From positions 2,888 through 66,887 of the forward strand of contig JBDREC010000030.1 of assembly GCA_043820105.1 (NCBI GenBank): a stretch of 64,000 nucleotides of DNA, written 5' to 3'. The position numbers and the translations under genes were made by a program. The stretch is from Pseudomonadota bacterium. Its GTDB lineage: Bacteria; Bdellovibrionota_F; JAHFAK01; JBDREC01. The stretch's first letter is position 1; the number at the start of each line of letters is the position of its first letter. The notes under the pieces are model-generated. The model was not told where the DNA came from, ran no database searches, and saw only the letters and a list, made by a program, of their open reading frames with translations. Shown here piece by piece: positions 1-64,000 of the stretch.

Positions 1-1370
1 TGATCAAATCCAAGGAAGTGACCGAATTCATGACCAATGCTTGAATCAAAATCATCATTTAAAATATTTATTATTCCACATTGATTATTCTGCCTATAAT
101 AAAATGACCAGGAGTCTGACAAGGTTAATCCAAGCTTATTTTCTCCACTTGGTTTCTGTTGTATTATTGTTGGAATAATTTTAATATCTATGAAAGGATA
201 CTTATTCCATTCTTCAATCATCTTTTCTATCATATAATTTAATAATTCCTGATTATCAATGTCAGTTTCAATATCAATTTCAAGTTTAATATTTCCTGAA
301 TCGCTTTTGTGTATTTTTGCACAATTATATGGAATGAAAGAAGGCTTACTTGTTGCACTAAAAATAATCTTAAATAAATCAAGGCCAATTTCGTCTATGA
401 TCATTAATCTTTCACCCACAGAACCAAAGACATTATTATCCAAATAGGTAAAATAATTTTTCATTTTTGAATCAAGTATAGATGCTGGACCTTGAAGGAA
501 AGCAGGAAAATAAGAAAAATTAGTTTCGGAATGATTATAGTTATAAGCAAACCTTGAAAAAATACCAATACCATTTCTTTTAAGCGATTCAAGATTAAAT
601 CTATTAAAACCACTAATGTAGCCAATTAAAGTAATGATGCTTGACTTATATGGTTCTTGGTTCTTGATAATTTTTAAATTTCTTTGAACAAAGTCTGCAT
701 CTAAAGTTTCATCATTATTTAAAATGGTGACTATATGATCTATATAGCGTTCATATAATCTTATAAGAAACCGTCTTAGCGATTCTTCCTCCGAAAAAAA
801 TTCCTTTGTATATGATCCATAATTAATATATGTCTTTAGGTCATTATATGAAAGATATGCAGGATTTTGATAAATTTGTGACCTGACAAAAGACTGATAT
901 TCTTCGGACCATATTTCATTTGGACTTTCTTTTAAAAGTTCTTCGAAAAATACATTTAAATTTTCCAATTTATCAAGACCATTTTTAAGGCCTACTCCAT
1001 AAATTATTCGATGAAATTTAGATTCATTTGTTTTAGTTTCTATATATGTATTATCGACTTTGGATTTTTCTTTAATTCGATTTTTTCTGCATTCCAAATC
1101 AGTGAAATTATAAAATATAGAATCATCAAAACAAGTATAACAAGCAGGGCAATGTTCTTTTCTGGGTAGCAATCTGCCATTTAACCTATCATCTGCCAGT
1201 AAAATATTTAAAGTATTATTAATCTTTTTTAAAATTGGTTCATATGGTGTTAAAAATTGGCTTTCAGGTATTTTTTTGACATTGTACCCATCCCAAAACT
1301 TCAGATTATTATCTTGGGCAGCAATCATGGTTGAAATTAATATTATAAAAAGTACAAAGTTCAGTTTCAT
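1..1370 (-). CDS. Secreted zinc metallopeptidase, metzincin-like (C-terminus runs off the window)
   Basis: ATG at 1370-1368 on the minus strand opens a frame that runs without a stop to position 1. N-terminal signal peptide (MKLNFVLFIILISTMIAA). The last residues in the window read HEFGHFLGFD followed by the partial codon CA, which is His or Gln and fits HExxHxxGxxH. Missing from the ORF track only because no stop lies inside the window. Confidence 0.6.
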   Translation of the reverse strand, partial: MKLNFVLFIILISTMIAAQDNNLKFWDGYNVKKIPESQFLTPYEPILKKINNTLNILLADDRLNGRLLPRKEHCPACYTCFDDSIFYNFTDLECRKNRIKEKSKVDNTYIETKTNESKFHRIIYGVGLKNGLDKLENLNVFFEELLKESPNEIWSEEYQSFVRSQIYQNPAYLSYNDLKTYINYGSYTKEFFSEEESLRRFLIRLYERYIDHIVTILNNDETLDADFVQRNLKIIKNQEPYKSSIITLIGYISGFNRFNLESLKRNGIGIFSRFAYNYNHSETNFSYFPAFLQGPASILDSKMKNYFTYLDNNVFGSVGERLMIIDEIGLDLFKIIFSATSKPSFIPYNCAKIHKSDSGNIKLEIDIETDIDNQELLNYMIEKMIEEWNKYPFIDIKIIPTIIQQKPSGENKLGLTLSDSWSFYYRQNNQCGIINILNDDFDSSIGHEFGHFLGFD

Positions 1371-1560
1371 TTTTATTCCAATCATTAATATTTTTAATTG
1401 GTTCTGCAGATTCCATGCTCAGCTAGTTTTTTGAAATTTATTCGTAATATCAATTACTTGAAGTATGAAAATAATATTTTTATGTTAAAGAGTTAGTTGT
1501 TGCAAATAAATTTACGAAGTTAATATAAATTTGGGGTAAACATTGTCCCAATAGTCCTGT

Positions 1561-2091
1561 TCATAATGATAATTTGAAATTTTTAAAAAAGACTTGTGCG
1601 ATTATTCCTGCAATAGGTGGCAAAAAGAAGGTGCATGCTAATCTTATTGCAGTAAATTTCCAACCAACAATTCCGATTTCCAGGGGAAGCCTGTTAAGTG
1701 AAATCAAAGACCATCCAGTAATAAAAGCAACAGCTGTTCCAACACTTGCTCCTGATTTAAATAAGATTGCTACAATTGGAAAACAAACAAAAGGCCCACC
1801 TGGAGTTAGGCTGCCAGCAAGCGTACCAATCAATATTCCTCTGAAGCCTGATTCAGTTCCCACCCATTTTGAAATAAAAGCTTGTGAAATCAATTCCTGC
1901 ATAAGTGAAGCTGTCATAAAAGCAAAAATTAGAAGCGGCAAAATTTTAAGAATCATCCAAAAGGTCCAGTTTACGCTTTCACTTGGGAAGGCTGTATTAT
2001 TTTTATAATAAATTATCGTTAATGTAATCGCAATAATTCCTATAATTATTGTTGGAATTAACATATTAGTTTTTCCTTTATTATTTAACAA
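1561..2091 (-). CDS. Integral membrane protein, predicted permease-like
   Basis: 176-aa ORF with several hydrophobic helices and a Gly/Pro-rich GGPFVCFPI segment. The overlapping plus-strand ORF 1574..2008 is treated as its shadow. Confidence 0.5.
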   Translation of the reverse strand: MLNNKGKTNMLIPTIIIGIIAITLTIIYYKNNTAFPSESVNWTFWMILKILPLLIFAFMTASLMQELISQAFISKWVGTESGFRGILIGTLAGSLTPGGPFVCFPIVAILFKSGASVGTAVAFITGWSLISLNRLPLEIGIVGWKFTAIRLACTFFLPPIAGIIAQVFFKNFKLSL

Positions 2092-2216
2092 AGTTTCTCC
2101 GTATTGATTTTGTAAAATTATATGGAATTAAAATATGTGAAGCAAGTTTAATGTATTATCGATGGAGGATGTGTGAAGTGGGATGCGTTTTATTCCACTT
2201 ATTATGATATGTTCAA

Positions 2217-4562
2217 TTATTGAGAATTATTATAAACTTTAAATTTAACTCCATCATCTGAGGTATGAGTAATTGCAAATTTGCCATCATTTAGCATACA
2301 AGTATCTATTCCTCCATTGCCATCTATTCTTTCAACTATGAACTTATCATCACTGTATATTTTCCCATCAGCAGTTGCTAGCAATGCATAGCTCGTATCG
2401 TCGCCATCTGTTAATACTCCCCAGCCAATGACTACTCTTCCATAAGGGTCTCCCGTTGCGCTAATTGGCCCTGAACGATGAACCCATGCGCCACCAATTT
2501 CAATATCTTCTCCATCTATTGTTTGTATTAAATTTCCTCCTGAAGATCTTTTTTCACCTTCAGATGTAAATAAAAGTATTCTAATCTTTCCACCAGATGG
2601 ATACGTATAGGCTGCAATATCTTTGCCGAGATCTCCATATACAGTAAAAAGGCGACTAAATGACTCATAATAATATCCATCTTCACCATTTACGTTGTCT
2701 GCAACTGTAGTTCTGTAATTTGTCAAAGAGCTGTTTTCATAATCCGCTAAAATAAAGGCTCTACCACTAGCAATAGTTCCATTCCTTATAACAAGAAGAT
2801 TGCTATTTGTTAATACAAGCTGTAAATATCCATCAACAGTATGGTTTATAGCAGCTGAATCCAAAATATAATCATTTGATATTTCACCAGTATTGGTATC
2901 AATATAAACAAGTCGAATATAACCATCATCTGAAATAAAGCCAGCAATTCCCTTTCCGTACTTATTTATTGAAATATCAGCAGAGCCAAAAGAACTAACT
3001 CCTTCGTAATCATCCCTGTTAAAAGTTTTTCGACTTACAAGTTGAAAAGATGAATCTATAATTCTAATTATAACAATGCACCCATCGCTAATACTTATTG
3101 TGGCAAAATTTGTTCCATCTGAGTCAATTTCTCCAATTCCTTCTAAACTCCATGTGGCATCATAGTCAGAATCGCGATAAGTATTACGAGAAACCTGAAC
3201 TGCACTACTTGAAAAGGCTCCCCAACGAGTTTCAGTTGTCCAATAAGTTCCAACATTAGAAGTGTATGCAAAAAAAGCCTTGTTATAGTTAGTTCCATAA
3301 GTGACTAAATTAGGTAATCCTATATCATACGAGGTCATATCATCAATGGTTGATTCAAAAACAAAATCATCAGGAGTTGTTGATATCTGATTTTCTTCAA
3401 TTACATAAATAATTGGCGTATGACTTGTAGAAATTCCTGTTGTATTATCTTTCACAATAAGACTGATTGGGTAAATACCTTCAACTGCAGCACTTGAATC
3501 CAGGTCAATTGTAACTACACTTGAATCAGTTGAATCATCTGTGGCGCTGATATCAAAAAAGACCGGTGCATTTGTAACATAAACTGAAATCGGGTTTCCA
3601 GAAGGCGAATAACCTGTCAGTGAAATTTCATTATCATCTCTTCCTATGATAAAGGTAACTCTTTCAATATTCCTGGAAGCTGTCGTTAAATCAGGTGCTT
3701 CCAATAAATCATCCTGTGCAAGGAAAGAAGTGTCAGAAGGAGTAATCAGTTTTGTGCCGTCCATGACTGGGGTTCCAAAGTCAAAGGAGGTACCGTTAAA
3801 GGCAAACAATGAATTGGAATTTGCATCAAAAAAGTCAGCAACATGATAAAGAACAAGATCTGATTCATCATTTTCGTATTTAACATAAAGAGATAATTGA
3901 AAGACCCCATCCGGAATTGTCTCAAATCCAAAACTAAAACTATAGTCATCTTCAGTAAATTCAGCATCAACATGGAGATTTCCTGAATCATCGATATTTA
4001 TTAAAACGAGGATAAAACCATATGCTGAAGCTGTACTTTTTTTAAGACTGCTTTTCATAATTGAACTTGCAACATCATCTGAAGTTATATCATTTCTGGT
4101 AATCAAATCATTTCTGCTTATTATATCCAGTTGTGAAATATCAGATCTTTGAATTATATCTGCCGAAGGAATTATGCCATCTAAAGTTAAAAGGTAATTA
4201 TCTTCTTCATTGCTTCCTGGAACAGGTATAGCCACGGGCGAGGTAATTTCTTCGATTTCTGCCTGAACAGCAGCTTCTATATCTTCAGTTGTTGCTATAT
4301 TTTCATCAATTGTTAGATTATCATCTTCCTCTGTTACAGTTGTATCCTGGATTGTCCCTTGCCCTGGAGTCCTATCAGGCGACCCGGTTTCTAAGCAACT
4401 CGAAAATGGTAGTATTATTAATGAAGTAACTATTCCTAATAATATCAACACATTAAAGATGCTTCCTGTTGGGGTTTTTATTTTATAGCTACTAGTATAG
4501 AAAGTATTATTATCTGGGGTAATTATCTTTTGATTTGATGATTTATTTTGTGCACCTGGCAT
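2217..4562 (-). CDS. Large acidic surface protein or lipoprotein, hypothetical
   Basis: 781-aa ORF with an N-terminal hydrophobic segment ending in a lipobox-like FSSC. A D/E/T/S-rich low-complexity linker follows, then Y/G/T-rich beta-type repeats. Confidence 0.55.
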   Translation of the reverse strand: MPGAQNKSSNQKIITPDNNTFYTSSYKIKTPTGSIFNVLILLGIVTSLIILPFSSCLETGSPDRTPGQGTIQDTTVTEEDDNLTIDENIATTEDIEAAVQAEIEEITSPVAIPVPGSNEEDNYLLTLDGIIPSADIIQRSDISQLDIISRNDLITRNDITSDDVASSIMKSSLKKSTASAYGFILVLINIDDSGNLHVDAEFTEDDYSFSFGFETIPDGVFQLSLYVKYENDESDLVLYHVADFFDANSNSLFAFNGTSFDFGTPVMDGTKLITPSDTSFLAQDDLLEAPDLTTASRNIERVTFIIGRDDNEISLTGYSPSGNPISVYVTNAPVFFDISATDDSTDSSVVTIDLDSSAAVEGIYPISLIVKDNTTGISTSHTPIIYVIEENQISTTPDDFVFESTIDDMTSYDIGLPNLVTYGTNYNKAFFAYTSNVGTYWTTETRWGAFSSSAVQVSRNTYRDSDYDATWSLEGIGEIDSDGTNFATISISDGCIVIIRIIDSSFQLVSRKTFNRDDYEGVSSFGSADISINKYGKGIAGFISDDGYIRLVYIDTNTGEISNDYILDSAAINHTVDGYLQLVLTNSNLLVIRNGTIASGRAFILADYENSSLTNYRTTVADNVNGEDGYYYESFSRLFTVYGDLGKDIAAYTYPSGGKIRILLFTSEGEKRSSGGNLIQTIDGEDIEIGGAWVHRSGPISATGDPYGRVVIGWGVLTDGDDTSYALLATADGKIYSDDKFIVERIDGNGGIDTCMLNDGKFAITHTSDDGVKFKVYNNSQ

Positions 4563-4830
4563 GAAATCCCCCCACCTTTTTTGTTCGATGCTTTATTATA
4601 TCATATTAATGATCTAAATTAAAGTGAGATTAATCACAAAACTGCATTTTATTTTTTCCACGCATTTTGTCTTGAAGAAAAATGCCTTTTCAAGTTTAAA
4701 ACAAGGAGGGAAGGGTATGAAGTTATTAACAAAATGGACTTGAATTTATGCTTGAACATTCCTGGATTGAAGCAGTTAGGGCAGCTACAAAATAATACGT
4801 TCTTAAAAAAATACTTGTTACCTAAGCACC

Positions 4831-6027
4831 TCAGCTTTTAATATTATCAGCAAGTTCCATCCCAAAATTAAAACACGTGCTAAGAGCTTCCTGATCCGGA
4901 TTCCATTTGGATTTTATGCCTTCATTTACAACTTCAAACCCGGCTTCTTTTAAATAATTATTAATAAGTTTAACAGATTCGCCACTCCAGCCATAGGCTC
5001 CAAAAGCTGCGGCTTTTTTGTTTTTAAATTTCAGACCCTTTATTTCTTCAAGTAAGGCTGCTGTAGAGGTTAATATACCGTTGTTTATTGTTGGGGAACC
5101 GATTAAAATCGCCTTTGACTTGAAAATCTCAGTAATAATATCGTTTTTGTCTCCTTTGGAGGAATTAAAGAGCTTAACATTTACCTGTGCGTCTTTAGCT
5201 GCAATTCCCCTGGCGATGTTTTCAGCCATAATTCTGGTGCCATCCCACATTGTATCATAGATTATGGAGATTTGATTTTCCTTATATTCATTTGACCATT
5301 CGATATATTTTTTAACAATTTGTGCTGGATCATTTCTCCAGATTACTCCATGGCTTGTGCAGATAATATCAAGCGGCAAATCCAGAGCTAAAAACTGATC
5401 TATTTTCTTTTTCACAAGTGCACTAAATGGAGTTAAAATGTTTGCATAATATTTAATAGCCTCACTATAAAGTTCATGCTGATTCACCAGATCATTAAAC
5501 AGATATTCAGAGGCATAATGCTGTCCAAAGGCGTCATTACTGAATAAAATATTATCCCCTGTCATATAGCAAAACATGCTGTCCGGCCAGTGCAGCATTG
5601 GAGCCTCAATAAAGACTAAGTCTTTGCCATTGCCAAGGGCCAGTTTATCTCCAGTTTTGACCTGGATAAAATTCCAGTCCTCATGGTAATGCCCCTTCAG
5701 GGACTGAATGCCGTTTCCAGTGCAATATATAGGGGTTTTAGGAATATATTTCATAAGTTCAGGCAGGGCACCACTGTGATCAATCTCTGCATGATTAGCC
5801 ACAATAAAATCAATTTTCGTTACATCGATTTCTTTTTTCAAATTTGCCACATATTCTTTTGAAAATGGAGCCCACACTGTATCAACAAGGCCAATTTTTT
5901 CTTCCCTAATCAGGTAGCTGTTGTAGGTTGAACCCTTATGAGTAGAGTATTCATCACCATGAAACTTTTTAAGTTCCCAGTCAATTTTACCAATCCATGA
6001 TACATTGTTTTTTATTGCTATAGACAT
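4831..6027 (-). CDS. Flavodiiron protein (class A; metallo-beta-lactamase-like diiron domain plus flavodoxin domain)
   Basis: 398 aa with the diiron ligand motif H-x-E-x-D-H (NHAEIDHSG). The C-terminal flavodoxin-like region reads ILIGSPTINNG...AAAFGAYGWSG. Confidence 0.8.
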   Translation of the reverse strand: MSIAIKNNVSWIGKIDWELKKFHGDEYSTHKGSTYNSYLIREEKIGLVDTVWAPFSKEYVANLKKEIDVTKIDFIVANHAEIDHSGALPELMKYIPKTPIYCTGNGIQSLKGHYHEDWNFIQVKTGDKLALGNGKDLVFIEAPMLHWPDSMFCYMTGDNILFSNDAFGQHYASEYLFNDLVNQHELYSEAIKYYANILTPFSALVKKKIDQFLALDLPLDIICTSHGVIWRNDPAQIVKKYIEWSNEYKENQISIIYDTMWDGTRIMAENIARGIAAKDAQVNVKLFNSSKGDKNDIITEIFKSKAILIGSPTINNGILTSTAALLEEIKGLKFKNKKAAAFGAYGWSGESVKLINNYLKEAGFEVVNEGIKSKWNPDQEALSTCFNFGMELADNIKS

Positions 6028-6370
6028 TTAAGCCTCCTTTGTTTTTTAGTTCAATAGTTTAATTACTAAAAGTTACAACGAATGTCACTCCTTTAATTCT
6101 TTGTTTTGTATTAGAATTCTAAATTTCATAAAACAGATAATAGTGATTTTCTACTAAACTTACCTTGATTAATATCAATAAAATTTAAATAATTTAATAA
6201 ATTAAATAGAGATCTAACGTTTCTGGAATTCCCCAATTTGAGAAATTTTTTCACTAAAACGGTTATCACAAATATATTAACCTGATATTATTAACTTATT
6301 TTGCCTTGAAAACTGGCATAATAAATGCATTATATTCGAGCCATGTTTATAATTTGGGAGAAAATTTATC

Positions 6371-7099
6371 ATGAAAAATGAATTATTATTTATTTCAATA
6401 CTTGCTTTATCAATTATCTTTGTTTTTGGCTATGCCTTAAGCTCAGATGATGATAAATATGAGTATTCTGAAAGTATGAGTATTGATGCTAAAAACTTGG
6501 ATAAGATTGAAACCTTTTCCATTGATGGATCTTCTGGTGAATTTAATATTAAAACCTGGGATAAGAAATATATTGAGATAAAGCTTGTAAAAAAATCAGA
6601 AACAGAAGAGGGCTTAAAGAAAATTAAAATTTCAAGTGAAGCCAAGAAAGACAAATTTAAGTTAAAAATTGATATTGATACTAGTTTAAAAAAATCCTTA
6701 AATCAGCATGTAGAAATAAATGCAATGGTTCCTAAAAATATTAAACTTGAAATTAATGCAACTGCAGGAAGTATTAAAATTGAAGATTTTGAAGCAAATT
6801 TTAATATTGATTTAAATGCAGGGAGCGTAAAGTTTAAAAACCTTAAGCTTGCTAAAGAGGGAACTGATGTAATTGATCTTGATGCAGGAGAGGTTAAAAT
6901 TGATTTTAACAAAGATCTTCCTCCTTTTAAATTGGACGCCAAGGCTACTGTCGGAGGCATAAAAACAGGCCCAGGTTTTGCAGTAGAAGAAACAAGAGCA
7001 CATTTAATAGGTGGTCAATTAAAATTTTCTTATAATGATGGTACTAAAAAATTGAAAATAAATGTTGGGGCTGGGGGGATTAAGCTCGATAAAGCATGA
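6371..7099 (+). CDS. Secreted beta-repeat protein (DUF4097-like putative adhesin)
   Basis: Signal peptide followed by repeated I-K-I/V-x-x-x-x-G-x-I/V-K strands. An RBS GGGAG lies 9 nt upstream of the ATG. Confidence 0.55.
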   Translation: MKNELLFISILALSIIFVFGYALSSDDDKYEYSESMSIDAKNLDKIETFSIDGSSGEFNIKTWDKKYIEIKLVKKSETEEGLKKIKISSEAKKDKFKLKIDIDTSLKKSLNQHVEINAMVPKNIKLEINATAGSIKIEDFEANFNIDLNAGSVKFKNLKLAKEGTDVIDLDAGEVKIDFNKDLPPFKLDAKATVGGIKTGPGFAVEETRAHLIGGQLKFSYNDGTKKLKINVGAGGIKLDKA

Positions 7100-7275
7100 A
7101 ACGGAAATTGTGAAATGTGCGGCAAATATGTGTTTGAAAAATTGTATCGCACTTTTTTAAAACTATTCCAAATTCTAGAATTTGTTTCTTAATTTTAAAA
7201 AATCCATAAATAATATTATCAAACCCATTGATTTTATTCAATTCACGGTTCTGGCATTTGAATTGCATAGAATTA

Positions 7276-7330
7276 ATTCAAAATTCAAGATTCAAAATTC
7301 AAAATTAAGGATAAAAGTTGAAAGAGAAGA
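7276..7330. repeat. Left copy of ~45-bp direct repeat: (TTCAAAA/TTCAAGA)x4 followed by TTAAGGATAAAAGTTGAAAG
   Basis: Near-identical copy at 7672..7720. Contains the TTG start of the four-helix-bundle ORF. Confidence 0.8.
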
Positions 7331-7713
7331 ATTTAATTTTAGAGAAAACTTTTGGGTTTTCTATTATGATATATAAATTATACAAGGAATTAGTAATAAA
7401 GGAAAAAGAATATATTATTGCCAAGCAGGTTTTAAAAAGTGGTACATCAATAGGAGCGAATGTGAATGAGGCGCAGGCTGCGATGAGCAAGAAGGATTTT
7501 ATAGCAAAGCTTGAAATTGCATCCAAAGAAGCGAGAGAAACTCAATATTGGATAGATCTTTTAATAGCAGTTCAAATTGTTAATAAAGAAAATAAAGTAA
7601 TAAAAATAATTCATAATGAAATTATTGCTATTAATAAAATATTATCAAAAATCATCATAACAACAAAGAATAAGATTCAAGATTCAAGATTCAAAATTAA
7701 GAATAAAAGTTGA
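7318..7713 (+). CDS. Four-helix-bundle protein (23S rRNA intervening-sequence protein family, TIGR02436-like)
   Basis: TTG start. The motif LKSGTSIGANVNEAQ...SKKDFIAKLEIASKEARETQYWIDLL is the family hallmark. The start lies in the left copy and the stop in the right copy of a flanking direct repeat. Confidence 0.75.
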   Translation: MKEKNLILEKTFGFSIMIYKLYKELVIKEKEYIIAKQVLKSGTSIGANVNEAQAAMSKKDFIAKLEIASKEARETQYWIDLLIAVQIVNKENKVIKIIHNEIIAINKILSKIIITTKNKIQDSRFKIKNKS

Positions 7714-7758
7714 AATAAAAATTAATCTTGAATTTTGAATCTTGAATTTTGAATTAAT
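7672..7758. repeat. Right direct repeat copy (7672-7720) plus adjacent inverted heptamer array (7725-7758)
   Basis: AAGATTCAAGATTCAAGATTCAAAATTAAGAATAAAAGTTGAAAT, then TCTTGAATTTTGAATCTTGAATTTTGAATT, which is the reverse complement of the heptamer part. Contains the TGA stop of the four-helix-bundle ORF. Confidence 0.8.
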
Positions 7759-7775
7759 TTCCGGAGGAAATTACC

Positions 7776-9305
7776 ATGCTAGCAACCATAAAAACAGCCT
7801 CTCTTTATGGAATTGATGCTAGGATGATTGATGTTGAAGTTGATATTAGCGCAGGTTTTCCGGGCTATACAATTGTTGGACTAGCCGAAGGAGCCGCAAA
7901 GGAAAGCAAGGAAAGAGTTAAAACAGCTGTTAGAAATTGCGGATTTTCATTTCCTAAAGGTAGAATTACAATTAATTTAGCTCCTGCCTGGCTTAAAAAA
8001 GCAGAGTCTGCTTATGATTTGCCTATTGCTCTGGGCTTATTAATAGCCTCTAAGCAAGTTTTATCATTTATGCATCATGATTACATTGTTCTGGGAGAAA
8101 TCGGTTTGTCAGGGGAGTGCAAGGCTGTTAAGGGATGTTTAGTAGCAGTCAACGCAGGTAAAAATAATAATATTAAGCATGCAATTGTGCCAAAGGCAAA
8201 TGAAAAAGAAGCCTCTATTGTTGATGGAATTAAAGTTTTTGGAGCTAAGGATTTATATGATGCGATTGCTGCTTTAAATGGAAAGATAAAGCCTGCAAAA
8301 AAAGAAATTAGATCAGGATTAACAGAAGTAGAAATGGAATATAGCAGTGATTTTTCTGAAGTTAAGGGACAAGTAAAATTGAAAAGGGCTGTTGAAATAG
8401 CTGTTTCAGGAAATCATAATATACTTATGATTGGAAGTGCTGGCTGTGGAAAAACAATGATAGCCAAGCGTATTCCCACAATAATGCCACAAATGAGTTT
8501 TGCGGAAAGTTTAGAAACTACAAAAATTTATTCAATTGCAGGATTATTAAAATCAAAGGAAAGTTTGCTTTATGAAAGACCTTTCAGGTCTCCTCATCAT
8601 ACTATTTCAGATGTCGGAATAATTGGAGGCGGGCAGGGAATTCCAAGGCCTGGGGAGGTTTGTTTGGCAAACAACGGTGTTTTATTTCTTGATGAAATGC
8701 CTGAGTTTAAAAGGTCAGCAATAGAAGTATTAAGACAGCCGCTTGAAGATAAAAAAGTTTTTATAAATCGAGCATTAAATACAGTAAGCTATCCTGCCAA
8801 TTTTCTTTTGGTAGCTGCTATGAATCCATGCCCCTGTGGAAACCTGGGGGATGCTAAAAAAACATGTACCTGTTCAGCTGCTCAAGTTGCTAGATATTTC
8901 TTTAAAATATCATCTCCATTATTAGATAGGATTGATCTACACCTGGAAGTGCCTAGCATTAAATTTAAAGATTTAACTTCAAAAAGTTCTGAAGAAACTA
9001 GTGAAGTTGTTAAAAAGCGTGTTTGCAAGATTAGAAAAATACAAGCCAAGCGTTTTGAAAAAGAAAAAATACTTACAAATTCTGAAATGTTGCCAAAACA
9101 TCTTAATACCTTTTGTTATCTTGATAAAAAATCAAAAAGCCTTTTAAAAATAGCTGTTGATGAAAAGGGTTTTTCAGCGAGAGCTTATTCAAGAGTTATA
9201 AAGGTAGCTAGAACCATAGCAGATATGGAAGAATCAGATCTGATTATGCAGGAACATGTTGAAGAAGCTATTAATTATCGTATTCTTGATAAAATGGTTT
9301 TTTAG
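7776..9305 (+). CDS. comM: YifB/ComM family Mg-chelatase-like AAA+ ATPase
   Basis: N-terminal Lon-like domain, Walker A GSAGCGKT, and a C-terminal zinc-ribbon-like CPCG...CTC. RBS GGAGG upstream. Confidence 0.85.
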   Translation: MLATIKTASLYGIDARMIDVEVDISAGFPGYTIVGLAEGAAKESKERVKTAVRNCGFSFPKGRITINLAPAWLKKAESAYDLPIALGLLIASKQVLSFMHHDYIVLGEIGLSGECKAVKGCLVAVNAGKNNNIKHAIVPKANEKEASIVDGIKVFGAKDLYDAIAALNGKIKPAKKEIRSGLTEVEMEYSSDFSEVKGQVKLKRAVEIAVSGNHNILMIGSAGCGKTMIAKRIPTIMPQMSFAESLETTKIYSIAGLLKSKESLLYERPFRSPHHTISDVGIIGGGQGIPRPGEVCLANNGVLFLDEMPEFKRSAIEVLRQPLEDKKVFINRALNTVSYPANFLLVAAMNPCPCGNLGDAKKTCTCSAAQVARYFFKISSPLLDRIDLHLEVPSIKFKDLTSKSSEETSEVVKKRVCKIRKIQAKRFEKEKILTNSEMLPKHLNTFCYLDKKSKSLLKIAVDEKGFSARAYSRVIKVARTIADMEESDLIMQEHVEEAINYRILDKMVF

Positions 9306-9312
9306 ACCTTAA

Positions 9313-10062
9313 CTACTCTACGCTATCAACCCCTACGACATTAATTAGTGATTTATCTTCTATTTTAGTTTCTTCACCAATAATTATATGATCATTATTT
9401 TTAAGTCCTTTTTTAATAACAATTAAATTGTTATATTTTCCTCCCAAGGAAAGATATCTTTTTTCAGCTGTTTTAGCATATTTATTAAAAACAAAGACAA
9501 ATGGAAGCTTGTTTTCATATCGAATATATTCCATTGGAACATAAATATCTCTAACTTCATTAAACCTAAAATAAACATTAATATATTTACCTATTTTAAG
9601 ATTCTTAGTTAGATTATTTGCTTTAAATACAGTTGTTATAATAGATTGTTCTTCTGGAAAATTCATATCAACCTTCTTGCTAACAAACTTACCTTCAATA
9701 AAATTGTAATCTAATTCATTTGCATCAGGAAGTTCTAAATAAGGTGTCATATTTTGCTTTAATAATTCAAGTTCAGTGTTGTGTATGGAAAAACTTACTT
9801 TATATTCTTTTACTGGCACATCTTTATAATCATGAAAACCAGAAATATTTTGAGGTGATATTGGAAGTGGTGCTTTATTTGCCTGTAAAAACCCAGCGAA
9901 AGTAAGTTTATTGTATAGATAGCGACTTTTTACTACTCTTGTAAAAGCTTTAACTTTGTCTTTGTCAGAGTTTTTCACTTCTTCCAAAATGACAGGAATC
10001 ACCGGAGAAGCACTTAAGGCTATAAAAACAAGAGCTGTCAATATTTTTAAAAGGCTCTTCAT
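9313..10062 (-). CDS. Secreted hypothetical protein
   Basis: Signal peptide MKSLLKILTALVFIALSASP. No recognisable domain. Confidence 0.5.
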   Translation of the reverse strand: MKSLLKILTALVFIALSASPVIPVILEEVKNSDKDKVKAFTRVVKSRYLYNKLTFAGFLQANKAPLPISPQNISGFHDYKDVPVKEYKVSFSIHNTELELLKQNMTPYLELPDANELDYNFIEGKFVSKKVDMNFPEEQSIITTVFKANNLTKNLKIGKYINVYFRFNEVRDIYVPMEYIRYENKLPFVFVFNKYAKTAEKRYLSLGGKYNNLIVIKKGLKNNDHIIIGEETKIEDKSLINVVGVDSVE

Positions 10063-10174
10063 ATACTTTTCATCTCTTATGTGGGTTGGTTTTCAATATA
10101 ACAATAGCTACTGATTTTGTAAAGCATATTTAGTCTTGTGTTTTTATTTGGGATAAAATAATTTGTAATGCAAT

Positions 10175-11248
10175 ATGTGCTTTATAAATAAATATAAAGG
10201 AATAGCGATAGTGATTTTTTCAATGCTATTATCTTTTGATGCTCACTCATGGACAAGGCATGATGGGATTACATACCTATGCATTAAAGATCTTGAGGGA
10301 TTAAATAATTATTCTCAAATTAAAGTCGAAAAAATAGAGGAATTTATTAAAAAAGCTTTTTCTGATTCTTATAGATTCCAAGATTTTGTTAGAGAATTTG
10401 ATTTTAATGAGGAAATGAAGCTTAGCTATCTTGAAAAAAAAGATGTGGCTAGCGCTTTAGATATAATTTCTCTTTATTCAGCGGAACCAGATTCTAACAT
10501 GGATCTTAATCTCAAACATCCAGATCAAATATATATGGGGGGTAGCATAGGTGATACTGCTAAAGGGTTTAGACATCTTTATTTTAAAACATTTAATCCC
10601 TTTGATTTTAGAGCAAGTTTCCATGTGCCATTTCGAGAATTGGGAATGTTACCAGAAAGAGCCCAGGTTTGCAATGATTTGAGTCAGCTTGCTTTCAAGG
10701 CGGGTTCTGATTACTGGGGTTTTAGATTCTTAGCCTGGTCACTTCATTATTTGCAAGATATTACAAATCCTTTGCATTCAACTCAAATACCTACATTTAA
10801 AATGGCACCTGTAAAAGCTGTTTTAGGTGGATTTAAAAATTTAATTAGAAGATCATCGCAAGTTATTGCAAATTACCATTATTTGTATGAAGATTTAATT
10901 TTTGAGCTTTTAACTAAAGATAAAAAAGATTATTTAATTACAGTATTGCAAGGTGATTCGTTTGAAGATTTTAAAAACATCAGTGTGTATTTGAAAGCAA
11001 AAGCTATTGTCTCATCTAAACAAGCTTATGATCTTGGGAATAGTATTGTTGAATTTTTCGGCAAAGAATATTTTGAAGAGGGCATTGACGTACCCAATAA
11101 TCCAAAAGCTTATCCCATAAATGAATATCTCAATAATGTAAATCCTGACTCTCAACTTATCAAAGTCAGCCAAGAGTGTTTAAGACAATGCGGGCTTGTT
11201 ACGCGTTCTCTTGTCAAAAAAGCAATAGACGAAATAAATTCTAAATAA
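10175..11248 (+). CDS. Hypothetical protein, possible zinc-dependent phospholipase C or P1-nuclease-like (weak)
   Basis: 357-aa ORF. The H-rich segment AWSLHYLQDITNPLHSTQ resembles metal-binding motifs of that fold. Start uncertain (an alternative GTG/ATG lies about 40 nt downstream). Confidence 0.4.
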   Translation: MCFINKYKGIAIVIFSMLLSFDAHSWTRHDGITYLCIKDLEGLNNYSQIKVEKIEEFIKKAFSDSYRFQDFVREFDFNEEMKLSYLEKKDVASALDIISLYSAEPDSNMDLNLKHPDQIYMGGSIGDTAKGFRHLYFKTFNPFDFRASFHVPFRELGMLPERAQVCNDLSQLAFKAGSDYWGFRFLAWSLHYLQDITNPLHSTQIPTFKMAPVKAVLGGFKNLIRRSSQVIANYHYLYEDLIFELLTKDKKDYLITVLQGDSFEDFKNISVYLKAKAIVSSKQAYDLGNSIVEFFGKEYFEEGIDVPNNPKAYPINEYLNNVNPDSQLIKVSQECLRQCGLVTRSLVKKAIDEINSK

Positions 11249-11262
11249 AACAAATTATTCCT

Positions 11263-12303
11263 TCATACGCATGAACGTTTAGAAATTTTGTTTTTATGTT
11301 TTCTAATGAAAATTAAGATTCCAATAATTAAAAAAAGAATAAAAAATGATATGACAATCCAATTTATAATATACTTAGACCCTTTTTTAAACATTACATC
11401 TTTTATATTATATTCTTCTAAGGCTGATTCTGAGTCCTTTCTATAGCGGACTTTTATATTATCGATTTTGCTAATTTTGGAGTTTTCAGCTTGCTGAATA
11501 TCAATTCTATATAAAATATGATGAATGAGATTATTATCTTTTGTAAGCACTTCATCAAGCCGTTGGATTTTATGGCTCTTTATTCCTGTTTGCTCACCAA
11601 GATGGGGTTCTCCAATAAAAAAATCTTCATTGGGATTAGTAACATAAAAATTTATTTCTATTGCCATCTTTTCTTCATCATAAACAAGCTCAGAAGTTAT
11701 GTTTACAGTTGTTTCCTTTTTTTCAGAGTCTTTTACTGTTTCTTCTTCATCAAGTAGAGCATCAAGAAGCTTGTAGGCATCATTTGATTCCCAGCCAAGA
11801 GCTCCTTGTATACTTGCAAGTATTTTTCCATTTTTAGATATTAGAAATGTTGTAGGAAAGGCTTGAACAGAATATGACCTGGTATTTTGCCCTTCAGGAT
11901 CCAGCAACATTAGAAATGGATAATTTTCATTCTTAGCAAGTGGTGCAACCTGTATAGCACCTCCAGAGTCAACAGAAACTGCAATGATTTTTAAATCTTT
12001 GCTTTCATATTTAGAATGTAAGGCTTTATATGAGTTAAGTTCACGTCTGCAGTATCCACACCATGTTGCCCAAAAGGTCAGAATTATTACATTACCAAAA
12101 TATGAGCTTAATTTATGTGTTTTATTTGTTAAGTCAGGAAGCTCGAAATCACTTGCGTCTTTATCTGTAGCTTCTTCATTTATATTAAGTTTTTTAAAAA
12201 GTTGGCTAATATCATTGTCAATTGCAAAGATATTGAGTCCAAAAGCGAGTATAAGCGTTAAGGAAATGATAATTTGTGTAAATACTTTTGTAAAACATTT
12301 CAT
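11263..12303 (-). CDS. TlpA/ResA-like thiol:disulfide oxidoreductase (thioredoxin fold) with C-terminal membrane anchor
   Basis: N-terminal signal/TM, a CxxC active site WCGYC in the context ILTFWATWCGYCRRE, and a C-terminal hydrophobic helix. Confidence 0.75.
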   Translation of the reverse strand: MKCFTKVFTQIIISLTLILAFGLNIFAIDNDISQLFKKLNINEEATDKDASDFELPDLTNKTHKLSSYFGNVIILTFWATWCGYCRRELNSYKALHSKYESKDLKIIAVSVDSGGAIQVAPLAKNENYPFLMLLDPEGQNTRSYSVQAFPTTFLISKNGKILASIQGALGWESNDAYKLLDALLDEEETVKDSEKKETTVNITSELVYDEEKMAIEINFYVTNPNEDFFIGEPHLGEQTGIKSHKIQRLDEVLTKDNNLIHHILYRIDIQQAENSKISKIDNIKVRYRKDSESALEEYNIKDVMFKKGSKYIINWIVISFFILFLIIGILIFIRKHKNKISKRSCV

Positions 12304-12327
12304 AAAAATTAACCTTCAGATTGATCT

Positions 12328-13011
12328 TTAATTTTTTACTTTTATATATGGGAAATCGTTCATAACTTTAGAAACACCTAATCTCATAAGCTCATCAGAA
12401 CTTAACCATTTGCCATTTGTGACAAAATACTGTTTTATTTGACTAAGATCTTCATTTAGAGGTTTTTGTTTTTCTCTATAATACCCTTTCCATATTACAG
12501 TGTCAGATAAAACATCAATTAATTCTGCTGCAAATGCAACTGAAGCTGGTTTGTCAACAGCATATGAGGTGCCAAGTCTATCTTCGTATTGAATTAGGGT
12601 GGCAACCAGATAGGCATCAATTTCATTTTTTGCCAATATTTTTTTGCAGATCTCTTTATTTGAGTGAATTTGATTTAGTTCTAATCTTGGCACTATATTC
12701 ATAAGTGCAAAAGGTGATAAAACCTTTGCTTCTGATTTAGATAAAATGGCATTGTATAATAAATTAGAAAGCTTTAACTCACTGTTTTTTTCAACAAGAC
12801 CTCCGTCACTACCATTTTTACTTATTTCAAAAATTGTTTGTGTTTTTTTATCATGCATCATTGCTTGCTTTGAAACTGGAAATACTGCAATTTTATTGTA
12901 AAATACAGTGTTTGCGGAAGTTGAATTTATATTTTTTGAAGAGCATGAAAAAAAACTTAATAATAAAGGAAAAGTGACAAAAAAAATCAATTTCTTATTT
13001 AATTCTTTCAA
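12328..13011 (-). CDS. Lipoprotein, hypothetical
   Basis: Signal peptide with lipobox LLSFFSCSS. Overlaps the murA stop by 17 nt, so the two are co-oriented and probably co-transcribed. Confidence 0.55.
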   Translation of the reverse strand: MKELNKKLIFFVTFPLLLSFFSCSSKNINSTSANTVFYNKIAVFPVSKQAMMHDKKTQTIFEISKNGSDGGLVEKNSELKLSNLLYNAILSKSEAKVLSPFALMNIVPRLELNQIHSNKEICKKILAKNEIDAYLVATLIQYEDRLGTSYAVDKPASVAFAAELIDVLSDTVIWKGYYREKQKPLNEDLSQIKQYFVTNGKWLSSDELMRLGVSKVMNDFPYIKVKN

Positions 13012-14245
13012 TTAAAGCTCCAAGATTTCTAAGTTTTTCATCTATATTTTCATAGCCTCTGTCAAGGTGATAAACGCGAGATATCTCTGTATAACCTTGG
13101 GCTGCCAATGCTGCAATTACTAAAGAAGCTGAAGCCCTCAAATCAGTAGCCATAACATTAGCTCCTGACAAGTGTTTCCTGCCTTCAATTATTGCACAAT
13201 TACCATGAAGATCAATTTTTGCCCCCATTCTAGCTAATTCAGATGTGTGCATAAATCTATTTTCAAATATATTTTCAACAATTGTACTTTGACCATCAGC
13301 AACAGTAAGTAAGGCAGTGAATTGAGCTTGCATATCAGTAGGAAAGCCAGGATAGGGCTTTGTTTCAATCTTTGTGCCTTTTATTTTCCCATTTGAAAGT
13401 ACTTCAATTGAATCTTCATTTATTTTTAAATTTACTCCAATTTCTTTATACTTGTGCAATACAGCTTTTAAGTGTGCAGGATTGCAGTTATTAATTAGTA
13501 CATTTCCATTTGTAATTGCAGCTGCCGCGATGTAGGTGCCACTTTCGATTCTATCAGGAATAACGTCCATATTACAACCTGAGAGCTTATTAACACCCTC
13601 GCAAATTAGTGAGTTAGTACCAATGCCTTTTATATTAGCTCCCATTTGAACCAGCATTTGAGCGATGAAAGTAACTTCTGGTTCACAAGCAGCGTTATCA
13701 ATAGTTGTTATTCCATTTGCAATGCTTGCTGCCATTAAAATATTAATTGTTCCGGTTACAGTTACTTTGGGGAAATGTATGTTTGCACCTTTTAAGTTTT
13801 CAGCGTTTACAACTATGTAACCATGCTTTTGCTGTATCTTTGCACCAAGCTTTTCAAGAGCCATGATATGTAGATCTACAGGCCTTTTACCGATTGCACA
13901 ACCGCCTGGTAAAGATATTTTTACTGATCCAAACCTAGCAGCAAGTGGACCTAAAATAACAATTGATGCTCGCATTTTTCGCACCATTTCATATTCAGCG
14001 CAAGTGTTAGTTATTTCATCAGCTTTTAAAATAACTTCATTGTTTTTTAATTGGACTTTTACCCCAAGGTTTTCAAGAATTTTAATAAAAAATTTAGTAT
14101 CACCTAAGATTGGAAAATTGCTAAGTGAAACTTCTTGGTCTGTTAGCAATGAACATGCAAGAGCAGGAAGGGCCGCATTTTTAGCCCCACTAATAGTAAC
14201 TTCGCCCTCAAGTTTTTTACCACCCTCAATGATTAATCTATCCAA
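12995..14245 (-). CDS. murA: UDP-N-acetylglucosamine 1-carboxyvinyltransferase
   Basis: Full-length match to the MurA pattern, including the catalytic Cys loop LPGGCAIGKRPVDLH. Confidence 0.9.
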   Translation of the reverse strand: MDRLIIEGGKKLEGEVTISGAKNAALPALACSLLTDQEVSLSNFPILGDTKFFIKILENLGVKVQLKNNEVILKADEITNTCAEYEMVRKMRASIVILGPLAARFGSVKISLPGGCAIGKRPVDLHIMALEKLGAKIQQKHGYIVVNAENLKGANIHFPKVTVTGTINILMAASIANGITTIDNAACEPEVTFIAQMLVQMGANIKGIGTNSLICEGVNKLSGCNMDVIPDRIESGTYIAAAAITNGNVLINNCNPAHLKAVLHKYKEIGVNLKINEDSIEVLSNGKIKGTKIETKPYPGFPTDMQAQFTALLTVADGQSTIVENIFENRFMHTSELARMGAKIDLHGNCAIIEGRKHLSGANVMATDLRASASLVIAALAAQGYTEISRVYHLDRGYENIDEKLRNLGALIERIK

Positions 14246-14266
14246 CTATAATTCCTTAATTTTAAT

Positions 14267-14303
14267 AAATTCAAAACCCAAAATTCAAAATTCAAAATTA
14301 ATC
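14267..14303. repeat. Heptamer array (AAAATTC)x4 in the murA-prmC spacer
   Basis: AATTCAAAACCCAAAATTCAAAATTCAAAATTAATCCC. Confidence 0.85.
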
Positions 14304-14305
14304 CC

Positions 14306-15322
14306 TCATTTCTTAATAAAGCTAACAATCCTTGGTGTTCCAGAAAGATCATTATAGAAATTAAAATCAATATAGTGTCCAAGATCTAGTACTATCTTCA
14401 TAACTGAGCTTAATTGCTCATCTCCAATTTCCATTAATATTTCACCCTGAGGTTTTAAATAAATCCAAGCATTTTCTACAATTTTCCTGATATGCTTTAA
14501 ACCATCTTCACCACCATCAAGAGCATTTATAGGTTCATATTTTATAACATTGTCATCAAGGTTTTTTAAATCTTTGCAGTCAATATAAGGAGGATTTGTA
14601 ACGATTAAATCAAAGCTTTCTGGCTTCATGTGGTCAAAATATTCACCCTTAATTAAAGTAATATAATTATTAAGATCATGCATATATATATTTTGGAAAG
14701 CTATTTCTAAAGCTTTGTTGGAATTATCAAGTGCATAAATATTTACAGTCTCTTGTTTAAGTTCACTTGCTAAAGCAATAGCAATGGCACCAGAACCTGT
14801 GCCAATATCAGCTATATTAATTTGATTTCTATCAATATAGAAGTCCTGTGAACTTAAAAACTTGGAAATGCCTTTATTTTCAGTTTCATTATGTATAGAT
14901 TCACGCTGATTTTTTCTTTGAATTTTTGTAATTGCAATCTCAACTAATTGTTCTGTTTCTGGTCTTGGAATTAAAACACTATCATTTACCATGAACTCAA
15001 GAGACCAGAACTCTTTTTTGCCTGTAATATAGGAAACAGGTTCTTTTTTATTTCTTCGTTCCATGAATTTTTCAAATACCTTAATCTTATCTGTTTCAAC
15101 TTTATCATTAGGATGAGTATAGAGATATTCTCTGCCTCTGTTGTTGTTTATAACATGCAATAATATGACTTCTGTATCTAGTTTTGGGGTAGAGACTGAG
15201 TCCTTAAGTAAGGTAGTTCCGTAATTTATAAGAGAATTAATTGAACTTATAGTGTTAATCTCTGTAGTTTCTGTAATTTTTCTTTGGGGTATCATAAGTT
15301 TTTCTCCCAAATTAAAGTTCAA
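14306..15322 (-). CDS. prmC: Release factor glutamine N5-methyltransferase
   Basis: NPPY motif (VTNPPYI) and SAM-binding DIGTGSGAIA. Sits immediately downstream of prfA as in the conserved operon. Confidence 0.85.
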   Translation of the reverse strand: MNFNLGEKLMIPQRKITETTEINTISSINSLINYGTTLLKDSVSTPKLDTEVILLHVINNNRGREYLYTHPNDKVETDKIKVFEKFMERRNKKEPVSYITGKKEFWSLEFMVNDSVLIPRPETEQLVEIAITKIQRKNQRESIHNETENKGISKFLSSQDFYIDRNQINIADIGTGSGAIAIALASELKQETVNIYALDNSNKALEIAFQNIYMHDLNNYITLIKGEYFDHMKPESFDLIVTNPPYIDCKDLKNLDDNVIKYEPINALDGGEDGLKHIRKIVENAWIYLKPQGEILMEIGDEQLSSVMKIVLDLGHYIDFNFYNDLSGTPRIVSFIKK

Positions 15323-15328
15323 ATAAAA

Positions 15329-16387
15329 TTATTGTGCCCTTAAAGCCTCTGTTTGAAAGTGATTTTGTAAGGATCTAACTGTTTCTTCAAGATCACCTTC
15401 CATAATTAAATCTAATTTATATAAAGTCAGACCAATTCGGTGGTCTGTCATTCTGCCTTGTGGAAAATTATATGTTCTAATGCGCTCTGACCTATCACCA
15501 GATCCAACCATTGCTCTTCTGGTTTCAGAAATTTCTGATGCCTGTTTTTCTCTTTCCATGTCTAGTATTCTAGCCTTTAAAATTTTTAAAGCTTTTGCTT
15601 TATTTTTGTGCTGCGATTTTTCATCTTGCATTGCAACAGTTATTCCTGTTGGAAGATGAGTGATTCTAACAGCTGAATCAGTCGTATTAACAGACTGACC
15701 TCCAGGACCTGAAGATCTATAAACATCTATTCGAAGATCTTTTTCTTCAAATTTCACATCAACATCTTCTGCTTCAGGTAAAACTGCAACAGTAACGGCT
15801 GAAGTATGAATTCTTCCTTGTGTTTCTGTGTCTGGAACACGTTGAACTCTGTGAACACCACCTTCGTACTTTAGGCTACCAAAAACATTTTTGCCGCTAA
15901 TGGAGGCTATAATTTCTTTAAATCCTCCAATTCCAATTGAGTTAGAGCTAATTACTTCAACCTTCCAGTTAGAAATCTCAGCAAATTTTGAATACATTCT
16001 AAATAAATTAGCAGCAAATAAAGCAGCTTCATCACCACCTGTTCCCGCTCTAATCTCAAGAATTATATTCTTTCCATCATATGGATCTTTAGGGATAAGC
16101 AAAGTTTTTAACTTTTCAATTAAGGTAACTTCTTGTGGTTCCAGTTGATCGAGCTCTTCTTCTGCCATTTCACCAAGCTCTCCGCCTTCTGCTATGAGCT
16201 CTTTATTGCCTTGAATTTCAGAATTTATTTTCTTCCATTGGTCATAAACCACCATCAGATCTTCAAGATCAGAACGTTCCTTGGCTATTTTTTGAAAGTT
16301 CTTTTGGTCTTTTATTGTATCAGGATTAATTAGTTTTTGTTCAAGTTCCTGATAATGCTTTTGTATTTCAATCAATTTTTTGAACAT
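15329..16387 (-). CDS. prfA: Peptide chain release factor 1
   Basis: GGQ motif ([21 protein letters not shown]) and the RF1-type tripeptide region [16 protein letters not shown]. The start is taken at the internal Met (MFKKLIEIQ), not the ORF-track start at 16450. Confidence 0.85.
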
Positions 16388-17408
16388 TAGGATCGAGCTC
16401 CTTAAACCTATATTTTTCAGGCACATAGTTGCCCAAACTATTTTCAACATATAGAGCTGATTTTATTGATGCAATGGCAACTTCCAGCTGATCATCACTT
16501 GGTTCTTGTGTTGTAATTCTTTGCAGCCACATTCCAGGTATTACTAAGGTGTTTAGTATTTTGTTATTTGGATTATAACCTGCATATCTAATGATTTCAT
16601 ATGCAATTCCGCCAATAGGGAAAATTAATGGGATTTTAATTGAAATTATTAGTAACTTTTCTAAAAATGGATTTAAACCAGAAATTTGTGGTAAAAGTGG
16701 ATAAATAATTGAAAACACACAAATACTAATTAAAATAACCATTATTAAAAAGGAAGTACCGCATCTTGGATGAAATGTGGTGTATTTTTTAACACTTTCA
16801 ATAGTTAAATCATCATCATTTTCATAAGCAAAAATGGCCTTGTGTTCAGCTCCATGATACTCAAAAACTCTTTTTATTTCTTTATAAAGGGAGATTAAAT
16901 AAACATAAGCTAAGAAAATCAAAATCTTAATAATACCGTCAACCAAGTGAAAAATTACTGTATCAACTGTCATTCCAATATCAAAAAGATATTCAAGACC
17001 TTCAGTTAAAATGTGTGGAAGATAAACAAATAAAGCTGCACCAAAGAAAAATGCAAAAACTATTGAGCCAGCGATTGCTAAATCACTAATTGTAGTTTTT
17101 TTCTTGTCCTTTTTCATTTTATCTTTTTCTTCTTGTGGCAAGGCTTGGTTTGCAGAAAAAGCCAGAGCTTGAATTCCATTAATAAGAGATTCTAATACAA
17201 CAACAACTCCACGCAAAAATGGTTTTCTTAGAAATTTATATTTTTCCCATAAAGAACGCCATCTTGTTTCTTTAAGAATTATTTGACCTTCAGGAGTTCT
17301 AACTGATATTGCCATTGAATTTGGAGAGCGCATCATTACGCCTTCAATAACTGCTTGTCCTCCTAGGTTGGGTCTTTCATCCTTTTTCTTTTTATTTTTG
17401 CAGCCCAT
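16368..17408 (-). CDS. DUF1385-family membrane-associated protein (YqhQ-like)
   Basis: Signature [14 protein letters not shown] near the N-terminus. Conserved position between rpmE and prfA. Confidence 0.75.
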
Positions 17409-17617
17409 TATTTAGCTTTGTTCTTTGAATATTTTCTATTGAATTGCTCAATTCTTCCGGCTGAATCCATTATTTTTTCTTGTCCTGTATAAAATGGATG
17501 ACAATTTGAACAAATTTCTATGCTAAATGATCCTTTTGTAGACTTTGTTTCAATAGTATTTCCGCAAGCACATTTGATTGAAGCTTCAGGATACTTAGGG
17601 TGAATCTTATCTTTCAT
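17408..17617 (-). CDS. rpmE: 50S ribosomal protein L31 (zinc-ribbon type A)
   Basis: 69 aa starting MKDKIHPKY, with the Cys pairs CACG and [11 protein letters not shown]. Confidence 0.9.
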
Positions 17618-17745
17618 TTTATCAAATCCTTTGTTTAATTTAAATTGCGTGCGAATCTTTAATAAAAAACTTATTAAATTACAAGTTAAAAGTTCAATAT
17701 ATTGATTAAATTAATTTCAAATTCTAATAATATTGCCTTTTTTTT

Positions 17746-17775
17746 GTATTTGGTATTTAGTATTTGGTATTTGAC
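17746..17775. repeat. Heptamer array (TATTTGG)x4 in the rpmE / FAD-oxidase divergent spacer
   Basis: GTATTTGGTATTTAGTATTTGGTATTTGAC. Confidence 0.85.
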
Positions 17776-19434
17776 AAGATTTTTATGGAGGAATTAGTGT
17801 CAACAAACAATAAAAAAAAGTACTATGGATGGGGTGATATTAATGTTAAATATCCGCTGGATAATAAGTTTTTAGCCTATCTTAATAAAGAACTAAATAT
17901 GAAAAAAGCGAAAGCTTTTGGCACTTGTGATTTAAAAGAAATCAAAATTCATGATTCCAAGATCAGCACTGCTGTTAAAAATGAATTTATAGACATTGTT
18001 GGTGCTGAATTTGTTGCTGATGACCAAGAAACTCGTATATTAAACTCCTTCGGAAAATCATATAAAGACCTAATTAGAATTAGAAAGGGAGCATTAGGCT
18101 TAGCTTGCGATATTGTTATATATCCTAAAAGTACTGAAGAGACTTTAAAAATAGTACAAAAAGCATATGAAAATAATTTAAACATAATTACAAGAGGAGG
18201 TGGTTCATCTGTTTTATCAGGTGTTAATCCAATTATTTCCCCAACTATTATTTTAAACCTGGACTATCTTGATAGAATATTAGAAATTGATAAACACTCC
18301 CAGGTTGTTAGAGCATATGCAGGAATTTTGGGACCAATGCTTGAGGAAGAGTTAAATGCTGAAGGATATACTTTAGGGCATTTCCCACAGTCGTTTGAGT
18401 ATTCAAGTCTTGGTGGTTGGATTGCAAGCAAAAGTGCTGGTCAATTCTCAAGTTTTTATGGAAATATTGAAGATCTTGTTTCATCTTTAAAAGTTGTTAA
18501 CCCTATGGGTGTTTTTGAATCAAAACAAATTCCATCATCAGCAGCTGGTCCATGTTTAAAAGACCTTTTCATTGGATCTGAAGGGGCCTTTGGTGTTATA
18601 ACTGAAGCTACTATGAAAATTAGAAAACTGCCTGAAAAAATGGATTTTTCCGGCGTTTATTTTTCAACTTTTGAGGCAGGAATAAATGCATCTAGAGAAA
18701 TGTATCAAGGAGGTATAAAACCTCTATTATTAAGACTATCAGATGTTAAAGAAACTGAAGTCTTTTTTAAACTGGGATTGATTGCACATGGGATGAAAGA
18801 TTGGTTTAAGAAATCAGCAGGAAAACTATATTTCAAAGCAAAGGGATGGCATGAAGGTGAAGGAGCTATAATGATGCTTGGATTTTTATCTAATGATCCA
18901 AATAAAAAAGCAGCTTTTTCTGTTATTAAAAATTATTCAGGAATTAATCTTGGTGAAACAATTGGCAAAAATTGGTATAAAGATCGCTTTAAACATCCTT
19001 ATTTAAGGGATTCATTAATAAATAAACGCTTTTTTGTAGATACTTTTGAAACAGCTACAAATTGGAAAAATATTGATCCTCTTTATAGAAATATTGAAGA
19101 AGCTATTAATGATGAATTTTCAAAGATGGGCTTAAAATGCATTGTGCTAACTCATTTATCTCATTTATACATTGAAGGATCTTCTCTTTATTTTACAGTT
19201 TTAGCCCCTCAAATTGAAGGCCAAGAAATAAGACAATGGGAAGATGTGAAAAAAACCATAACAAATACCATCATGAAATTTGGCGGCACTCTTAGTCACC
19301 ACCATGGTGTTGGACAGGATCATATGCCGTGGATTAATGAAGAGCTGGGAGATGTAGGAATGGAAATGCTAAAAGCCCTTAAAAATACATTGGATCCAAA
19401 AGGACTTTTGAATCCTGGAGTGCTTGTAGGTTAA
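17764..19434 (+). CDS. FAD-linked oxidase, alkyldihydroxyacetonephosphate-synthase-like (GlcD/AGPS superfamily)
   Basis: N-terminal YYGWGD, an FAD-binding PCMH-type region (ITRGGGSSV), and C-terminal HHHGVG. Family-level call only. Confidence 0.65.
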   Translation: MVFDKIFMEELVSTNNKKKYYGWGDINVKYPLDNKFLAYLNKELNMKKAKAFGTCDLKEIKIHDSKISTAVKNEFIDIVGAEFVADDQETRILNSFGKSYKDLIRIRKGALGLACDIVIYPKSTEETLKIVQKAYENNLNIITRGGGSSVLSGVNPIISPTIILNLDYLDRILEIDKHSQVVRAYAGILGPMLEEELNAEGYTLGHFPQSFEYSSLGGWIASKSAGQFSSFYGNIEDLVSSLKVVNPMGVFESKQIPSSAAGPCLKDLFIGSEGAFGVITEATMKIRKLPEKMDFSGVYFSTFEAGINASREMYQGGIKPLLLRLSDVKETEVFFKLGLIAHGMKDWFKKSAGKLYFKAKGWHEGEGAIMMLGFLSNDPNKKAAFSVIKNYSGINLGETIGKNWYKDRFKHPYLRDSLINKRFFVDTFETATNWKNIDPLYRNIEEAINDEFSKMGLKCIVLTHLSHLYIEGSSLYFTVLAPQIEGQEIRQWEDVKKTITNTIMKFGGTLSHHHGVGQDHMPWINEELGDVGMEMLKALKNTLDPKGLLNPGVLVG

Positions 19435-19446
19435 TTTATACTTAAA

Positions 19447-19528
19447 AATTCAATTTCAAACTTGCAGTACAAAATTAAAACTTTTAATTGTAATTTTGAA
19501 TTTTGAATTTAAAATTTTGAATTTTTTT
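19447..19528. repeat. Heptamer arrays (TTTTGAA-type) downstream of the FAD oxidase gene
   Basis: TAATTTTGAATTTTGAATTTAAAATTTTGAATTTTTTTT, preceded by an AAAATTC-type stretch. Confidence 0.8.
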
Positions 19529-19529
19529 T

Positions 19530-19823
19530 ATGGAATGGATAAAAGAAAAGAAAAACGGTTATCTTCTGCTTTATGTAAAACTAATTCCCAATGCATCTAA
19601 AACTGAAATATCTGAGATTACAGATGAACTAATAAAAATAAAAGTAACTGAAGCACCCATTGATAATAAGGCAAATCAGGCTTTGATAAAATTTTTGGCT
19701 AAAAAATTGGGCCTTTCAAAAGGTCTTCTTAAGATAATTAAAGGTGAAAAATCTAAAGAAAAGACTATTAGAATTGAGTTTGCTACAAAAGCACAATTAT
19801 TAAAATTAATCTTAAAGACTTAG
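19530..19823 (+). CDS. DUF167 (YggU) family protein
   Basis: 97 aa with LLYVKLIPNASKTEI...APIDNKANQALIKFLAKKLG, typical of YggU. Confidence 0.7.
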   Translation: MEWIKEKKNGYLLLYVKLIPNASKTEISEITDELIKIKVTEAPIDNKANQALIKFLAKKLGLSKGLLKIIKGEKSKEKTIRIEFATKAQLLKLILKT

Positions 19824-20702
19824 TCTTGTTAACTTTCTACGACTCGTATCACCTGTATAGAGTGGATTAGAATTGTCATGGATTTGTCTTTTCTTTATGA
19901 AAGTTAGTTCGCAATGAAAATATTGATTAACTTCCCATTGGCTACATCCAAAAATATGACAATTTCCAGGATTTATTCCAGATAACCAGTTAAAATCTAG
20001 TGTTGTGTCTGAGACATGTGTCATGCATCGATCGCTAATATTACTATAGCAGGCTCTTTGAGCTTCTCTGATTTCAGCTCTTTCTATTTCCCACTCTCTT
20101 AAATAGTCATCAACATTAGGAACTTCATTATCTTCGCCAGATTCCCTGATTTCAATATTTTTAAAATTACCTAGACATTCTTTTATTTCATTGGTTTTTA
20201 ATAAATCTTTGTCTCTACGAGTTGTTCTTCTTCCTCGAAGTTGCTCTGAAATGACGATATATGGATAACCTATAGTGGGTCTCATAATTCTTAAAGATGG
20301 TTCTTCTGAATTTTCATCTATGCTAAAAGCATCTGCATATAAATCCATAGAATAGATATGAATTTTACCTTCTGTATCTTGTGTGTGAATACGGGCTGAC
20401 ATTGCATGTGGTACATCTCCCCATATTGTATCAGTATCATTGTTATAATACAAAACAAGGTCCTGGCTTTCAATTATTGTTTCACCGTCCCTGAGGTTCA
20501 ACAAGGGAAGCATTTTATTATTTAAACATGAATTTGCTTCCTGTGAAAAGGTGAATTTTTTGCCTCGAAAAGAGTCTTGAGCATAGCTTGGCTGAATGCT
20601 TAGTAAAGCCCCTAAAATAATTATATAATATTTTAATTTTATAAGCTTTTTCATTATTGCCTTTGCCATTTTACATTCCTCTACAATTAACAAAAGCAAC
20701 AA
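19812..20702 (-). CDS. Secreted Cys-containing hypothetical protein
   Basis: Signal peptide (IIILGALLSIQPSYA). Ten Cys in the mature part. No recognised domain. Confidence 0.5.
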   Translation of the reverse strand: MLLLLIVEECKMAKAIMKKLIKLKYYIIILGALLSIQPSYAQDSFRGKKFTFSQEANSCLNNKMLPLLNLRDGETIIESQDLVLYYNNDTDTIWGDVPHAMSARIHTQDTEGKIHIYSMDLYADAFSIDENSEEPSLRIMRPTIGYPYIVISEQLRGRRTTRRDKDLLKTNEIKECLGNFKNIEIRESGEDNEVPNVDDYLREWEIERAEIREAQRACYSNISDRCMTHVSDTTLDFNWLSGINPGNCHIFGCSQWEVNQYFHCELTFIKKRQIHDNSNPLYTGDTSRRKLTRLSL

Positions 20703-20794
20703 GTATGCCAGATGGCAATAATCGAAATTAACAAATTAATTCGTAGTCTTATCTAATGGCTTGCAGAATTTTATGTTAAAATTGCTTAATAATA

Positions 20795-21595
20795 TTAAGG
20801 TTTTTGTTTAAAAATAGATTTTTGTAAAACCCCAGATTTTTCAATACTATTTTTTAAAGAAAATAAAATTGTTAAGGATATAGAAAGGATTGAGCTTATG
20901 AAAATTGCAATAACTATAGCTATTTGATATTTTATTGCAGTTAAGGGGCTTATTCCACTGAGTATTTGACCTGTCATCATCCCTGGAAGAGCTACAATTC
21001 CCATGGTTGCAATGGTTGCAATAAAAGGATTCATAGCTTCTGTTAATGCCTCTCGAAAATAGGGGAGACATATTTCATATGTACTTGCTCCACAGGATAA
21101 ATAATAATTATATCTATTGCTATTTCTTGTTAGGAGATTATAGAACTTACTAAGACCAATGATATTTCCACGCAAAATGTTTCCAAGAAGCATTCCACCA
21201 ACGGCGATTATATATTTTGCATCAAAAATATTTTCAAGCCCTATAATATAGCAGTTGAAATATAAAAGCATGGCAAAGTTCACAAGAATCATTGCAGAAA
21301 GTGATGGTATGATGAGGACTTTAAAATTAATATCTGTCTTTATTATAAAAGCAAATGAAGCTACTACTATCATGACCAAGAACCATGTAATGTTGATTAG
21401 AGCATTGTTGTATTGAAAAAGGTATTCAAAAAAAATTCCAATTAGAAAAAGCTGAACTGTCATTCTGAAAAATGCAAGCAAAGTTGTTGATATAATATTT
21501 ATTTTCAATTTATAAAAACCAAGCAGCACGAATGTTAAAAGAGTAAATCCAAGTGCTAAACCAAAATAAGAAATATCAATAATTTCATAGTTCAT
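20795..21595 (-). CDS. ABC exporter permease, FetB/YbbM-like
   Basis: 266-aa polytopic membrane protein. 4-nt start/stop overlap (ATGA) with the upstream ATPase gene. Confidence 0.6.
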   Translation of the reverse strand: MNYEIIDISYFGLALGFTLLTFVLLGFYKLKINIISTTLLAFFRMTVQLFLIGIFFEYLFQYNNALINITWFLVMIVVASFAFIIKTDINFKVLIIPSLSAMILVNFAMLLYFNCYIIGLENIFDAKYIIAVGGMLLGNILRGNIIGLSKFYNLLTRNSNRYNYYLSCGASTYEICLPYFREALTEAMNPFIATIATMGIVALPGMMTGQILSGISPLTAIKYQIAIVIAIFISSILSISLTILFSLKNSIEKSGVLQKSIFKQKP

Positions 21596-22209
21596 AAAGT
21601 TATTACCTTAAATTCTCCATTTTGCAGCCATAAGCTTTCATCATGGGAAATAATTATTTGAGTTGCAGAAGAAAGATTGCAAAAGTATTTAATTATTGCT
21701 TCAGCACTTTCCTTGTCAAGTGCTGATGTTATTTCATCTAAAAGGAAAATAGATTTATTTAATAATAAGGCAACAATGACTGCAATTCTTTGTTTTTCAC
21801 CACCTGATAAGTCTTCATAATTTTTTTGAAGGATGTCTTTTTCTAATAAAAAAATATCGAAATATTTTATTATTGTATCTTTGCTAAAATCTAAGCCATT
21901 ATTGCCTTTAAAGGCTGCTATTTCTGCAAAAAGGTTAAGAGTATTGCCTGCAAAAATATCCAAATCTTGTGGTACATAGGCAAAGTTTTTGCGAATGTGC
22001 CATATGTTTTTAATGAGTTCGTCATCTTTGAAATATATTTGGCCATTATCTGCTTTGACAAAACCAAGGAGAAGCTTTAATATCGTGGACTTGCCAATCC
22101 CTGACCTGCCTTTAATAAGAACTTTGTCCTGTGGATAAATTTCTAGGTTGAAATTTTCAAGGAGTATTTTACTTTGGAAACTTACATTAATATTTTCGAA
22201 TTTAATCAT
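21592..22209 (-). CDS. ABC transporter ATP-binding protein, FetA/YbbL-like
   Basis: Walker A GRSGIGKST, signature LSGGEKQR, Walker B LLDEITSALD. At 205 aa it is shorter than typical importer ATPases. Confidence 0.8.
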   Translation of the reverse strand: MIKFENINVSFQSKILLENFNLEIYPQDKVLIKGRSGIGKSTILKLLLGFVKADNGQIYFKDDELIKNIWHIRKNFAYVPQDLDIFAGNTLNLFAEIAAFKGNNGLDFSKDTIIKYFDIFLLEKDILQKNYEDLSGGEKQRIAVIVALLLNKSIFLLDEITSALDKESAEAIIKYFCNLSSATQIIISHDESLWLQNGEFKVITL

Positions 22210-22267
22210 ATCAGATTTCTAGTAATATTTTTTTGGGGAAATTGTAAAGTTAAATTTGAAAAGATCT

Positions 22268-22915
22268 TTAGTTACAATATCTTTGTGCTAAGATTTCATA
22301 CTCTTTAACTTTTGGAGTATAAACACTTGAATAAACATAACCCCCTAAAGCAACAATTGAGGCAGGGATTAAAGCGAATCCACAAAGATGTACTGATTTT
22401 GTGATAGCACATAATAATGCCCAGGTCATCATTGCTCCAAGAGCTACACCAAAGCCAAGCATTTCCCATTTGACATAGTACTGATAAGAATTTGTTACTG
22501 CTCTGCATCTTGATTCCTTATCAATAAATAAATTCAAACCTAATTCTTTAGATAAAATCTGTAAATATTCCTCTGCTTCTGGTTTGTCAGTTTGATATAA
22601 TTCAAAATAATAGTTGAGTTGTTTTGAAATTGGATAATTGATATCATCAAGTTCAACAACTAGATTTTCCTTTTCATGGTCATATGAATAGGTGATAATA
22701 TGATCATCGATATACAAAGTTTTGCTTGAGATATCTAAATCAAAAAAGATTCCATACTCATTAAAATAGTTTTGTAGGTTATTCATCTGATCAAAATATG
22801 GAACTTGTTTATTATTGCTTTCAGTGTTTCTTCCTGTATCTTGAGCATAAGCACTAATTGTTAATAAATGTGAAAATATAATTATTAATGCTAAATGTTT
22901 TCTAAAAATATGCAC
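22268..22915 (-). CDS. Secreted or membrane-anchored hypothetical protein
   Basis: Signal peptide plus C-terminal hydrophobic helices. Confidence 0.45.
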   Translation of the reverse strand: MHIFRKHLALIIIFSHLLTISAYAQDTGRNTESNNKQVPYFDQMNNLQNYFNEYGIFFDLDISSKTLYIDDHIITYSYDHEKENLVVELDDINYPISKQLNYYFELYQTDKPEAEEYLQILSKELGLNLFIDKESRCRAVTNSYQYYVKWEMLGFGVALGAMMTWALLCAITKSVHLCGFALIPASIVALGGYVYSSVYTPKVKEYEILAQRYCN

Positions 22916-23150
22916 AATAATTTCCTTTCAATTTGCATGGTCTCTACTCTTAAGAATATAAACTATGCAATTTAAAAACCAAAGAAACATCTTGTATTAA
23001 TCCTTAAAAAACTAAAGCTTATGTATTTTATTAAGTTTTTTTATGTTTAATAAATGTATTCTTTACTTAAGATCACAGATAAGTGGGCAAAGTTGTCTCA
23101 AATATTCCAAATGTTCCCATGTGCTCATGTGCTCTTGTTGTTCCCATGTC

Positions 23151-24617
23151 TTAATACAATAAATCAGAATTATTTATTTCTTTTGGTAGTTTATTCAGTA
23201 CCTGTTTCCACATTTTTTTATCTTCCATACAAAGATAAACAGGGCAATCCGGATAGTATGATTTGATTTTTCGTTCTAGTGCTTGAAAGGCTTTTATTCT
23301 TAAAGGTTCATAATAGCGATATTTACGATCACTGTGTAAAGTAAATTCACCTAAAGGCAAAACAGAGTTTTCAAAACGTTCATTAATAATATCTTTTAAT
23401 TTTGGATCAAAACGGAAACAACCCAAGGAAAGCCAAACAAGTTTTTTGACTTGAGATTTGGATTCAAAAATTGAAAATAGTTTATCAATTACATAAGAAT
23501 ATTCTTCTTCAAATCCAGGATAAATAACAATAGGATCAAAATGAAAGGCCAGCTTAAAACCATTCTGCAAGCATGCTTTGGCTGCATTTAACCGTTGCTC
23601 AAGACTTGCTGTATATAGCTCATCAGATTCAATTATTCTGTTTGTGTTTAAAGACCACGAAATAACAATATTTGAAGCATTTTTTTTATGTCTTAAAATA
23701 TTTTCAATATAATCAGATTTTGTTTTAAATTCAATTAAGCAAGAAGGATGATTTTTAGTTATTTTGATTAGTGAACTTGAATAATTAGTAATATGATCAG
23801 TTCCCAGGGAATCAGTTAAATTTCCTGGACCAACTCTTAAGAATTTATTTTTAAACTCAAGCTCCAGCTCTTTTTCAAGGTCAGCAAGATTCGTATAAAT
23901 TGCAATAGGTTTTAAGTTCAAATAATACTGCAAAATGCAATAAGAACAATCAAAAGGACAATTGCTGCCAATATCAAAATTATGATAGTTACAACAAATC
24001 ATTTTCTTTGTTCCAGGGCAACGCCTGGCAAATTTGCCCTTTGATCTTGTAAGGAAAATAGTTTTTTTGCCCTTTAAAATTGGATTTACTGATTCAGCAA
24101 AATAGTCTCGCCAAAAATCCAGAGTAGGCGATTCATTAGGCTCTATAACTTCGATGTTTTCTTTCTGAGCATACTTTAAGGCATTTTTAGCAATAAGGTC
24201 ATTGCACGATTTTGGATCGATTATAATAGTTTCTGGCACGAATTTTGGTCTATATTCTGTTTTGCATTTGGTGTTTAATTTTGAATTTTGAATTTTGAAT
24301 TTTGAATTTATTCCCTTATTCCCTGCAATTACTGGATACCTCCGCGCCCTCAGTCGTTTTTTCACTTCCTCAACAACATTACTATAATCTTTTTCTATAT
24401 TTCTAAATTCTATATCATCTATAATTTTTTCTCTTGTGATTTTCTCTCTTTTTCTAATCTCTTCAATTAGCTCTCCAATTAACAATATATTATTCACGCT
24501 AATTGGATATTTTGTTAGATCATCAAAAAAGTTTAATATACTAGAAAAATATTTTTCTGTTTTCCTTCTTTGTTTATCGGATGGATTTCTATCTTTAAAA
24601 TATTCGTATAAATTCAT
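23151..24617 (-). CDS. Radical SAM protein, spore-photoproduct-lyase (SplB)-like, with ~110-aa N-terminal extension
   Basis: CxxxCxxC motif CPFDCSYC followed by ILQYY. The N-terminal extension contains an in-frame (TTTTGAA)x5 array at 24276-24312, read as NSKFKIQNSKLN. Confidence 0.65.
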   Translation of the reverse strand: MNLYEYFKDRNPSDKQRRKTEKYFSSILNFFDDLTKYPISVNNILLIGELIEEIRKREKITREKIIDDIEFRNIEKDYSNVVEEVKKRLRARRYPVIAGNKGINSKFKIQNSKLNTKCKTEYRPKFVPETIIIDPKSCNDLIAKNALKYAQKENIEVIEPNESPTLDFWRDYFAESVNPILKGKKTIFLTRSKGKFARRCPGTKKMICCNYHNFDIGSNCPFDCSYCILQYYLNLKPIAIYTNLADLEKELELEFKNKFLRVGPGNLTDSLGTDHITNYSSSLIKITKNHPSCLIEFKTKSDYIENILRHKKNASNIVISWSLNTNRIIESDELYTASLEQRLNAAKACLQNGFKLAFHFDPIVIYPGFEEEYSYVIDKLFSIFESKSQVKKLVWLSLGCFRFDPKLKDIINERFENSVLPLGEFTLHSDRKYRYYEPLRIKAFQALERKIKSYYPDCPVYLCMEDKKMWKQVLNKLPKEINNSDLLY

Positions 24618-24672
24618 GAATTTTAGATATTATAAAGAAAAAAGTTTGTATAGGAAAATTTTGTGGCGTTTA

Positions 24673-26535
24673 TTATAGTTCTCTAGAAATCCTGCTTCCA
24701 AGTTTTGCAGGATCAATATTTCTTCCTCTTTCATTTACATAGATTATTACTTCAGAATTTCCTTGTGCGTATTCAATCACAACAGGAGGATTATAAGCTC
24801 TGTCATCAGCTACAACTGTTATTTCAATATCATTTCTAAGTTTCTGTGTTCTTCTGGCTATAAAAACTGCAAGCTTGATTTCATACATTTGTTCTTTGCT
24901 GAAAGCAAAGTGATCTTGAACCAAGACTTTATGTAAATCAAACAGGTCAATATAGACTCTTGCTGTAGATTTATCTTCTTCAGTAGATGCAGAGGCTAAA
25001 AGTTCATAATAAGCTTCAGCACTTTTAATATCTCTTTTTTTGCTCGTTTCCTTTTGAATAACTGAGGCATATTTATTAGCTGCATTGTTATCTAAATAAG
25101 TTAACTCTAAATAATGATTTGCATAAACTATCCTATTGTCAAGTGTTGTATTTAATACTATACTAGCATACTTATCAGCTGTTGGTCCATTGCCATTTCT
25201 GTATTCATTGTAGTAATTATTAGCTATTTCTGATCCTAAAAAAGTAACTAGTTTATTGTATTTAGAAGCAACTTCAATGCCTGCTTTTTCAGCTAAAGTA
25301 GCATATCTTTTTGCTTCTTCAATATTTCTATCAGCTAATGATGCAAATGTACTTCCTGCTTTAGCTCCAAAATTATTCAGTAGAGCATAATACCTTTTTG
25401 CCATGTTTTCTTCAAAATCAGCAACTATTAAGCTTCTATATTCTTCTGCCTGAGCTACTTCTTTCTTATAAAGAAGATCTACATATTGCTCAGCCATTTC
25501 AGTGTCATTTGTATACATTTCAATATACTGAGCATAGCAATTTTCCATTTTAGCTGAAGAATTAGATTTGATTCTTCCTGAAGCAACACAACCTTGAGCA
25601 ACTAAGTATCTGGTCTGTTCATAAGCAAAAAGTGATTCAACTGCATCCATGCATATTTTCTGGTCTTCAAATGCTTTGTCTTGGCATTTTTCTTTAAATG
25701 CATCTTGAATACCAGCTACTGTGCTGTCATCATGAGTTGTTGTTTCAATATTTTCAATTTCATCTTTATAAAGGTTAGGTAAAGAATCTACCATTGCTAA
25801 AACATATTTTTTAGCACTAGCATTGTCAACTGTCATTGCTAAAGCAGTGTTTCTAATTTTTGTATCATTACCAGCAACATCCTCAAGCCATACAAGACCT
25901 TGATCAATATACCAGCAGTTTTCGTAATAAGCAGAGCTCATCTCTTGTTCACCTTTCGAAACACTCTTAACAACAACTTTTCTTTTTTCGTCTGCTAAGT
26001 TCTTTTTGTCTAGTTTATTTAAAAAAGATATACTTGCTGTGTAATATGTATTGTCATAAACTTTCCCAGGAACTTCACATCTATCTTCATGTCTTTTGTG
26101 CATTCTCTTGCTTTGAGCAAACAACTCTTTTAAAACTGCTTCTTTGCAAGAATCAGTAATATTATTTAGAGCCTTTTCAACAATGACTTTTTCCCAGTCT
26201 ATCATCTCATTGCCCCAATAACCTTCAAGATACATTTCAGCCATTGCCATACAAAGATTGGTTTTGCTTGGACTGTCTTGAATTTTAGTATCAAACAAAT
26301 TATCTGAAAATTCAGTAAAGCTTAGGTCAATTTCTTCAGCCTTTACTTCTTTTGCTTGTTCAGTTCCTTCTATATTTTGTGCTGGTTCAATTAATATATC
26401 AGCGCCACTTACAGGACGATATGAAAATTCATCAGAAACTCTATCATCAGGTATTGGACTAAAAGAAAATAGTGGAAGGCTCAAACTAAGCACTAATATT
26501 AATGTTAATAATAATTTTATTTTTTCTAAATTCAT
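24673..26535 (-). CDS. Secreted helical-repeat (TPR-like) hypothetical protein
   Basis: Signal peptide followed by a 620-aa Y/A/E/K-rich helical sequence with repeated YxxxA/YYxL patterns. Confidence 0.5.
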   Translation of the reverse strand: MNLEKIKLLLTLILVLSLSLPLFSFSPIPDDRVSDEFSYRPVSGADILIEPAQNIEGTEQAKEVKAEEIDLSFTEFSDNLFDTKIQDSPSKTNLCMAMAEMYLEGYWGNEMIDWEKVIVEKALNNITDSCKEAVLKELFAQSKRMHKRHEDRCEVPGKVYDNTYYTASISFLNKLDKKNLADEKRKVVVKSVSKGEQEMSSAYYENCWYIDQGLVWLEDVAGNDTKIRNTALAMTVDNASAKKYVLAMVDSLPNLYKDEIENIETTTHDDSTVAGIQDAFKEKCQDKAFEDQKICMDAVESLFAYEQTRYLVAQGCVASGRIKSNSSAKMENCYAQYIEMYTNDTEMAEQYVDLLYKKEVAQAEEYRSLIVADFEENMAKRYYALLNNFGAKAGSTFASLADRNIEEAKRYATLAEKAGIEVASKYNKLVTFLGSEIANNYYNEYRNGNGPTADKYASIVLNTTLDNRIVYANHYLELTYLDNNAANKYASVIQKETSKKRDIKSAEAYYELLASASTEEDKSTARVYIDLFDLHKVLVQDHFAFSKEQMYEIKLAVFIARRTQKLRNDIEITVVADDRAYNPPVVIEYAQGNSEVIIYVNERGRNIDPAKLGSRISREL

Positions 26536-26793
26536 TGTATCACTCCTTAAAGTAAAATTTATTAAAGATTATAAAAACAATAATCCTTAAATACCCCTCT
26601 TCATGTCATCTCATGTATTGTGCAACTGCAGTGCCAGGCTTGCAATGTTAAAAAGTACATTCATTACAGTTGGTTAAATATCAAGGAAATAACTATTTTA
26701 TGTTAAACTGTGAGGAATTAATTCAATTTAATCTTCAAGTGAGACAGATATGACTCTTTCTTGCATAAGTTTTTTCAAATGTTCCTGGGACAT

Positions 26794-28404
26794 TTAAGAC
26801 GCTTTTTTCTTTAACTTTTTACTTACAATATCCAAAAATTCCATAAGTTCCGGTGATTTTAATAAATAGCATGAAGTTATGAAAACTGATAAAGGAACCA
26901 TGACCATAATTATCATAATAGCTATTCTAGCTAAAATTGAATGAGCATCATATATGTTAATGGCCTGGACCATAAATATTGCCGCTATTGACATTAACAA
27001 AGTGGAAATCGCTACAAGCTTTAATTTTTTTATTGTATGATAAATTGAAAATGATTCAAGTTTTGATCTTAGAAAATATAGTAAAAGAATAAGAGTAATT
27101 GCAATTGATATTGAATTTGCAAGCGCGATACCACCATTTCCTAAAAACGGAGCTAAAACAAGACAAAATAAAATATTTGTTGCCATAGCAATTGCTGAAA
27201 CTTTTACAGGTGTCCTGGTATCTTTCATTGAATAATAAGCTGGAACAATTATTCTTGCTGAAGCAATAAAAACAAGTCCCATTGCATGAAACAATAGGGC
27301 AAAGCTTGTTAGATCAACAGATTTTTGATTAAAAATTCCATATCCAAATAAAGTATAAACAATAGGTCCTCTTAAAATAATAAGGCCAAAAGTAGCTGGG
27401 ATGGTTACAAACAAAACAAGTCTTAAGGCATAATCAAGAGTTTGCTTCATTTCATCATATTTTAAAGCTATTGCTTCACGCGATAACCTTGGCAAAATTA
27501 CAGTTGATACAGATACAACAAAAATTCCAAGAGTTAACTCAAGAATTCTACTTGAAAATTGCAGGGATGAAACTGAGCCAGGTTCCAGAAAAGATGCAAT
27601 TAGTTGAGACGTAATAATATTAATTTCATATACAGTAGCTCCAAATAGGCTTGGAGCAAGGAGATACAGGACTTTTTTAATGCCAGGATCTTTAAATTGA
27701 ATTGTGGGTTTAAATTGCATTCCTAAACGTTTTAAAGAAGGTATTTGTATTGAAAGTTGAAGCACCCCTCCTATAACAACACCAGTTGCAAAAGCAAAAA
27801 CAATATTTGAAAATAAATCCTTGAAAATGAAAACAGAAGATATGACTGCAATGTTTAAAAGAATAGGGGACAAAGATGGAATAAAAAATTTTTCAAATGA
27901 ATTCAACATTGCCTGTGTAAGAGCAGCCAGGCCAATAAAAAGAATATAAACAAACATGATACGAGTTAGTAAAATTGTTAGTTCAGCCTTACCAGAAACT
28001 TGTGAAAAACCTGGTGCAAAGACATAATTAATTAATATTGGAGCAAAAATAACAAATAAAATAACCAGAATAGTTATAGCAAAGGTCATAAAGTAAAAAA
28101 ACCTTTGGGCAAAAAGCCATAGATCTTCTTCTTCTCTTTTCTTAATAAAATCTGTAAAGACTGGAATAAAAGCAGCGCTCATTGCACCTTCACCAACGAC
28201 TTTGCGAAGTAAGTTTGGAATCATAAAAGCTACTCCAAAAGCATCAGAAGCTATTCCTGTTCCAAGAAAAATTGCCCTTACCTGTTCTCTGACAAGACCC
28301 AGGATTCTACTGGCAAGCGTTGATGTCCCTAATATGGAGGCTGATTTCAGCGTTTTTATATTTTTTTTATTCATCAATTTTCCAAAGTCCGTTTTCATAA
28401 ACAA
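26794..28404 (-). CDS. murJ: Lipid II flippase MurJ (MviN)
   Basis: ILGLVREQVRAIFLGTGIASDAFGVAFMIPNLLRKVVGEGAMSAAFIPVF matches the MurJ N-terminal core. About 14 TM segments. The real start is probably the internal Met at 28374. Confidence 0.85.
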   Translation of the reverse strand: MFMKTDFGKLMNKKNIKTLKSASILGTSTLASRILGLVREQVRAIFLGTGIASDAFGVAFMIPNLLRKVVGEGAMSAAFIPVFTDFIKKREEEDLWLFAQRFFYFMTFAITILVILFVIFAPILINYVFAPGFSQVSGKAELTILLTRIMFVYILFIGLAALTQAMLNSFEKFFIPSLSPILLNIAVISSVFIFKDLFSNIVFAFATGVVIGGVLQLSIQIPSLKRLGMQFKPTIQFKDPGIKKVLYLLAPSLFGATVYEINIITSQLIASFLEPGSVSSLQFSSRILELTLGIFVVSVSTVILPRLSREAIALKYDEMKQTLDYALRLVLFVTIPATFGLIILRGPIVYTLFGYGIFNQKSVDLTSFALLFHAMGLVFIASARIIVPAYYSMKDTRTPVKVSAIAMATNILFCLVLAPFLGNGGIALANSISIAITLILLLYFLRSKLESFSIYHTIKKLKLVAISTLLMSIAAIFMVQAINIYDAHSILARIAIMIIMVMVPLSVFITSCYLLKSPELMEFLDIVSKKLKKKAS

Positions 28405-28909
28405 ATTCTAAAAAGGCTATATCTTGGGTGCTTTCATAATTACTTTCAATTTTCAAGGTTGCCTTACTTCCGAAAATGCCAAGGTTTGAGGTGGTAAATT
28501 TTGTATCATTAACTCTTTTTGCCATTTTCTTAAGTGTTTTTGCATCAAGTTTTTGGAGTTCATCTCTTTTTAAACCCTTAAGCTTTTCAGAGTAACAAGC
28601 TATTATACTTTCAATATCTCCTTTTTCTGCAGCTGATAACCATCTGTCAAAAGACTTCTGCGGAGTGTCGATATTTTTAAGCTTCCCTGATTCATTGATA
28701 ATAATATTATAAATAAGTTCTTTATGAATTTTTATCTTCCCATAGCTTGTCTTTAGTTCAAAATGATTATTTTCAAATCCTACTATTTCGGCTTTGAGTT
28801 CTTGACCACCAAGCAAAATAAGAGTTTCAGCATATAAATAAATTTGAATAAAAAAAAGAAATAATAAAATGAATAGAAAGTTCCTGTTTTTCAAATATAA
28901 AATCCTCAT
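28367..28909 (-). CDS. Secreted hypothetical protein
   Basis: Signal peptide LFILLFLFFIQIYLYA. 180 aa. Confidence 0.45.
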   Translation of the reverse strand: MRILYLKNRNFLFILLFLFFIQIYLYAETLILLGGQELKAEIVGFENNHFELKTSYGKIKIHKELIYNIIINESGKLKNIDTPQKSFDRWLSAAEKGDIESIIACYSEKLKGLKRDELQKLDAKTLKKMAKRVNDTKFTTSNLGIFGSKATLKIESNYESTQDIAFLEFVYENGLWKIDE

Positions 28910-29048
28910 AAATTAAGAATTGAAAATTGATTATTGATTATTGAAAATTAGGCCTTAATAATCAAACATTATTTTTAAAACCTTTATGATTGACTTTTTT
29001 ACCTTTCAAGTAAAAATCCGGGCATTGTTTATTTTTTTGGAAAAATTA

Positions 29049-29708
29049 ATGAAATTATATTTTAAAATAATTCTATTTTTAATGATCACTGCAACTTTAT
29101 TTGCAGACAAAAATGAAGATGAAAAAACAATTAATGCATTATCAGATAAATTTTTTAAAATGAAAACATTGATTTGTGACTTTGAGCAGGTCTATTATAA
29201 TGCTAGTTTTGGAAATGATACAAAACCGCAAATTGGCAAACTGTACATTCAAAAGCCAGGTAAAATGAAGTGGGAATATTTAAAACCTGAAAAAAAAGAC
29301 ATTCTAAGCGACGGAAAAACCCTATGGGTTTATAGAAAGGATCAAAATCTATCTGTTTCTCAACCAGGCTTTGGTGAAATGAAAAATCAGACAGGCATGT
29401 CATTTTTATGGGGAAATGGAAAATTAAGAGATCAGTTCGATGTTAGTGTCAGCTCAGAAAGTGGAGAAAAAAATGAAATAGTGCTTGTTTTAACTCCAAA
29501 GGTTCCAAGCGCATCCATGGATTTTATTTATATGCTTATTGATAATAAAACCTATGATATAAAAAAACTGACTTTATATGACAAACAACGAAATGAAAAT
29601 AGATTTAAATTCAGCAACTTAAAGTATAACTCTAAAGTAGAAGTTGAATTTACTCCACCAAAGGATGCAAAGGAGTTTAAGACACCTGATATAAGTGGTA
29701 AGTCGTAA
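29049..29708 (+). CDS. lolA: Outer-membrane lipoprotein carrier protein LolA-like
   Basis: Signal peptide, then F-x-Q with spaced G/P/W pattern (FEQVYY...GKLYIQKPGKMKWEY...DGKTLWVY). Start moved to the Met at 29049 inside the ORF-track frame. Confidence 0.65.
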   Translation: MKLYFKIILFLMITATLFADKNEDEKTINALSDKFFKMKTLICDFEQVYYNASFGNDTKPQIGKLYIQKPGKMKWEYLKPEKKDILSDGKTLWVYRKDQNLSVSQPGFGEMKNQTGMSFLWGNGKLRDQFDVSVSSESGEKNEIVLVLTPKVPSASMDFIYMLIDNKTYDIKKLTLYDKQRNENRFKFSNLKYNSKVEVEFTPPKDAKEFKTPDISGKS

Positions 29709-29911
29709 GTGGTAAGTTGTAAGTGGTAAGTAGAGCAAGTTTTTTCCTGTGGAATCAATTTTAGCTCATTTTATTTCAATTTTCTTAATTATAATTATAA
29801 TCTTTATCCTTAAATTAGTTAGTAAATTAAACGACTTATCTCTATTTTTAAAAAATGGCACATCTATTGCATTTATTATCTTAAAAGTATTTTCAAGTAT
29901 AAGGAATAATA

Positions 29912-30250
29912 ATGAAGACTGGGAAACAAATGATAAAATTTATTCTGATTATAGCGATATTAAGACTTTCAGTTTTTATGCTAATTGGTTGTGGGTCAGA
30001 AATAGACCAATCAATTGATGCAGCTTATCTTATGTACCCAAGTCAATGCTATGTTGATCAAGCTGAATTTGCAAACGCTTCTGAAATCATTTCTCAAACA
30101 ACAAGATTTAAAGTATCAGAAATCACGTTAACAGCAGAAATTGATGAGGATGAAGATGGAATATACGACGAGTGTCAAAATTACAAACAAAGCAATCAAG
30201 CCCAAGTCATTTCAATCCAAGACGAAGAAATCGAAACTTTTCAAAACTAA
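29912..30250 (+). CDS. Small acidic lipoprotein, hypothetical
   Basis: Lipobox LIGCGS. 112 aa. Confidence 0.45.
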   Translation: MKTGKQMIKFILIIAILRLSVFMLIGCGSEIDQSIDAAYLMYPSQCYVDQAEFANASEIISQTTRFKVSEITLTAEIDEDEDGIYDECQNYKQSNQAQVISIQDEEIETFQN

Positions 30251-30479
30251 ACCGAATACCAACACTTATTTTTTATGAAAATCTCAGGGAAGTTGTTTTA
30301 AAAAGGGCATACGCCCCAGTTGCTACACTCAGGCATTAAAAGGCTTTATTTTGTAATTGATAAAGAGCTTACTTATACTTGGAAAATAGCGCGGTGAGAT
30401 CAAGGCCAAAATTCCGCTGGGAATTTTGAGCCGTCTTTTTTTGAGTTAAATACCCGATTTCCTTTTCAAAATCAGGCAA

Positions 30480-32219
30480 TTAGTACTCAGTATCTAGTCC
30501 GTAAATATGCAAAATATCACTTTTAGAAACGATTCCAATAAGTTTTTTGGTATCTTCTCTATCTACAATTGGAATAGTGTGCACATGATTCTCGTGCATT
30601 GTGTGCATTAGGAATTCAAGTGATTGGTCGGGATGGGCATGGATTGATAAGTCTCTGTTTGCTATCTTTGCAATCTTTTTTTGATAATGATGCTTAACAA
30701 ATTCCTCTTTTATTTTATCTGAACTAACCATTCCTAAAAGATCCCCAAATCTATCTAAAACTGGATAATATGAAAATTTCAAGTCAAAGTCTTTTGTAGC
30801 TACTACAACACTTAGATCATAGTTCATTGATTCAAAATGAATATTCATTGCATCTTCTGCTACAAAATGTTTTAGCTCTTCCTCTTGCTCATGAGAAGGG
30901 ATGTGACAGCCATCTTGCATTGAAAGGGCATTATATATTGGAACTTTGTGAAATTTTTGGCTAATAGCATATGAGATGAGGTTTGATATCATCAGGGGTA
31001 AAATAATTGAATAATCATGAGTCATTTCAAAAATAATTATTACAGAAGTCATAGGAGCTCTGATTATTCCTGAAAAAACTGCACCCATTCCAACAAGAGC
31101 ATAAGCTCCTGGACTCGCGACAAATCCTGGCGCAATTATTTGAAAAAGGTAACCCATAAATCCACCAAGCATGGCACCAATAAATAAGGATGGAGCAAAA
31201 ATTCCACCTGCTGTGCCAGTTGAATATGAAACAACAGTTGCAAAAACCTTCATTATTAACAAAAGAACTACCATGTAAAAAACAAGATTACCGTTTAATA
31301 CATCTTCAACAGTATCATAACCAATACCCATAATCTTAGGACTAACCAAAGCCATCAGACCAATACAAAGCCCACCAATCATTGGTTGCAAGGGTAGAGA
31401 CCAAACAGGCAAGCGTAGTTTTAATAATTTTCTAATTCCCAAAAGTGCATTAATAAAGAAAAGTGAAACAAAGCCAGCCGCGATTCCTAAGACAAGATAG
31501 AAACCAAATTCCCAAACACTAATTAAAGCATAAGGTGGAACTTCAAAAATAGGGTGGTTACCTAAAATTGATCTTTCTACTGCCGCAGCAGCAACAGCAG
31601 CAAGGACAGCTGAACCCAATATTTTTGTATTAAAGTTACCAACGATTTCTTCTATTGTAAATGTAACTGCAGCTAGCGGTGTATTAAAAGCAGCAGCTAA
31701 ACCAGCAGCTGCTCCCACTGGAACCAAAGCCTTTATTTTTTCAGCAGATAAATAAAAAGTCTTTCCGATAAAGGAAGCTAGACCGCCTGTAATATATACA
31801 GTAGGACCCTCGCGGCCAACAGAGCTTCCAGTTCCAATGCTAAGGGCTGATAAGAAAAATTTAGCTATTGTATTTTTAATGCTCATTCTTCCACATCGCG
31901 CAAACAATGACGCTTTAAGCTGAGGAATACCAGAACCTCTTGCTTGTGGAAAAAAGAAATGCAGCAAAACCCCACAGACTAAGCAACCTAAAGTTGGAGT
32001 CAAAATTAATTTCAAATAAGCAGTATTAGAAGCGTTTTTTAATTCAAAAACATTATTAAATAAATATTCTATAAGCATATGAAAGGAAACAGCAACAAGT
32101 CCGCAAACAGCACCAATAACAATGGTTATTAGAAAAAAGAACTTGTCTTCAGATAAACCAAGCTTATGTATATATTTAATTATGTAATTTTGTAGGCTGT
32201 ACCATCTGCGCCAAGCCAT
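30480..32219 (-). CDS. ClC-family chloride channel / H+-Cl- antiporter with C-terminal CBS pair
   Basis: Selectivity motifs GSGIPQ, GREGP and GIFAPSLFIGA. C-terminal CBS-like region. Confidence 0.85.
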   Translation of the reverse strand: MAWRRWYSLQNYIIKYIHKLGLSEDKFFFLITIVIGAVCGLVAVSFHMLIEYLFNNVFELKNASNTAYLKLILTPTLGCLVCGVLLHFFFPQARGSGIPQLKASLFARCGRMSIKNTIAKFFLSALSIGTGSSVGREGPTVYITGGLASFIGKTFYLSAEKIKALVPVGAAAGLAAAFNTPLAAVTFTIEEIVGNFNTKILGSAVLAAVAAAAVERSILGNHPIFEVPPYALISVWEFGFYLVLGIAAGFVSLFFINALLGIRKLLKLRLPVWSLPLQPMIGGLCIGLMALVSPKIMGIGYDTVEDVLNGNLVFYMVVLLLIMKVFATVVSYSTGTAGGIFAPSLFIGAMLGGFMGYLFQIIAPGFVASPGAYALVGMGAVFSGIIRAPMTSVIIIFEMTHDYSIILPLMISNLISYAISQKFHKVPIYNALSMQDGCHIPSHEQEEELKHFVAEDAMNIHFESMNYDLSVVVATKDFDLKFSYYPVLDRFGDLLGMVSSDKIKEEFVKHHYQKKIAKIANRDLSIHAHPDQSLEFLMHTMHENHVHTIPIVDREDTKKLIGIVSKSDILHIYGLDTEY

Positions 32220-32321
32220 TTGCTATAAAACCCGTATATGGAATTTAATAAAGATTAGATCTGAGTGGCTACATACAAAAATCAAAAAGTTTTAGCAAGG
32301 ATTTTTTCCATTCTCAATTAA

Positions 32322-32729
32322 TTATAAAAAAGTTTTGTATCCCACATTAAGTATCTTTTCGAGGCGTTTTGCCATAGATTTGCCAATAGGTCTTTTTCCA
32401 TTTTCCATTTTTGATATATTGCTTTGCAAAACTCCTAGCTTTTTAGCTAATTCCAATTGACTTAAACCCTCTTTGAGTCTTGCTCCTTTTATAAATGTCC
32501 CCTTATTTTCTAAAACAGAATCATCAAATGCCTCTTTCCAAGGAATTGATTTTTCATAGCTTGATGACTTTAAATTATGAAATTCTTCTAAAAGTTTAAT
32601 GATAATTTTTAATATGCCAGAAGTAACTTGAAACTTTTTCCTTTCTTTGTTTGGAAAATGAACAACAATGTAAGGAGTATTTTTCTTAATAAGGTGCTTT
32701 CTCTCTTGTACCAACATAATATACCTCAA
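32322..32729 (-). CDS. HTH (XRE-family) antitoxin, HigA-like
   Basis: C-terminal helix-turn-helix LSQLELAKKLGVLQSNISKMENGKRPI. Overlaps the 3' end of the upstream toxin ORF. Confidence 0.65.
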   Translation of the reverse strand: MRYIMLVQERKHLIKKNTPYIVVHFPNKERKKFQVTSGILKIIIKLLEEFHNLKSSSYEKSIPWKEAFDDSVLENKGTFIKGARLKEGLSQLELAKKLGVLQSNISKMENGKRPIGKSMAKRLEKILNVGYKTFL

Positions 32730-33048
32730 TTATTTTAATTTTTTTGTCTATTAATTCCCAACAAACAACGTAGCTTGGTTTTCCTTTTTTAGTAATATGA
32801 CAATGATGTTTGTTTTCACTCAGCTTACTATAATTTGGCCAATTACCTCTAACAGGACCATAGTTTTCCATTTCCTTGAACAGTGTAGAAAGAAGAAACT
32901 GTATTTTATGGGGCAATCTTGGCATCCTTTTTTTCACTGAATTCTTTAGAAAAACCTCCCAATTTATTCTTCCATTATATGTCATTTTTAGACCTATGTC
33001 AAATATATATTGACATATTAATATTGCAATTTTAAGACCAAAAAACAA
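32686..33048 (-). CDS. RelE/ParE-superfamily toxin (HigB/YafQ-like)
   Basis: C-terminal pattern HHCHITKKGKPSYVVCWELIDKKIKIIEVYYVGTREKAPY. Toxin-first order with a downstream HTH antitoxin. The true start is probably the internal MTYNG at 32986. Confidence 0.6.
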   Translation of the reverse strand: MFFGLKIAILICQYIFDIGLKMTYNGRINWEVFLKNSVKKRMPRLPHKIQFLLSTLFKEMENYGPVRGNWPNYSKLSENKHHCHITKKGKPSYVVCWELIDKKIKIIEVYYVGTREKAPY

Positions 33049-33183
33049 GAATCACTAATATGCATTTCATTTCTTAGACTTAGCCTTTATGAGCCTAAAT
33101 AAAAAGCTTTGAATTCTTATGTTTTCTAGAAATTGGAAGAAATAATGGGAACCTCAAGTTTTTTTAATTATTACTTTACTAAA

Positions 33184-33330
33184 AATCACAAATCACAATA
33201 TCCAAATTACAAGCAAATTACAAATTCAGAAAAACAATAATAAAAACAAAATCTAATTTGTACTTCTTCTTTTTGGTCATTTGGACATTGTAATTTGTGT
33301 ATTGTTTGTAACTTGTTATTTGTTTATTGG
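33184..33330. repeat. Two opposed heptamer arrays (AATCACA-type and its complement ATTTGTG-type) forming a ~150-bp imperfect palindrome
   Basis: AAATCACAAATCACAATATCCAAATTACAAGCAAATTACAAATTC at 33184-33235, and GACATTGTAATTTGTGTATTGTTTGTAACTTGTTATTTGTTTATTGG at 33285-33330. Confidence 0.75.
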
Positions 33331-33423
33331 AATTTATATCCTTTGTTTAACAAATTAAACACATCTGGGCTATCAGCTATCAGCAAGAAAAAATTAAAGG
33401 CAGATAGCTTTTTGCTATTTATA

Positions 33424-33933
33424 TTAGTCTTCTTGATTTATGAGTATTGATCCATCCTTGTATGCATCGCCTCCACCTGCCAAATCTCTTTTAATCAATT
33501 GCCAATATTTCGATTTTATTCCATCATCATCTAAATCTTGTTGTATTACTATTAAACAGGCTGTTGTTGGATCTAAAATATCTTCTTCACACTCAACTTT
33601 AGCGCCACCATATGTATCTTGGTCTGGAACAAAACCAATTATTTTAAATCCATTTGTATCGCCTGCAAATGCTGCCTGAGAACCTGCTTGCTTATCTCCG
33701 TTTAATAAATTTACATCCATTGTTGGCATTCCAAGTGGAATATGATGAAATTTTGCATTATCAATATTGTAGTCAGCTTCAGCAGCAAATATGCCGTTTA
33801 TAAGTGCGTTAACTTCTGACTTTTTAGACTTCTTGATATAAGCCATAAAACTTGGGATTGCGATTGCTGCCAAGATGCCGATAATGGCAACAACAATTAT
33901 TAGTTCAACTAGTGTAAAGCCTTTCTTTTTCAT
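33424..33933 (-). CDS. Type IV pilin / pseudopilin (prepilin N-terminal cleavage-methylation domain)
   Basis: [29 protein letters not shown], the canonical class III signal. No other pil genes nearby. Confidence 0.8.
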
Positions 33934-34067
33934 TTTTTTCTCCTCTTTGTTATTAATGAAACAAGCTTGTAGATAATACTAGCAACTTTCATGCCAAAAA
34001 TAGCAATATTATAACTAATTGATTTCATTGAAACGCGAAAATAGAAAATCCTTGTAAAAAGCAAAAA

Positions 34068-34106
34068 GTGACAAAATTTGTCACGTGACATGACAAAATT
34101 TGTCAC
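34068..34106. promoter_or_regulatory. Two adjacent copies of the 17-bp perfect palindrome GTGACAAAATTTGTCAC
   Basis: Read directly in the pilin-upstream / hipA-downstream spacer. Further copies lie at 34153-34169 and 35999-36015. Confidence 0.6.
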
Positions 34107-34152
34107 TCGATTTTTAAGCTGCTGTTATCATTGATTGAATGCGCCGCAGCAA

Positions 34153-34169
34153 GGTGACGAAATTTGTCA
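34153..34169. promoter_or_regulatory. Third palindrome copy (GTGACGAAATTTGTCAC), part of the conserved module palindrome-CTCTAAnnGTGTT-G tract
   Basis: A similar module is found at 35999-36050. Confidence 0.6.
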
Positions 34170-34192
34170 CTTCTCTAATAGTGTTAGTTTCC

Positions 34193-34218
34193 AGGGGGGG
34201 GGGGGGGGGGGCGGGGGG
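34193..34218. repeat. Homopolymeric tract G19-C-G6
   Basis: Counted directly. Extremely atypical for this AT-rich DNA. The paralogous module at 36038-36044 has only G7. Confidence 0.9.
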
Positions 34219-34265
34219 TTATATTAAAAGAATGTCCTAGTAATCTGTTTTATTGATTGTTTTTA

Positions 34266-35510
34266 TTATTTTTTGCTAAAGAGCTTTTTAGCAACTTTTT
34301 GGTGATACTCTATAATATGCTTAATATCTCTATCAAAAAGATCAAGACTTTTTGCAAGTTTTTTAAATTGAGATATCGCACTTCTAACTTCATCTATTAT
34401 TGCTTTTTTATCATATTCTGAAATTTGAAAAAGTTTAGCCAGGTGATCAAGTTCTCTTATTGAAGGATTTTTTCCTTCACCTGCAATTGTCATTGAATGT
34501 TCACCACCCATGCCTTGTGAAAACATTAAATCATAAGCTGGAGCAAAAGACCAAGTTCCGTTTTTATTCATTAAAAAAGCAAAGTTTTTCACATGATCAT
34601 CCCTGTTAGAGGACAAAATGTTAAAAACCATTAATCTATAGCACATTTTAACTGATTCAAAATCATGTGTAAGTTTTGAGCAAACCTTTAAAAGGGTTTC
34701 ATAATCAACAGATGGCACCCTAAAATCAGCGTGTATTAAATTTCCAAAAGAGTGAAAATGAATTCTTTGATTTCCTTTTCTGTCAAATCTTTTAGTTCCA
34801 AAATAATAATTATTTTTATTATCTTGAAACAAGTGATATTCTGGAATTATAATGCCAGCAGCTTCTGCCATTTGTGAATAAATATACTCTATTTTTCCAG
34901 CTTCTAAAAAGTCGTTTTCAGATCTAAATTTTATCATCCATGCTTCATAATTTTTTGGTAGATCTGACTCTTTTGAAATTAAATCTTTACCATTAAATCC
35001 TACAAGAATTTTGGGTCTGGCTCCACCTGGAGATCCGCCAGTTCTAAAAAGGATGGGCAAAATATCTTTTTCATTTCCTTTTAAAATTTCAATTGAATTT
35101 TGAGAAAGCTCATATAGATTTACTGTTTCATTCTTTTTAAGTTTTAAATCCATAGCTGGTTCATAAGTTAAAGCCCCTATAGTCCTGTTAGCTACAAATA
35201 ACAATCTATCAATATGAGAAATTTCTCTTAAATCCAAGCCTTGTTTATTAAAAAAACGATCTTGTAATAAAAGCCCCCAACCATCTGGCATAGAATCATT
35301 AAATACACCATGAATATAACCTAAGAATGCTTTTTTACATACCTGAAGTCCCATACGACAATCAAGTTTGAATGGTGAAATGTTTATGTTTTTTGAAAGA
35401 AAATTTGAATCATATTCAAAATAAATTCTTTTTTTATTATCCTGAACAATTTGTCCCAATAGTGTCGAATCATTGGAAGAGGTAGTGTAGAAAACCTTTA
35501 CTTTTTTCAT
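34266..35510 (-). CDS. hipA: HipA-family Ser/Thr kinase toxin
   Basis: The N-terminal HipA coupling domain motif (PDGWGLLLQDRFF) and the catalytic region (DDHVKNFAFLM) are both present. 4-nt overlap with the upstream hipB-like gene. Confidence 0.8.
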   Translation of the reverse strand: MKKVKVFYTTSSNDSTLLGQIVQDNKKRIYFEYDSNFLSKNINISPFKLDCRMGLQVCKKAFLGYIHGVFNDSMPDGWGLLLQDRFFNKQGLDLREISHIDRLLFVANRTIGALTYEPAMDLKLKKNETVNLYELSQNSIEILKGNEKDILPILFRTGGSPGGARPKILVGFNGKDLISKESDLPKNYEAWMIKFRSENDFLEAGKIEYIYSQMAEAAGIIIPEYHLFQDNKNNYYFGTKRFDRKGNQRIHFHSFGNLIHADFRVPSVDYETLLKVCSKLTHDFESVKMCYRLMVFNILSSNRDDHVKNFAFLMNKNGTWSFAPAYDLMFSQGMGGEHSMTIAGEGKNPSIRELDHLAKLFQISEYDKKAIIDEVRSAISQFKKLAKSLDLFDRDIKHIIEYHQKVAKKLFSKK

Positions 35511-35815
35511 AATCTTCCTCTTTTTTTCATTTTAATTTTTTCCAGTTTTTCAATATCTTTAATTGATTTTGTTTCAATTTCAGGAAAAAGACACAAGAAA
35601 TCTTCCAAACAATTCAATGCACTAGCAATTTTCAATAAGGATTCAAAAGAAATTTTCCCTGTTAATTCAAATCTTTTAAGGCTTGCTTCAGTAACATTGG
35701 ATTTTTTGGCCAAGGTGCTGCGTTTAAGGTTATGCTGCAAACGCAGGATTTTAGCTTTTTGAGAGACCTTTTTCATTAGCTCAAAGGGAGTATATATATT
35801 AATTTTATGGCTCAT
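35507..35815 (-). CDS. hipB: HipB-like HTH (XRE) antitoxin
   Basis: HTH LKRSTLAKKSNVTEASLKRFE. Translationally coupled to hipA. Confidence 0.7.
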   Translation of the reverse strand: MSHKINIYTPFELMKKVSQKAKILRLQHNLKRSTLAKKSNVTEASLKRFELTGKISFESLLKIASALNCLEDFLCLFPEIETKSIKDIEKLEKIKMKKRGRL

Positions 35816-35998
35816 ATATTAATCTTTGCAAGGCTTAAATGGTATTAATAGATATTATATTGTCTATTATCAGGAATGTCAAGAGTGAATTGGAAAGTTT
35901 TTTCTGTCTTCAATTAATTATTAGTTTATTAATCTTCAGTGTCAGTATTGATATTCCCAGAAAGATAAGCATTAAAACATGACAATTTTTGCCATAGG

Positions 35999-36050
35999 GT
36001 GACAAATTTTGTCACTACTCTAAGGGTGTTTATTCGAGGGGGGGAGGTGC
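35999..36050. promoter_or_regulatory. Fourth palindrome copy plus CTCTAAGGGTGTTTATTCGAG-G7 module
   Basis: GTGACAAATTTTGTCAC followed by a sequence paralogous to 34170-34218. Lies between the hepT stop and the hipB promoter region. Confidence 0.6.
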
Positions 36051-36051
36051 G

Positions 36052-36420
36052 TTATATGGAAATCAGCCTTTTGAAGCTCTTAAGATACAAAGGAAGTTTA
36101 TCATATAATTCATTTGCAAGTTTTTCTTTATACATATGTGCAATCTGATTTCTAGCATCTGTTATTTCCAGCCAAATTTCATCATATTCAAGTAATTCTT
36201 GTTTATATGCTTCTCTAAAAGTTGCTTTAGGAGAATTGGATATTATTCCATGAATATCTTCAAGATATGTTTTTAGCATTTTCCATGAAAGATCAAAGGT
36301 GAATTCAAAACGTTGAATAGCTGAATCTCGCATATATTCAGTTTTATCCTGTTTTAAAACATCATCCAGTCTATTAACAGCTTTGTTTAGCTGTTGTTTA
36401 ATTGCTTCAAGTTTAGTCAT
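36052..36420 (-). CDS. hepT: HepT-like toxin (nucleotidyltransferase substrate-binding protein, HI0074 family / DUF86)
   Basis: 122 aa with the family pattern ...RDSAIQRFEFTFDLSWKMLK...; paired with the upstream MNT gene by an 8-nt overlap. Confidence 0.7.
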   Translation of the reverse strand: MTKLEAIKQQLNKAVNRLDDVLKQDKTEYMRDSAIQRFEFTFDLSWKMLKTYLEDIHGIISNSPKATFREAYKQELLEYDEIWLEITDARNQIAHMYKEKLANELYDKLPLYLKSFKRLISI

Positions 36421-36730
36421 TTATTTTTATTTCCTCTATATTTTGCATTGCTACTTTTTTAAACTCTTCTGAAACTTGTGTAAAATCAACAAGCTCTATT
36501 TTATATAAATAGGGAAGGTTTTCAATATCTTCTTTTATTTTTTCCATTTTTTCTATTGGAATTTGTAAAGTGCCTAAAAGTCCAACATCAATATCTGACC
36601 TTTCTGAACCTTTGCCAGAAACCCTTGAACCAAAGTAAAAGACTCTAAATTCTTCTAAATTTAAGTGCTTTCCTAGAATTTGAATAATATTTGATGTCAA
36701 TTTATTTTTATTACAATTTTTAAAATTCAT
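36413..36730 (-). CDS. mntA: MNT-type nucleotidyltransferase antitoxin (HI0073 family)
   Basis: GSRVSGKGSERSDIDVGLL, the minimal nucleotidyltransferase motif. Confidence 0.7.
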   Translation of the reverse strand: MNFKNCNKNKLTSNIIQILGKHLNLEEFRVFYFGSRVSGKGSERSDIDVGLLGTLQIPIEKMEKIKEDIENLPYLYKIELVDFTQVSEEFKKVAMQNIEEIKIND

Positions 36731-36900
36731 TCTATCTACAATTTTTATTTATATAAATATTCAAATGATAGTATATTAAGATAAAAAATTAATTCAAATG
36801 TTAAATTTCTTTTTTTTCTATATACATAATTCTAATTTTATTTAATGATATTCAAAATTAAATGATTAAGAGTTAGGATTATGATGAAGATTAGGATTTT

Positions 36901-38838
36901 TTAAATTATTATCCTTGATTTTGTTTGTTTGCCTAAAGATTCAATCATAACTTCAGTCATCAATTTTGAAAATTTTGCTGGATCTTTTATGTTTGAGCCT
37001 TCTGTTAATAATGCTTGATCAAAAATGAGTTCACAATAATTTTTAAGCTTTTCATCCTCTTTGTTTTGAGAATAAAGGTCATTCATTGCTTCAATTAAAA
37101 TGTGATCTGCATTGAGTTCTAGGATTCTTTTTGATTTTGGAGCAGCTTGCCCTGTTGCTTTTAAAATTCTTTCCATATTTGCAGTTGGATCATCTTTATC
37201 TGAAACTAAACAAGCAACTGAGTCAGTAAGCCTTGTTGAAAATTTCACATCTTTAACATGTTCACTTAATTCTTCTTTCATAAATGCTAGCAAAGAATCA
37301 AATTTTTCTTTTGCCTTTTCAGTAGATTCTTTTTCATTTTCATCTAGGCTTACATCAGTTTTTAAAACTGACTTGAATTCTTTTTCCTTATATTTATCAA
37401 AATTTCCCAAAACAAACTCATCAACATGATCAACAAAATATAAAACCTCAATATCTTTTTTCTTAAAGGCTTCTAGATGAGGGGAGTTTTGAATTGTTTC
37501 AATATTGTCACCTGTAATATAATAAATCTCCTTTTGATCTTCTTTCATGTTTTTCACATAAGTTTCAAGTGAGATCAATTCATCAGATTTTGTTGATTTA
37601 AATAAAACTAGGTCCATTAGCTTTTCTTTATTTGGCATATCTGAATAGATACCTTCTTTTATTAAAAGACCAAATTCAGTAAAAAAGCCTTTATATTTAT
37701 CAAATTCTTTTTCTTTCATTTTAGTTAAGGACTCTAGCACCTTTTTTGTTAGGTGTGATCTAATGGAAGCAACACGTCTGTCATTTTGAAGCATTTCTCT
37801 TGATACATTTAAAGACAAGTCAGAGGCATCAACAAGGCCTTTAACAAATCTTAAATAAGAGGGTAGTAAATCTTTGCAGTCATCCATAATTAATATTTTT
37901 TTAACATATAGATTAATCAATGAATCGCGATCTGAAAAAGAAAAATGAAATGGCTTTTTAGAAGGAATAAATAAAAGTGCTTTATATTCAAGCCTACCTT
38001 CAGCTGATAAATGGATTGTATCAAGGGGCTTTTCCCAGTCATGACTTATATGCTTATAAAATTCATCATATTCTTCTTGTTTAATTTCACTTTTGTTTCT
38101 TGCCCAAATTGCTTCTTTTGAATTTAATGTTTCTTTTTCAATTTTCTTTGTTGTGATTTCTTTTCCATCTTCGCCTTTTGATGTTTCTTCTTTTTCAACA
38201 TTCATTGTAATAGGATAAGAAATAAAGTCAGAATGTTTTTTAATAATTGATCTGATTTTCCAATCGTCTGTGTAATCGTCTTCATTATCTTTTTTACTTT
38301 TTAGATCCAAAATGACTGTTGTGCCAACAGAATCTTTTTCCCAATCTTCAACAGTAAAAGATCCATCGCCTTTTGATTCCCATTTATAAGCTTTTTCAGA
38401 ATCAACGTGTTTTGTAATAATTGTAACAAGCTTTGAAACCATGAAAGCTGAATAAAAACCAACTCCAAATTGACCAATTAATTCAATTGGAAGGTCTTTT
38501 CTGTTTTCTAAAAGTTTAACAAACTCTTCAGAACCGGATTTGGCAATTGTACCGATTTTATCAATGAGCTCTTCCTTGGTCATTCCAATACCATTATCAG
38601 TGATCATAAGTCTTTTATTTTTCTTGTCTGCTTCAATAAAAATCTCAAATTCTTCCCTATCTTTTTTAGCATTTTTATCTGTTAATGACCTGAATCTAAG
38701 CTTATCAATAGCATCAGATGCATTTGAAATTAGCTCTCTTAAAAATATTTCTTTTTCAGAATATAAAGAATTAATAACAATATCTAATAATTTTTGTGTT
38801 TCAGCTTTAAATTGGAAGTTTTCAATATTTGGGCTCAT
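36901..38838 (-). CDS. htpG: Chaperone HtpG (Hsp90)
   Basis: N-terminal GHKL ATPase motifs (LRELISNASDAIDKLRF, ITDNGIGMT, GQFGVGFYSAF). 645 aa. Confidence 0.9.
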   Translation of the reverse strand: MSPNIENFQFKAETQKLLDIVINSLYSEKEIFLRELISNASDAIDKLRFRSLTDKNAKKDREEFEIFIEADKKNKRLMITDNGIGMTKEELIDKIGTIAKSGSEEFVKLLENRKDLPIELIGQFGVGFYSAFMVSKLVTIITKHVDSEKAYKWESKGDGSFTVEDWEKDSVGTTVILDLKSKKDNEDDYTDDWKIRSIIKKHSDFISYPITMNVEKEETSKGEDGKEITTKKIEKETLNSKEAIWARNKSEIKQEEYDEFYKHISHDWEKPLDTIHLSAEGRLEYKALLFIPSKKPFHFSFSDRDSLINLYVKKILIMDDCKDLLPSYLRFVKGLVDASDLSLNVSREMLQNDRRVASIRSHLTKKVLESLTKMKEKEFDKYKGFFTEFGLLIKEGIYSDMPNKEKLMDLVLFKSTKSDELISLETYVKNMKEDQKEIYYITGDNIETIQNSPHLEAFKKKDIEVLYFVDHVDEFVLGNFDKYKEKEFKSVLKTDVSLDENEKESTEKAKEKFDSLLAFMKEELSEHVKDVKFSTRLTDSVACLVSDKDDPTANMERILKATGQAAPKSKRILELNADHILIEAMNDLYSQNKEDEKLKNYCELIFDQALLTEGSNIKDPAKFSKLMTEVMIESLGKQTKSRIII

Positions 38839-38972
38839 TTTGGGGGTCTCCTGTAATTAAATTTATCTGTGAATTATTTCAGTTTGGCTTTCAGCAATTA
38901 GCTTTCAGCGGTCAGCATAAAAAGCTGATAGCTTATTTGACTTTTTAATCACTATTATGAATATGTCAATAA

Positions 38973-39965
38973 GTGTCGAAAAAATTAATTGCTATTTCTT
39001 TGAAATCATTAGATGAATTGAGAATGGAAAATATAAGAAAAAAAATTAAATTAAATAAAAAGAATGAATTTGATGTAATTTCTATAGGTTCAAATGCTGT
39101 TGATGCTATTTGTGTTTTACCTCAATTTCCAGAATATAATAAAAAACTGAGAATGAATGATTTTGAAATTGATGGGGGTGGGCAAGCTTCAACAGCAGCT
39201 GTTGCTTGTTCAAAACTTGGCTTAAAAACAAGATATATTGGAAAAGTTGGAGATGATATTTTTGGAAGGTATGCTATTGAAAGACTGATTGCTGAAAATG
39301 TTGATGTTGAGGGGGTACTTGTTAAACAAAATGCTAAAACTCAGTTTGCTGTTATTATGCTTGAAAAAAATATAGGTGAAAGAACTATTATTTGGAATAG
39401 GGATGATGCTTTAGAGCTTCTAGCTTCTGACCTAGATAAAGATATAATTTGTTCAGGAAAAGTTCTGCTAATTGGAAACAGTCATCCTCTGGCTACTAAA
39501 CAGGCGATTGAATGGGCAGAGAAAGAAGATATGCTAATCGTAATGGATGCCGAAAGAGTTGAAGAACATACAAAAGATATTTTGCCTCATGTTGATGTTT
39601 TAATAGGAGACTCAGAATTTTGTAAGTTAATTAGCCAAGAAAAAGATGATAAAGAAGCTTTAATAAAAACTAAAGATTTAGGTCCAAAGATAGTTGGCTC
39701 AACTTTAGGAGAAAACGGATCGATTTTTTATGATGGAAACAATTTTTATACTTCTAAAGCCTTTAACATTAATACTATCGATACAACTGGAGCAGGCGAT
39801 GTCTTTCATGCTGCCTTTATCAGGGCATTGTTTGAAGATTGGAATTTGCAAAAAACTAGCGACTTTTCAAACGCTGTAGCTGCCATTAAATGTACAGATC
39901 TAGGTGGAAGAAAAGCAATTCCAGGTTTCAATGAAGCCTTGAAATTTCTTTCAGAAAACATTTGA
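38973..39965 (+). CDS. PfkB-family carbohydrate/nucleoside kinase (ribokinase-like)
   Basis: Anion-hole motif DTTGAGDVFHAAFIRAL. GTG start in the ORF track. An alternative ATG (MENIRKK) lies at 39024. Confidence 0.75.
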   Translation: MSKKLIAISLKSLDELRMENIRKKIKLNKKNEFDVISIGSNAVDAICVLPQFPEYNKKLRMNDFEIDGGGQASTAAVACSKLGLKTRYIGKVGDDIFGRYAIERLIAENVDVEGVLVKQNAKTQFAVIMLEKNIGERTIIWNRDDALELLASDLDKDIICSGKVLLIGNSHPLATKQAIEWAEKEDMLIVMDAERVEEHTKDILPHVDVLIGDSEFCKLISQEKDDKEALIKTKDLGPKIVGSTLGENGSIFYDGNNFYTSKAFNINTIDTTGAGDVFHAAFIRALFEDWNLQKTSDFSNAVAAIKCTDLGGRKAIPGFNEALKFLSENI

Positions 39966-40008
39966 TATTACTTTTATTTTAATTTAAAATCCCAATCCAA
40001 TTGAACAT

Positions 40009-40126
40009 TACGCCGTACGCTGTACGCCGTACGCTGAAAGTAGTATTCTGTTTTTCTATTTACTGAATACCGAATACTAAATACTGAATACTAATCTTCC
40101 AGCTTACCACTTACAGCTTACAGCTT
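40009..40126. repeat. Three consecutive different heptamer arrays: (CCGTACG/CTGTACG)x4, (TACTGAA)x5, (CTTACCA/CTTACAG)x4
   Basis: Read directly in the spacer upstream of the phosphofructokinase gene. Confidence 0.85.
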
Positions 40127-40142
40127 TAAAAAGAGGTGTTAA

Positions 40143-41195
40143 ATGACAAAAAGAATTGGAATCTTAACAGGTGGAGGTGATTGCCCAGGTTTGAATGCAG
40201 TTATTAGAGCGATTGTTAGAAAAGGAATGTTACTTGGTTACGAAATGGTTGGAGTTATGGAAGGCTGGAGGGGAATGCTTGATAAAAAAACAGTTGTTCT
40301 TACTAGAAATATGATTTCTGGTATTTTACAAAAGGGTGGAACTATCCTTAAAACAACTAGAACTAATCCTTATAATACCGAAGATGGACCTAAGCTAGTT
40401 GCTAAAAACTTTCACGAAATGGGTTTCCATGCTTTAATAGCAATTGGTGGTGAAGATACTCTTGGCGTTGCGTCCAAATTATATGAGCAGGAAAAACTAA
40501 ATGTTGTTGGTGTTCCAAAAACAATTGATAATGACCTGTCAGGAACAGATCAAACCTTTGGTTTTGATACTGCAATCACTGTGGCTACTGATGCCATTGA
40601 CAGATTGCACACAACAGCTGAATCACATCAACGTGTCCTGGTCTGTGAAGTTATGGGCCGTCATGCAGGCTGGATAGCCGCGTATGCTGGCCTTGCTGGT
40701 GGTGCTGACTACATTCTCATTCCAGAAGTTCCGGTTGATGTTAATAAACTTTGTGAATCTATTGCAAAAAGACATAACCTGGGCAAAGACTTTTCAATTA
40801 TTGTTGTCTCAGAAGGCGCTAAATTAAGTGATGAAACATTAGGTGAAAATGGTCTTGTTCTGCAACATGGTAAAAAAGATGCTTTTGGACATGTAATTTT
40901 AGGTGGTATTGGAAAGACAATGTCAGATATAATTCAGGAAAAAACAGGCTATGAAACTAGATACACAATTCTAGGACATATTCAAAGAGGCGGCTCTCCA
41001 ACAGCTTATGACAGAGTGTTGGGAACAAGATATGGAATTCATGCAATGGAACTTGTTCACTCAGGTCAGTTTGGAAAAATGTCAGCTCTAAGAGGAAATG
41101 ACATTGTAGGAGTTGATCTTGCAAAGGCAACAGAAAGACTAAAAACAGTTCCTGTTGAGTTTTTTAGAGACAATATCGAAATCTTTTTTGAATAG
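40143..41195 (+). CDS. pfk: 6-phosphofructokinase, probably pyrophosphate-dependent
   Basis: PfkA-family fold (GILTGGGDCPGLNAVIRA). IGGEDT has Asp at the E. coli Gly104 position. VPKTIDNDL has Lys at the Gly124 position. This is the residue pair associated with PPi use. Confidence 0.8.
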   Translation: MTKRIGILTGGGDCPGLNAVIRAIVRKGMLLGYEMVGVMEGWRGMLDKKTVVLTRNMISGILQKGGTILKTTRTNPYNTEDGPKLVAKNFHEMGFHALIAIGGEDTLGVASKLYEQEKLNVVGVPKTIDNDLSGTDQTFGFDTAITVATDAIDRLHTTAESHQRVLVCEVMGRHAGWIAAYAGLAGGADYILIPEVPVDVNKLCESIAKRHNLGKDFSIIVVSEGAKLSDETLGENGLVLQHGKKDAFGHVILGGIGKTMSDIIQEKTGYETRYTILGHIQRGGSPTAYDRVLGTRYGIHAMELVHSGQFGKMSALRGNDIVGVDLAKATERLKTVPVEFFRDNIEIFFE

Positions 41196-41203
41196 ATAAA
41201 TAT

Positions 41204-41274
41204 GTACAGCGTACAGAGTACAGCGTACAGCGTGATTATCTTTTACGCCGTACGCTGTACGCCGTACGCTGTAC
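41204..41274. terminator. Long imperfect inverted repeat built from CGTACAG heptamers (29-nt arms, 13-nt loop) between pfk and deoB
   Basis: Left arm GTACAGCGTACAGAGTACAGCGTACAGCG. Right arm CGCCGTACGCTGTACGCCGTACGCTGTAC. Function as terminator or attenuator is inferred. Confidence 0.4.
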
Positions 41275-41290
41275 TTTCTAAGGTATTTAT

Positions 41291-42451
41291 ATGTCAAATT
41301 TTAATCGAGTCTGCGTAATTGTCCTGGATTCAGTTGGCGTTGGCGAGCTTCCTGATGCTGAGAAATATGGTGATGTTGGAAGCAATACACTTGGAAATAT
41401 TGCAAAAGTTACAGGTGGATTAAGTTTACCAAACCTCCAAAAAATGGGTTTAGGAAATATTATTGATGTTTTAGGTGTTGATAAATGTGAAAAACCAATT
41501 GCATCTTGGGGAAAAATGGATGAGGCTTCTCCTGGCAAAGATACAACTACAGGGCATTGGGAAATGGCCGGTATTATTCTTGATAAGCCTTTTGTCACTT
41601 ATGAAAACTGCTTTCCACAGGATCTAATTGATCGCTTTGAAGCTGAAGCCGGATATAAATCAATTGGACATTGTCCAGAGTCTGGAACAGAAATTATAAA
41701 ACGGCTTGGCAATCAACATTATGAAACTGGTGAGCTCATTGTTTACACAAGTGCTGATTCAGTTTTCCAAATTGCAGCTCATGAGGAAAAGGTGCCAATT
41801 GATGAACTTTACAGAATTTGTGAAATTGCACGAAAAATTTGTGATGAATATTCGATTGGAAGAGTCATTGCTCGTCCGTTTGTTGGAGAACCTGGGAATT
41901 TCACAAGAACTGCCAATAGAAAAGATTTTTCTGTAACTCCACCTGCAGATACAATGCTTACTTTGGCTCAAAAAGCCGGGCATAAAGTTGTTGGCATCGG
42001 AAAAACTGATTATATTTTTGATTTCCAGGGAACTACTGATTCCTTTCATGGTGCTACAAATGCTGAAAATGTTGAATCTACTATAAAAGCATTGCAGGAA
42101 TTTAAGGAAGGTTTAATTTTTACAAATCTTGTTGATTTTGATATGTTATGGGGACATAGAAATGATCCAGAAGGTTATAAAAAAGGGTTAGAAGAATTTG
42201 ATGTCTTATTACCAAAAATTTTGGACCTTATTACGGATGATACTTTACTTTTTATTACAGCTGACCATGGCTGTGATCCAACAACAGCCAGTACTGATCA
42301 CTCAAGGGAATATGTTCCAATTTTAATGTATAATCCAAAAATGATTCCAGGAACAGATCTTGGAATAAGAGAAACCTTTGCAGATCTAGCAAAAACGGTA
42401 TGTGAAGTTCTGAAGCTCGATGATTTAAAAGTTGGAAAAAGCTTCCTATAG
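41291..42451 (+). CDS. deoB: Phosphopentomutase
   Basis: N-terminal VIVLDSVGVGELPDA and overall alkaline-phosphatase-superfamily pattern. 386 aa. Confidence 0.9.
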   Translation: MSNFNRVCVIVLDSVGVGELPDAEKYGDVGSNTLGNIAKVTGGLSLPNLQKMGLGNIIDVLGVDKCEKPIASWGKMDEASPGKDTTTGHWEMAGIILDKPFVTYENCFPQDLIDRFEAEAGYKSIGHCPESGTEIIKRLGNQHYETGELIVYTSADSVFQIAAHEEKVPIDELYRICEIARKICDEYSIGRVIARPFVGEPGNFTRTANRKDFSVTPPADTMLTLAQKAGHKVVGIGKTDYIFDFQGTTDSFHGATNAENVESTIKALQEFKEGLIFTNLVDFDMLWGHRNDPEGYKKGLEEFDVLLPKILDLITDDTLLFITADHGCDPTTASTDHSREYVPILMYNPKMIPGTDLGIRETFADLAKTVCEVLKLDDLKVGKSFL

Positions 42452-42495
42452 ATAAAACGCCGTACGCTGTACGATTTCCCCAAAAGGAGACTAAT

Positions 42496-43803
42496 TTGAA
42501 CGCCTACGAACTTATTAAAAAGAAAAGAGATGGTTCAGAATTAAATTATGAAGAACTCGAAAGCTTTTTGCAGGCATATTTAAACGGTGATATTAAAGAC
42601 TATCAAATGTCAGCAATGTTAATGGCAATGTTATTAAAAGGGATGTCATTTGAAGAAGTCTCAAATTATACAAAGATCTTAATGAAGTCAGGTGATATTT
42701 ATGACTTTGCAGATCTTGATGGTCCTAAAGTTGATAAGCATTCAACTGGAGGAGTTGGTGACAAGCCTTCAATTGTTTTAGCACCCCTTTTGGCTTCTGT
42801 TGGAGTATATGTGCCAATGGTGTCTGGACGAGGCCTAGGTCATACAGGTGGCACATTAGATAAACTTGAAGCAATTTCTGGTTTTAACACACAAGTATCT
42901 TACGAAGAATTTAAAAACATTCTATATAAAGTTGGCTGTGTTATGGGTGGTCAAACCCAAAACTTTGTGCCTCTTGATAAAATGCTTTATGCTCTCAGAG
43001 ATGTTACAGCTACAGTTGATGACATGAATCTAATTTGTGGTTCTATAATGAGCAAAAAACTATCTGAAGGCATTGATGCTTTAGTTTTAGATGTTAAGAC
43101 AGGAAGTGGTGCCTTTATGGTTGCATATGAAGACTCAAAAGCACTTGCAAAGCTTTGTGTAACAATTGGTAACAATATTGGCAAAAAGGTAAGGGCAATA
43201 ATAACTGATATGAATCAGCCTCTTGGATCTTATGTTGGCAATTCCTGTGAAATTTTTGAGTGTATAAAGTTGCTAAGAGGTGATGAAGTTGCTTCTGACA
43301 TTTATGATCTTACCATGAAACTTGCCCAAGAAATGTATTTATTATCAGGGAAAACAACCTCAAAAGAAGAAGCAGATAAGGTCTTAAAAGAAGCCATTAC
43401 ATCTGGCCGTGCACTTGAAAAATTTGGAGAGCTTATTGAGGCTCATGGTGGAAATCCAAAGGTAATAGAAGATACTAACTTGCTGCCAGATACAGAAAAC
43501 AGGTATGAGCTTAAAGCTCAAAGGTCTGGTTATATTTCTGAAATAAAAACAAATGATATTGGTTTTGCAGGAATTTATCTTGGAGCTGGCAGAAAAACTT
43601 TAGACACTCAAATAGATCATGCTGTAGGCTTTAAGATTAATAAAAAACTAGGTGATAAGATATCAGCTGGTGATACTATCTTAACTATCCATTACAATAA
43701 TGATTCAGGTCTTGGAGCTGCAATAAATAAATTGAATGAGTCCTACATAATTTCAGACAAACATTATGAACCTGGAAAGTTAATTAAAGAAATAGTGGAC
43801 TAA
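42496..43803 (+). CDS. pdp: Pyrimidine-nucleoside (thymidine) phosphorylase
   Basis: Phosphate-binding motif DKHSTGGVGDK. TTG start 7 nt after SD AAGGAG. Confidence 0.9.
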   Translation: MNAYELIKKKRDGSELNYEELESFLQAYLNGDIKDYQMSAMLMAMLLKGMSFEEVSNYTKILMKSGDIYDFADLDGPKVDKHSTGGVGDKPSIVLAPLLASVGVYVPMVSGRGLGHTGGTLDKLEAISGFNTQVSYEEFKNILYKVGCVMGGQTQNFVPLDKMLYALRDVTATVDDMNLICGSIMSKKLSEGIDALVLDVKTGSGAFMVAYEDSKALAKLCVTIGNNIGKKVRAIITDMNQPLGSYVGNSCEIFECIKLLRGDEVASDIYDLTMKLAQEMYLLSGKTTSKEEADKVLKEAITSGRALEKFGELIEAHGGNPKVIEDTNLLPDTENRYELKAQRSGYISEIKTNDIGFAGIYLGAGRKTLDTQIDHAVGFKINKKLGDKISAGDTILTIHYNNDSGLGAAINKLNESYIISDKHYEPGKLIKEIVD

Positions 43804-43980
43804 GTTTATTAATTTAAAATAATTCGCGACATTCAATACACAAGCAGTTAATTGCAACAAAAATATTGCCCCAAATTATCATTTAATTACATGTATTTAA
43901 AAAACGACCAAGCCATTGCCACGTGGCATCATTTTTGCATGCTTATTTTGCTAAATTTATTTTTCATTATAGGGCATTTT

Positions 43981-46900
43981 ATGAGACTAATTACTTTTTC
44001 ACTAAAGATAAAAAACTGTTTTTCTTATTTCTTAATTATAGCTGTTCAATTTTTGTTTATATTAGAATTAAGTTTATATGCTTCTTCAGAAAACTGTATG
44101 AGGCTTTTTTCAGATGAAAGAATTATTTCAACCCAAGATAGCCAGCAAGTAAATAAAGAAACCGCACAACAAGCATCTGCTAACTCACAAAGAAATTCTG
44201 CTAAAGATAAAATCATTTTTTCAATTAATGCTCCAAAGAGTATTTCGAATAAAGTAGAACTAGCTTCTGAAATGTTAGAAAGAGAAATGCAGGCAAATTA
44301 TGGATCATACTCATCAGAGCACCCAGTATTTAAATATGTTGAATCCATTTTAAAGGATATCTTTGCAGGTCTTGATGGAAAGCCTTTCAAGTTAATAGTA
44401 ACGAAAGGATGGGAAGAAGTAAATGCATGTGTTTTAGGCAATGGAACAATTATTTTTTCAGACAGATTACTAACTTTTTGTGAAACTGTAGAAGAGCTTC
44501 ATTTTATTTTAAGTCACGAAGTAATACATGCAAAAAAGCATCTCAAAGAATATGAAGACAAACAGGATACAACAGTTGGAACACTCTTAAAAGACTTCTA
44601 TCAAAACCTGTTTAGGGATAGAATGCAAGAGTATGAAGCAGATATTAGAGGTTTTACAGAAGGGTCGGGTTCAAGTGATTCAATTATTAATCCTTATGGA
44701 GGGATTGTTTTTTTTAATCGCTTAATGGAAATTGAAAGATCTTCTAAAAGCAAATATAATCGCAGCTTTAATTATGGTCTTACTCATGGTAGAAGTGCAG
44801 ATAGGCTTTTAAACCTTCACTTTGCAACAAGATTAGTTGATATTGACAATCTCTCAAGAGATTTGACTGTAATTCCTGATGAAATAAGAGACAAACTAGA
44901 TTTTCGAAGGTCTTTAGAAAAAGAAATATTGAAACCATTGGAAGTTAAATCAGGAGAAGATCTAAGTAATATTATTTCTGCAAGAGAAGCAGCTTTGGAA
45001 AAAGCTAATTTTTATATATTAAAAAATGCAGTGTCCATTTTATATAAGAGATATATGGATAAATATTCATCAAGGAGAACTGCCAGTGATAGTGATAATT
45101 TTTTAGAACCAATTGAAAAAGAGTTTTTACTTAAAACTCTTAATGCCTTTAAAAAAGAAATCGATATAATTTTAGAAGAAAAAAAGGTTCCAGTTTTTTT
45201 AAGGCCCTTATTCCGTGGAATAATAATTGCTTTAAGTTCTGATTTGCCAATAGAAGATGCAAGACCAATGCTTGATGGCTCTGACCCGGAAAATGCATTA
45301 GCCTGTTTTAGAGATTTTTTTGATTATTTTGAAGATAAGGCTGACTACCTTGATTTGCCTGATAATTTGGAAGAATTTGCAAAACTTGATTTGCCTCTTA
45401 CAAATAAACCAAAAGAACTCCTGCAATTTTTGATAAATGAATCTTTAGATGAGGAAATTTTTAGTGATAATCAGGGCAATTTTGACCTTGGACTATATAG
45501 AGACTATGTGCGCAGGCTAAGTGAGTCAACAAAGAAACTTTATGATAAAGTTGGATTAACTAAAGATATAGATTCAAATATGCTTTATGCAGAACTTTTG
45601 CCTTATGCTTTATTAAACTATTCAAGAGATGAAATGAATCAAGTTGCCCAGGATCTTATCTTAGATGTTGGTGAAAATATGAATGATTTTTATGAAGCAG
45701 CCAGAAAGGATGTGGAAATTCCCGAGAAAGTATTAGATAAAGCAAAAAAGAATTTAGAGGAAAGTGATAATAAAAAAGATATATCACCAAAAAGAAAAGA
45801 GTTTTTGGATATAGCAATGGAATACCTTAATAGCTTTAGAGACTTTATAAAGAATCCTCCAGAGGAATTTGAATCAGAATTTATAGCGGAATCTGCTTTT
45901 ATTGAAAATCATAGCAAAACATTTATAAGTAAAATAGATTCATTTGCATGGAAAACTCAAGAAGAAGTAATTATAGCATTAACAAAATTATTCAGAGAAG
46001 ATCTCAATAAAGAAGACATTAGAAAAGTTGTAAAGCTAATATTTGAATGCCCGGACTTTTTCTCAAGTAAAAGATCTTATATTGATGAGAATATGAGTCC
46101 AGTAGGTAAGGCTGCATTTTTAGTTAGAATATTAAGATTCTGTTTTGATTTTGATGAGTTTGGCTCCCTTGTTGGACACAAGGCTTCAATTCCAGATTTT
46201 CTTAACAATGGTTTTAGCTTTACTAGCAGATGGGAATATATTGATAAAAGAACAAATAATGCAGAAATTAAAGAACTCTATAAAATGCTTTTTCATAATA
46301 TAGAATCTATTAATGATCTTAAAGCTACAGAAACAAAAAAAGACGAAGCAATAGAAGATTCATATAATCAAATATATTTTGCTTATTTAGATTACTTGAG
46401 CAAAGAAAAAAATATAGAAGAGTTTAGAATATTATTTGATGATATAATAGATATTGCTCCTAGAAATAGCACTGAGTTTTTAGAATTTCAATTAACAGCA
46501 GCAGCATCTATTTTTGAAAATTATGATTTTGATTTTTCTAATCCTGAGCATTTAGACCTTTATATAAAAGCATGTTCTTTGGTTCCAGATAGTGTACTTG
46601 CTTCGCAGTTAGTTGAAAATGGTCTGGAAAAAGCTTTTGATTATCTGGATAACAAAACACTTGAAAATTATTTATTTCAAGATGAAAGGCTTGCTTTTTT
46701 ATCATTAACAAAAATTAGATCTAGATACATAAATGAGCGTATCCGATCAGTTGAACATCTTGACAGAGCTTTAGAAAAAATCGCCTCAGCCTCTATTCCA
46801 AAACAGCAATCAATACAAGAAAGGGGAGGCAAAGCTTTAATAGGAAATGAAATATTGGATATCTTAATTAATGACCCATTTAATTTTCTCAAAATCGCAA

Positions 46901-48675
46901 TTTTTGAAAGACATTCAGACATGAAGCTTAAAACAGCCTTACTAAATGCCTATCTTTTTTATGTTGAAAATATTGTGCATTTGGGTGGTAACCCTGCAGA
47001 CAGAAGAACAGAAGAAGATTTTATTGGTTTTGCAAGCCATTATGAAAGAATGTTTTCTTTAGATAATGTCACAAAACATAATATTTTAAAAAAATTATTA
47101 ATTGGAGAAAATGGTGTCTTAAGAAATGAAAGTAAGAAGCTAGAAATGCTTGAGCTTATATTGGAAGTTCTAGTCAGAGAAGGAAAAACAGATGCAGAGA
47201 GCAGGCTACGCTCAATATTGAGCATTGGTTTAAAATCCATTGCAATGCAGGCAGATGATATTTCATTATATTTTTTCATAGCAAACTTTTTACATGATCA
47301 AATGTTTATAAGACCTGAAAGTGAAAGCTCTTGGGTTGATGTACTGATTGAATCAGATGTTTTCAAAGATTATAGCAGAGAGTATTACAAAAAAGAAGAA
47401 CTTGAAGAACTTGCTAAACCAATTGCCAATGCTATTAGTAGCTCTCCAAGTGCTAAACATGACAGTTATATTTTTTATGAAGGATCTAGTCCAAATTTAG
47501 ATCTTTTAAGAAGAAATCTTTTTGATAAAGCTTCAAGATACTTGCCAAGCATAGAAGGAGGTGAAAAGAAAAATTACTCGCCAGTTGAATTCATTGTTGA
47601 AGTAGCAAGCAACTTATATGCACCAGGTAAAAGAGCATTACAAATAATGGGACAATATCTAGAGATCCCTGAAGAGTTTGAAGAAGATTTTTCAAAGGTC
47701 TATGATGCAATGGAAGGTCAGTCTAAGTTATCAGGCTATCACACCTTGAAAAGAAACTGGGAAGGTTCAGAAGAAGAGCTTCTTGATTTTGGTTTATATG
47801 AAGGGGGTGGCTCTTTGGTAACAGTGTGGAAGGCAGAAACAAAAAGAAATGGTACTGAAGTTTTAAGAGTGCTAAACCCTAATGTAGAATATCACATGCA
47901 AGAGATATGTGATATTTTAGAAGAAGCTTTTAGGAAGCTAGAAGCAGAATATCCTGATGCAAGACTTGCAGTACTTGCAGTTAATGATATAAGAGAGTGG
48001 ATAAGACGAGATATTAATGACCAAAACTTTTGGGATAATGATGTAATTTTTCATGATTTACACCATGGGTTTTCTGCACCTGGTTCTGGGTTTAGTATTT
48101 ATATCCCAAAGTCTTATGAACCAAGATCTGCTAAAGTAAAAAGAGAAGAATATATTGAGGGCATAAATCTAACAAGATGGCAAGGCACAGAAGAAGAAAG
48201 AAAAGATATAGTAAGTTCAATTGTAGTAAATTTTATTTATCAAATTGGAAATGGCTTAGTTTTATCTGATATTCATCCCGGTAATATTAGAATTATGAAT
48301 GGCAATAAAATTGCCTATCTTGACAGGAATCTTTATATTGAAATCACAGGAGCAGAAAAGGACTTATTATCATCTGTTATAACTGGACAAGAATTAATAA
48401 TTATTGATACTTTTACTTCATATTTACAGGAAATACCTGAAAACAGAAACATTAATGTTCAGGCAATCCTTGAAAATGCAGTCTTAGCATCTTCAAACAT
48501 TAATGACCCAACAAAAAGATTTTTAGATATCCTGGTAAAGGTAAAATCTTCAAATATCAAAGTACCCTTAAAAATTACCTTATTAATTAAAAATGCTTTA
48601 GCTCTAAATAAAATGTCTAAAAAAGCAGGCTTTAATAGTTTAGTTGAAGCAGCAATGTATCCACATACAAGATAG
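43981..48675 (+). CDS. Giant membrane-anchored multidomain protein: M48-like HExxH peptidase domain, long helical region, C-terminal UbiB/ABC1-like atypical kinase domain
   Basis: N-terminal hydrophobic helices. VNACVLGNGTIIFSDRLL...ELHFILSHEVIHAKKH is the M48/M56 pattern. The C-terminus has a Gly-rich loop EGGGSLVTVWKAE, DIHPGNIRI (compare ABC1 DPHPGNI) and a YLDRN DFG-like motif. Start moved to the Met at 43981 (MRLITFSL). Confidence 0.65.
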   Translation: MRLITFSLKIKNCFSYFLIIAVQFLFILELSLYASSENCMRLFSDERIISTQDSQQVNKETAQQASANSQRNSAKDKIIFSINAPKSISNKVELASEMLEREMQANYGSYSSEHPVFKYVESILKDIFAGLDGKPFKLIVTKGWEEVNACVLGNGTIIFSDRLLTFCETVEELHFILSHEVIHAKKHLKEYEDKQDTTVGTLLKDFYQNLFRDRMQEYEADIRGFTEGSGSSDSIINPYGGIVFFNRLMEIERSSKSKYNRSFNYGLTHGRSADRLLNLHFATRLVDIDNLSRDLTVIPDEIRDKLDFRRSLEKEILKPLEVKSGEDLSNIISAREAALEKANFYILKNAVSILYKRYMDKYSSRRTASDSDNFLEPIEKEFLLKTLNAFKKEIDIILEEKKVPVFLRPLFRGIIIALSSDLPIEDARPMLDGSDPENALACFRDFFDYFEDKADYLDLPDNLEEFAKLDLPLTNKPKELLQFLINESLDEEIFSDNQGNFDLGLYRDYVRRLSESTKKLYDKVGLTKDIDSNMLYAELLPYALLNYSRDEMNQVAQDLILDVGENMNDFYEAARKDVEIPEKVLDKAKKNLEESDNKKDISPKRKEFLDIAMEYLNSFRDFIKNPPEEFESEFIAESAFIENHSKTFISKIDSFAWKTQEEVIIALTKLFREDLNKEDIRKVVKLIFECPDFFSSKRSYIDENMSPVGKAAFLVRILRFCFDFDEFGSLVGHKASIPDFLNNGFSFTSRWEYIDKRTNNAEIKELYKMLFHNIESINDLKATETKKDEAIEDSYNQIYFAYLDYLSKEKNIEEFRILFDDIIDIAPRNSTEFLEFQLTAAASIFENYDFDFSNPEHLDLYIKACSLVPDSVLASQLVENGLEKAFDYLDNKTLENYLFQDERLAFLSLTKIRSRYINERIRSVEHLDRALEKIASASIPKQQSIQERGGKALIGNEILDILINDPFNFLKIAIFERHSDMKLKTALLNAYLFYVENIVHLGGNPADRRTEEDFIGFASHYERMFSLDNVTKHNILKKLLIGENGVLRNESKKLEMLELILEVLVREGKTDAESRLRSILSIGLKSIAMQADDISLYFFIANFLHDQMFIRPESESSWVDVLIESDVFKDYSREYYKKEELEELAKPIANAISSSPSAKHDSYIFYEGSSPNLDLLRRNLFDKASRYLPSIEGGEKKNYSPVEFIVEVASNLYAPGKRALQIMGQYLEIPEEFEEDFSKVYDAMEGQSKLSGYHTLKRNWEGSEEELLDFGLYEGGGSLVTVWKAETKRNGTEVLRVLNPNVEYHMQEICDILEEAFRKLEAEYPDARLAVLAVNDIREWIRRDINDQNFWDNDVIFHDLHHGFSAPGSGFSIYIPKSYEPRSAKVKREEYIEGINLTRWQGTEEERKDIVSSIVVNFIYQIGNGLVLSDIHPGNIRIMNGNKIAYLDRNLYIEITGAEKDLLSSVITGQELIIIDTFTSYLQEIPENRNINVQAILENAVLASSNINDPTKRFLDILVKVKSSNIKVPLKITLLIKNALALNKMSKKAGFNSLVEAAMYPHTR

Positions 48676-48696
48676 GGTAATTTAATAAATTAGGTT

Positions 48697-49461
48697 TTAT
48701 TTAGATAAAATTTTGCCTTCTAGATATTTTTCAGTCTTTACAAGCTCACCTTTTTTATTAAAATATTTTAAGGTTCCATTAAGCTTGCCTTTTTCAAAGA
48801 AACCTTTTTCTTTTATTTTACCATTATCATGCCACATGGTGTATTTACCATAAGGCCGGCCATTTTTAAAATATGACTCAACCATCTTTTGGCCATTTTC
48901 ATACCATGCGAGTGACAAACCTTCTCGCTTGGCATTGTTCATTTCATACTCTTCTGATTTTTGACCATTTTTGTGGTACTTGGTAAATTTACCATGTGGT
49001 ATATTATTTATATAATGAACTATTTTTTCAAAACTTTCATTTGGATAATATTCAATATATTTCCCATTGAGTTTGCCATCTATATATGAGATTTGGGTAG
49101 CTTTTTTTCCATTTGAATAATATTGAATTGCATCTCCATTTTTAGCAAAACTACTTCCAGATACTGAAAGTCCATGCTTATATTGAATAACAGGAAGATC
49201 TTTGCCTTTTTCATCATATCTTAATTCTGTGCCCTGTTTTAAACCATGTTCATAATTTGATTCGCATTTGAGTTTTCCATTTTTATGAAACTCATAATAG
49301 GGGCCATGTTTAATTAATTTATTATCTTTATCTTTATAAACACAATAGATAGAATTTTCTCCTTTATCTGCAAAGGTATTTCCATCACATTTAAGCTTTT
49401 GTTCAGTAGAGTAAGCAGAGAAAAGCCATAGGAGGCATATAATTATAATTGATTTTTTCAT
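48697..49461 (-). CDS. Secreted MORN-variant repeat protein (YwqK-like)
   Basis: Signal peptide, then repeated units of ~23 aa (YxxNGKL...G..K.Y.ENG). Confidence 0.6.
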   Translation of the reverse strand: MKKSIIIICLLWLFSAYSTEQKLKCDGNTFADKGENSIYCVYKDKDNKLIKHGPYYEFHKNGKLKCESNYEHGLKQGTELRYDEKGKDLPVIQYKHGLSVSGSSFAKNGDAIQYYSNGKKATQISYIDGKLNGKYIEYYPNESFEKIVHYINNIPHGKFTKYHKNGQKSEEYEMNNAKREGLSLAWYENGQKMVESYFKNGRPYGKYTMWHDNGKIKEKGFFEKGKLNGTLKYFNKKGELVKTEKYLEGKILSK

Positions 49462-49678
49462 GAACTCACATTAATTTCTACTTCAAAGAAAGTCAAAAAA
49501 GAAAAACTTTATTATTTTTTTTATTGATATAATTTGAACAAAAACTTAATTTACTTATGCTTTTTTTAAAAGTTGAATTATTGGTACGTTTAGAAATTTA
49601 TAAAAGGTTTTTTTGTTTTTTAAGAAGATATTACTGTCGCCTTAAAAAAACTTTGAGTAAAATTTAGGTAAAAAAAAA

Positions 49679-49711
49679 CCGGCTCGATTATATTGAGCCG
49701 GTCAAAAAAAA
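49679..49711 (-). terminator. Intrinsic terminator hairpin (CCGGCTC-9 nt-GAGCCGG) flanked by A9/T9 runs
   Basis: A U-run follows the hairpin only on the minus strand. Which transcript it ends is unclear. Confidence 0.45.
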
Positions 49712-49731
49712 TATTTTCAAGGAGGAGGAAT

Positions 49732-49836
49732 TTGAAAAAGCTACTTGTAAGATCAAGTAGCATCAAATTATGTTTTAATAAGTATAGTAAAATCAAGCAA
49801 TTGTCAACTAAAAAGGCCTATAAAGGCGTTGGCTAA
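49732..49836 (+). CDS. Possible small basic protein (34 aa) or leader peptide
   Basis: TTG start 7 nt after a perfect AGGAGGAGG. Reads MKKLLVRSSSIKLCFNKYSKIKQLSTKKAYKGVG and ends 31 nt before the next gene. Below the ORF-track size cutoff. Confidence 0.25.
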   Translation: MKKLLVRSSSIKLCFNKYSKIKQLSTKKAYKGVG

Positions 49837-49867
49837 TGTTTAACTTTAAGAGATGAGGTAAGCTTCC

Positions 49868-50419
49868 ATGACTAAAGATGAATTAAGCCCAAAAGAAGGC
49901 GAAGTTATCATAACTGAAGATGGTGTAGATAAAATAGTTAAAGAAGAAGATTATAAGTTACAGGAAAATGAGATAATTGTTACAAGAGGTGGCCATAAAA
50001 GAGTCGTAAAAGATAGAAGAAAAAAACCAACTCCTTTCATTAGCAAATACACTTTTTGGGGAAAAAGAAGGGGTAACAGAAGAGATTCAGATCCTCAAAA
50101 AAATTACTATGTTGATCGTGTTGGAGCTATTTATTGGATAGTAGTTTTTATTATTATCATTTTGTCTGTAAGTGATTCGATTTTTACTTTACACCATTTG
50201 AAATTTGGCTACAAAGAAATTAACCCAGTATTAAATAAATTTTTATTTTCCAATGCATACTTTCTTTTAATAAAATATGCCTTTACTGTAGTTGGGATCT
50301 TAGCTTTAGTTTTACATAAGTTTTTTATCTTTGTAAGAGAACTGATTATATTTATTATTTTATCATATGCAGCTTTAAATATTTATCAGATTTGGTTGTT
50401 CGTTAATCTTCCACAATAG
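49868..50419 (+). CDS. Membrane protein, hypothetical
   Basis: Soluble basic N-terminal half, then 3-4 TM helices. RBS GAGG upstream. Confidence 0.5.
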   Translation: MTKDELSPKEGEVIITEDGVDKIVKEEDYKLQENEIIVTRGGHKRVVKDRRKKPTPFISKYTFWGKRRGNRRDSDPQKNYYVDRVGAIYWIVVFIIIILSVSDSIFTLHHLKFGYKEINPVLNKFLFSNAYFLLIKYAFTVVGILALVLHKFFIFVRELIIFIILSYAALNIYQIWLFVNLPQ

Positions 50420-50420
50420 T

Positions 50421-50446
50421 AATTCAAAATTCAAAATTCAAAATTA
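50421..50446. repeat. Heptamer array (AATTCAA)x3.5 between the membrane-protein gene and the HAD hydrolase gene
   Basis: AATTCAAAATTCAAAATTCAAAATTA. Confidence 0.85.
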
Positions 50447-51221
50447 TATCTATTGTTTCAGCAAACCCCAAACCACCCGGTTTTGTTGTAATGAATTTAG
50501 GTAAATTTGAGATCTGATCTTGAAAATTGGAGATATTTGCAACACCAATTGAATTATTAAATTTTTTAAACATTGGTTCATCATTTGGGGAGTCACCAAT
50601 GAAAATTGAATTGTTATTAATTTCTTCAAATGACTTATTAAGCATTTCTTTTGAAAACTTATCAATCATTGTTGCCTTATCATAAGCTCCAAACCATCCA
50701 TTTACATGAATAGAACTAATTTTTGAAATAGCTCCATGCTTTGTAAAGATTTCTACTATTTTATTTATTTCTTCTTTTGAAAGAGGATCAATATCTTCAC
50801 AAAAATCAATTGCCAAATCAAATTCTCGATAAGCCTGGTCAGATGAGACTATTGCATTGGGAACCTCAAGTAATACTTCATTTTCAATTGCCTTAAGCTT
50901 TGCTTTAGCATTTATAGTTTCTTCTTTTGAGAAAAAATATTTCTTATTAAGCTTTCCATTCTTCATGTAAAAATAGAAGGCTCCATTTTCACCAATAACA
51001 GCAAAGACTGGCCACATTCTGGCAATGTGATCAACCCAACCAGCAGGTCTTCCTGTAACAGGAATGACTTTTATGCCAGCATCAAATGCTTTCCAAAGGG
51101 CATTAAAGCTTTCCTTTATAAGTTTGCCTTCATGAGTAATGGTATCATCAATGTCTGCAAAAATATATTTAATCTTTGATAAACAGGATTCAGAGTTTTC
51201 TAATAGTTTCATTTTTACCAA
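50424..51221 (-). CDS. HAD-IIB (Cof-type) hydrolase, mannosyl-3-phosphoglycerate-phosphatase-like
   Basis: Motif I FADIDDTIT, motif II PVTGRP, and a C-terminal GDSPNDEPMF. Confidence 0.75.
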   Translation of the reverse strand: MVKMKLLENSESCLSKIKYIFADIDDTITHEGKLIKESFNALWKAFDAGIKVIPVTGRPAGWVDHIARMWPVFAVIGENGAFYFYMKNGKLNKKYFFSKEETINAKAKLKAIENEVLLEVPNAIVSSDQAYREFDLAIDFCEDIDPLSKEEINKIVEIFTKHGAISKISSIHVNGWFGAYDKATMIDKFSKEMLNKSFEEINNNSIFIGDSPNDEPMFKKFNNSIGVANISNFQDQISNLPKFITTKPGGLGFAETIDIILNFEF

Positions 51222-51257
51222 CTAATTAATTCAAAATTTAAAATTCATAGTCCAAAA

Positions 51258-52700
51258 TCAAAGAATATATCTACTCAAATCTTCATCCTTCGCCAAATCA
51301 TCAAGTCTTTCTTTAACATAACCCTTAGTGATCTCTATGGTCTGCGCCGGCAAATCCGGGGCCTCAAATGAAATCTCATCAAAGATTTTTTCCATGACAG
51401 TATGCAGTCTTCTTGCTCCAATGTTTTCAGTTTTTTCATTAACATATTCAGCTATTTCTGAAATTTCTGCAACTGCTTCATCTGTAAATTGAATATCAAT
51501 GTCTTCAGTTTTCATCATCTCCACATACTGTTTTGTTAAAGAATTTTCAGGCTCAGTTAGAATTCTTTGAAAATCATTTTTAGTAAGCCTATTGAGCTCA
51601 ACTCTTATTGGAAATCTTCCTTGAAGTTCTGGAATAAGATCTGATGGTTTTGATATATGAAAAGCACCAGAGGCTACAAAAAGGATATGGTCTGTTTTAA
51701 TCATGCCATATTTAGTCATTACATTGGAACCCTCGACTATTGGCAGAATATCTCTTTGTACACCCTGTCTGGAAACATCAGGCCCTTGTTTAGAGCCTTG
51801 GCTTGCAATTTTGTCAATCTCATCTAAAAAGATAATACCAGAATTCTCAGCTCTTTTTACAGCTTCCTTGGAAACCTTATCCATATCCATTAAACGATTG
51901 ATTTCATCATTAATGATTATTTCACGAGCCTCTTTGATTTTCATCTTCCGTCTTTTGCTTTTTTTAGGAAACATATTTCCTAAAGCTTCTTGCATATTCA
52001 TTTGCATATCATCTGGAATCTGACCAGAAAAAATTTCAATTGAAGGAATTGATTTTGATTTAGTCTCAATTTCAATTTCTTTTTCTTCAAGCTTTTCTTC
52101 ATCAAGCAGTAGTTTTAATTTTTCACGGCTTTCTGATTTTTTTTCTTCCTCTTCTTGAAGTCTTTGCTCTTTTAATACATCACCTAGATCAGGTTGACTA
52201 TCCTGATTCATTCGATCAAAGTGTGTATTTCTTGAAAAAGGAGGTTTCATGCGAGGTTTAGCAGGAGTGGGTAGTAATAAATCAAGCAGCTTTTCTTGCG
52301 CATTTATTTTAGCTTTTTCATAAAGCCTTTCTCTTTCTTCTGCTTTAACCATATTAACACTTATTTGGACAAGGTCTCTGACCATTGATTCAACATCTTT
52401 GCCCACATATCCAATTTCAGTAAACTTTGAAGCCTCTACTTTAATAAATGGCGCTTGGGCGAGCTTAGCTAGCCTTCGTGCTATTTCAGTTTTTCCAACA
52501 CCTGTTGGTCCAATCATGATGATGTTCTTTGGTGTAATTTCATCACGCATATCTTCAGAAACGTTTTGTCTTCTCCATCTATTTCTAAGAGCAATGGCTA
52601 CTGCACGTTTTGCTTTATCCTGTCCAATAATATATCGATCAAGCTGAGCTACGACTTCTTTTGGAGTTAAAGTTAGTTTATTTTCCATTAAATTCTCCAT
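51258..52700 (-). CDS. hslU: ATP-dependent protease ATPase subunit HslU (CodX-like)
   Basis: [34 protein letters not shown] plus Walker [16 protein letters not shown]. Confidence 0.9.
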
Positions 52701-52776
52701 ATTTTTTATTAAGTGATTAAAAGCAAATAAAATGTAAATTGTAAAAACTACTTACCACTTACCACTTACCACTTAT

Positions 52777-53316
52777 TTATAATTCTTCTACTACAATATT
52801 ATAATTTGTAAAAACACAAATATCTGCAGCGACTTTTAAAGACTTTTCAGCTATTTCTTTAGCTGATAAATCAGTATTTTCTTTTAAAGCTCTGGCAGCA
52901 GCCAGTGCAAAGGATCCGCCTGATCCTATTGCAGCGATTCCATCATCAGGTTCAATGACATCGCCTCTACCTGATAAGGTTAATATTGTTTCATCATTTG
53001 CAACAATCATTAAAGCTTCTAATTGCCTTAAGAATTTATCTGATCTCCATTCTTTAGCTAGCTCAACAGAAGCTCTTGTAATATTACCGTTGTATTCTTC
53101 GAGCTTTGCTGAAAACTTATCAAATAAAGTAAAGGCATCAGCTGTTGCTCCAGCAAAACCTGCAATCACTTTATCATTAAAAAGTCTTCTAACTTTCCTG
53201 GCAGTAGCTTTCATTATTGTATTTTGCAAACTTACTTGCCCATCACCTGCCAAAGCAACTTTTCCATCTTTTTGCACAGCTAAAATGGTTGTTGCGTGAA
53301 ATGTTATTTCTGACAT
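52777..53316 (-). CDS. hslV: ATP-dependent protease subunit HslV, CodW-type (N-terminal Ser plus 5-residue extension)
   Basis: [14 protein letters not shown] closely parallels Bacillus CodW (MSSFHATTIFAV). Strong similarity continues through [26 protein letters not shown]. Confidence 0.9.
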
Positions 53317-53331
53317 GTTCTCTCCATTTTT

Positions 53332-53361
53332 GTTGCTGGTTGCTGGTTGCTAGTTGCTGGT
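53332..53361. repeat. Heptamer array (GTTGCTG)x4
   Basis: Read directly in the hslV upstream spacer. Confidence 0.85.
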
Positions 53362-53432
53362 GAAAAAACCTATCACATAATAACAAACAAGCAGCAATCC
53401 AAATTTATCTAAGTGTTTGAATTTGGTTTTCT

Positions 53433-53468
53433 ACCACTTACCACTTACCACTTACCACTTACCACTTA
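53433..53468. repeat. Heptamer array (CTTACCA)x5
   Basis: Read directly. The same unit recurs at 52749-52776, 40096-40126 and, as its complement, at 29693-29731. Confidence 0.85.
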
Positions 53469-53469
53469 A

Positions 53470-54378
53470 TTACGCTTTTGGGTGTGTCCTATCATATTCT
53501 TCAATCAACTTATTAACACTTACTTTAGTATAACGTTGAGTTGTGGATAACATTGAATGTCCCAAAAGCTCTTGAATACTTCTTAAGTCAACCCCTGAAT
53601 CTAAAAGATGAGTTGCAAAGGTGTGTCTAAAAACGTGAGGTGTAACTTTTTTTTGGATTCCATTTCTTTTTAAATACTTATCAATTATTCTTGAAATTCC
53701 TTTTTGAGAAATTCTATTTTTACTTTTATTCAAAAATAAAGGTTTAGAATCATTGGAAACAGAATTATAATCAATACCTACAATATCAAGATATCTTGTC
53801 ATTGCAAACTTTGCTTTATTTCCAAATAAGACGATTCTTTCTTTGTTACCTTTACCAATTAATCGAATACATTTATCATTAAAATCTACATTACTTGTAT
53901 TTAACGAAACAAGCTCACTTACTCTCACACCAGATGCGTATAAAAGTTCAAGTATAGCTCGATCTCTTAATTCTTGCCATGAATCACCATTTGCTGATTC
54001 GATTAAAGTGAATACCTCATCAACTGACATAGTTAATGGTAGATATTTTTTTCTTTTAGGTGTAGCAACATTTTTTGCAATATTTTCTTTTACCTTACCT
54101 TCCGTTTTCATGTAAGTCATAAAGCTTCTTAAGCTTGCTATTTTCCTTGCTAAAGTTGTGCTTGAATTTTTGTTATATAAATAAGCTAAAAAAGCTCTGA
54201 TATGTTGAACTGAAATTATATTTAAATCAAAGGGATCATTAAATGATTTAAGAATTTTTTGCTCAAGTAAGAATCTTGAAAAATCTTCTAAGTCATTTGA
54301 ATAGTTCCTTAGTGTATGACTTGAATAGTGTTTAACATTTTTTAAATATTCAATGAAATCTTTGATATGCTTTTTCAT
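53470..54378 (-). CDS. xerC: Tyrosine recombinase XerC/CodV
   Basis: C-terminal catalytic box HVFRHTFATHLLDSGVDLRSIQELLGHSMLSTTQRYTKV. Sits upstream of hslVU as in the Bacillus codVWX arrangement. Confidence 0.85.
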   Translation of the reverse strand: MKKHIKDFIEYLKNVKHYSSHTLRNYSNDLEDFSRFLLEQKILKSFNDPFDLNIISVQHIRAFLAYLYNKNSSTTLARKIASLRSFMTYMKTEGKVKENIAKNVATPKRKKYLPLTMSVDEVFTLIESANGDSWQELRDRAILELLYASGVRVSELVSLNTSNVDFNDKCIRLIGKGNKERIVLFGNKAKFAMTRYLDIVGIDYNSVSNDSKPLFLNKSKNRISQKGISRIIDKYLKRNGIQKKVTPHVFRHTFATHLLDSGVDLRSIQELLGHSMLSTTQRYTKVSVNKLIEEYDRTHPKA

Positions 54379-54503
54379 TTATAAATAATTTCGTTTGCTT
54401 AAGTTATTAATAAATAAGTATTGTTTTGGTGTTTGTCAAGGTGTAGTGAACATATTAAATTTTGAATTTTGAATTTTAGATTTTGGATTATGGTTTTAGA
54501 CAG

Positions 54504-55778
54504 TTATTTATTTTTCATATCACGAATTGTTTTTACGGAACAGAATTCGCCGCACATTGAGCAAACTTCTTCATCATTTATGCAATCACCATCTCTCATT
54601 GATTTGGCTAGTTGGGGGTCTATAACGGCTTCAAGTTCATTTTTCCAATCAAGGTTTGCTCTTAGGCGAGAAACGTGATCATCCCAGTCCCTGGCTCCTT
54701 TGATGCCTTTAGCTATATCAGCTGCATGAGCTGCAATTCTGCAAGTAATAACTCCTTCACGAACATCATTTAGGCTTGGAAGCTTTAAGTGTTCGGCTCT
54801 TGTTACATAACACAAGAAAGCTGCTCCACTCATAGCTGCTACTGCGCCACCAATTGCACTTGTAATGTGATCATAACCTGGGGCAACATCTGTAACGATA
54901 GGTCCAAGTACGTAGAAGGGTGCATCATTACAAATTTCTCTTTCAAGTTCCATGTTTTTTTGAACTTGATTCAGAGGTATATGGCCTGGACCTTCAATAA
55001 ATACTTGAACGCCAAAGTCAAAAGCTCGTTTTTGAAGTTCACCCTGTGTTTTCAACTCATGAATTTGTGCTTCATCGGTCGCATCAGCTAGGCAGCCAGG
55101 CCTTAATCCATCCCCAATACTAAGAGCCATGTCATACTTTTTGCAAACCTCCAGGATTTGATCAAAATGTGTATATAAAAAAGATTCTTTCTTGTTTTCC
55201 TTAATCCATTTAATTAAGTAGGATCCACCGCGAGAAACAACACCACCAAGTCTTTTTTCAACCATAGGAATACAAGCTTCAGTAACTGCATTGTGGATTG
55301 TTAGAAAATCAACACCTTGCTGCCCATGATTTTCAAGGATTTCCAAAAACTCATCAATTCCAACATTAGTTTCATTTTTGTATTTAACCATTAATTCATA
55401 TATTGGAACTGTTCCAACTGGAATAGTAGATCTTTTGATCATCTCTTGTCTAATTTCAGTTAGATTTCCACCTGTGGATAAGTCCATGACAAAATGAGCA
55501 CCAGCTTTAATAGTAACTTCAAGCTTTGCAAGCTCTTCAATAAGATCAATTTTCATTGGGCTTGTGCCAATGTTAGCATTTACTTTTGTTTTTAATTTTC
55601 TTCCAATTGCATAGGGCAGGGCATTTGTGTGCAGAGGGTTTATTGGAATACAGATTGTACCATCTGCGATTCCCTGTCTTATATATTCAGCGCTAAGTCC
55701 TTCAAATTTAGCACATTCTTCCATTTCTCGTGTAATAATTCCAGCTTTTGCATTTTCCAGTAAGGTCATAGTAAACAC
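54504..55778 (-). CDS. thiC: Phosphomethylpyrimidine synthase
   Basis: Full-length ThiC pattern with the C-terminal Fe-S cluster motif CSMCGEFCS. Confidence 0.9.
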   Translation of the reverse strand: MFTMTLLENAKAGIITREMEECAKFEGLSAEYIRQGIADGTICIPINPLHTNALPYAIGRKLKTKVNANIGTSPMKIDLIEELAKLEVTIKAGAHFVMDLSTGGNLTEIRQEMIKRSTIPVGTVPIYELMVKYKNETNVGIDEFLEILENHGQQGVDFLTIHNAVTEACIPMVEKRLGGVVSRGGSYLIKWIKENKKESFLYTHFDQILEVCKKYDMALSIGDGLRPGCLADATDEAQIHELKTQGELQKRAFDFGVQVFIEGPGHIPLNQVQKNMELEREICNDAPFYVLGPIVTDVAPGYDHITSAIGGAVAAMSGAAFLCYVTRAEHLKLPSLNDVREGVITCRIAAHAADIAKGIKGARDWDDHVSRLRANLDWKNELEAVIDPQLAKSMRDGDCINDEEVCSMCGEFCSVKTIRDMKNK

Positions 55779-56003
55779 TCCATTAAGATTAATTATAATA
55801 CTACTTGCAGCAAACTAAAGTGACCAGAGCGCCAGAGCACCAGTCTCCAGGTTTGATTAATATAACTAGCAAACAATTTATGCTGTATATCTCATTGCAT
55901 AATATAAAATCAAGTAAATCTTTTCCTAAAAAACTTGACATAATGCGTCGCATTGTGATATTGCTTCGCGTGAACAATCTACAAGACTATATGGGGTACT
56001 CTT

Positions 56004-57689
56004 ATGAAACTATTTAAACTAACAAATCTGTTAATTTATCCACTTACCATCTTAATCCTAATCTTAAGTCTTAATCCTGATCTCAATGCACTTACTGAAT
56101 CAGAATTTCTTAATGAGTATAATAATGCCTATACAAGCTTATCAGAATCTCAAAGACAATCATGGATAGAAAGAATCTCAAATAATCACCATGAACTAGA
56201 ACCTGCTCATATTAAAGAAATAATAAAAAGTGATTTTATTGAGGCTGGTAAAAAGCGCAATGACGCAATAGATCTGGATAAGCTACATTTTTTTTATAGC
56301 TTTATAAAAAGCCTGGTTCAAAAGCCACTTGATGATGAACTTCTTGAGGTAATTCTAGGTAAAATAGAATTTGATAATACAAAAATTCAAAGAATAATTG
56401 AAAGCTATTTAAGTGATCTAGATACTTTGAAAAGAAAACCTAAATTAGATGACACTGCCACCAAATTTGTGCCCAAACTTGCTGTTTTATGGTCTGAAGT
56501 ATTATGCATAATATCTTTAAACTCTTATTCAAATTTTAAAGGTAGCTATTATTTTTATTGGATACATAAAATTTATAAAGGTCTAAGCAATACTAAAAAG
56601 GCAATCCCAGCTGAAATAATCACAAAAGTTCATGGATATGCTTTAAGAGCTGCAGTTCAACACATGATTATAAAATCTAGAGATGATTTTCTTAGACCTG
56701 AATATGATAATAAAAGTCCTGAAGCTTTATTTTCTTTATTAAAGGAACTTCTTAATCATCCTAAATATGAACCCTTTAAGCTCGCTGGTACAGCAACATA
56801 TTACTTAAAATTATTAAGTTTTAAAGAATTATTTTATGACCTTGCAAAGCCTAAAAAGACAATTCTTTGTGATTATTTCCTTTTAGAAGTGCTTGAGTAT
56901 AATATTTTTTCAACAGCAATATCTATTATTTACACAAGACATAATGTAAGACCATCACTTGAGCTATCATTACTCATTGCTGAATTGCATTACTTGGATA
57001 TTTTATTAAAGGAATTTGCTATCGAGGTATTAAGTCATGAAAGCTATCAGGATATTCAATATCAAAAAGATAAGCATGCAATAATGGCGGAATATATTAG
57101 AGATAGAGATAAGGCCTTTGGAAGCTATATGACTTTTGATGATAGTGAAAAAGACGCAATAGCATCAAAAAAGACTTTTGATACTGAAGAATATGAAGAT
57201 TTATTAAAAGGACTAAGCTCTTCAATTTCTTTTGAAAAAATGCTAGCAGCTCAAGAACTTTATTTTGCTAAAGATAAATTAAAATCATTAGATATAAATC
57301 AAATAATAAAACTTCATCAAGCACTAGTTGATATTTTAATTGAAGATATTCCTAAAAAAATTGCAGCTCCTGGTTTCATTAATGAAGTAGCAGCCAAAGA
57401 ATATGCAGCCAAAGCTCTTGGTTTAGATGTTTTCACGTCATTGGATGAATCTGGACTTGGAAATATAAGAAAAACAAATTTTTTAAGCTCTGGGGATGCT
57501 TTATTAATAGCGCTTAAGAAATTTTACGGGAAACCTTCTTTCTATGATTTGGGAGATTATATTTTAGAATCCTTAAAACATGATGAGCACAGTTATCAAC
57601 TTAAAATCGCTAAGAGCTTCATTAATAAAGCCAATGGAATTATAGAAGATTCAATCAATCCACGAATATCTTGCATGGCTTTATTTTAA
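56004..57689 (+). CDS. Secreted all-alpha hypothetical protein
   Basis: Signal peptide LLIYPLTILILILSLNPDLNA. 561 aa, no recognised domain. Confidence 0.5.
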   Translation: MKLFKLTNLLIYPLTILILILSLNPDLNALTESEFLNEYNNAYTSLSESQRQSWIERISNNHHELEPAHIKEIIKSDFIEAGKKRNDAIDLDKLHFFYSFIKSLVQKPLDDELLEVILGKIEFDNTKIQRIIESYLSDLDTLKRKPKLDDTATKFVPKLAVLWSEVLCIISLNSYSNFKGSYYFYWIHKIYKGLSNTKKAIPAEIITKVHGYALRAAVQHMIIKSRDDFLRPEYDNKSPEALFSLLKELLNHPKYEPFKLAGTATYYLKLLSFKELFYDLAKPKKTILCDYFLLEVLEYNIFSTAISIIYTRHNVRPSLELSLLIAELHYLDILLKEFAIEVLSHESYQDIQYQKDKHAIMAEYIRDRDKAFGSYMTFDDSEKDAIASKKTFDTEEYEDLLKGLSSSISFEKMLAAQELYFAKDKLKSLDINQIIKLHQALVDILIEDIPKKIAAPGFINEVAAKEYAAKALGLDVFTSLDESGLGNIRKTNFLSSGDALLIALKKFYGKPSFYDLGDYILESLKHDEHSYQLKIAKSFINKANGIIEDSINPRISCMALF

Positions 57690-57829
57690 TTAAAATATAT
57701 TTATGGGGAAAAAGTTTTTTTTCCTGGCACCATGTATGGAATTGTTTTAAAAAGACATTATTATATAAAGAAATATTGAATTCAAATAAATATAGCTTTT
57801 TCAATTATATAATTATAATAAAACAAACC

Positions 57830-58153
57830 ATGGATAGCTTAAAATTAAAATATAAAACGCCACATCTTTTTGAGTTTAATAAAAATAGAAACTCTAAAAC
57901 AGCCTGCTTTAGTGGTTCAGGCGCAAAATATACTTCAGCACTTGATGCGTTTGTATGTAATACTGGAAGCGATAAAGGTGGAAATCCAGATCCAGGATGC
58001 ATGCATGGAGACGGAAACACTAATAATCAAAAATTCATCCTTGTTTGTGGCTTAGGTTCGGCTGTTGTTGCTGCAAGAGAGTGCTCAGGCGGAAGCGGGT
58101 TTAGCTTAAGAGATGATGCCTGTTATATAGGTAATGGTGCAGGTCCACATTAA
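57830..58153 (+). CDS. Small Cys/Gly-rich protein (8 Cys in 84 aa after a 24-aa polar leader), hypothetical
   Basis: The ORF-track frame starts at 57671. The start is set at the Met at 57830 because the upstream part looks like non-coding AT-rich text. Local GC is visibly higher than the flanks. Confidence 0.4.
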   Translation: MDSLKLKYKTPHLFEFNKNRNSKTACFSGSGAKYTSALDAFVCNTGSDKGGNPDPGCMHGDGNTNNQKFILVCGLGSAVVAARECSGGSGFSLRDDACYIGNGAGPH

Positions 58154-58367
58154 TATATATATTGATAAATTTTAAGCGTATTTCTAAGTAAGCAGCATAA
58201 TCCTGGACATTAATACCCCATCCTATTAAGCTATCATAATGTAACCCATTGTAATAATTGTAATACAAAAACTATCTCTGTGGCGTAAAACTTGCAAAGA
58301 TTTCTTTTGATTTTAATTTATTTTAGTACTATGAAAATTAAGTATTTAATATTTTGGGAGTTTATTT

Positions 58368-59057
58368 GTGAAACAACACATTCTTAGATTAATTTCGGCT
58401 CTGATCATTATCTCAATAATTCCCATATTTCTTAATGCCATAAACCTTGAAAATTCTGAAGATGAAGAAAAGATCATTTGTTTAATTGATGAAGCCTTAC
58501 TTCCCCTTTATAATAATGAAGATAGTGAAGAAAGATTGCTGTCAATAATAGATGAAATGATATTAATTTTCACCAAATATTATAACCAAAAAAAAGGCAA
58601 AGGTCTTTTTGCAAGACAGGAAGCCTTTGATAAAAGGATTATTTTTCAAAGGGTTGTTAACGGGTTTCTAATTATTTCAGATATTCAAACTAGTGAAAGG
58701 GCAGATTTAAAAATCTTAAAATTCCTAATTTCAATAAATGGATGCACAATGGACATATCAGTTATCACAATAAAAAAGCTTTTGCTGAATAAAGTTGAAA
58801 CTGTAGTTGAAAACTTTGAGCTTGGCGATTTTGTTTATAAGAAAATAACATTATCAAGAAAATATTTATTGTATTTTGTAAATGATATCAGGCAATACTA
58901 TAGTCGCAGAGTAAGTAAACTTGACTTCAATGTAGAAAGTTTTAGAGACAAATTGAGCAGGGTATATGTTCAAGTAAATTACTATAAGTTAAGAGATGAT
59001 CTAGCAGCCACATTTGATGAACTAGATGAAATCATTCCAAAACCCACCAAGAAATAA
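58368..59057 (+). CDS. Hypothetical protein with N-terminal signal/anchor
   Basis: GTG start 8 nt after GGGAG. 229 aa. Confidence 0.5.
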   Translation: MKQHILRLISALIIISIIPIFLNAINLENSEDEEKIICLIDEALLPLYNNEDSEERLLSIIDEMILIFTKYYNQKKGKGLFARQEAFDKRIIFQRVVNGFLIISDIQTSERADLKILKFLISINGCTMDISVITIKKLLLNKVETVVENFELGDFVYKKITLSRKYLLYFVNDIRQYYSRRVSKLDFNVESFRDKLSRVYVQVNYYKLRDDLAATFDELDEIIPKPTKK

Positions 59058-59820
59058 ACGTAACGTCTGATAACAGATATTATGTCAAATTTAAATCTTT
59101 TTCCGGACTTTAATGAACTTGCCTATAGCTTATCGTCCTTTGGATATTTTTGCTTCAATACCTTTATAAACTTAGGTAAATCCCAAAGACCCCTTTTTGC
59201 TTATTTGGATTTCTAATTTCCTTAGCATTTTAAATTTTATTGACCAGAACTAGCACTTTTTTTGTTTATTTTATTAACATCTTATGTCTTTGATCTTTAT
59301 ATCTAAATTCCCCATCCTAATACCAAAAACCAAATATTAACTCCATGCCTAGACCTTCCTTTAATTGAAAAGTCTTCTCAGAGGCTAAATATGAAAGCCG
59401 TTTTTTTACATAAAAACGAATAAAACTGAATTTGCAGACCCTGGTTCAAAATAAGACTCTTAGGGCATAATTTGCAATTTTTCACTCAAAACAAAGTGAA
59501 GTAGCAAGCAAAAAAAAGATTAAACATTTCGTCCTCTACATTGATTACACCTCTATAATGCCGAATTCATTGCACATTTCAAACCACGCAGTTTTCTTGC
59601 CCTTATTATCTGTCTATCTCCAGGATGCCTCATAAAAAACGCATCGCGCAATTAGGCTTGGCGCGTTATTTTTAATTTGCATCTACATTTTGAAATTGAA
59701 ATTGCAAATTTTAAATATTGAAAATGGATATATTCGTGGAATTTAATAAAAGGACCCTCTTTTCAATCTTAATTTTCCTTTTAATCTTGAGTAAATTTTA
59801 CTTGATATGATATTTTAATT

Positions 59821-59847
59821 TTGTTAGCTAGAACTCGCTTTTAAAAT
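59821..59847 (+). promoter_or_regulatory. Putative sigma70-type promoter of tRNA-Gln (TTGTTA-15-TAAAAT)
   Basis: Hexamers read directly. The -10 ends ~11 nt before the tRNA 5' end. Confidence 0.3.
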
Positions 59848-59858
59848 AAAAGCTTTTT

Positions 59859-59929
59859 TCTGGGCTCGTTCAATGGTAGGACAACAGACTCTGACTCTGT
59901 TTATCGGGGTTCGAATCCTCGGCCCAGAG
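59859..59929 (+). tRNA. tRNA-Gln (anticodon CUG)
   Basis: Manual fold. Acceptor TCTGGGC/GCCCAGA with a U1-A72 pair typical of bacterial tRNA-Gln. D-stem GTTC/GGAC. Anticodon stem ACAGA/TCTGT with loop CTCTGAC. T-arm CGGGG-TTCGAAT-CCTCG. No encoded CCA. T-run follows. Confidence 0.75.
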
Positions 59930-59951
59930 TTTTTTCTATTGGATACATAAG

Positions 59952-60473
59952 ATGACCAAAATCGACTTAATCAAATCTGATATCACAAAACTCAAAATTG
60001 ATGCTATAGTTAATGCAGCCAACAATTCTTTACTTGGCGGTGGTGGTGTTGATGGAGCTATTCATAGAACAGCTGGTCCAGAATTGCTGGAGGAATGCAA
60101 AACTCTTGGAGGTTGTAATACAGGCGATGCCAAAATCACTAAGGCCTATAATCTTCCCTGTAAATATGTTATCCATACCGTAGGGCCTGTATGGAAAGCT
60201 GGAAAAAATAATGAAGAAAAACTCCTGGCTTCTTGTTATAAAAACTGTCTGGATCTTGCCAATCAATATAAAATTAAAACAATAGCTTTCCCATGCATAA
60301 GTACTGGAGTTTATCTGTTTCCTAAAGAAAAGGCTTGCAAAATTGCTATATTCCAAACTTTAGATTTCATAAAAAACAAACCCCTTATTGAGAAAATTAT
60401 TTTTTGTTGTTTTTCTGATAAAGATTATAATATCTATAAAACATTAGCATTTTTTAATATTGACGGAAATTAA
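59952..60473 (+). CDS. Macro-domain protein (O-acetyl-ADP-ribose deacetylase, YmdB-like)
   Basis: [25 protein letters not shown] and the Gly-rich loops of the macro fold. 173 aa. Confidence 0.85.
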
Positions 60474-60495
60474 TTTTTATAACAGATTTTTTACA

Positions 60496-60540
60496 GGAGA
60501 GATGGCTGAGCTGGCCGAAAGCGTCCGACTCGAAATCGGA
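60496..60540 (+). pseudogene. 5' fragment of a tRNA-Ser (anticodon CGA): acceptor 5' strand, class-II D-arm and complete anticodon arm only
   Basis: GGAGAGA-TG-GCTGAGCTGGCCGAAAGC-G-TCCGA-CTCGAAA-TCGGA. No variable-arm stem, T-arm (GGTTCGAATCC-like) or acceptor 3' strand in the next 150 nt. Confidence 0.5.
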
Positions 60541-60631
60541 TAGGTGGTATTTCATGCGAATAAATTGACATGAATTTGCCAATATAATAGATTACTGTTC
60601 TCTTTATAAATTCTACAAGTAAGGGTTAATT

Positions 60632-61951
60632 ATGAAAATTAAAAAACTGATTTCAATTTTAGCTGCGTCTTTCTTTTTTCTTTCACTATCTATCATAGTT
60701 TCAGCAAAAGATTTTACTTATTTAGTAGGAGCAGGAAGTGATGCTGGAAAACAGGCTGCCACAGCACAATCGGCCACTTGGGTAAAAAACCTTACAAAAG
60801 CTATAAATAAGGCTGCAAATGATATAAACGCTGGGGGCGATGTCAGTGTGCTTATAAAAGTAGCAGCTGGCGATTACAATGGAGATATGGGCTCCGGAGC
60901 ATATGCTATACCTTTATTAAATAACTTGAATGGAACTTTGAAAATTGAAGGTGGTTATGATTCAAGCTTTGCTAGCAGAAATCCCTTTGCTACACCATCC
61001 AAAATAGTTACAGTTAAAGACAGATCAGCTCCAATTATAACTTTTACAACTAAATCAAAGCTTAAAGCATTGATTGTTGATGGCCTTATTTTTGATTCTG
61101 AGGCTTCCAATGCTTATGATAAAAAATCCAATACTTTACTATATGGCAAATCCTGCTCTCATGTATTTGTAAAATACAATTATCTGGAACTTAATTTACT
61201 GGAATATAAGAATGTTGTTTTCATGAACGCAGCCAACAGAGTTATGGAAACTCTTGTAAGAGCTGCTACTCCTGAGGCAGAGGTTCATTTTTACAACACA
61301 GTTTTTTTAAATAACAGGATTCCCTTAAAACTTGATGGTCCAGGCTATAAAAACAAGATAAATAAAATAATTGTTGATCATTGCAGTTTTATCCTTAACT
61401 GGGCCTACAATCCTGATCCTAACACAGGTCTACCAGCTGCCTTGGAAATTGGCACAAATAACGCTCTTAATGAAATAGTATTAACAAATAATTTGTTTTA
61501 CAGTAATTTTGGAGGTGCTATTATTGCACTTAATGCAAAATCCCCTGGCATGACTATTAATAAAAACAATTTTATTGGAAACGGCCTACTACATGGGGAA
61601 TCTGAACCTTCTGCAGTAGCTATGATAATTTCCGCTGGTGGGAAAAAACAGCCAATTAATGTTGCAACAATAGAAGATGTCAACTTTGTAAATGAAGCAG
61701 AAGGCAATGTTTCTATTTCACCAGGAATTTCATATTCTCTTGGAAATGTAAAAACAGTTGACGCAAATAAAATAAAAGCAAATGAAAACTGGCAAAATGT
61801 AATAAAATCAATACTAGGACTTAATTTAGATGGTGGCAAGGTTTCAGTCAAAGACTATGCGCCTAAACAAAACTATGATCCCAAGTATCCTCCTTTTGCA
61901 ACAGTAACCCCTGCTTTAGCTTATGGTGCTTCGGAAAAACTTGCCAAATAA
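60632..61951 (+). CDS. Secreted hypothetical protein, possibly right-handed beta-helix fold
   Basis: Signal peptide. N/G/T-rich repetitive short strands. 439 aa. Confidence 0.5.
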   Translation: MKIKKLISILAASFFFLSLSIIVSAKDFTYLVGAGSDAGKQAATAQSATWVKNLTKAINKAANDINAGGDVSVLIKVAAGDYNGDMGSGAYAIPLLNNLNGTLKIEGGYDSSFASRNPFATPSKIVTVKDRSAPIITFTTKSKLKALIVDGLIFDSEASNAYDKKSNTLLYGKSCSHVFVKYNYLELNLLEYKNVVFMNAANRVMETLVRAATPEAEVHFYNTVFLNNRIPLKLDGPGYKNKINKIIVDHCSFILNWAYNPDPNTGLPAALEIGTNNALNEIVLTNNLFYSNFGGAIIALNAKSPGMTINKNNFIGNGLLHGESEPSAVAMIISAGGKKQPINVATIEDVNFVNEAEGNVSISPGISYSLGNVKTVDANKIKANENWQNVIKSILGLNLDGGKVSVKDYAPKQNYDPKYPPFATVTPALAYGASEKLAK

Positions 61952-61981
61952 TTTATTGGTTTTCACTGAAAAGGTATTCTA

Positions 61982-62179
61982 ATGAAAAAGATTTTTTGTT
62001 ATTTAATTTGTCTAGCTTTTTTAGCCTCAATCCTTTCCTGTGCCCCACGATTTCGTCCCAAACCAAGAGCTTGTGGTCCAGACCACACGTGGAATGGAAA
62101 AAAATGTGTTAAACTCTTAAATGCAAAAAAGTGTCCGATAGCTTATCATTGGAATGGTTTTAAATGTGTGAAAAATTAG
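61982..62179 (+). CDS. Small Cys-rich lipoprotein with internal duplication (H-x-WNG-x-KCVK twice)
   Basis: Lipobox ILSC. 65 aa. The two halves read GPDHTWNGKKCVK and IAYHWNGFKCVK. Confidence 0.45.
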   Translation: MKKIFCYLICLAFLASILSCAPRFRPKPRACGPDHTWNGKKCVKLLNAKKCPIAYHWNGFKCVKN

Positions 62180-62198
62180 TTAATTTAAGCTAAATAGA

Positions 62199-62576
62199 TT
62201 ACAGAGACCTAACTTCACGATGTACTAGATATTTATCTATTTCAACGAGGGTTACTTTGCTAACGTCAATAAATTCAATGCCCAACATTGGATAGGAATA
62301 TTGATCATCTTTCTTTTTTTCGTCGATTCGAATAACTTTTCCCTTAACAGTATTAACATGGTTCCCTGTTGGTAATTTGAATTTAAGAGTCAGAATCATT
62401 CCTTTTTCAATATGAAAGCTTTCTTCTAATAATATTCTTGTTTCCAGACCAATTCCTCCTTTGCTAATATTTTTAGCATAGGAAAAGCCAAAGTGCATTT
62501 CACCTTCATCATTTAGTATTTTCATGTATACGGGTATTCTAGGGTATTTTCTTTTATCTGACTCTCCATTAGTCAT
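62199..62576 (-). CDS. PilZ-domain c-di-GMP-binding protein
   Basis: RKYPRIP (RxxxR) ... NISKGGIGLET (D/NxSxxG). Confidence 0.7.
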   Translation of the reverse strand: MTNGESDKRKYPRIPVYMKILNDEGEMHFGFSYAKNISKGGIGLETRILLEESFHIEKGMILTLKFKLPTGNHVNTVKGKVIRIDEKKKDDQYSYPMLGIEFIDVSKVTLVEIDKYLVHREVRSL

Positions 62577-62590
62577 GTCATTTCTCCTTA

Positions 62591-62959
62591 TTAACTTTCT
62601 ATTACATCTGCAAAGGGCATAAAAATATTTGATCTTTTTAAGTTTTCCATTGTGTAAACCTGTTTCAAACCATGCCTTGCTTTGGTTTTAATATCTTCAT
62701 AAATATTTTCAGAAACATCAATTATTTCTTTATATTTATCAATAGCCTTTCTTCTTTTTCCTGCTAGATCTAAGCTTCTGGCCATCCATAATGAAGAAAT
62801 ATTTTTTCTGTATTCTAAAGTTTCTATCTCTTGAGAAATAATAAACTGAGTATAGGCCTTATCAAATTTTCGAAACCTTAGCAAAAATAATCCATAGATG
62901 AAATAGTACATTGCTTCTTCAGGGTCAAGCTCAATCGCTTCTTCTAATTTTTCTAGCAA
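62591..62959 (-). CDS. TPR-like helical protein; possibly the C-terminal part of a gene split by a frameshift
   Basis: TTG start overlapping the stop of 62953..63345. The two frames are joined by a T6 run (GGTTTGGTTTTTTGCTAG). Confidence 0.45.
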   Translation of the reverse strand: MLEKLEEAIELDPEEAMYYFIYGLFLLRFRKFDKAYTQFIISQEIETLEYRKNISSLWMARSLDLAGKRRKAIDKYKEIIDVSENIYEDIKTKARHGLKQVYTMENLKRSNIFMPFADVIES

Positions 62960-63345
62960 AAAACCAAACCTGGTTTAAATATCACAGAACTTATATTATG
63001 AACTTGGCCAATTGTATTTGGAAATGCACGGATTTCCTTGCAAATCGGATCATATCTGTCACATATTAGAGATACAGCGTGATTCTCGTCAAAATTTGCG
63101 CCCTGCTCCTTTATATAAGAGTTCATTCTTTCATATCTTGACATATTATGATCATAAATTATTTGGCTTGGATAATATTCATTTTTTTTCATACTTTCAG
63201 TGAGCTTTAAAAAGTATGCAAGTCCACCTTCTTTCATGTCATCTCTTAAAAGCAGAGAGTGATGAAAAGCTCTGTCATAGGCATCACCAGATACTTTAAT
63301 AACATTGAGCCTGCCTACTTTTCCAAGCAAAGAATTTCTATTCAT
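62953..63345 (-). CDS. Hypothetical protein; possibly the N-terminal part of the same split gene
   Basis: 130-aa ORF ending at the T6 run. No domain recognised. Confidence 0.45.
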   Translation of the reverse strand: MNRNSLLGKVGRLNVIKVSGDAYDRAFHHSLLLRDDMKEGGLAYFLKLTESMKKNEYYPSQIIYDHNMSRYERMNSYIKEQGANFDENHAVSLICDRYDPICKEIRAFPNTIGQVHNISSVIFKPGLVFC

Positions 63346-64000
63346 TCAGATTTACCTTTTTATTAAGCTCTGCTAATATATTTAATGCTTCCATTGGAGT
63401 AATATTATTAATATCAATTTCTTTAATTAATTTCAATAAATTATAATTATCATCCTGAACTGGATTAAAAAGACTTAATTGTTTTTTTTCTTTTGCATAT
63501 CTTTTAGAAATATTGGACAAAGACGCAGGAGATATTTTTATTTTATGCTCATCCCCAGATTCTAAACCAGCTAATATTTCCTTTGCCTTAAAAATAACTT
63601 CATCAGGAATTCCAGCAAGCCTTGCAACTTGAATTCCATAGCTCATGCTGGCTGGTCCTGAAAACAATTTTCTTATGAAAATTATTTCGTCATTAAACTC
63701 TTTAACTCCAATATTAAAGTTAGCAATTTTGTCTTTTTCTTTATCTATCTGTGTTAGTTCATGGTAATGAGTGGCAAATAAGGTTCTGGCTTTTATCTTA
63801 TCATGAATATATTCAGCACAAGCCCAGGCTATGCTAATACCATCAAAGGTACTTGTGCCTCGACCTATTTCATCCATGATAATTAAGCTTTCAGAAGTGG
63901 CACTTGATAAAATCGTTGCTGTTTCTCGCATTTCCACCATAAAAGTTGATTCACCGCCAGCTAAATTGTCACTTGCTCCAATTCTGGTGAAAATTCTATC
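63338..64000 (-). CDS. mutS: DNA mismatch repair protein MutS, C-terminal part (N-terminus beyond window)
   Basis: DEIGRGTSTFDGISIAWACAEYI...FATHYHELT, then the C-terminal GPASMSYGIQVARLAGIP helix-turn-helix region. Confidence 0.85.
   Translation of the reverse strand, partial: DRIFTRIGASDNLAGGESTFMVEMRETATILSSATSESLIIMDEIGRGTSTFDGISIAWACAEYIHDKIKARTLFATHYHELTQIDKEKDKIANFNIGVKEFNDEIIFIRKLFSGPASMSYGIQVARLAGIPDEVIFKAKEILAGLESGDEHKIKISPASLSNISKRYAKEKKQLSLFNPVQDDNYNLLKLIKEIDINNITPMEALNILAELNKKVNLNE

Follow-up and report, generated by a model that had tools for sequence, protein, structure and literature searches.

Tandem heptanucleotide arrays recur across the window, by which we mean the whole 64,000-nt stretch of DNA analysed, and at one site two of them enclose a gene of the S23p family as inverted arms. 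We propose, with a probability of about one half, that the arrays belong to a family of insert-like S23p cassettes, as arms, as deletion derivatives or as orphan arms. The arrays themselves belong to a known repeat class (STRR-type) whose link to S23p has apparently not been described so far, and the cassette layout offers a testable origin for a 35-year-old heptamer-repeat puzzle. The S23p or four-helix-bundle family (PF05635) has a relative in Avd, a protein of diversity-generating retroelements. The host is a delta-like uncultured bacterium with 31% G+C, and its RF1 and HslU match those of delta-type MAGs best (60–70% identity); a cyanobacterial host was ruled out by HslUV, LolA and flavorubredoxin, and no HIP1 was seen.

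Heptamer arrays in the window

Comparison of strict arrays (at least 3 copies, at least 85% self-match) with 30 third-order Markov simulations revealed 20 period-7 arrays in the window against a mean of 1.03 expected (maximum 3), and counts for periods 5, 6 and 8–14 at or below expectation. When periods 5–15 were scanned for perfect runs of 3 copies or more, only period 7 had any (6 loci), and TRF agreed. These counts bear out the sequence-only reading, which had listed about 20 heptamer arrays and had proposed setting period 7 against periods 6 and 8. Most of the loci it listed are heptameric; 36862–36900 (period 19), 55823–55852 (period 8, 2.6 copies in TRF) and 59688–59725 (period 6) are not, and 33184–33330 and 38884–38935 are degenerate or weak as heptamer arrays. 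Two further arrays, 51228–51262 and 42457–42473, were absent from that list.

Among 23 curated arrays, 17 are entirely non-coding, 4 lie across an ORF end and 2 within ORFs; 21 are in or touch non-coding DNA, which makes up 8,801 of the 64,000 nt (14%), in agreement with the intergenic preference noticed before. Inverted pairs and an array inside a coding region, both reported earlier, are also present: 6 of the 20 arrays are paired with an inverted array no more than 500 nt away, and 24277–24309 lies in frame in a long ORF, encoding NSKFKIQNSKL.

An S23p gene between inverted heptamer arms

One locus carries both arms and a gene:

7270–7760, plus strand: complete insert-like cassette of left arm, S23p gene and right arm (fold, arm match)
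7275–7306, plus strand: left arm, (AATTCAA)4.6, one unit of which is the variant GATTCAA (TRF, unit comparison)
7318–7713, plus strand: S23p / four-helix-bundle gene (PF05635 and PDB 2RLD matches)
7672–7702, plus strand: internal direct array (AAGATTC)4.4 at the ORF 3' end (unit comparison)
7724–7755, plus strand: right arm, (AATCTTG AATTTTG)2.2, the left arm's reverse complement (TRF, complementarity, fold)

The cassette lies between a LiaG-like gene (6371–7099) and yifB (7776–9305), with its right arm ending 19 nt 5' of the yifB ATG, just upstream of GGAGG. Its gene encodes 131 aa from a TTG start with an AAGGA Shine-Dalgarno sequence; the product matched PF05635 in Pfam (E = 3.1e-21) and 2RLD in the PDB (E = 2.7e-29, 5 chains), and an NCBI entry titled 'MAG: four helix bundle protein' has the identical sequence (100%). 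The arms match without gaps at 37 of 38 positions (a stem of ~38 bp): the left arm is complementary to 7728–7748 at 21/21 positions, and its variant unit is mirrored at the corresponding position in the right arm. Folding the RNA from 7262 to 7772 (z = -3.9) placed a long-range stem, 7270–7308 with 7722–7760, around the ORF in both the minimum-energy and the centroid structure. The internal array, part of a 37–45 nt direct repeat of left arm and leader (7276–7330 against 7672–7725), also pairs with 7724–7755 in a local hairpin (-35.3 kcal/mol, z = -7.6).

The same arrangement was found for 30 of the 32 S23p genes examined, spread over the window and 29 further sequences that represent at least seven phyla. 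These cassettes comprise all 6 S23p genes located by HMM in 1.8 Mb, each with upstream and downstream arrays; all 18 plasmid-borne homologues (Cyanobacteriota, Bacteroidota, Spirochaetota, Chloroflexota, Bacillota); and all 6 closest metagenomic or genomic homologues (Hydrogenimonas, Sulfurimonas, Omnitrophica and others). Upstream and downstream arrays are reverse-complementary in every array-flanked locus but one (L194). Flank-complementarity scores run from 10 to 35 (median ungapped stem 30.5 nt), and 27 of the 30 exceed 12, the maximum of 370 control ORFs of similar size. Loops of 53 inverted heptamer pairs measured 1–21 nt in 29 pairs and formed another cluster at 384–420 nt, where every pair encloses an S23p gene. 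Counting against the cassette reading are the two S23p homologues that lack arrays, on gut contigs filed as 'unverified phage'.

Close S23p proteins (77–91% identical pairs) have array units in common, and the nearest relatives of the window's protein (50–59% identical) have arms of the TTTTGAA/AATTCAA unit family, in the other orientation: AATTCAA is upstream in the window, TTTTGAA in the closest relatives. Such comparisons indicate that the arms are inherited together with the S23p gene. Among delta-type MAGs, the hslU–argB spacer occurs in three states (empty, with an ORF-less heptamer hairpin, and with stem plus S23p), and one locus (L021) is an L010-type cassette that has lost ~300 nt of the ORF and keeps both arms. 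No target-site duplication or clean empty site was found for the cassettes; the copies in Nostoc flagelliforme lie within larger duplications.

Other arrays in the window

The remaining arrays are as follows:

14267–14299: solitary AATTCAA-family array, prmC–murA spacer (TRF, unit comparison)
17742–17773: solitary (TATTTGG)4.6 upstream of a GlcD-like oxidase gene (TRF, unit/partner comparison)
19447–19525: weak inverted pair downstream of the GlcD-like gene (partner 17/21)
24277–24309: perfect (AATTTTG)4.7 in the N-terminal extension of a radical-SAM (SPL-like) ORF, in the stop-free orientation (TRF, translation)
28910–28949: degenerate (AAATTGA)5.7, divergent spacer upstream of lolA (TRF)
29692–29731: (TAAGTGG)5.7 at the end of lolA (TRF)
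33183–33329: degenerate inverted pair (AAATCAC/AAATTAC arm and complement), loop without ORF (fold, partner 19/21)
38888–38935: weak four-unit CTTTCAG-like array with small hairpin, divergent htpG / sugar-kinase spacer (fold z = -1.3; no TRF call)
40009–40036: (TACGCCG TACGCTG)2 (TRF period 14, 100%)
40061–40092: (TACTGAA)4.6 between two partly complementary arrays, sugar-kinase–pfk spacer (TRF, fold)
40096–40126: (CTTACAG/CTTACCA)4.4, partly complementary to 40009–40036 (TRF)
41204–41274: ORF-less hairpin, pfk–deoB spacer (-49.7 kcal/mol, z = -8.7; partner 19/21)
42457–42473: short TACGCYG copy of 2.4 units, deoB–deoA spacer (unit comparison)
50421–50445: perfect (AATTCAA)3.6 between convergent genes (TRF, perfect-run scan)
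51228–51262: degenerate AATTCAA-family array right behind the hslU stop (TRF)
52750–52775: perfect (TAAGTGG)3.7 on the coding strand, immediately 3' of the hslV stop (TRF, perfect-run scan)
53332–53361: (GTTGCTG)4.3, 12 nt 5' of the hslV start, beside its Shine-Dalgarno sequence (TRF)
53432–53468: perfect (TAAGTGG)5.3 on the coding strand, 1 nt after an xerC/D-like stop (TRF, perfect-run scan)
54458–54489: solitary AATTCAA-family array, 3–14 nt after the thiC stop (TRF)

The strongest ORF-less stem, 41204–41274, consists of (GTACAGC)4.3, a 10-nt loop and (TACGCCG TACGCTG)2.2; the pair at 33183–33329 folds at -35.1 kcal/mol (z = -4.2). Three arrays, beginning with 40009–40036, fill the sugar-kinase–pfk spacer (z = -3.7 for 40000–40142); the last has a borderline partner score (16/21) and ends 16 nt 5' of the pfk ATG, upstream of AGAGG. 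The pair at 19447–19525 has a degenerate complementary left half, (TTTTGAA)4.9 at 19492–19525 and then a T run, and folds with only z = -1.7. At 14267–14299 the array fills its spacer, from 3 nt after the prmC stop to 21 nt before the murA start; it is unstructured in the fold and has no inverted partner (best 14/21). The lolA ORF extends 17 nt into its array, which supplies the TAA stop, and a minus-strand HAD-hydrolase ORF ends within 50421–50445. Many delta-type MAGs carry arrays at the same site as 51228–51262, after the hslU stop.

The notion that each locus has its own unit is refuted by the recurrence of AATTCAA (about nine times), TAAGTGG (three) and TACGCYG (four). In canonical form, AAAATTC (equivalent to AATTCAA/TTTTGAA) occurs at 7275, 7724, 14267, 19492, 24277, 50421, 51228 and 54458, and close variants of it at 7672 and 28910; AAGTGGT at 29692, 52750 and 53432; and ACGCYGT at 40009, 41244 and 42457, with an inverted copy at 41204. 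One unit class therefore holds 8–10 of the 23 arrays, and AATTCAA is both the window's cassette arm and its most frequent solitary unit. Adjacent spacers have units in common, these units are also those of the local S23p cassette's arms, and solitary arrays in cassette-bearing loci belong to the cassette's unit family. The earlier preference for a shared mechanism over spread of an element had the diversity of units as its premise, which is false; because units recur, are common to neighbouring spacers and match S23p cassette arms, the balance shifts towards spread of element families.

Abundance and size across genomes

In 1.05 Mb of Thermodesulfobacteriota-type MAG loci we counted 87 heptamer arrays, against 21 at period 5, 25 at period 6 and 10 at period 8; 31 of the 87 have an inverted partner within 500 nt. 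Of 69 delta-type loci, 37 contain heptamer arrays, as do at least 120 metagenome contigs, and a prior survey, as summarised in PMC4679880 and PMC4692102, ranked heptanucleotides as the commonest long repeat class (Mrazek et al., 2007). The supposition that such arrays are rare in bacteria outside cyanobacteria does not survive these figures. Copy number at periods 5, 6, 8 and 9 declines monotonically; at period 7 it dips at 3 and has a second mode at 4 copies, or 30–34 nt. This size is favoured alike by cassette arms, arms of ORF-less hairpins (median ~29 complementary bases) and solitary arrays.

Discussion

We suggest that STRR-type heptanucleotide repeats belong to small inserts built on an S23p gene. 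The intact copy is 7270–7760, whose arms are predicted to pair in the transcript. The ORF-less pairs 41204/41244 and 33183/33288, and the weaker 19447/19492 and 40009/40096, would be stems minus the gene, having arisen at least sometimes by internal deletion. Some 12–14 solitary arrays, of the same 30–34 nt size and largely the same units, may be orphan arms. The elements lie in transcribed spacers, where they take up the room between the stop codon of the upstream gene and the Shine-Dalgarno sequence of the downstream one. By analogy with rRNA inserts, paired arms would form a long double-stranded RNA open to RNase III, and cleavage would remove the insert or sever the operon transcript at the spacer, leaving the flanking genes undamaged. 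We infer that the family is mobile. Slippage probably changes the copy number over time, 7 or 14 nt at a step, given that the window holds perfect 14-nt double units and Coxiella strains vary (PMC4990558).

Several facts count against this model. Arrays outnumber S23p genes ~20:1 or more (1 gene per 23 arrays in the window), and 120 TAAGTGG-bearing contigs hold 2 S23p genes. About one third of arrays have an inverted partner and no S23p remnant was found near any other array in the window, so solitary arrays are tied to cassettes by size and unit only. Nor does the model supply a reason for a unit of 7 nt.

An unlikely alternative is that ordinary slippage with a heptamer bias creates arrays in place, unrelated to S23p, wherever non-coding DNA tolerates them, and that S23p genes then insert preferentially in the loops of hairpins formed by chance pairs of arrays. 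A heptamer excess in many bacteria and polymerase slippage as its proposed cause are already published, according to the accounts in PMC4679880 and PMC4692102; the double units and the strain-variable Coxiella repeats show slippage at work, most arrays are solitary and distant from any S23p gene, and the 4:4 orientation of AATTCAA relative to transcription fits a DNA-level process. However, the units are not local random sequence, given the dominant class and a unit with 5/7 G+C found 4 times in a genome so poor in G+C; the copy-number distribution is non-geometric, unlike every other period; cassette arms track protein phylogeny across unrelated hosts; and a heptamer hairpin would have had to pre-exist in 23S rRNA helix 45, where the Coxiella insert sits. 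Somewhat more doubtful is that the arrays bind a protein with a 7-nt register on nucleic acid, which would adjust how the flanking genes are translated or how stable their mRNA is. Candidates are a cold-shock or S1-type protein with an OB fold, in line with a proposal for TAACTGA repeats, and the pentameric S23p ring itself with one subunit per unit. Consistent with this are the position of arrays in transcribed spacers, abutting stop codons and Shine-Dalgarno sequences; the favoured 4–5 units beside S23p homologues that crystallise as pentamers (2RLD, 5 chains; a Xanthomonas homologue is cited as a homopentamer in PMC4990558); an S23p gene flanked by its own genome's commonest unit; altered reporter expression after deletion of heptamers upstream of Nostoc recF and recO (bioRxiv 10.1101/2022.06.06.494920); and CspB binding heptamer repeats with one protein per unit, as cited in PMC4679880. 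Yet the main family has no orientation bias, several unrelated units lie side by side in one genome, and the reversed arm orientation between the window's cassette and its closest relatives does not sit easily with a protein that recognises a specific sequence in single-stranded RNA.

That the arrays are intrinsic terminators or attenuators seems very improbable. Inverted pairs do form strong hairpins, a T run follows 19492–19525, and 38–56 kb holds 19 terminator-like sites against 9.1 in shuffled sequence (~2x), but the majority of arrays stand alone without structure (z = +1.45 for 54379–54503, the spacer of 54458–54489), and the strong stems have no T tail after them and lie inside operons, directly 5' of the next gene's Shine-Dalgarno sequence. 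Assembly artefacts, conceivable in a metagenome-assembled genome, can be practically dismissed: arrays of 25–40 nt are shorter than a sequencing read, and finished genomes and plasmids show the same architecture (Hydrogenimonas CP136593, Nostoc punctiforme, Anabaena cylindrica).

The likeness to cyanobacterial STRR heptamers noticed in the sequence-only reading holds, as 12 fetched Nostocales plasmid loci have the same architecture, 2 of them with the window's own AATTCAA/TTTTGAA unit. The layout is likewise that of the S23p-containing intervening sequences in 23S rRNA: the Coxiella insert has an S23p ORF, a 28-bp stem of terminal inverted repeats and 3–4 tandem GACAGAT heptamers, their number varying between strains, and is cleaved by RNase III at the first repeat (PMC4990558).

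Results

Period-7 arrays are in excess in the window

Tandem Repeats Finder returned ~25 period-7 rows between 7.2 and 54.5 kb of the window, and because several of these arrays are perfect at period 14, array growth proceeds in double units. Under a fixed rule (at least three copies, at least 85% self-match and no shorter period), we counted 20 strict period-7 arrays, as compared to a mean of 1.03 and a maximum of 3 in 30 third-order Markov simulations; counts at periods 5, 6 and 8–14 were at or below expectation under the same rule and simulations, and among periods 5–15 perfect runs of at least three copies were found at period 7 alone. These data bear out the central claim of the sequence-only reading, a scatter of ~20 period-7 arrays, although its particulars require revision: among the 20 loci it listed, 15 are clear heptamer arrays and two are degenerate (33184–33330 and 38884–38935), whereas three are not heptameric, so that the period, said to be always 7, is 19 at 36862, 8 at 55823 and 6 at 59688. 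Two heptamer arrays were absent from that list, one at 51228–51262 and a 2.4-unit copy at 42457. The proposal that every locus has its own unit is refuted by consensus units that recur: AATTCAA/TTTTGAA at 8 window loci and 2 near variants, TAAGTGG at 3 loci, and TACGCYG in 3 consecutive spacers and 1 inverted copy. Some units (CTTACCA, CTTACAG and GTACAGC) differ from one another by one or two changes. As had been anticipated, the arrays are predominantly intergenic: non-coding DNA amounts to 8,801 nt (14% of the window), and 21 of 23 arrays lie in it or touch it (17 wholly non-coding, 4 overlapping ORF ends), the remaining 2 lying within ORFs.

Copy number at period 7 has a second mode at 4 copies, or 30–34 nt, both in the window and in delta-type loci (69 MAG loci retrieved via HslU). 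Periods 5, 6, 8 and 9 show a monotonic fall with copy number.

Period-7 arrays by copy number
Window: 2 copies, 9; 3 copies, 3; 4 copies, 12; 5 copies, 4
Delta-type loci: 2 copies, 129; 3 copies, 33; 4 copies, 45; 5 copies, 10

Heptamer arrays bracket an S23p gene

What is known of S23p proteins comes mostly from inserts in 23S rRNA and from their kinship with Avd, and we know of no function assigned to the family. One member is encoded in the window, in what we call a cassette, an S23p gene between two heptamer arrays (arms):

7270–7760, S23p cassette
7318–7713 (+), S23p ORF; PF05635, '23S rRNA intervening sequence protein' (Pfam E = 3.1e-21); matches PDB 2RLD, five chains (E = 2.7e-29)

Upstream, (AATTCAA)4.6 stops 11 nt short of the start codon, and its reverse complement lies downstream; the arms show 37/38 ungapped complementarity, a lone variant unit included, and in a 511-nt cassette RNA the predicted stem closes the whole ORF in both minimum-energy and centroid folds. 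The neighbours are protein-coding (a LiaG-like gene and yifB). Rfam detected no rRNA in the window, and the cassette does not occupy helix 25 or 45 of 23S rRNA. No reverse transcriptase family was found among the window ORFs scanned or beside the S23p gene, and the window contains no transposase or RAYT gene; no duplication is evident at the cassette ends (7270 and 7760), and a search for decayed S23p fragments near the other window arrays found none.

The same layout recurs in other genomes. An HMM built from the window protein and run on 1.8 Mb of sequence revealed five further S23p genes, all five preceded by a heptamer array and followed by the reverse complement of that array, with a unit that differs in each. 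Inverted heptamer pairs number 53 in this sequence: 29 have loops of 1–21 nt, and a second cluster has loops of 384–420 nt, every member of which contains an S23p gene. Searching plasmids by tblastn gave 31 records, mostly from Nostoc and other cyanobacteria but also from Bernardetia (the current genus name for Flexibacter litoralis), Chondrinema, Treponema, Monoglobus and Ca. Chlorohelix. We fetched 18 for flank inspection; heptamer arrays flank the gene on both sides in 18/18 and are inverted in 17/18, the exception being an Anabaena cylindrica locus (L194) with two flanking arrays in direct orientation and a complementarity score of 11. These plasmid genes lie between cas2 and cas1, hsdS and hsdR, RND adaptor and permease, or helicase and methylase, or upstream of recF. 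The six closest homologues on long contigs (Hydrogenimonas, Sulfurimonas, Omnitrophica and three metagenomic contigs) all have the cassette layout and carry the TTTTGAA/TGTTGAA unit family of the window. Altogether, heptamer arrays of ~30 nt bracket the S23p gene in 30/32 cases from at least 7 phyla, and in all but one they are reverse-complementary arms able to form a stem. The coupling of this heptamer class to the S23p family is consistent across phyla and apparently undescribed. The family itself is large, with 8,091 cluster representatives at 50% identity.

Flank complementarity was scored without gaps and compared to that of control ORFs; RNAduplex on 150-nt flanks inflated pair counts and was replaced by this score.

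Ungapped flank-complementarity scores
30 cassettes: 10–35; median ungapped stem 30.5 nt
370 control ORFs (100–160 aa): at most 12
Two gut contigs filed as unverified phage: 8

The two gut-contig homologues have no arrays and are genuine exceptions. We had considered these contigs as a phage-Avd negative control and rejected them: they look bacterial, have no reverse transcriptase, and are no control for diversity-generating retroelements. Upstream of the two arm-less S23p homologues, dispersed 8-mers occur in direct and inverted copies at a spacing of ~20 nt (GTGATATT / AATATCAC in L209, 2240–2440; TGAAAT-type in L210, 2290–2480), and may represent a different flanking architecture in another branch of the family.

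The 7-nt unit is all that the arms share. S23p proteins that are 77–91% identical have units in common, and other arrays in cassette loci belong to the same unit family as the arms; that the unit follows the S23p protein tree is suggestive, confounded as it is by shared descent of whole operons (DUF1156-S23p-HEPN, cas2-S23p-cas1). Two comparison loci, L021 and L010, align through hslU and the left arm and for ~60 nt into the ORF; the alignment then resumes at the right arm and continues into the beginning of the gene downstream. L021 is thus a deletion intermediate, a cassette minus its gene with both arms kept. Multi-copy cassettes of Nostoc flagelliforme, in which homology spans the entire 901-nt query, were set aside as uninformative on element boundaries because they lie within larger duplications.

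Several cassettes occupy defence operons: L192, L194 and L206 (between cas2 and cas1 or adjoining cas1) and L202 (between hsdS and hsdR). The L205 cassette adjoins xisH/xisI, genes whose distribution resembles that of TAACTGA repeats (MacGregor 2015, PMC4679880). The L195 cassette lies upstream of recF, the position of the Bernardetia S23p copy, and heptamers have been reported upstream of recF in Nostoc 7120 (bioRxiv 10.1101/2022.06.06.494920).

Placement and predicted folding of arrays within operons

In the window, arrays occupy short spacers within operons. Many begin 0–3 nt past the upstream stop codon (prmC, hslV, xerC/D-like, thiC), and array ends precede a normal Shine-Dalgarno sequence (GGAGG, AGAGG, AAGG or GGAGAG), 12–21 nt from the next start codon; a degenerate array lies directly 3' of hslU. 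Two ORFs, lolA (28986–29708) and a HAD hydrolase (50424–51221, minus strand), enter a heptamer array that supplies the stop codon and encodes their final 5–7 residues; arrays have therefore remodelled gene ends. Neighbouring spacers can have a unit in common: TACGCYG occupies three spacers of the kinase-pfk-deoB-deoA operon, and hslV has TAAGTGG on either side. The orientation of the AATTCAA family relative to transcription is 4:4.

Within 40009–42473, the 14-mer TACGCCGTACGCTG occurs in three consecutive spacers of the sugar-kinase/pfk/deoB/nucleoside-phosphorylase operon, with inverted copies bracketing pfk and deoB; local spread via gene conversion, or operon-specific control, could explain this pattern.

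The inverted pairs described by the sequence-only reading are present and have very stable predicted stems:

7674–7755, inverted pair; −35 kcal/mol, z = −7.6
33183–33329, inverted pair; z = −4.2
41203–41274, inverted pair; −49.7 kcal/mol, z = −8.7

Solitary arrays, those with no inverted partner, are unstructured (z = +1.45 for 54379–54503). When a partner was defined by 21-nt complementarity (null maximum 16) at a search distance of 500 nt, 6/20 strict arrays in the window had one. The 30–34 nt mode of array size is also the size of cassette arms (median 30.5 nt) and of the arms of ORF-less hairpins (median ~29 complementary bases). The arrays do not resemble intrinsic terminators, which have a G+C-rich stem and a T run: the strong stems lack T tails and the solitary arrays are unstructured. 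A promoter and terminator scan found promoter-like sites at chance, and terminator-like sites that, trivial self-matches aside, do not coincide with arrays.

Host, gene content and other window features

The window (G+C ~31%) encodes flavorubredoxin, yifB, murA, prmC, prfA, murJ, lolA, a ClC channel, htpG, a sugar kinase, pfk, deoB, pyrimidine-nucleoside phosphorylase, a xerC/D-like gene, hslV, hslU, thiC, a HipA-type toxin island and one tRNA-Gln, the ordinary chromosomal complement of an anaerobic Gram-negative bacterium. Beyond an identical entry labelled 'Pseudomonadota bacterium' at NCBI, the next RF1 match is 70% identical and lies on a 1.2-kb contig, and HslU is ~60% identical to that of Thermodesulfobacteriota-type MAGs. 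A candidate relative, P0002, was rejected as an unrelated duplicated RF1. HIP1 is absent from the window. Because of the gene content, the RF1 and HslU matches and the absence of HIP1, we conclude that the host is not a cyanobacterium; likening the arrays to the STRR (short tandemly repeated repetitive) heptamers of heterocystous cyanobacteria thus fails in the strict sense, the gene content and top protein matches being delta-type and the NCBI label 'Pseudomonadota bacterium'.

Several features lie apart from the arrays:

32322–32729, HTH gene, ~1.2 kb from the GTGACAAAnTTTGTCAC / HipA-like region
33934–34265 and 35816–36051, ~4 copies of the palindrome GTGACAAAnTTTGTCAC, near the G18CG6 run
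34194–34218, G18CG6 run in the spacer beside the HipA-like toxin gene
35507–35815, HTH gene adjoining GTGACAAAnTTTGTCAC copies
36052–36730, nucleotidyltransferase / substrate-binding pair adjoining GTGACAAAnTTTGTCAC copies
43852–48675, ORF of 1,607 aa
59858–59930, tRNA-Gln
60496–60606, tRNA-like stretch

The HipA-like region with its GTGACAAAnTTTGTCAC copies looks like a toxin-antitoxin island with operator sites, and the G18CG6 run could be phase-variable or an assembly problem. The 1,607-aa protein has an N-terminal M48 peptidase motif and a C-terminal ABC1/UbiB-type atypical kinase domain, with no family match over most of its length. The tRNA-like stretch scores 29.0 bits, exactly the Rfam threshold, and gives no ARAGORN call; its 5' part resembles tRNA-Ser(CGA) before diverging, it lies beside tRNA-Gln and a macro-domain gene, and it may be a tRNA fragment left by integration.

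Heptamer arrays are widespread beyond the window

The supposition that this organisation is rare outside cyanobacteria does not hold. The 69 delta-type loci (1.05 Mb) contain 87 period-7 arrays, as compared to 21, 25, 10 and 2 for periods 5, 6, 8 and 9, distributed over 37/69 loci labelled Desulfobaccales, Syntrophales, Syntrophorhabdus or 'delta'; four Myxococcota, two Thermotogaceae and the Syntrophus buswellii loci of this HslU set have none. Many of the delta-type loci have an array starting at the stop codon of hslU; it lies in the spacer ahead of a gene that we read, by its N-terminal peptide alone, as a putative argB (acetylglutamate kinase), and these arrays often form an inverted pair whose unit differs by lineage. 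In addition, exact (TAAGTGG)3 occurs in at least 120 metagenome contigs, which span 29% to 68% G+C; many of them have several other heptamer arrays and almost none of other periods, and none of these 120 is a relative. A cyanobacterial origin of heptamer-rich metagenome contigs was also considered, and HIP1, looked for there, was not found. This agrees with the literature, in which heptanucleotides rank first among the long repeats of many bacteria (Mrazek et al. 2007 via PMC4679880, PMC4692102).

The delta-type MAG loci also carry a G+C-rich palindromic repeat, CTCGTTCCCGAGC...GCTTGGGAACG (L004 ~1905–1960, L007 8300–8640, L008 8420–8740), which reads '...ELGNE...' in spurious ORFs and sometimes lies between heptamer arrays; it is a second, unrelated intergenic repeat family. 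Mannose-1-phosphate guanylyltransferase is one ORF in L215 (2665–4089) and two called genes in L213 (2723–4169), where the split coincides exactly with the heptamer array 2959–3001; this array may have disrupted or frameshifted the gene.

Discussion

The window arrays are a known repeat class in a new host. We favour, with a probability of about one half, the reading that they are arms, deletion derivatives and orphan arms of a family of S23p cassettes that would be resident in transcribed spacers. Paired arms would form RNase III substrates in the window organism, by analogy with rRNA inserts; slippage would change copy number; the cassette would be mobile; and the solitary arrays, two thirds of all arrays, would be what cassettes leave behind. 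The main rival, which we consider unlikely, holds that slippage makes the arrays and that S23p genes merely home to the resulting hairpins. Polymerase slippage was proposed for long simple-sequence repeats, with no gene-family link in the account as relayed (Mrazek et al. 2007 via PMC4679880). Slippage by itself would not be expected to give the peak in array size or the recurrence of units that we observe.

Arrays might also be sites for a protein, possibly the S23p pentamer, that binds in a 7-nt register, a doubtful proposal that is nonetheless compatible with the other readings. In the closest relatives the arms are oriented opposite to those of the window cassette; this reversal argues against a sequence-specific single-stranded RNA version of the proposal, as does the lack of strand bias. 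An equally improbable extension is that the STRR-class arrays of cyanobacteria, Bacteroidota, Campylobacterota, delta-type and other bacteria are cis-elements of one widespread selfish system, whose sole protein, a pentameric S23p/Avd-like ring, would recognise ~5 tandem 7-nt units, each bound by one subunit, both in its own flanks and in orphan arrays, for cassette propagation or control of transcript processing. S23p would then be the long-sought partner of STRR repeats, and the subunit footprint would set the 7-nt period.

The evidence joins two puzzles, STRR repeats and S23p genes, in that heptamer arrays bracket the gene across phyla and gene-less or solitary versions of the cassette arrays litter the spacers of the same genomes. 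If the cassette reading is correct, arrays mark remodelled ORF ends and, probably, sites where operon transcripts are cut, and may mark breaks in short-read assemblies.

Comparison with known systems

REP/BIME and MITEs are short palindromic elements of operon spacers, with many gene-less derivatives of a rarer gene-carrying form. The window arrays resemble them in colonising spacers and in their many gene-less copies, but have no consensus beyond the 7-nt unit, no target-site duplication that we could see, and no RAYT or transposase in the window.

STRR heptamers have served for the fingerprinting of cyanobacteria since 1990, and heptamer repeats were later noticed in Xanthomonas, Beggiatoaceae and Bacteroidetes; to our knowledge, they have no agreed origin or function. 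The classical units are CCCCAGT, TTGGTCA and CAACAGT, and none of these is ever tandem in the window. Like the arrays of the window, whose host is not a cyanobacterium, STRR of Calothrix, Anabaena and Nostoc consist of a few tandem 7-nt units, are intergenic and use several units per genome. On the Nostocales plasmids that we fetched, heptamer arrays serve as S23p cassette arms, two of the plasmids using AATTCAA/TTTTGAA as the window does, and (TTTTGAA)3 has been reported genome-wide in Nostoc 7120 (bioRxiv 10.1101/2022.06.06.494920).

TAACTGA direct repeats of marine Beggiatoaceae, some Cyanobacteria and Bacteroidetes, which are characterised by a forward orientation upstream of start codons, are likewise 2–6 intergenic heptamers near start codons, with rare within-ORF copies in stop-free orientation (PMC4679880). 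Their taxa overlap the S23p matches in Bernardetia and Nostocales. The window differs in its several units, its lack of orientation bias (which holds for its main family), its normal Shine-Dalgarno sequences and the frequency of its inverted pairs; tandem TAACTGA does not occur in it, the nearest unit being TACTGAA at 40061. GGGAATC / GGGGAYT heptamers of Xanthomonas and Nostoc are also intergenic, with some inverted pairs, and are retained between the same genes while varying in length among relatives; they can form G-quadruplexes (PMC4692102), whereas the window units are mostly A+T-rich without G tracts. For long simple-sequence repeats, the work as relayed by a later paper describes heptanucleotides as commonest among 5–11 nt units, mainly non-coding and phylogenetically scattered (Mrazek et al. 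2007 via PMC4679880), features that the present arrays share.

PF05635 proteins resemble Avd of diversity-generating retroelements, with a homologous four-helix-bundle fold and pentamers (PMC10053308; 2RLD), but the window gene adjoins the LiaG-like gene and yifB rather than a reverse transcriptase. A literature search, which left most subscription journals outside its range, found nothing beyond PMC4990558 that links S23p or four-helix-bundle genes to heptamer repeats, and that paper draws no connection to STRR-type repeats. The S23p inserts in 23S rRNA of Coxiella, Leptospira and Brucella resemble the window cassette, with a looped S23p ORF, a terminal inverted-repeat stem of ~28–38 bp and tandem heptamers directly 5' of the ORF (PMC4990558). 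The Coxiella insert is 428 nt long, has a 28-bp terminal inverted-repeat stem and three or four tandem GACAGAT, a strain-variable number, before its S23p ORF, and is cut by RNase III at the first GACAGAT repeat (PMC4990558). The window element differs from these inserts in its location, which is an mRNA spacer between protein genes rather than helix 25 or 45 of 23S rRNA.

Follow-up and report, generated by a model that had tools for sequence, protein, structure and literature searches.

We consider it fairly probable that the gene encoding a four-helix-bundle (4HB) protein upstream of comM, in the 64,000-nucleotide stretch of DNA analyzed here (the window), is a member located outside rRNA of the class of IVS-type 4HB cassettes, that is, a promoter-less, AT-rich gene inserted in sense orientation in the comM leader and enclosed by inverted arrays of ~4-5 heptamers. 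Within its family the locus is ordinary. The architecture shared by the family, and its tie to heptameric SSRs, appear not to have been described previously. The locus and its relatives bring together in one physical unit the terms of two decades-old puzzles, the role of the "23S IVS protein" family, which has thousands of members and solved structures and a function assigned only for the Avd proteins of DGRs, and the over-representation in bacteria of intergenic heptamer tandem repeats of ~4 units. Gene and arrays being joined in this way, both puzzles are open to direct experiment.

Arrays and hairpins at the comM leader

A repeat search of the window located a direct repeat of 49 nt, 90% identical (7280-7328 and 7672-7720), which corresponds to the ~45-bp repeats by which the original prediction had the gene delimited. 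The TTG start codon lies in the left copy and the TGA stop codon in the right copy, as had been proposed, and the inverted copy of the heptamers reported to follow the right repeat was found at 7722-7759. The strongest repeat at the locus is inverted, and is formed by 7271-7308 and 7722-7759 (38 nt, 97% complementary), with the whole ORF inside. The left arm (L), the right copy of the direct repeat (R1) and the right arm (R2) are all tandem arrays of the heptamer ATTCAAR, each containing ~4.5-4.6 units; three successive ATTCAAR units are matched 22 times in the window, against 0.07 matches expected by chance. The components of the locus are as follows.

7271..7308, forward strand: left arm L, ~4.6 ATTCAAR heptamers, one arm of the 38-nt inverted repeat
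7280..7328, forward strand: left direct-repeat copy, made up by heptamers, AATTAAGGATAAAAG and TTGAAAG, with the SD-like AAGGA at 7306-7310 and the TTG start at 7318-7320
7318..7713, forward strand: 4HB protein gene, 131 aa, domain at residues ~4-116 (PF05635/TIGR02436)
7672..7720, forward strand: right direct-repeat copy R1, a putative duplicate of the left end, made up by heptamers, the degraded SD AAGAA and TTGAAA, with the ORF stop TGA at 7711-7713 inside
7722..7759, reverse strand: right arm R2, an inverted heptamer array able to pair with L (38 bp) or with R1 (29-33 bp, 14-21 nt loop)
7672..7759, forward strand: ORF-less mini-element hairpin R1-R2, comprising an array, a remnant of SD and start codon, and the inverted array
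7776..9305, forward strand: downstream host gene, a yifB/comM-family Mg-chelatase-like ATPase (TIGR00368, E 7.5e-178)

The left array ends 10 nt 5' of the TTG start codon, the SD-like AAGGA is located 7 nt 5' of the same codon, and an in-frame stop is found two codons 5' of it. At the opposite end of the ORF, the TGA stop overlaps the duplicated TTG in the right direct-repeat copy, and translation runs into the R1 heptamer array, which encodes the 15 C-terminal residues (KNKIQDSRFKIKNKS) of the 131-aa product. R1 reproduces the order of the left end, an array followed by an SD, decayed to AAGAA, and by TTGAAA. The 21-nt non-heptamer part of the direct repeat, AATTAAGRATAAAAGTTGAAA, has matches in the window at 7303 and 7695 only, and is absent from all 161 other loci examined. 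The gene is flanked by a 242-aa ORF on one side and by comM on the other. The SD of comM (GGAGG) begins 4 nt past R2, and the cassette therefore sits in the comM leader, in sense orientation.

In the minimum free energy fold of the 7255-7775 region L pairs with R2, forming a ~38-bp stem which closes round the ORF (-94.9 kcal/mol, z -3.2) and overlaps the SD of the 4HB gene by 3 nt. The local R1:R2 hairpin, with a loop of 14 nt, is also stable (-31.9 kcal/mol, z -6.6), and retrieved from Rfam only sub-threshold matches to miRNA-like hairpins. A putative hairpin after the upstream gene scored no better than shuffled sequences (z -0.67). In a read-through transcript L and R2 would pair to form a long double-stranded RNA stem, closed exactly round the ORF. 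By analogy with the 23S IVS of Coxiella, this stem would be cut by RNase III; the cleavage would free the 4HB mRNA from the comM message, making insertion in a transcribed unit tolerable. Elements of this class probably spread horizontally.

The R1-loop-R2 hairpin looks like the element minus its ORF. Derivatives of this sort, which lack the ORF and retain remnants of the start or the stop, were found at 7672-7759, at ~19444-19525, and in one homologue locus, L144. The L144 mini-element (4268-4336 of that locus) resides in the next intergenic spacer, and has preserved, besides the two arms, 8 nt from the beginning of the ORF (ATGAATGA) together with its stop-proximal end. The second derivative in the window is degenerate.

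19444..19525, reverse strand: second ORF-less mini hairpin, which aligns with R1-loop-R2 and features an AATTCAA array and the leader segment TAAAAGTT (-16 kcal/mol, z -2.95)

The direct repeat may accordingly be viewed as a duplicated left end, comprising array, SD and start codon. The order L-gene-R1-loop-R2 would be exactly the outcome if a circle bearing the gene had integrated, through one crossover, at the left arm of a mini-element devoid of the ORF; alternatively, the left end may have undergone duplication in situ. If L recombined with R1, 392 bp would be lost and the mini hairpin would remain; the predicted deletion junction would run from the flank GCATAGAATTAATTC..., via a hybrid L/R1, to AAATAAAAATTAATC. 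The excision or duplication postulated in the original prediction, with the repeats as recombination partners, is plausible. That gene and repeats behave as a unit is in line with the results obtained, since repeat-flanked copies are common among the homologues and ORF-less derivatives exist. As for further copies, the heptamer part of the repeat proved to be dispersed in the window, while no paralogue of the ORF was detected there by tblastn.

The protein family and its flanking arms

The assignment of the product to the 4HB family was confirmed by HMM searches. The protein matches positions 2-105 of the 106 of PF05635 (E 3.1e-21, 76 bits vs. a cut-off of 33.8) and TIGR02436 (E 3e-26, 91.8 bits vs. 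a cut-off of 24), and keeps the invariant columns of the family core motifs GTSIGAN..EA and KEARE..YW. It is 47% identical to BT_0352, the structure of which is known (PDB 2RLD; E 2.7e-29). An AF2 model, based on an alignment with 28 homologues, features four helices (pLDDT 92.8), and was found by Foldseek to match 2RLD (TM 0.94), XCC0516 (2GSC, TM 0.85) and Avd, both in 4DWL (TM 0.79) and as chains of the DGR ribonucleoprotein reverse-transcriptase structures 8UB7 and 8UBE (TM ~0.75-0.79 for Avd overall). The PDB entries of the homologues 2RLD and 2GSC contain 5 chains each and, by analogy with these five-chain relatives, the window protein probably forms a pentamer. Its pI is 9.77, the family median being 9.26. 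Homologues are typically ~120-122 aa long, some reaching 132-137 aa. An identical protein (NCBI MFH1727777.1), from a Pseudomonadota MAG, is already annotated as "four helix bundle protein".

The identification of comM as the neighbor and of the spacer as intergenic and unrelated to rRNA held as well. The gene content of the window is that of an ordinary chromosome (aroA, prfA, prmC, murJ, pfk, hslVU, thiC, htpG). Neither reverse transcriptase nor transposase genes were found among the window genes scanned, and the lone tyrosine recombinase among them is a xerC-like protein encoded 46 kb away, beside hslVU. A search of GTDB representative genomes with ComM gave a best match of ~50% identity, and retrieved no close relative in which to look for an empty site.

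Homologues were monitored in 80 metagenome loci, encoding proteins 42-63% identical to the window protein. None of the 80 loci showed homology to rRNA, so that location in a non-rRNA intergenic site is the norm. The genes share the strand with the upstream neighbor in 56 loci and differ from it in 7, the corresponding figures for the downstream neighbor being 61 and 3. Both neighbors are on the strand of the gene in 44 loci, both on the opposite strand in none, a bias which denotes dependence on host transcription. The gaps separating the gene from the upstream and downstream neighbors have medians of 37 and 35.5 nt, respectively. Homologue genes are tight sense insertions inside operons. One example is found between wzm and wzt; in Hydrogenimonas thermophila the 4HB gene resides between two APS-kinase genes, and another junction is upstream of an NTP-transferase gene. 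The XCC0516-type gene lies in sense orientation between accB and accC in both Xanthomonas campestris and Dyella, flanked by GGGAATC/GGGAATA upstream and GATTCCC/TATTCCC downstream. The neighbors belong to a single operon at the wzm/wzt, APS-kinase and accB/accC sites alike. The conservation of this site in the two genera indicates that some copies are long-term residents and not active mobile elements. Three sets of identical proteins (P0032, P0089, P0093) were each found in a single context, and gave no multi-context sign of mobility. Carriage by phages was limited to one relative in 2.9 million viral contigs.

Flanking arms were scored in 68 loci (the window locus and 67 of the homologues) whose upstream and downstream flanks were long enough, the score being that of the best ungapped inverted repeat between upstream and downstream flank. 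Mismatched locus pairs served as null (mean 9.9, 95th percentile 15.5, maximum 22). Inverted arms exceed the null 95th percentile in 40 of the 68 cases, the null maximum in ~20, and no inverted repeat above null was found in the remaining 28. Direct repeats above null flank the gene in only ~7 of 68. The direct repeats of the original prediction are therefore true delimiters at the window locus, but not the architecture of the family, which is based on inverted arrays. Among arms exceeding the 95th percentile, 90% have period 7. The downstream array is in each locus the reverse complement of the upstream one, and the unit varies from locus to locus (AATTACG, AATTAAG/AATTAGG, AATTATG, AATTGAG, AATGTTG, AATTCAA). 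The arms are set close to the ORF. The upstream arm ends at a median of 7.5 nt 5' of the start codon; the downstream arm begins at a median of 2 nt before the ORF end, the stop codon being often within the array.

Arrays of period 7 have a density of 2.08/kb beside the 4HB gene, ~20-fold higher than in the rest of the loci (0.10/kb), and periods 5, 6 and 8-10 are essentially missing from the homologue loci. Unrelated comM loci, 1.3 Mb in all, gave a background of 0.014/kb. Array length varies little (median 4.4 units, IQR 3.9-4.9), few arrays exceeding 6 units. The three-array layout was observed in a minority of loci (L106, L135, L149, L163), direct repeats alone in a few (e.g. L148). The mismatched positions of the arms comprise 32 compatible with G.U pairing, 59 of the A.C type and 146 of other types; the wobble signature of pairing in the sense RNA is thus absent, and the symmetry of the arms may be upheld in the DNA itself or through concerted evolution.

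In 55 of 59 loci the ORF is poorer in GC than the host; the mean difference is 7.8 points, with an extreme of 0.36 in a 0.57 host, and the same cassette with the same unit was found in hosts of GC 0.36 and 0.57. The protein is under purifying selection, dN/dS ranging from 0.06 to 0.23 across the family. Proteins flanked by the same unit are more similar than those flanked by different units (60.7% vs. 54.2% identity, a difference reached in none of 2000 permutations), identity declines monotonically as the distance between units grows, and the unit has persisted even in pairs with saturated synonymous sites. Co-inheritance of unit and protein, together with the GC contrast, indicates that gene and arrays are inherited, and have moved between very different hosts, as a unit.

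Dispersed arrays and alternative explanations

Under a single detection rule the window yielded 16 arrays of period 7 and not one of periods 4-6 or 8-12; Markov shuffles gave no arrays. They are located at gene ends or in intergenic spacers, and contain a median of 4.6 copies. AATTCAA is the commonest dispersed unit, six further arrays making up a family of ~35-nt elements, among which are the following.

14267..14299, forward strand: solo AATTCAA array of the dispersed ~35-nt family
24277-24309, reverse strand: AATTCAA family member
50421-50445, forward strand: AATTCAA family member
51228-51262, forward strand: AATTCAA family member
54458-54489, reverse strand: AATTCAA family member

There are also array families of other units (TACGCCG, ACTTACC, GTTGCTG, TTTGGTA), and arrays with other units flank other genes. 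At pfk (40143..41195) TACGCCG/TACGCTG units make up a perfect direct repeat of 29 nt, accompanied by an inverted array (hairpin, -50 kcal/mol), in the same three-array layout as at the 4HB gene; ACTTACC units form a 33-nt direct repeat (94%) on the two sides of hslV, and a HAD hydrolase gene also lies between arrays of the same unit. Since pfk and hslV are repeat-flanked too, delimitation by repeats is not peculiar to the 4HB gene in this genome, and the three-array layout may reflect genome-wide array dynamics, not the biology of the cassette.

The main rival to the explanation based on an RNase III-processed cassette is that the arrays are bound by the 4HB protein. A basic homopentamer would recognize ~5 heptamers, in RNA or DNA, and on the arrays around its own gene would regulate its synthesis by covering the RBS; the dispersed arrays would represent either a regulon or sequences propagated by the protein. 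We rate this as possible, if on the doubtful side. It is consistent with the capped length of the arrays (median 4.4 units, IQR 3.9-4.9), the five chains in both 2RLD and 2GSC, the match of the fold to Avd chains of the DGR ribonucleoproteins 8UB7 and 8UBE, and the basic nature of the window protein and of the family. The unit follows the protein clade and is kept despite saturated synonymous sites, and the unit flanking the gene is the commonest dispersed one here, as is GGGAATC, the unit flanking XCC0516, in Xanthomonas. Yet many dispersed arrays have unrelated units (in the window TACGCCG, ACTTACC and GTTGCTG), and the match between distant-array and gene-flank units is modest (mean distance 2.06 vs. 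2.48, p ~0.02). Furthermore, co-inheritance alone explains the association of clade and unit, and the correspondence between pentamer and five units could be a coincidence, because a ~30-bp stem gives an equal length. A broader proposal, to which we assign a rather low probability, is that PF05635 4HB proteins are the trans-acting partners of bacterial heptamer arrays. Their own inverted arms would be the cognate arrays, and same-unit arrays dispersed in the genome, AATTCAA here and GGGAATC in Xanthomonas, would be either genome-wide targets or products of their activity.

It is unlikely that the locus is a transposon-like DNA element. In this reading the inverted arrays would serve as TIRs for a recombinase supplied from another site, with the ORF-less hairpins as the corresponding MITEs, and the 4HB protein would be carried as cargo or act as an accessory factor. 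Terminal inverted repeats set tightly round the ORF, mini-elements at other intergenic sites, a GC content low relative to the host with the same cassette and unit in hosts of GC 0.36 and 0.57, and the missing wobble bias, compatible with symmetry at the DNA level, are all features such an element could show. No target-site duplication was however found at 7270/7760, the flanks being CATAG on the left and TCCGG on the right, nor a transposase or reverse transcriptase among the window genes scanned; the 44:0 sense bias is unexpected for a cut-and-paste element, and arms made of a variable number of tandem units are unusual for TIRs.

Even less probable is the absence of any cassette, with the 4HB gene a stable resident and the repeats the intergenic heptamer SSRs of this genome, spread by slippage or gene conversion. 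The exclusive period 7 of the 16 window arrays, the same-unit arrays around pfk, hslV and the HAD hydrolase gene, and the documented over-representation of heptamer SSRs in bacteria (PMC4692102, PMC4679880) would all fit, but 21 nt of the direct repeat (SD plus start) are not heptameric and are unique, no further copies being found, arrays are enriched 20-fold beside 4HB homologues in unrelated metagenomes, and they accompany the gene in hosts which differ widely in GC. Equally improbable is a role of the R1-R2 hairpin in termination or attenuation of read-through into comM, with the L:R2 pairing as anti-terminator: R2 does have two mutually exclusive pairings and the hairpin closes 17 nt short of the comM start, but no U-tract follows it, no terminator-like site was called in the 7050-7850 region, and attenuation cannot be the general function of the family because the three-array layout is confined to a minority of homologues.

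Relation to known elements

DGRs, IS/MITE transposons and integron cassettes were considered as models for the locus and rejected. No RT domain is present in any window gene scanned, which argues against a DGR. Inverted repeats are found as in IS/MITE elements, but target-site duplication and, among the genes scanned, transposase are not. An integron cassette would have an attC with a GTTRRRY core next to its ORF, in an array beside intI; here GTTGAAA is in the hairpin loop and not in a paired core, and the xerC-like gene is 46 kb distant.

PF05635 corresponds to the Avd-like family of DGRs, and genes of this family have been reported between cas genes and in insertions of 16S and 23S genes of CPR bacteria. 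Avd shares the four-helix-bundle fold with the window protein (TM 0.79 to 4DWL), but is only ~16% identical to it, and flanking heptamer hairpins are foreign to DGRs. BT_0352 (2RLD) and XCC0516 (2GSC), known as structural-genomics members, are close relatives of the window protein in both sequence and structure.

The heptamer repeats of cyanobacteria are known as STRR. Heptameric SSRs are over-represented in bacteria at large (PMC4692102, PMC4679880). In Xanthomonas, 186 intergenic GGGAATC arrays have been counted, mostly of 4 units, with 70 convergent inverted pairs (PMC4692102), and Nostoc and Beggiatoaceae (TAACTGA) carry heptamer units of their own (PMC4692102, PMC4679880). The window arrays resemble these SSRs in the prevalence of ~4 units, the frequent location within operons, the occurrence of convergent inverted pairs, and the coexistence of several unit families in one genome. 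They differ because here arrays enclose a 4HB gene, whereas the published reports make no link to PF05635 (PMC4692102, PMC4679880). The GGGAATC unit flanking XCC0516 is the same as the genome-wide SSR unit of Xanthomonas. In the literature searched, a link between PF05635 and heptamer arrays was found only in a note on the Coxiella IVS, and no paper was found to describe heptamer arms as a family-wide trait.

The IVS of Coxiella 23S rRNA is 428 nt long; RNase III cleaves its 28-bp stem of terminal inverted repeats, and the S23p start is directly preceded by 2-3 copies of the tandem heptamer GACAGAT (PMC4990558). The window cassette has in common with the 23S IVSs of Leptospira and Coxiella burnetii a PF05635 ORF of ~120 aa, heptamers right before the ORF start, a GC content below that of the host, and the sense orientation in a transcribed unit; an inverted-repeat stem surrounds the ORF in both Coxiella (28 bp) and the window (38 bp). 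In contrast to 23S IVSs, inserted at helix 25 or 45, the window cassette occupies the comM leader, with protein-coding genes on either side, and features an extra direct copy of the left end, hence three arrays. The Coxiella ORF is moreover thought to be unexpressed, whereas the family ORF looks functional here, as judged by dN/dS values of 0.06-0.23. The design of the window locus recurs in the Coxiella 23S IVS and at XCC0516 of Xanthomonas, and the rRNA IVS may be seen as a special case of a much commoner element which inserts within operons.

Heptamer arrays along the window

Sixteen period-7 tandem arrays were detected in the whole window by a single rule, which returned none with periods of 4-6 or 8-12. 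The arrays fall into about five unit families, and nearly all reside at operon junctions. Two genes are flanked as follows.

52777..53316, minus strand: hslV, with ACTTACC heptamer arrays on both flanks
40143..41195: pfk, bracketed by a direct repeat
40008-40036 and 41243-41271: the two copies of the pfk repeat (29 nt, perfect), made up of TACGCCG/TACGCTG heptamers
41204-41232: inverted array beside pfk, folding into a hairpin (-50 kcal/mol, z -8.4)
40008-41285: whole array-bearing pfk region

The ACTTACC arrays form a 33-nt direct repeat (94%; region 52747-53472), a GTTGCTG array sits between them, and the reverse complement of their unit recurs after lolA, at 29692-29731. Two further arrays, made up of TACTGAA and CTTACAG units, are found in the pfk leader. 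An AATTCAA array (24272-24311) falls within the mechanical ORF 23151..24617; because the spore-photoproduct-lyase domain of the latter starts only at residue 126, the listed ORF is probably over-extended, its true start lying downstream of the array.

Arrays at related loci

In Xanthomonas campestris and Dyella, a four-helix-bundle gene of the XCC0516 type is inserted between accB and accC, part of the conserved acetyl-CoA carboxylase operon, and has inverted arrays of the GGGAATC heptamer on either side (loci L182, 2424-2873, and L186, 2479-2916). The insertion appears to be old and stably kept. The arms of another homologue (L149, 1-700) are higher-order repeats, the upstream one made up of at least four copies of a ~41-nt unit (spacer plus three to four AATTACG heptamers), the downstream one of two to three copies of its reverse complement; amplification of whole arms is therefore possible. 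A further array pair encloses no gene of this type:

L037, 5942-6406: inverted AAGTGAA / TTCACTC heptamer arrays, bracketing ~400 nt

The bracketed stretch lacks ORFs of 60 aa or more, and features internal GC-rich palindromes (CCTCCGCCCCCTTGGGGGAGGG ... CCCTCCCCCAAGGGGGCGGAG); candidate readings are a structured RNA and an ORF-less element from another family.

Additional features of the window

Possibly a phase-variable tract, possibly an assembly artefact, a stretch of 25 G that includes one C (34194-34218) resides in the spacer between two genes:

33424..33933, minus strand: pilin-like gene
34266..35510, minus strand: hipA

An ORF of 1607 aa (43852-48675) weakly matches M48 peptidase over residues 171-229 and carries, at residues 1320-1511, an atypical-kinase domain of the ABC1 type; the greater part of its length is without a Pfam match.

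A heptamer-repeat genome

The MAG has a GC content of 31% and is labelled Pseudomonadota; no relatives of its ComM above ~50% identity were found among GTDB representatives. The source of the window is a heptamer-repeat genome, of a kind with those described in cyanobacteria and Xanthomonas.

Follow-up and report, generated by a model that had tools for sequence, protein, structure and literature searches.

Three toxin-antitoxin modules and a type IV pilin gene between a ClC channel gene and htpG: gene families, repeats and predicted regulation

HipBA type II toxin-antitoxin (TA) systems, described in Escherichia coli and Shewanella, have the HTH gene hipB upstream of and overlapping hipA, whose product combines an N-terminal coupling domain with a C-terminal kinase domain, and are transcribed from a sigma-70 type promoter with a dyad across it. 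In the HEPN-MNT (HepT-MntA) type VII systems and their relatives HI0073/HI0074 of Haemophilus influenzae and TTHA0048, the minimal nucleotidyltransferase (MNT) gene precedes the HEPN gene, and the two overlap. In HigB2/HigA2 of Vibrio cholerae, considered here together with the ribosome-dependent mRNA interferases RelE, YafQ and YoeB, the toxin gene leads and overlaps the gene of an antitoxin in which a non-HTH part precedes the XRE-HTH at the C-terminus; the promoter carries an inverted repeat. Among type IV pilins, the pilA genes of Pseudomonas aeruginosa, Myxococcus xanthus and Geobacter have PilR/sigma-54-dependent promoters of the -24/-12 type. Activation of pilA by PilR with sigma-54 has been described, with TGT-N11-AGA and GTCT elements as published hallmarks of PilR (PMC6058289), and an N5-spaced dyad upstream of sigma-54 promoters is a documented NtrC-like binding mode, as in the GCGCA-N5-TGCGC of the NtrC-like regulator NmpR (PMC11841059).

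Relatives of all these lie together in the window analysed here, a stretch of 64,000 nucleotides (64 kb) from a metagenome-assembled genome of a Pseudomonadota bacterium (Table 1). The first-pass annotation had placed seven genes at 32322-36730, all on the minus strand and bordered by a ClC channel gene and htpG, and all seven ORFs lie exactly there. Its claim of three unrelated TA modules and a prepilin gene within 4.4 kb is likewise supported, by HMMs and a fold model. The cluster is real but ordinary, made of gene kinds already known, and it leaves the understanding of TA systems and pili unchanged. The explanation that we favour, and hold to be fairly probable as a whole, is that this is a stretch of core chromosome holding four independent transcription units, in which the palindromes are pilin regulatory DNA and hipBA has been locally rearranged.

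Table 1. Features of the cluster and its borders, in window positions
Feature	Position	Strand	Remarks
ClC channel gene	30480-32219		Border of cluster
Module 1 antitoxin, 131 aa	32322..32717	-	C-terminal XRE-type HTH; HTH_3 E = 7e-13, residues 76-126
Module 1 toxin, 100 aa	32686..32988	-	RelE/YafQ/YoeB-type fold (modelled)
Module 1 sigma-70 promoter candidate	33002-32974	-	12/12 match
Module 1 operator candidate, inverted repeat ATGTCAA-N7-TTGACAT	32995-33015	-	Contains -35 hexamer; read from sequence
Long A/T-rich hairpin of ~7-nt repeats, then U run	about 33187..33299	-	3' of pilin gene
Type IVa-like prepilin gene, 169 aa	33424..33933	-	N_methyl E = 6.6e-9
Predicted sigma-54 promoter of pilin gene, TGGCATGAAAGTTGCT	33981..33996	-	11/12 consensus positions, GG-N10-GC core
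Three 17-bp dyads, GTGACAAAWTTYGTCAC	34068-34084, 34090-34106, 34154-34170		Upstream of pilin promoter
Copy A of 50-nt unit (C tract, 22 nt, dyad on minus strand)	34153-34203		25-nt tract extends copy to 34218
25-nt homopolymer tract	34194-34218		Interrupted once: G18 C G6
hipA, HipA-family Ser/Thr kinase toxin, 414 aa	34266..35510	-	HipA_C E = 1.6e-46; Couple_hipA E = 3.9e-11
hipB, HTH antitoxin, 102 aa	35507..35815	-	HTH_3 E = 7e-7; 4-nt overlap with hipA
hipBA dyad TAATAGA-N10-TCTATTA	35869-35846	-	Spans -10 hexamer; read from sequence
hipBA sigma-70 promoter	35882-35854	-	12/12 match
Degenerate dyad beside copy B	35979-35995		With copy B, 35979..36047
Copy B of 50-nt unit (C7 tract, 22 nt, dyad 35999-36015)	35998-36047		Direct repeat of copy A
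HI0074-family HEPN protein, presumed toxin of module 3, 122 aa	36052..36420	-	NTase_sub_bind, TIGR01987
Minimal nucleotidyltransferase, presumed antitoxin of module 3, 105 aa	36413..36730	-	Polbeta E = 4.7e-10
htpG	36901-38838		Other border of cluster

Gene families of the cluster

Two of the TA assignments made on first pass, hipBA and the HepT/MNT (HI0074/HI0073) pair, have strong HMM support. Both domains are present in the hipA product (NCBI MFH1727804; HipA_C 159.1 bits, cut-off 30.5; Couple_hipA 43.8 bits, cut-off 22.5), a predicted kinase whose motifs DDHVKNF and PAYDL align with their counterparts in HipT(Lp). A consensus sigma-70 promoter with a dyad across the -10 hexamer would make hipBA a separate unit. 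The same pair of a 102-aa HTH gene and hipA, with hipBA 69% identical, occurs at loci L126 and L127, where the promoter block CTTGACAT...ATATAATATC is conserved and the 50-nt unit of Table 1 is absent. A second HipA paralogue of the genome, MFH1727921, has an accession that is not adjacent in number to any pilin accession.

The HEPN protein scores well above the cut-offs of NTase_sub_bind (103.8 bits, cut-off 31.8) and TIGR01987 (96.4 bits, cut-off 55.8), matches TTHA0048 (1.4e-27), the HEPN toxin 8xdj (1e-12) and HI0074 (2.4e-5) in the PDB, and has the motif R90-x4-H95-x-Y97 (R90-NQIA-H95), read from the translation. Its partner, overlapping by 8 nt, matches Polbeta (39.9 bits, cut-off 26.9) and HI0073 (1no5, 4e-7), and the motif G34-S35...D46-I-D48 can be read in its translation. 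Neither HepT_toxin (18.9 bits) nor MntA_antitoxin (36.6 bits) reaches its NCBIfam equivalog cut-off of 60, and the pair is therefore assigned to the HI0074 branch and not to the characterised HepT/MntA branch of Shewanella. It would work as a type VII pair, the HEPN RNase being presumably neutralised by its nucleotidyltransferase partner.

For the remaining module, annotated as a RelE/ParE-like toxin with an HTH antitoxin, the fold and the gene context bear out the assignment whereas HMMs do not support the toxin. No Pfam, NCBIfam or PADLOC model matched the toxin even at E <= 10, curated HMMs do not place it in the RelE/ParE superfamily, and a weak ParE-like match (0.0072) was found in only one of 52 homologues. 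Its AF2 model (pLDDT 91.4, pTM 0.82) has a RelE-type alpha/beta fold, and the best 26 Foldseek matches in the PDB are all RelE/ParE-superfamily toxins (RelE, YafQ, YoeB, HigB2, ParE), with a probability of at least 0.89 for 25 of the matches; a profile search found archaeal RelE 1wmi (E = 0.011). The toxin gene, which probably starts at 32988 (100 aa), is followed by a co-oriented HTH_3 gene overlapping it by 32 nt, and the arrangement recurs at locus L125, where the gene of a 55%-identical toxin homologue is overlapped by an HTH_3 gene in a similar way. Position 32717 is the likely start of the antitoxin (131 aa), in agreement with NCBI protein MFH1727801; the N-terminal region of the antitoxin matches no known family. 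The toxin has 377 homologous clusters, and the family conserves H-C-H and a C-terminal YVGTxExAPY (conserved residues H62, C63, H64, Y91, E96 and Y100). Going by the modelled fold, it is a RelE-fold subfamily of predicted activity outside the reach of Pfam, NCBIfam and PADLOC, so that several hundred sequence clusters are missed by current HMM libraries. The order, a RelE-fold toxin gene and then an overlapping gene for an antitoxin whose XRE-HTH is C-terminal, would be that of HigB2/HigA2, and the inverted repeat over the promoter probably serves autoregulation; the sigma-70 match itself overlaps the toxin ATG at 32988 and fits a simple promoter model poorly.

The prepilin matches N_methyl at 35.4 bits (cut-off 21.2) and has a class III signal peptide, its leader read as MKKKG/FTLVE (G-1, F+1, E+5, short leader, hydrophobic helix) and its N-terminus matching that of solved major pilins. 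It is one of 21 full-length paralogues in the one metagenome-assembled genome, the window copy and 20 others that are 51-75% identical and all bear accessions of the same NCBI series, and the N-terminal 60 residues are nearly identical among the 21. The pilin gene is thus a member of a resident family and not island cargo, in the genome of an uncultured, deeply branching lineage. No further pilin copies or fragments occur elsewhere in the 64-kb window, and no pilus assembly genes (pilBCD, pilMNOPQ) were found among the ORFs scanned across it; these may be encoded in other parts of the genome. The heptamer inverted repeat claimed at 33184-33330 is real, at slightly different limits (Table 1), and folds as a long hairpin (-37.1 kcal/mol, z = -4.6) with arms of 24 nt that are 88% complementary, the heptamer repeat being called by TRF. 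It is a candidate terminator or insulator, and probably ends the pilin transcript.

The pilin promoter and its palindromes

Upstream of the pilin gene lies a predicted sigma-54 promoter, with -24 GG and -12 GC elements at canonical spacing; three sigma-54 promoter matches were found in the 64-kb window against 0.17 expected. The 17-bp palindrome GTGACAAAWTTTGTCAC occurs in four copies with at most one mismatch, at 34068, 34090, 34154 and 35999, with a degenerate fifth copy at 35979, and within the 64 kb it is confined to this locus (10 strand-matches against 0.41 expected). The centres of the three pilin-proximal dyads lie 94, 116 and 180 nt upstream of the -12 element, at intervals of 22 and 64 nt, or roughly 2 and 6 turns of the helix.

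On metagenome contigs L123 and L124, orthologous loci from one sample that amount to about one independent comparison, the dyad and a sigma-54 promoter lie upstream of pilins that are 42% identical to that of the window. These loci sit between an amino-acid kinase gene and gcvP without TA genes nearby, and there the dyad and the -24/-12 elements are conserved blocks in otherwise diverged DNA. Outside the window the dyad (at most two mismatches) was found only on these two contigs among 127 loci totalling 1.6 Mb. The pilin promoter has repeated dyads, within the range of 80-200 nt upstream, that are kept in relatives. Because this combination of palindrome and promoter also stands before related pilins where TA genes are absent, the 17-bp dyads are best read, from the sequence, as candidate enhancer sites for an NtrC/PilR-type activator. 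We infer that such an activator would bind the GTGACAAAWTTTGTCAC dyads 94-180 nt upstream and switch on the sigma-54 promoter; the 64-kb window holds no NtrC-family activator gene and no sigma-54 gene.

These palindromes had been taken for repeat punctuation shared by the TA modules of an island, a plausible misreading that the comparison does not support. They are tied to the pilin, including on contigs without TA genes, related repeats punctuate just the pilin-hipA and hipB-HI0074 spacers out of five, and the palindrome is missing beside the 69%-identical hipBA of L126 and L127. Most likely they are pilin enhancer sites, and at least the window pilin and two relatives have predicted sigma-54 dependence with a conserved dyad.

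The duplicated unit and the origin of the cluster

The extra palindrome copy upstream of hipBA belongs to a duplication, a 50-nt direct repeat of C tract and palindrome that brackets hipBA. Local alignment of the two copies scores 51, against 19.7 +/- 2.4 in shuffles, or 54 against 23.6 +/- 3.9 with longer flanks, and past the 50-nt unit there is no significant homology, the 3' ends of the adjoining hipA and HI0074 genes included. The C tract and TTAGAG block of the unit are absent from L123 and L124, which makes the unit something more than a site for an activator. The duplication suggests a local rearrangement, of which it would be the scar and which would have put hipBA with its own promoter inside or beside the pilin upstream region. 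Of the recombinational assembly and mobile island proposed on first pass, the former thus retains a trace in this significant repeat around hipBA, while the latter is not supported.

Runs of seven or more G occur within the 64 kb only at 34194-34218 and 36038-36044. We think it rather unlikely that the longer one is partly a sequencing or assembly artefact with a different true length in the genome. Two-colour chemistry is a source of poly-G artefacts, the assembly is metagenomic, and a tract with a single interruption is extreme for DNA of about 30% GC; however, a homologous 7-nt tract occupies the same position in copy B and the alignment crosses the tract boundary. The shorter tract implies that a tract does exist here, even with its length uncertain.

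That all 4.4 kb entered between the ClC gene and htpG as one defence/persistence island, mobile or horizontally acquired, is improbable, although three adjacent TA modules speak for it. The ORFs scanned across the 64 kb include no integrase or transposase and are otherwise housekeeping genes, the sole recombinase-like gene being XerC-like (53470-54378), 17 kb away and adjoining hslVU. There is no integrase, transposase or tRNA at the cluster borders, there are no repeats flanking the cluster as a whole, Rfam and tRNA scans gave no match within it, and PADLOC gave weak generic matches only. Composition and codon usage, the latter suggested as a check on the island, are host-like: all seven genes fall inside the host range for GC (0.26-0.35; host 0.33 +/- 0.03), GC3 (0.17-0.27; host 0.22 +/- 0.03) and codon usage (z-scores -1.1 to +2.6, positive values being nearer host usage), and the pilin comes from a family resident in the genome. 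In searches of genome contigs, metagenome contigs and a set of 5.8 billion proteins, the nearest non-self HtpG was 52-54% identical, and three neighbourhoods around htpG genes this distant, too remote to inform on the ClC-htpG synteny, have nothing in common with the window. In favour of the island, HipA reaches 54-57% identity with proteins annotated as from Victivallales and Kiritimatiellae, lineages of the PVC group; this is as high as the housekeeping protein HtpG reaches with any genome, and suggests lateral exchange of the hipBA module. With ordinary TA pairs, a copy of a pilin family and repeats that are mostly pilin regulatory sites, we regard this as a cluster of known kind and not a demonstrable mobile island.

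There is a small chance that the pilins of this lineage are a large, recombining variable family, with 21 paralogues, sigma-54 promoters and a common dyad enhancer, for which the C-tract-plus-dyad unit is a recurrent junction. If so, foreign modules such as hipBA may have been captured at the junction unit, or pilin units lost, and a homopolymer tract of variable length could add phase variation.

Very doubtful is a reading of the 50-nt unit as a site-specific recombination site marking exchangeable cassettes, for which the comparisons are integron attC sites and the dif modules of Acinetobacter plasmids, which are bounded by Xer sites and carry TA genes. Its two copies, in direct orientation on either side of hipBA, each lie immediately 3' of a toxin gene, and a truncated pilin 5' fragment in L124 stops right at a dyad, so breakpoints do occur there. 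However, there are two copies only, with none after module 1 or the pilin (two of four units), no recombinase gene is nearby, the 69%-identical hipBA of L126 and L127 lacks the unit, and the fixed distance of the dyad from sigma-54 promoters fits regulation better. An integron cassette array is rejected on the absence of an integrase gene and, by inspection, of attC core sites (RYYYAAC/GTTRRRY), and dif modules on the absence of an 11-6-11 architecture.

XRE-type HTH proteins bind palindromes, both antitoxins are of this type and dyads lie on both sides of hipBA, but we reject the 17-bp palindromes as operators for HipB or the module 1 antitoxin, a reading that is very unlikely: the dyads sit off the hipBA promoter, 100-130 nt upstream of its -35 hexamer, a different dyad is found at each of the TA promoters, and the palindrome is kept at TA-free pilin loci and absent from the conserved hipBA promoter of L126 and L127.

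Comparison with known systems

The hipBA of the window shares with known HipBA its gene order and overlap, its domain organisation with the catalytic-loop motifs kept, and its promoter architecture. Its HipA is distant from solved HipA, only HipT(Lp)/HipA_C structures matching by sequence (about 1e-11), and scores far below the cut-off of the NCBIfam YjjJ model. The HEPN/MNT pair has the gene order and overlap of HEPN-MNT systems, with Rx4H followed by a tyrosine two residues on, and GS...DxD.

Module 1 resembles HigB2/HigA2 in gene order, antitoxin layout, gene overlap and promoter repeat, and in fold resembles HigB2 and RelE-type toxins (Foldseek probability 1.0, query-normalised TM-score 0.53-0.69). 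Its toxin differs in being 6-22% identical to solved toxins, and the subfamily has its own conserved H-C-H and a C-terminal GTxExAPY with a final tyrosine.

The pilin gene has a -24/-12 promoter like the PilR-dependent pilA genes and, as with NtrC-family enhancers, a series of dyads 90-200 nt upstream. The geometry of the dyad, 6-N5-6, resembles that of the NmpR site GCGCA-N5-TGCGC (PMC11841059), whereas the dyad sequence differs from the PilR hallmarks TGT-N11-AGA and GTCT (PMC6058289). In contrast to a single pilA with pilS/pilR, the window pilin, with no pilS/pilR nearby, is one of 21 paralogues.

Gene content of the cluster and its pilin gene

The first-pass annotation had taken three unrelated toxin-antitoxin (TA) modules and a pilin gene, punctuated by shared repeats, to suggest a mobile or recombinationally assembled island at 32322-36730. 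Its genes and repeats are present as seen (ORF map, repeat counts, hairpin fold), with seven co-oriented minus-strand ORFs flanked by a ClC channel gene and htpG. As to interpretation, the TA cluster and a trace of rearrangement stand, whereas the meaning given to the repeats was wrong and mobility is unsupported.

Coordinates of features in and around the cluster
Feature	Position	Strand	Basis
ClC channel gene	30480-32219		
RelE-like ORF	32686-32988	minus	fold and gene context
Sigma-54 promoter match TGGCATGAAAGTTGCT	33996-33981	pilin coding strand	11/12 of consensus
htpG	36901-38838		

In the spacer between htpG and the MNT gene, two copies of a 19-nt tandem repeat, ATGATGAAGAGTTAGGATT (36862-36898), come directly after the htpG stop codon. 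Elsewhere in the window, a 1607-aa ORF (43852-48675) has a weak M48 peptidase match near its N-terminus and an ABC1 atypical kinase domain near its C-terminus, most of the protein being without a family match. The segment 59858-60606 begins with tRNA-Gln (59858-59930); next come a Macro-domain gene (59952-60473) and a 111-nt tRNA-like Rfam match, whose score equals the gathering score (29.0 bits) and which is not called by ARAGORN.

The 169-aa pilin has a class III signal peptide (MKKKG/FTLVE; N_methyl E = 6.6e-9) and an N-terminus matching solved major type IV pilins. A protein search returned 20 further pilins, 51–75% identical to it, all of which are numbered within the NCBI series MFH1726925-MFH1729930, as are the window genes (ClC to HtpG, MFH1727800-808); this makes the pilins paralogues within a single metagenome-assembled genome. 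The paralogues hardly differ in their first 60 residues and in a QDLDDD motif, and vary over the remainder. The window pilin is not an orphan borne by an island.

Palindromes and the sigma-54 promoter of the pilin gene

A 17-bp palindrome (dyad), GTGACAAAWTTTGTCAC, occurs with at most one mismatch at 34068, 34090, 34154 and 35999, with a degenerate copy at 35979, and nowhere else in the 64 kb (10 strand-matches, compared to 0.41 expected). The sigma-54 promoter match lies 48–63 nt upstream of the pilin ATG, and the window has more matches of 11/12 quality than expected (3 compared to 0.17). Measured from the -12 element of this promoter, three dyads lie 94, 116 and 180 nt upstream, the spacings of 22 and 64 nt between them corresponding to about 2 and 6 helical turns. 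Pilins 42% identical to that of the window are encoded on two metagenome contigs, L123 and L124 (orthologous loci from one sample), flanked by an amino-acid kinase gene and gcvP; no TA genes are present on these contigs. The dyad recurs ahead of both pilin genes (GTGACAAAATTTGTCAT, GTGACAATTTTTGTCAG), together with a sigma-54 promoter, and when their upstream regions are aligned the dyad and the -24/-12 elements are prominent as conserved blocks. At up to two mismatches the dyad was found only at these two loci among 127 fetched (1.6 Mb). NtrC-family activators such as NmpR, whose site is GCGCA-N5-TGCGC (PMC11841059), bind dyads with this geometry ahead of sigma-54 promoters, and the classical pilA activator is PilR with sigma-54 (PMC6058289). 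Given the retention of dyad and promoter in L123 and L124, this geometry and the PilR precedent, we read the palindromes as candidate enhancer sites of the pilin promoter, and infer a protein that binds them.

The related pilin genes have leaders of roughly 190 nt, which contain a conserved short upstream ORF (L123 1745-1810, L124 1185-1250) with a strong Shine-Dalgarno sequence (GGAGGAGGT). Its products, MRKAHFILRPP-stop in L123 and MKKLNQTVLRPP-stop in L124, share the ending R-P-P-stop, which resembles known ribosome-arrest motifs, and a conserved hairpin (GGGAACA..GTTCCCA) follows the ORF. The window pilin leader is short and lacks the upstream ORF.

Two more 11/12 sigma-54 matches in the window are intergenic and precede co-oriented genes. 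One, at 29856-29871 (plus strand), lies upstream of a gene at 29912 for a small putative lipoprotein; the other, at 26636-26621 (minus strand), is upstream of a gene at 26535 whose product has 620 aa. They suggest broad sigma-54 use in the organism.

A duplicated unit around hipBA and the question of mobility

Mobility of the island finds no support, as the window contains no integrase or transposase (its sole tyrosine recombinase is XerC-like and adjoins hslVU, 17 kb off), no tRNA gene lies at the cluster borders, and composition is host-like: in GC, GC3 and synonymous codon usage, none of the seven genes departs from the range seen in 33 host genes. No HtpG closer than 52–54% identical was found, and the neighbourhoods of three such distant htpG genes are unlike the window and unlike each other. 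One htpG (54% identical, contig L122) is adjoined by a small-gene cluster including a HicA toxin (3376-4630), probably by coincidence. Individual TA modules probably came in laterally: HipA matches proteins annotated as Victivallales and Kiritimatiellae (both PVC-group lineages) as closely as the housekeeping HtpG matches any genome. TA genes usually spread in this way, which is no evidence for an en-bloc element.

What the repeats around hipBA do record is a 50-nt segment (C tract, 22 nt, dyad), with copies at 34203-34153 and 36047-35998 bracketing the two genes. The copies align with a score of 51, compared to 19.7 ± 2.4 in shuffles, with no homology past the 50-nt unit. A sequence scan counted G runs of at least 7 only at 34194-34218 (25 nt in the assembly) and 36038-36044. 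A heptamer-based inverted repeat at about 33187-33299 forms a long hairpin (fold z = -4.6). On other contigs, hipBA genes 69% identical have the promoter block CTTGACAT...ATATAATATC in common with the window but lack the 50-nt unit; the transferable hipBA unit therefore starts at its -35 hexamer and ends with hipA, and the repeat is part of the recipient DNA. This history is most simply read as a local rearrangement that brought hipBA into the pilin upstream region or next to it, perhaps by insertion with duplication, or perhaps by its taking the place of one unit in what had been a tandem pilin array. Breakpoints do occur there, since in L124 a 39-aa pilin N-terminal fragment (829-948, N_methyl match) ends directly at the dyad of the next pilin gene, and resembles the scar of a deletion or recombination event within a pilin array.

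Toxin-antitoxin modules and their known relatives

The TA assignments were supported by HMMs for hipBA and for the MNT/HI0074 pair. HipA contains HipA_C (E = 1.6e-46) and Couple_hipA domains, and its catalytic-loop motifs align with solved HipT; HipB is an HTH protein, the two genes overlap by 4 nt, and a sigma-70 promoter with a perfect match (12/12) precedes them. The MNT/HI0074 pair exceeds the cut-offs of Pfam NTase_sub_bind, TIGR01987 and Polbeta nucleotidyltransferase, carries R-x4-H and GS...DxD motifs, and has as solved relatives TTHA0048, a HEPN toxin, HI0074 and HI0073. It falls below the cut-offs of the NCBIfam HepT and MntA equivalog models, and so belongs to the HI0074 branch of HEPN-MNT systems.

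The RelE-like ORF has no match in Pfam, NCBIfam or PADLOC, a failure of HMM searches that, read strictly, the first-pass annotation had named as refuting its assignment, but its fold, homologues and partner gene back a RelE-type toxin. An exhaustive search found 377 homologue clusters of about 90–100 aa, with a conserved H-C-H and a C-terminal YVGTxExAPY in their alignment, and the profile weakly matches archaeal RelE. The AlphaFold model (pLDDT 91.4) has only RelE, YafQ, YoeB, HigB2 and ParE toxins among its top 26 PDB matches. The partner gene follows with a 32-nt overlap and its product has a C-terminal XRE-HTH; the same overlapping partner lies downstream of a homologue (55% identical) on L125, an unrelated contig. 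A 12/12 sigma-70 match at 33002-32974, whose -35 hexamer is included in an inverted repeat (ATGTCAA-N7-TTGACAT, 32995-33015), overlaps the ATG at 32988; this start is backed by homologues, which conflicts with the match being the promoter. On the predicted structure and gene context the module is a RelE-fold TA module, with the same gene order as HigB2/HigA2, and all components of the cluster are of known kinds.
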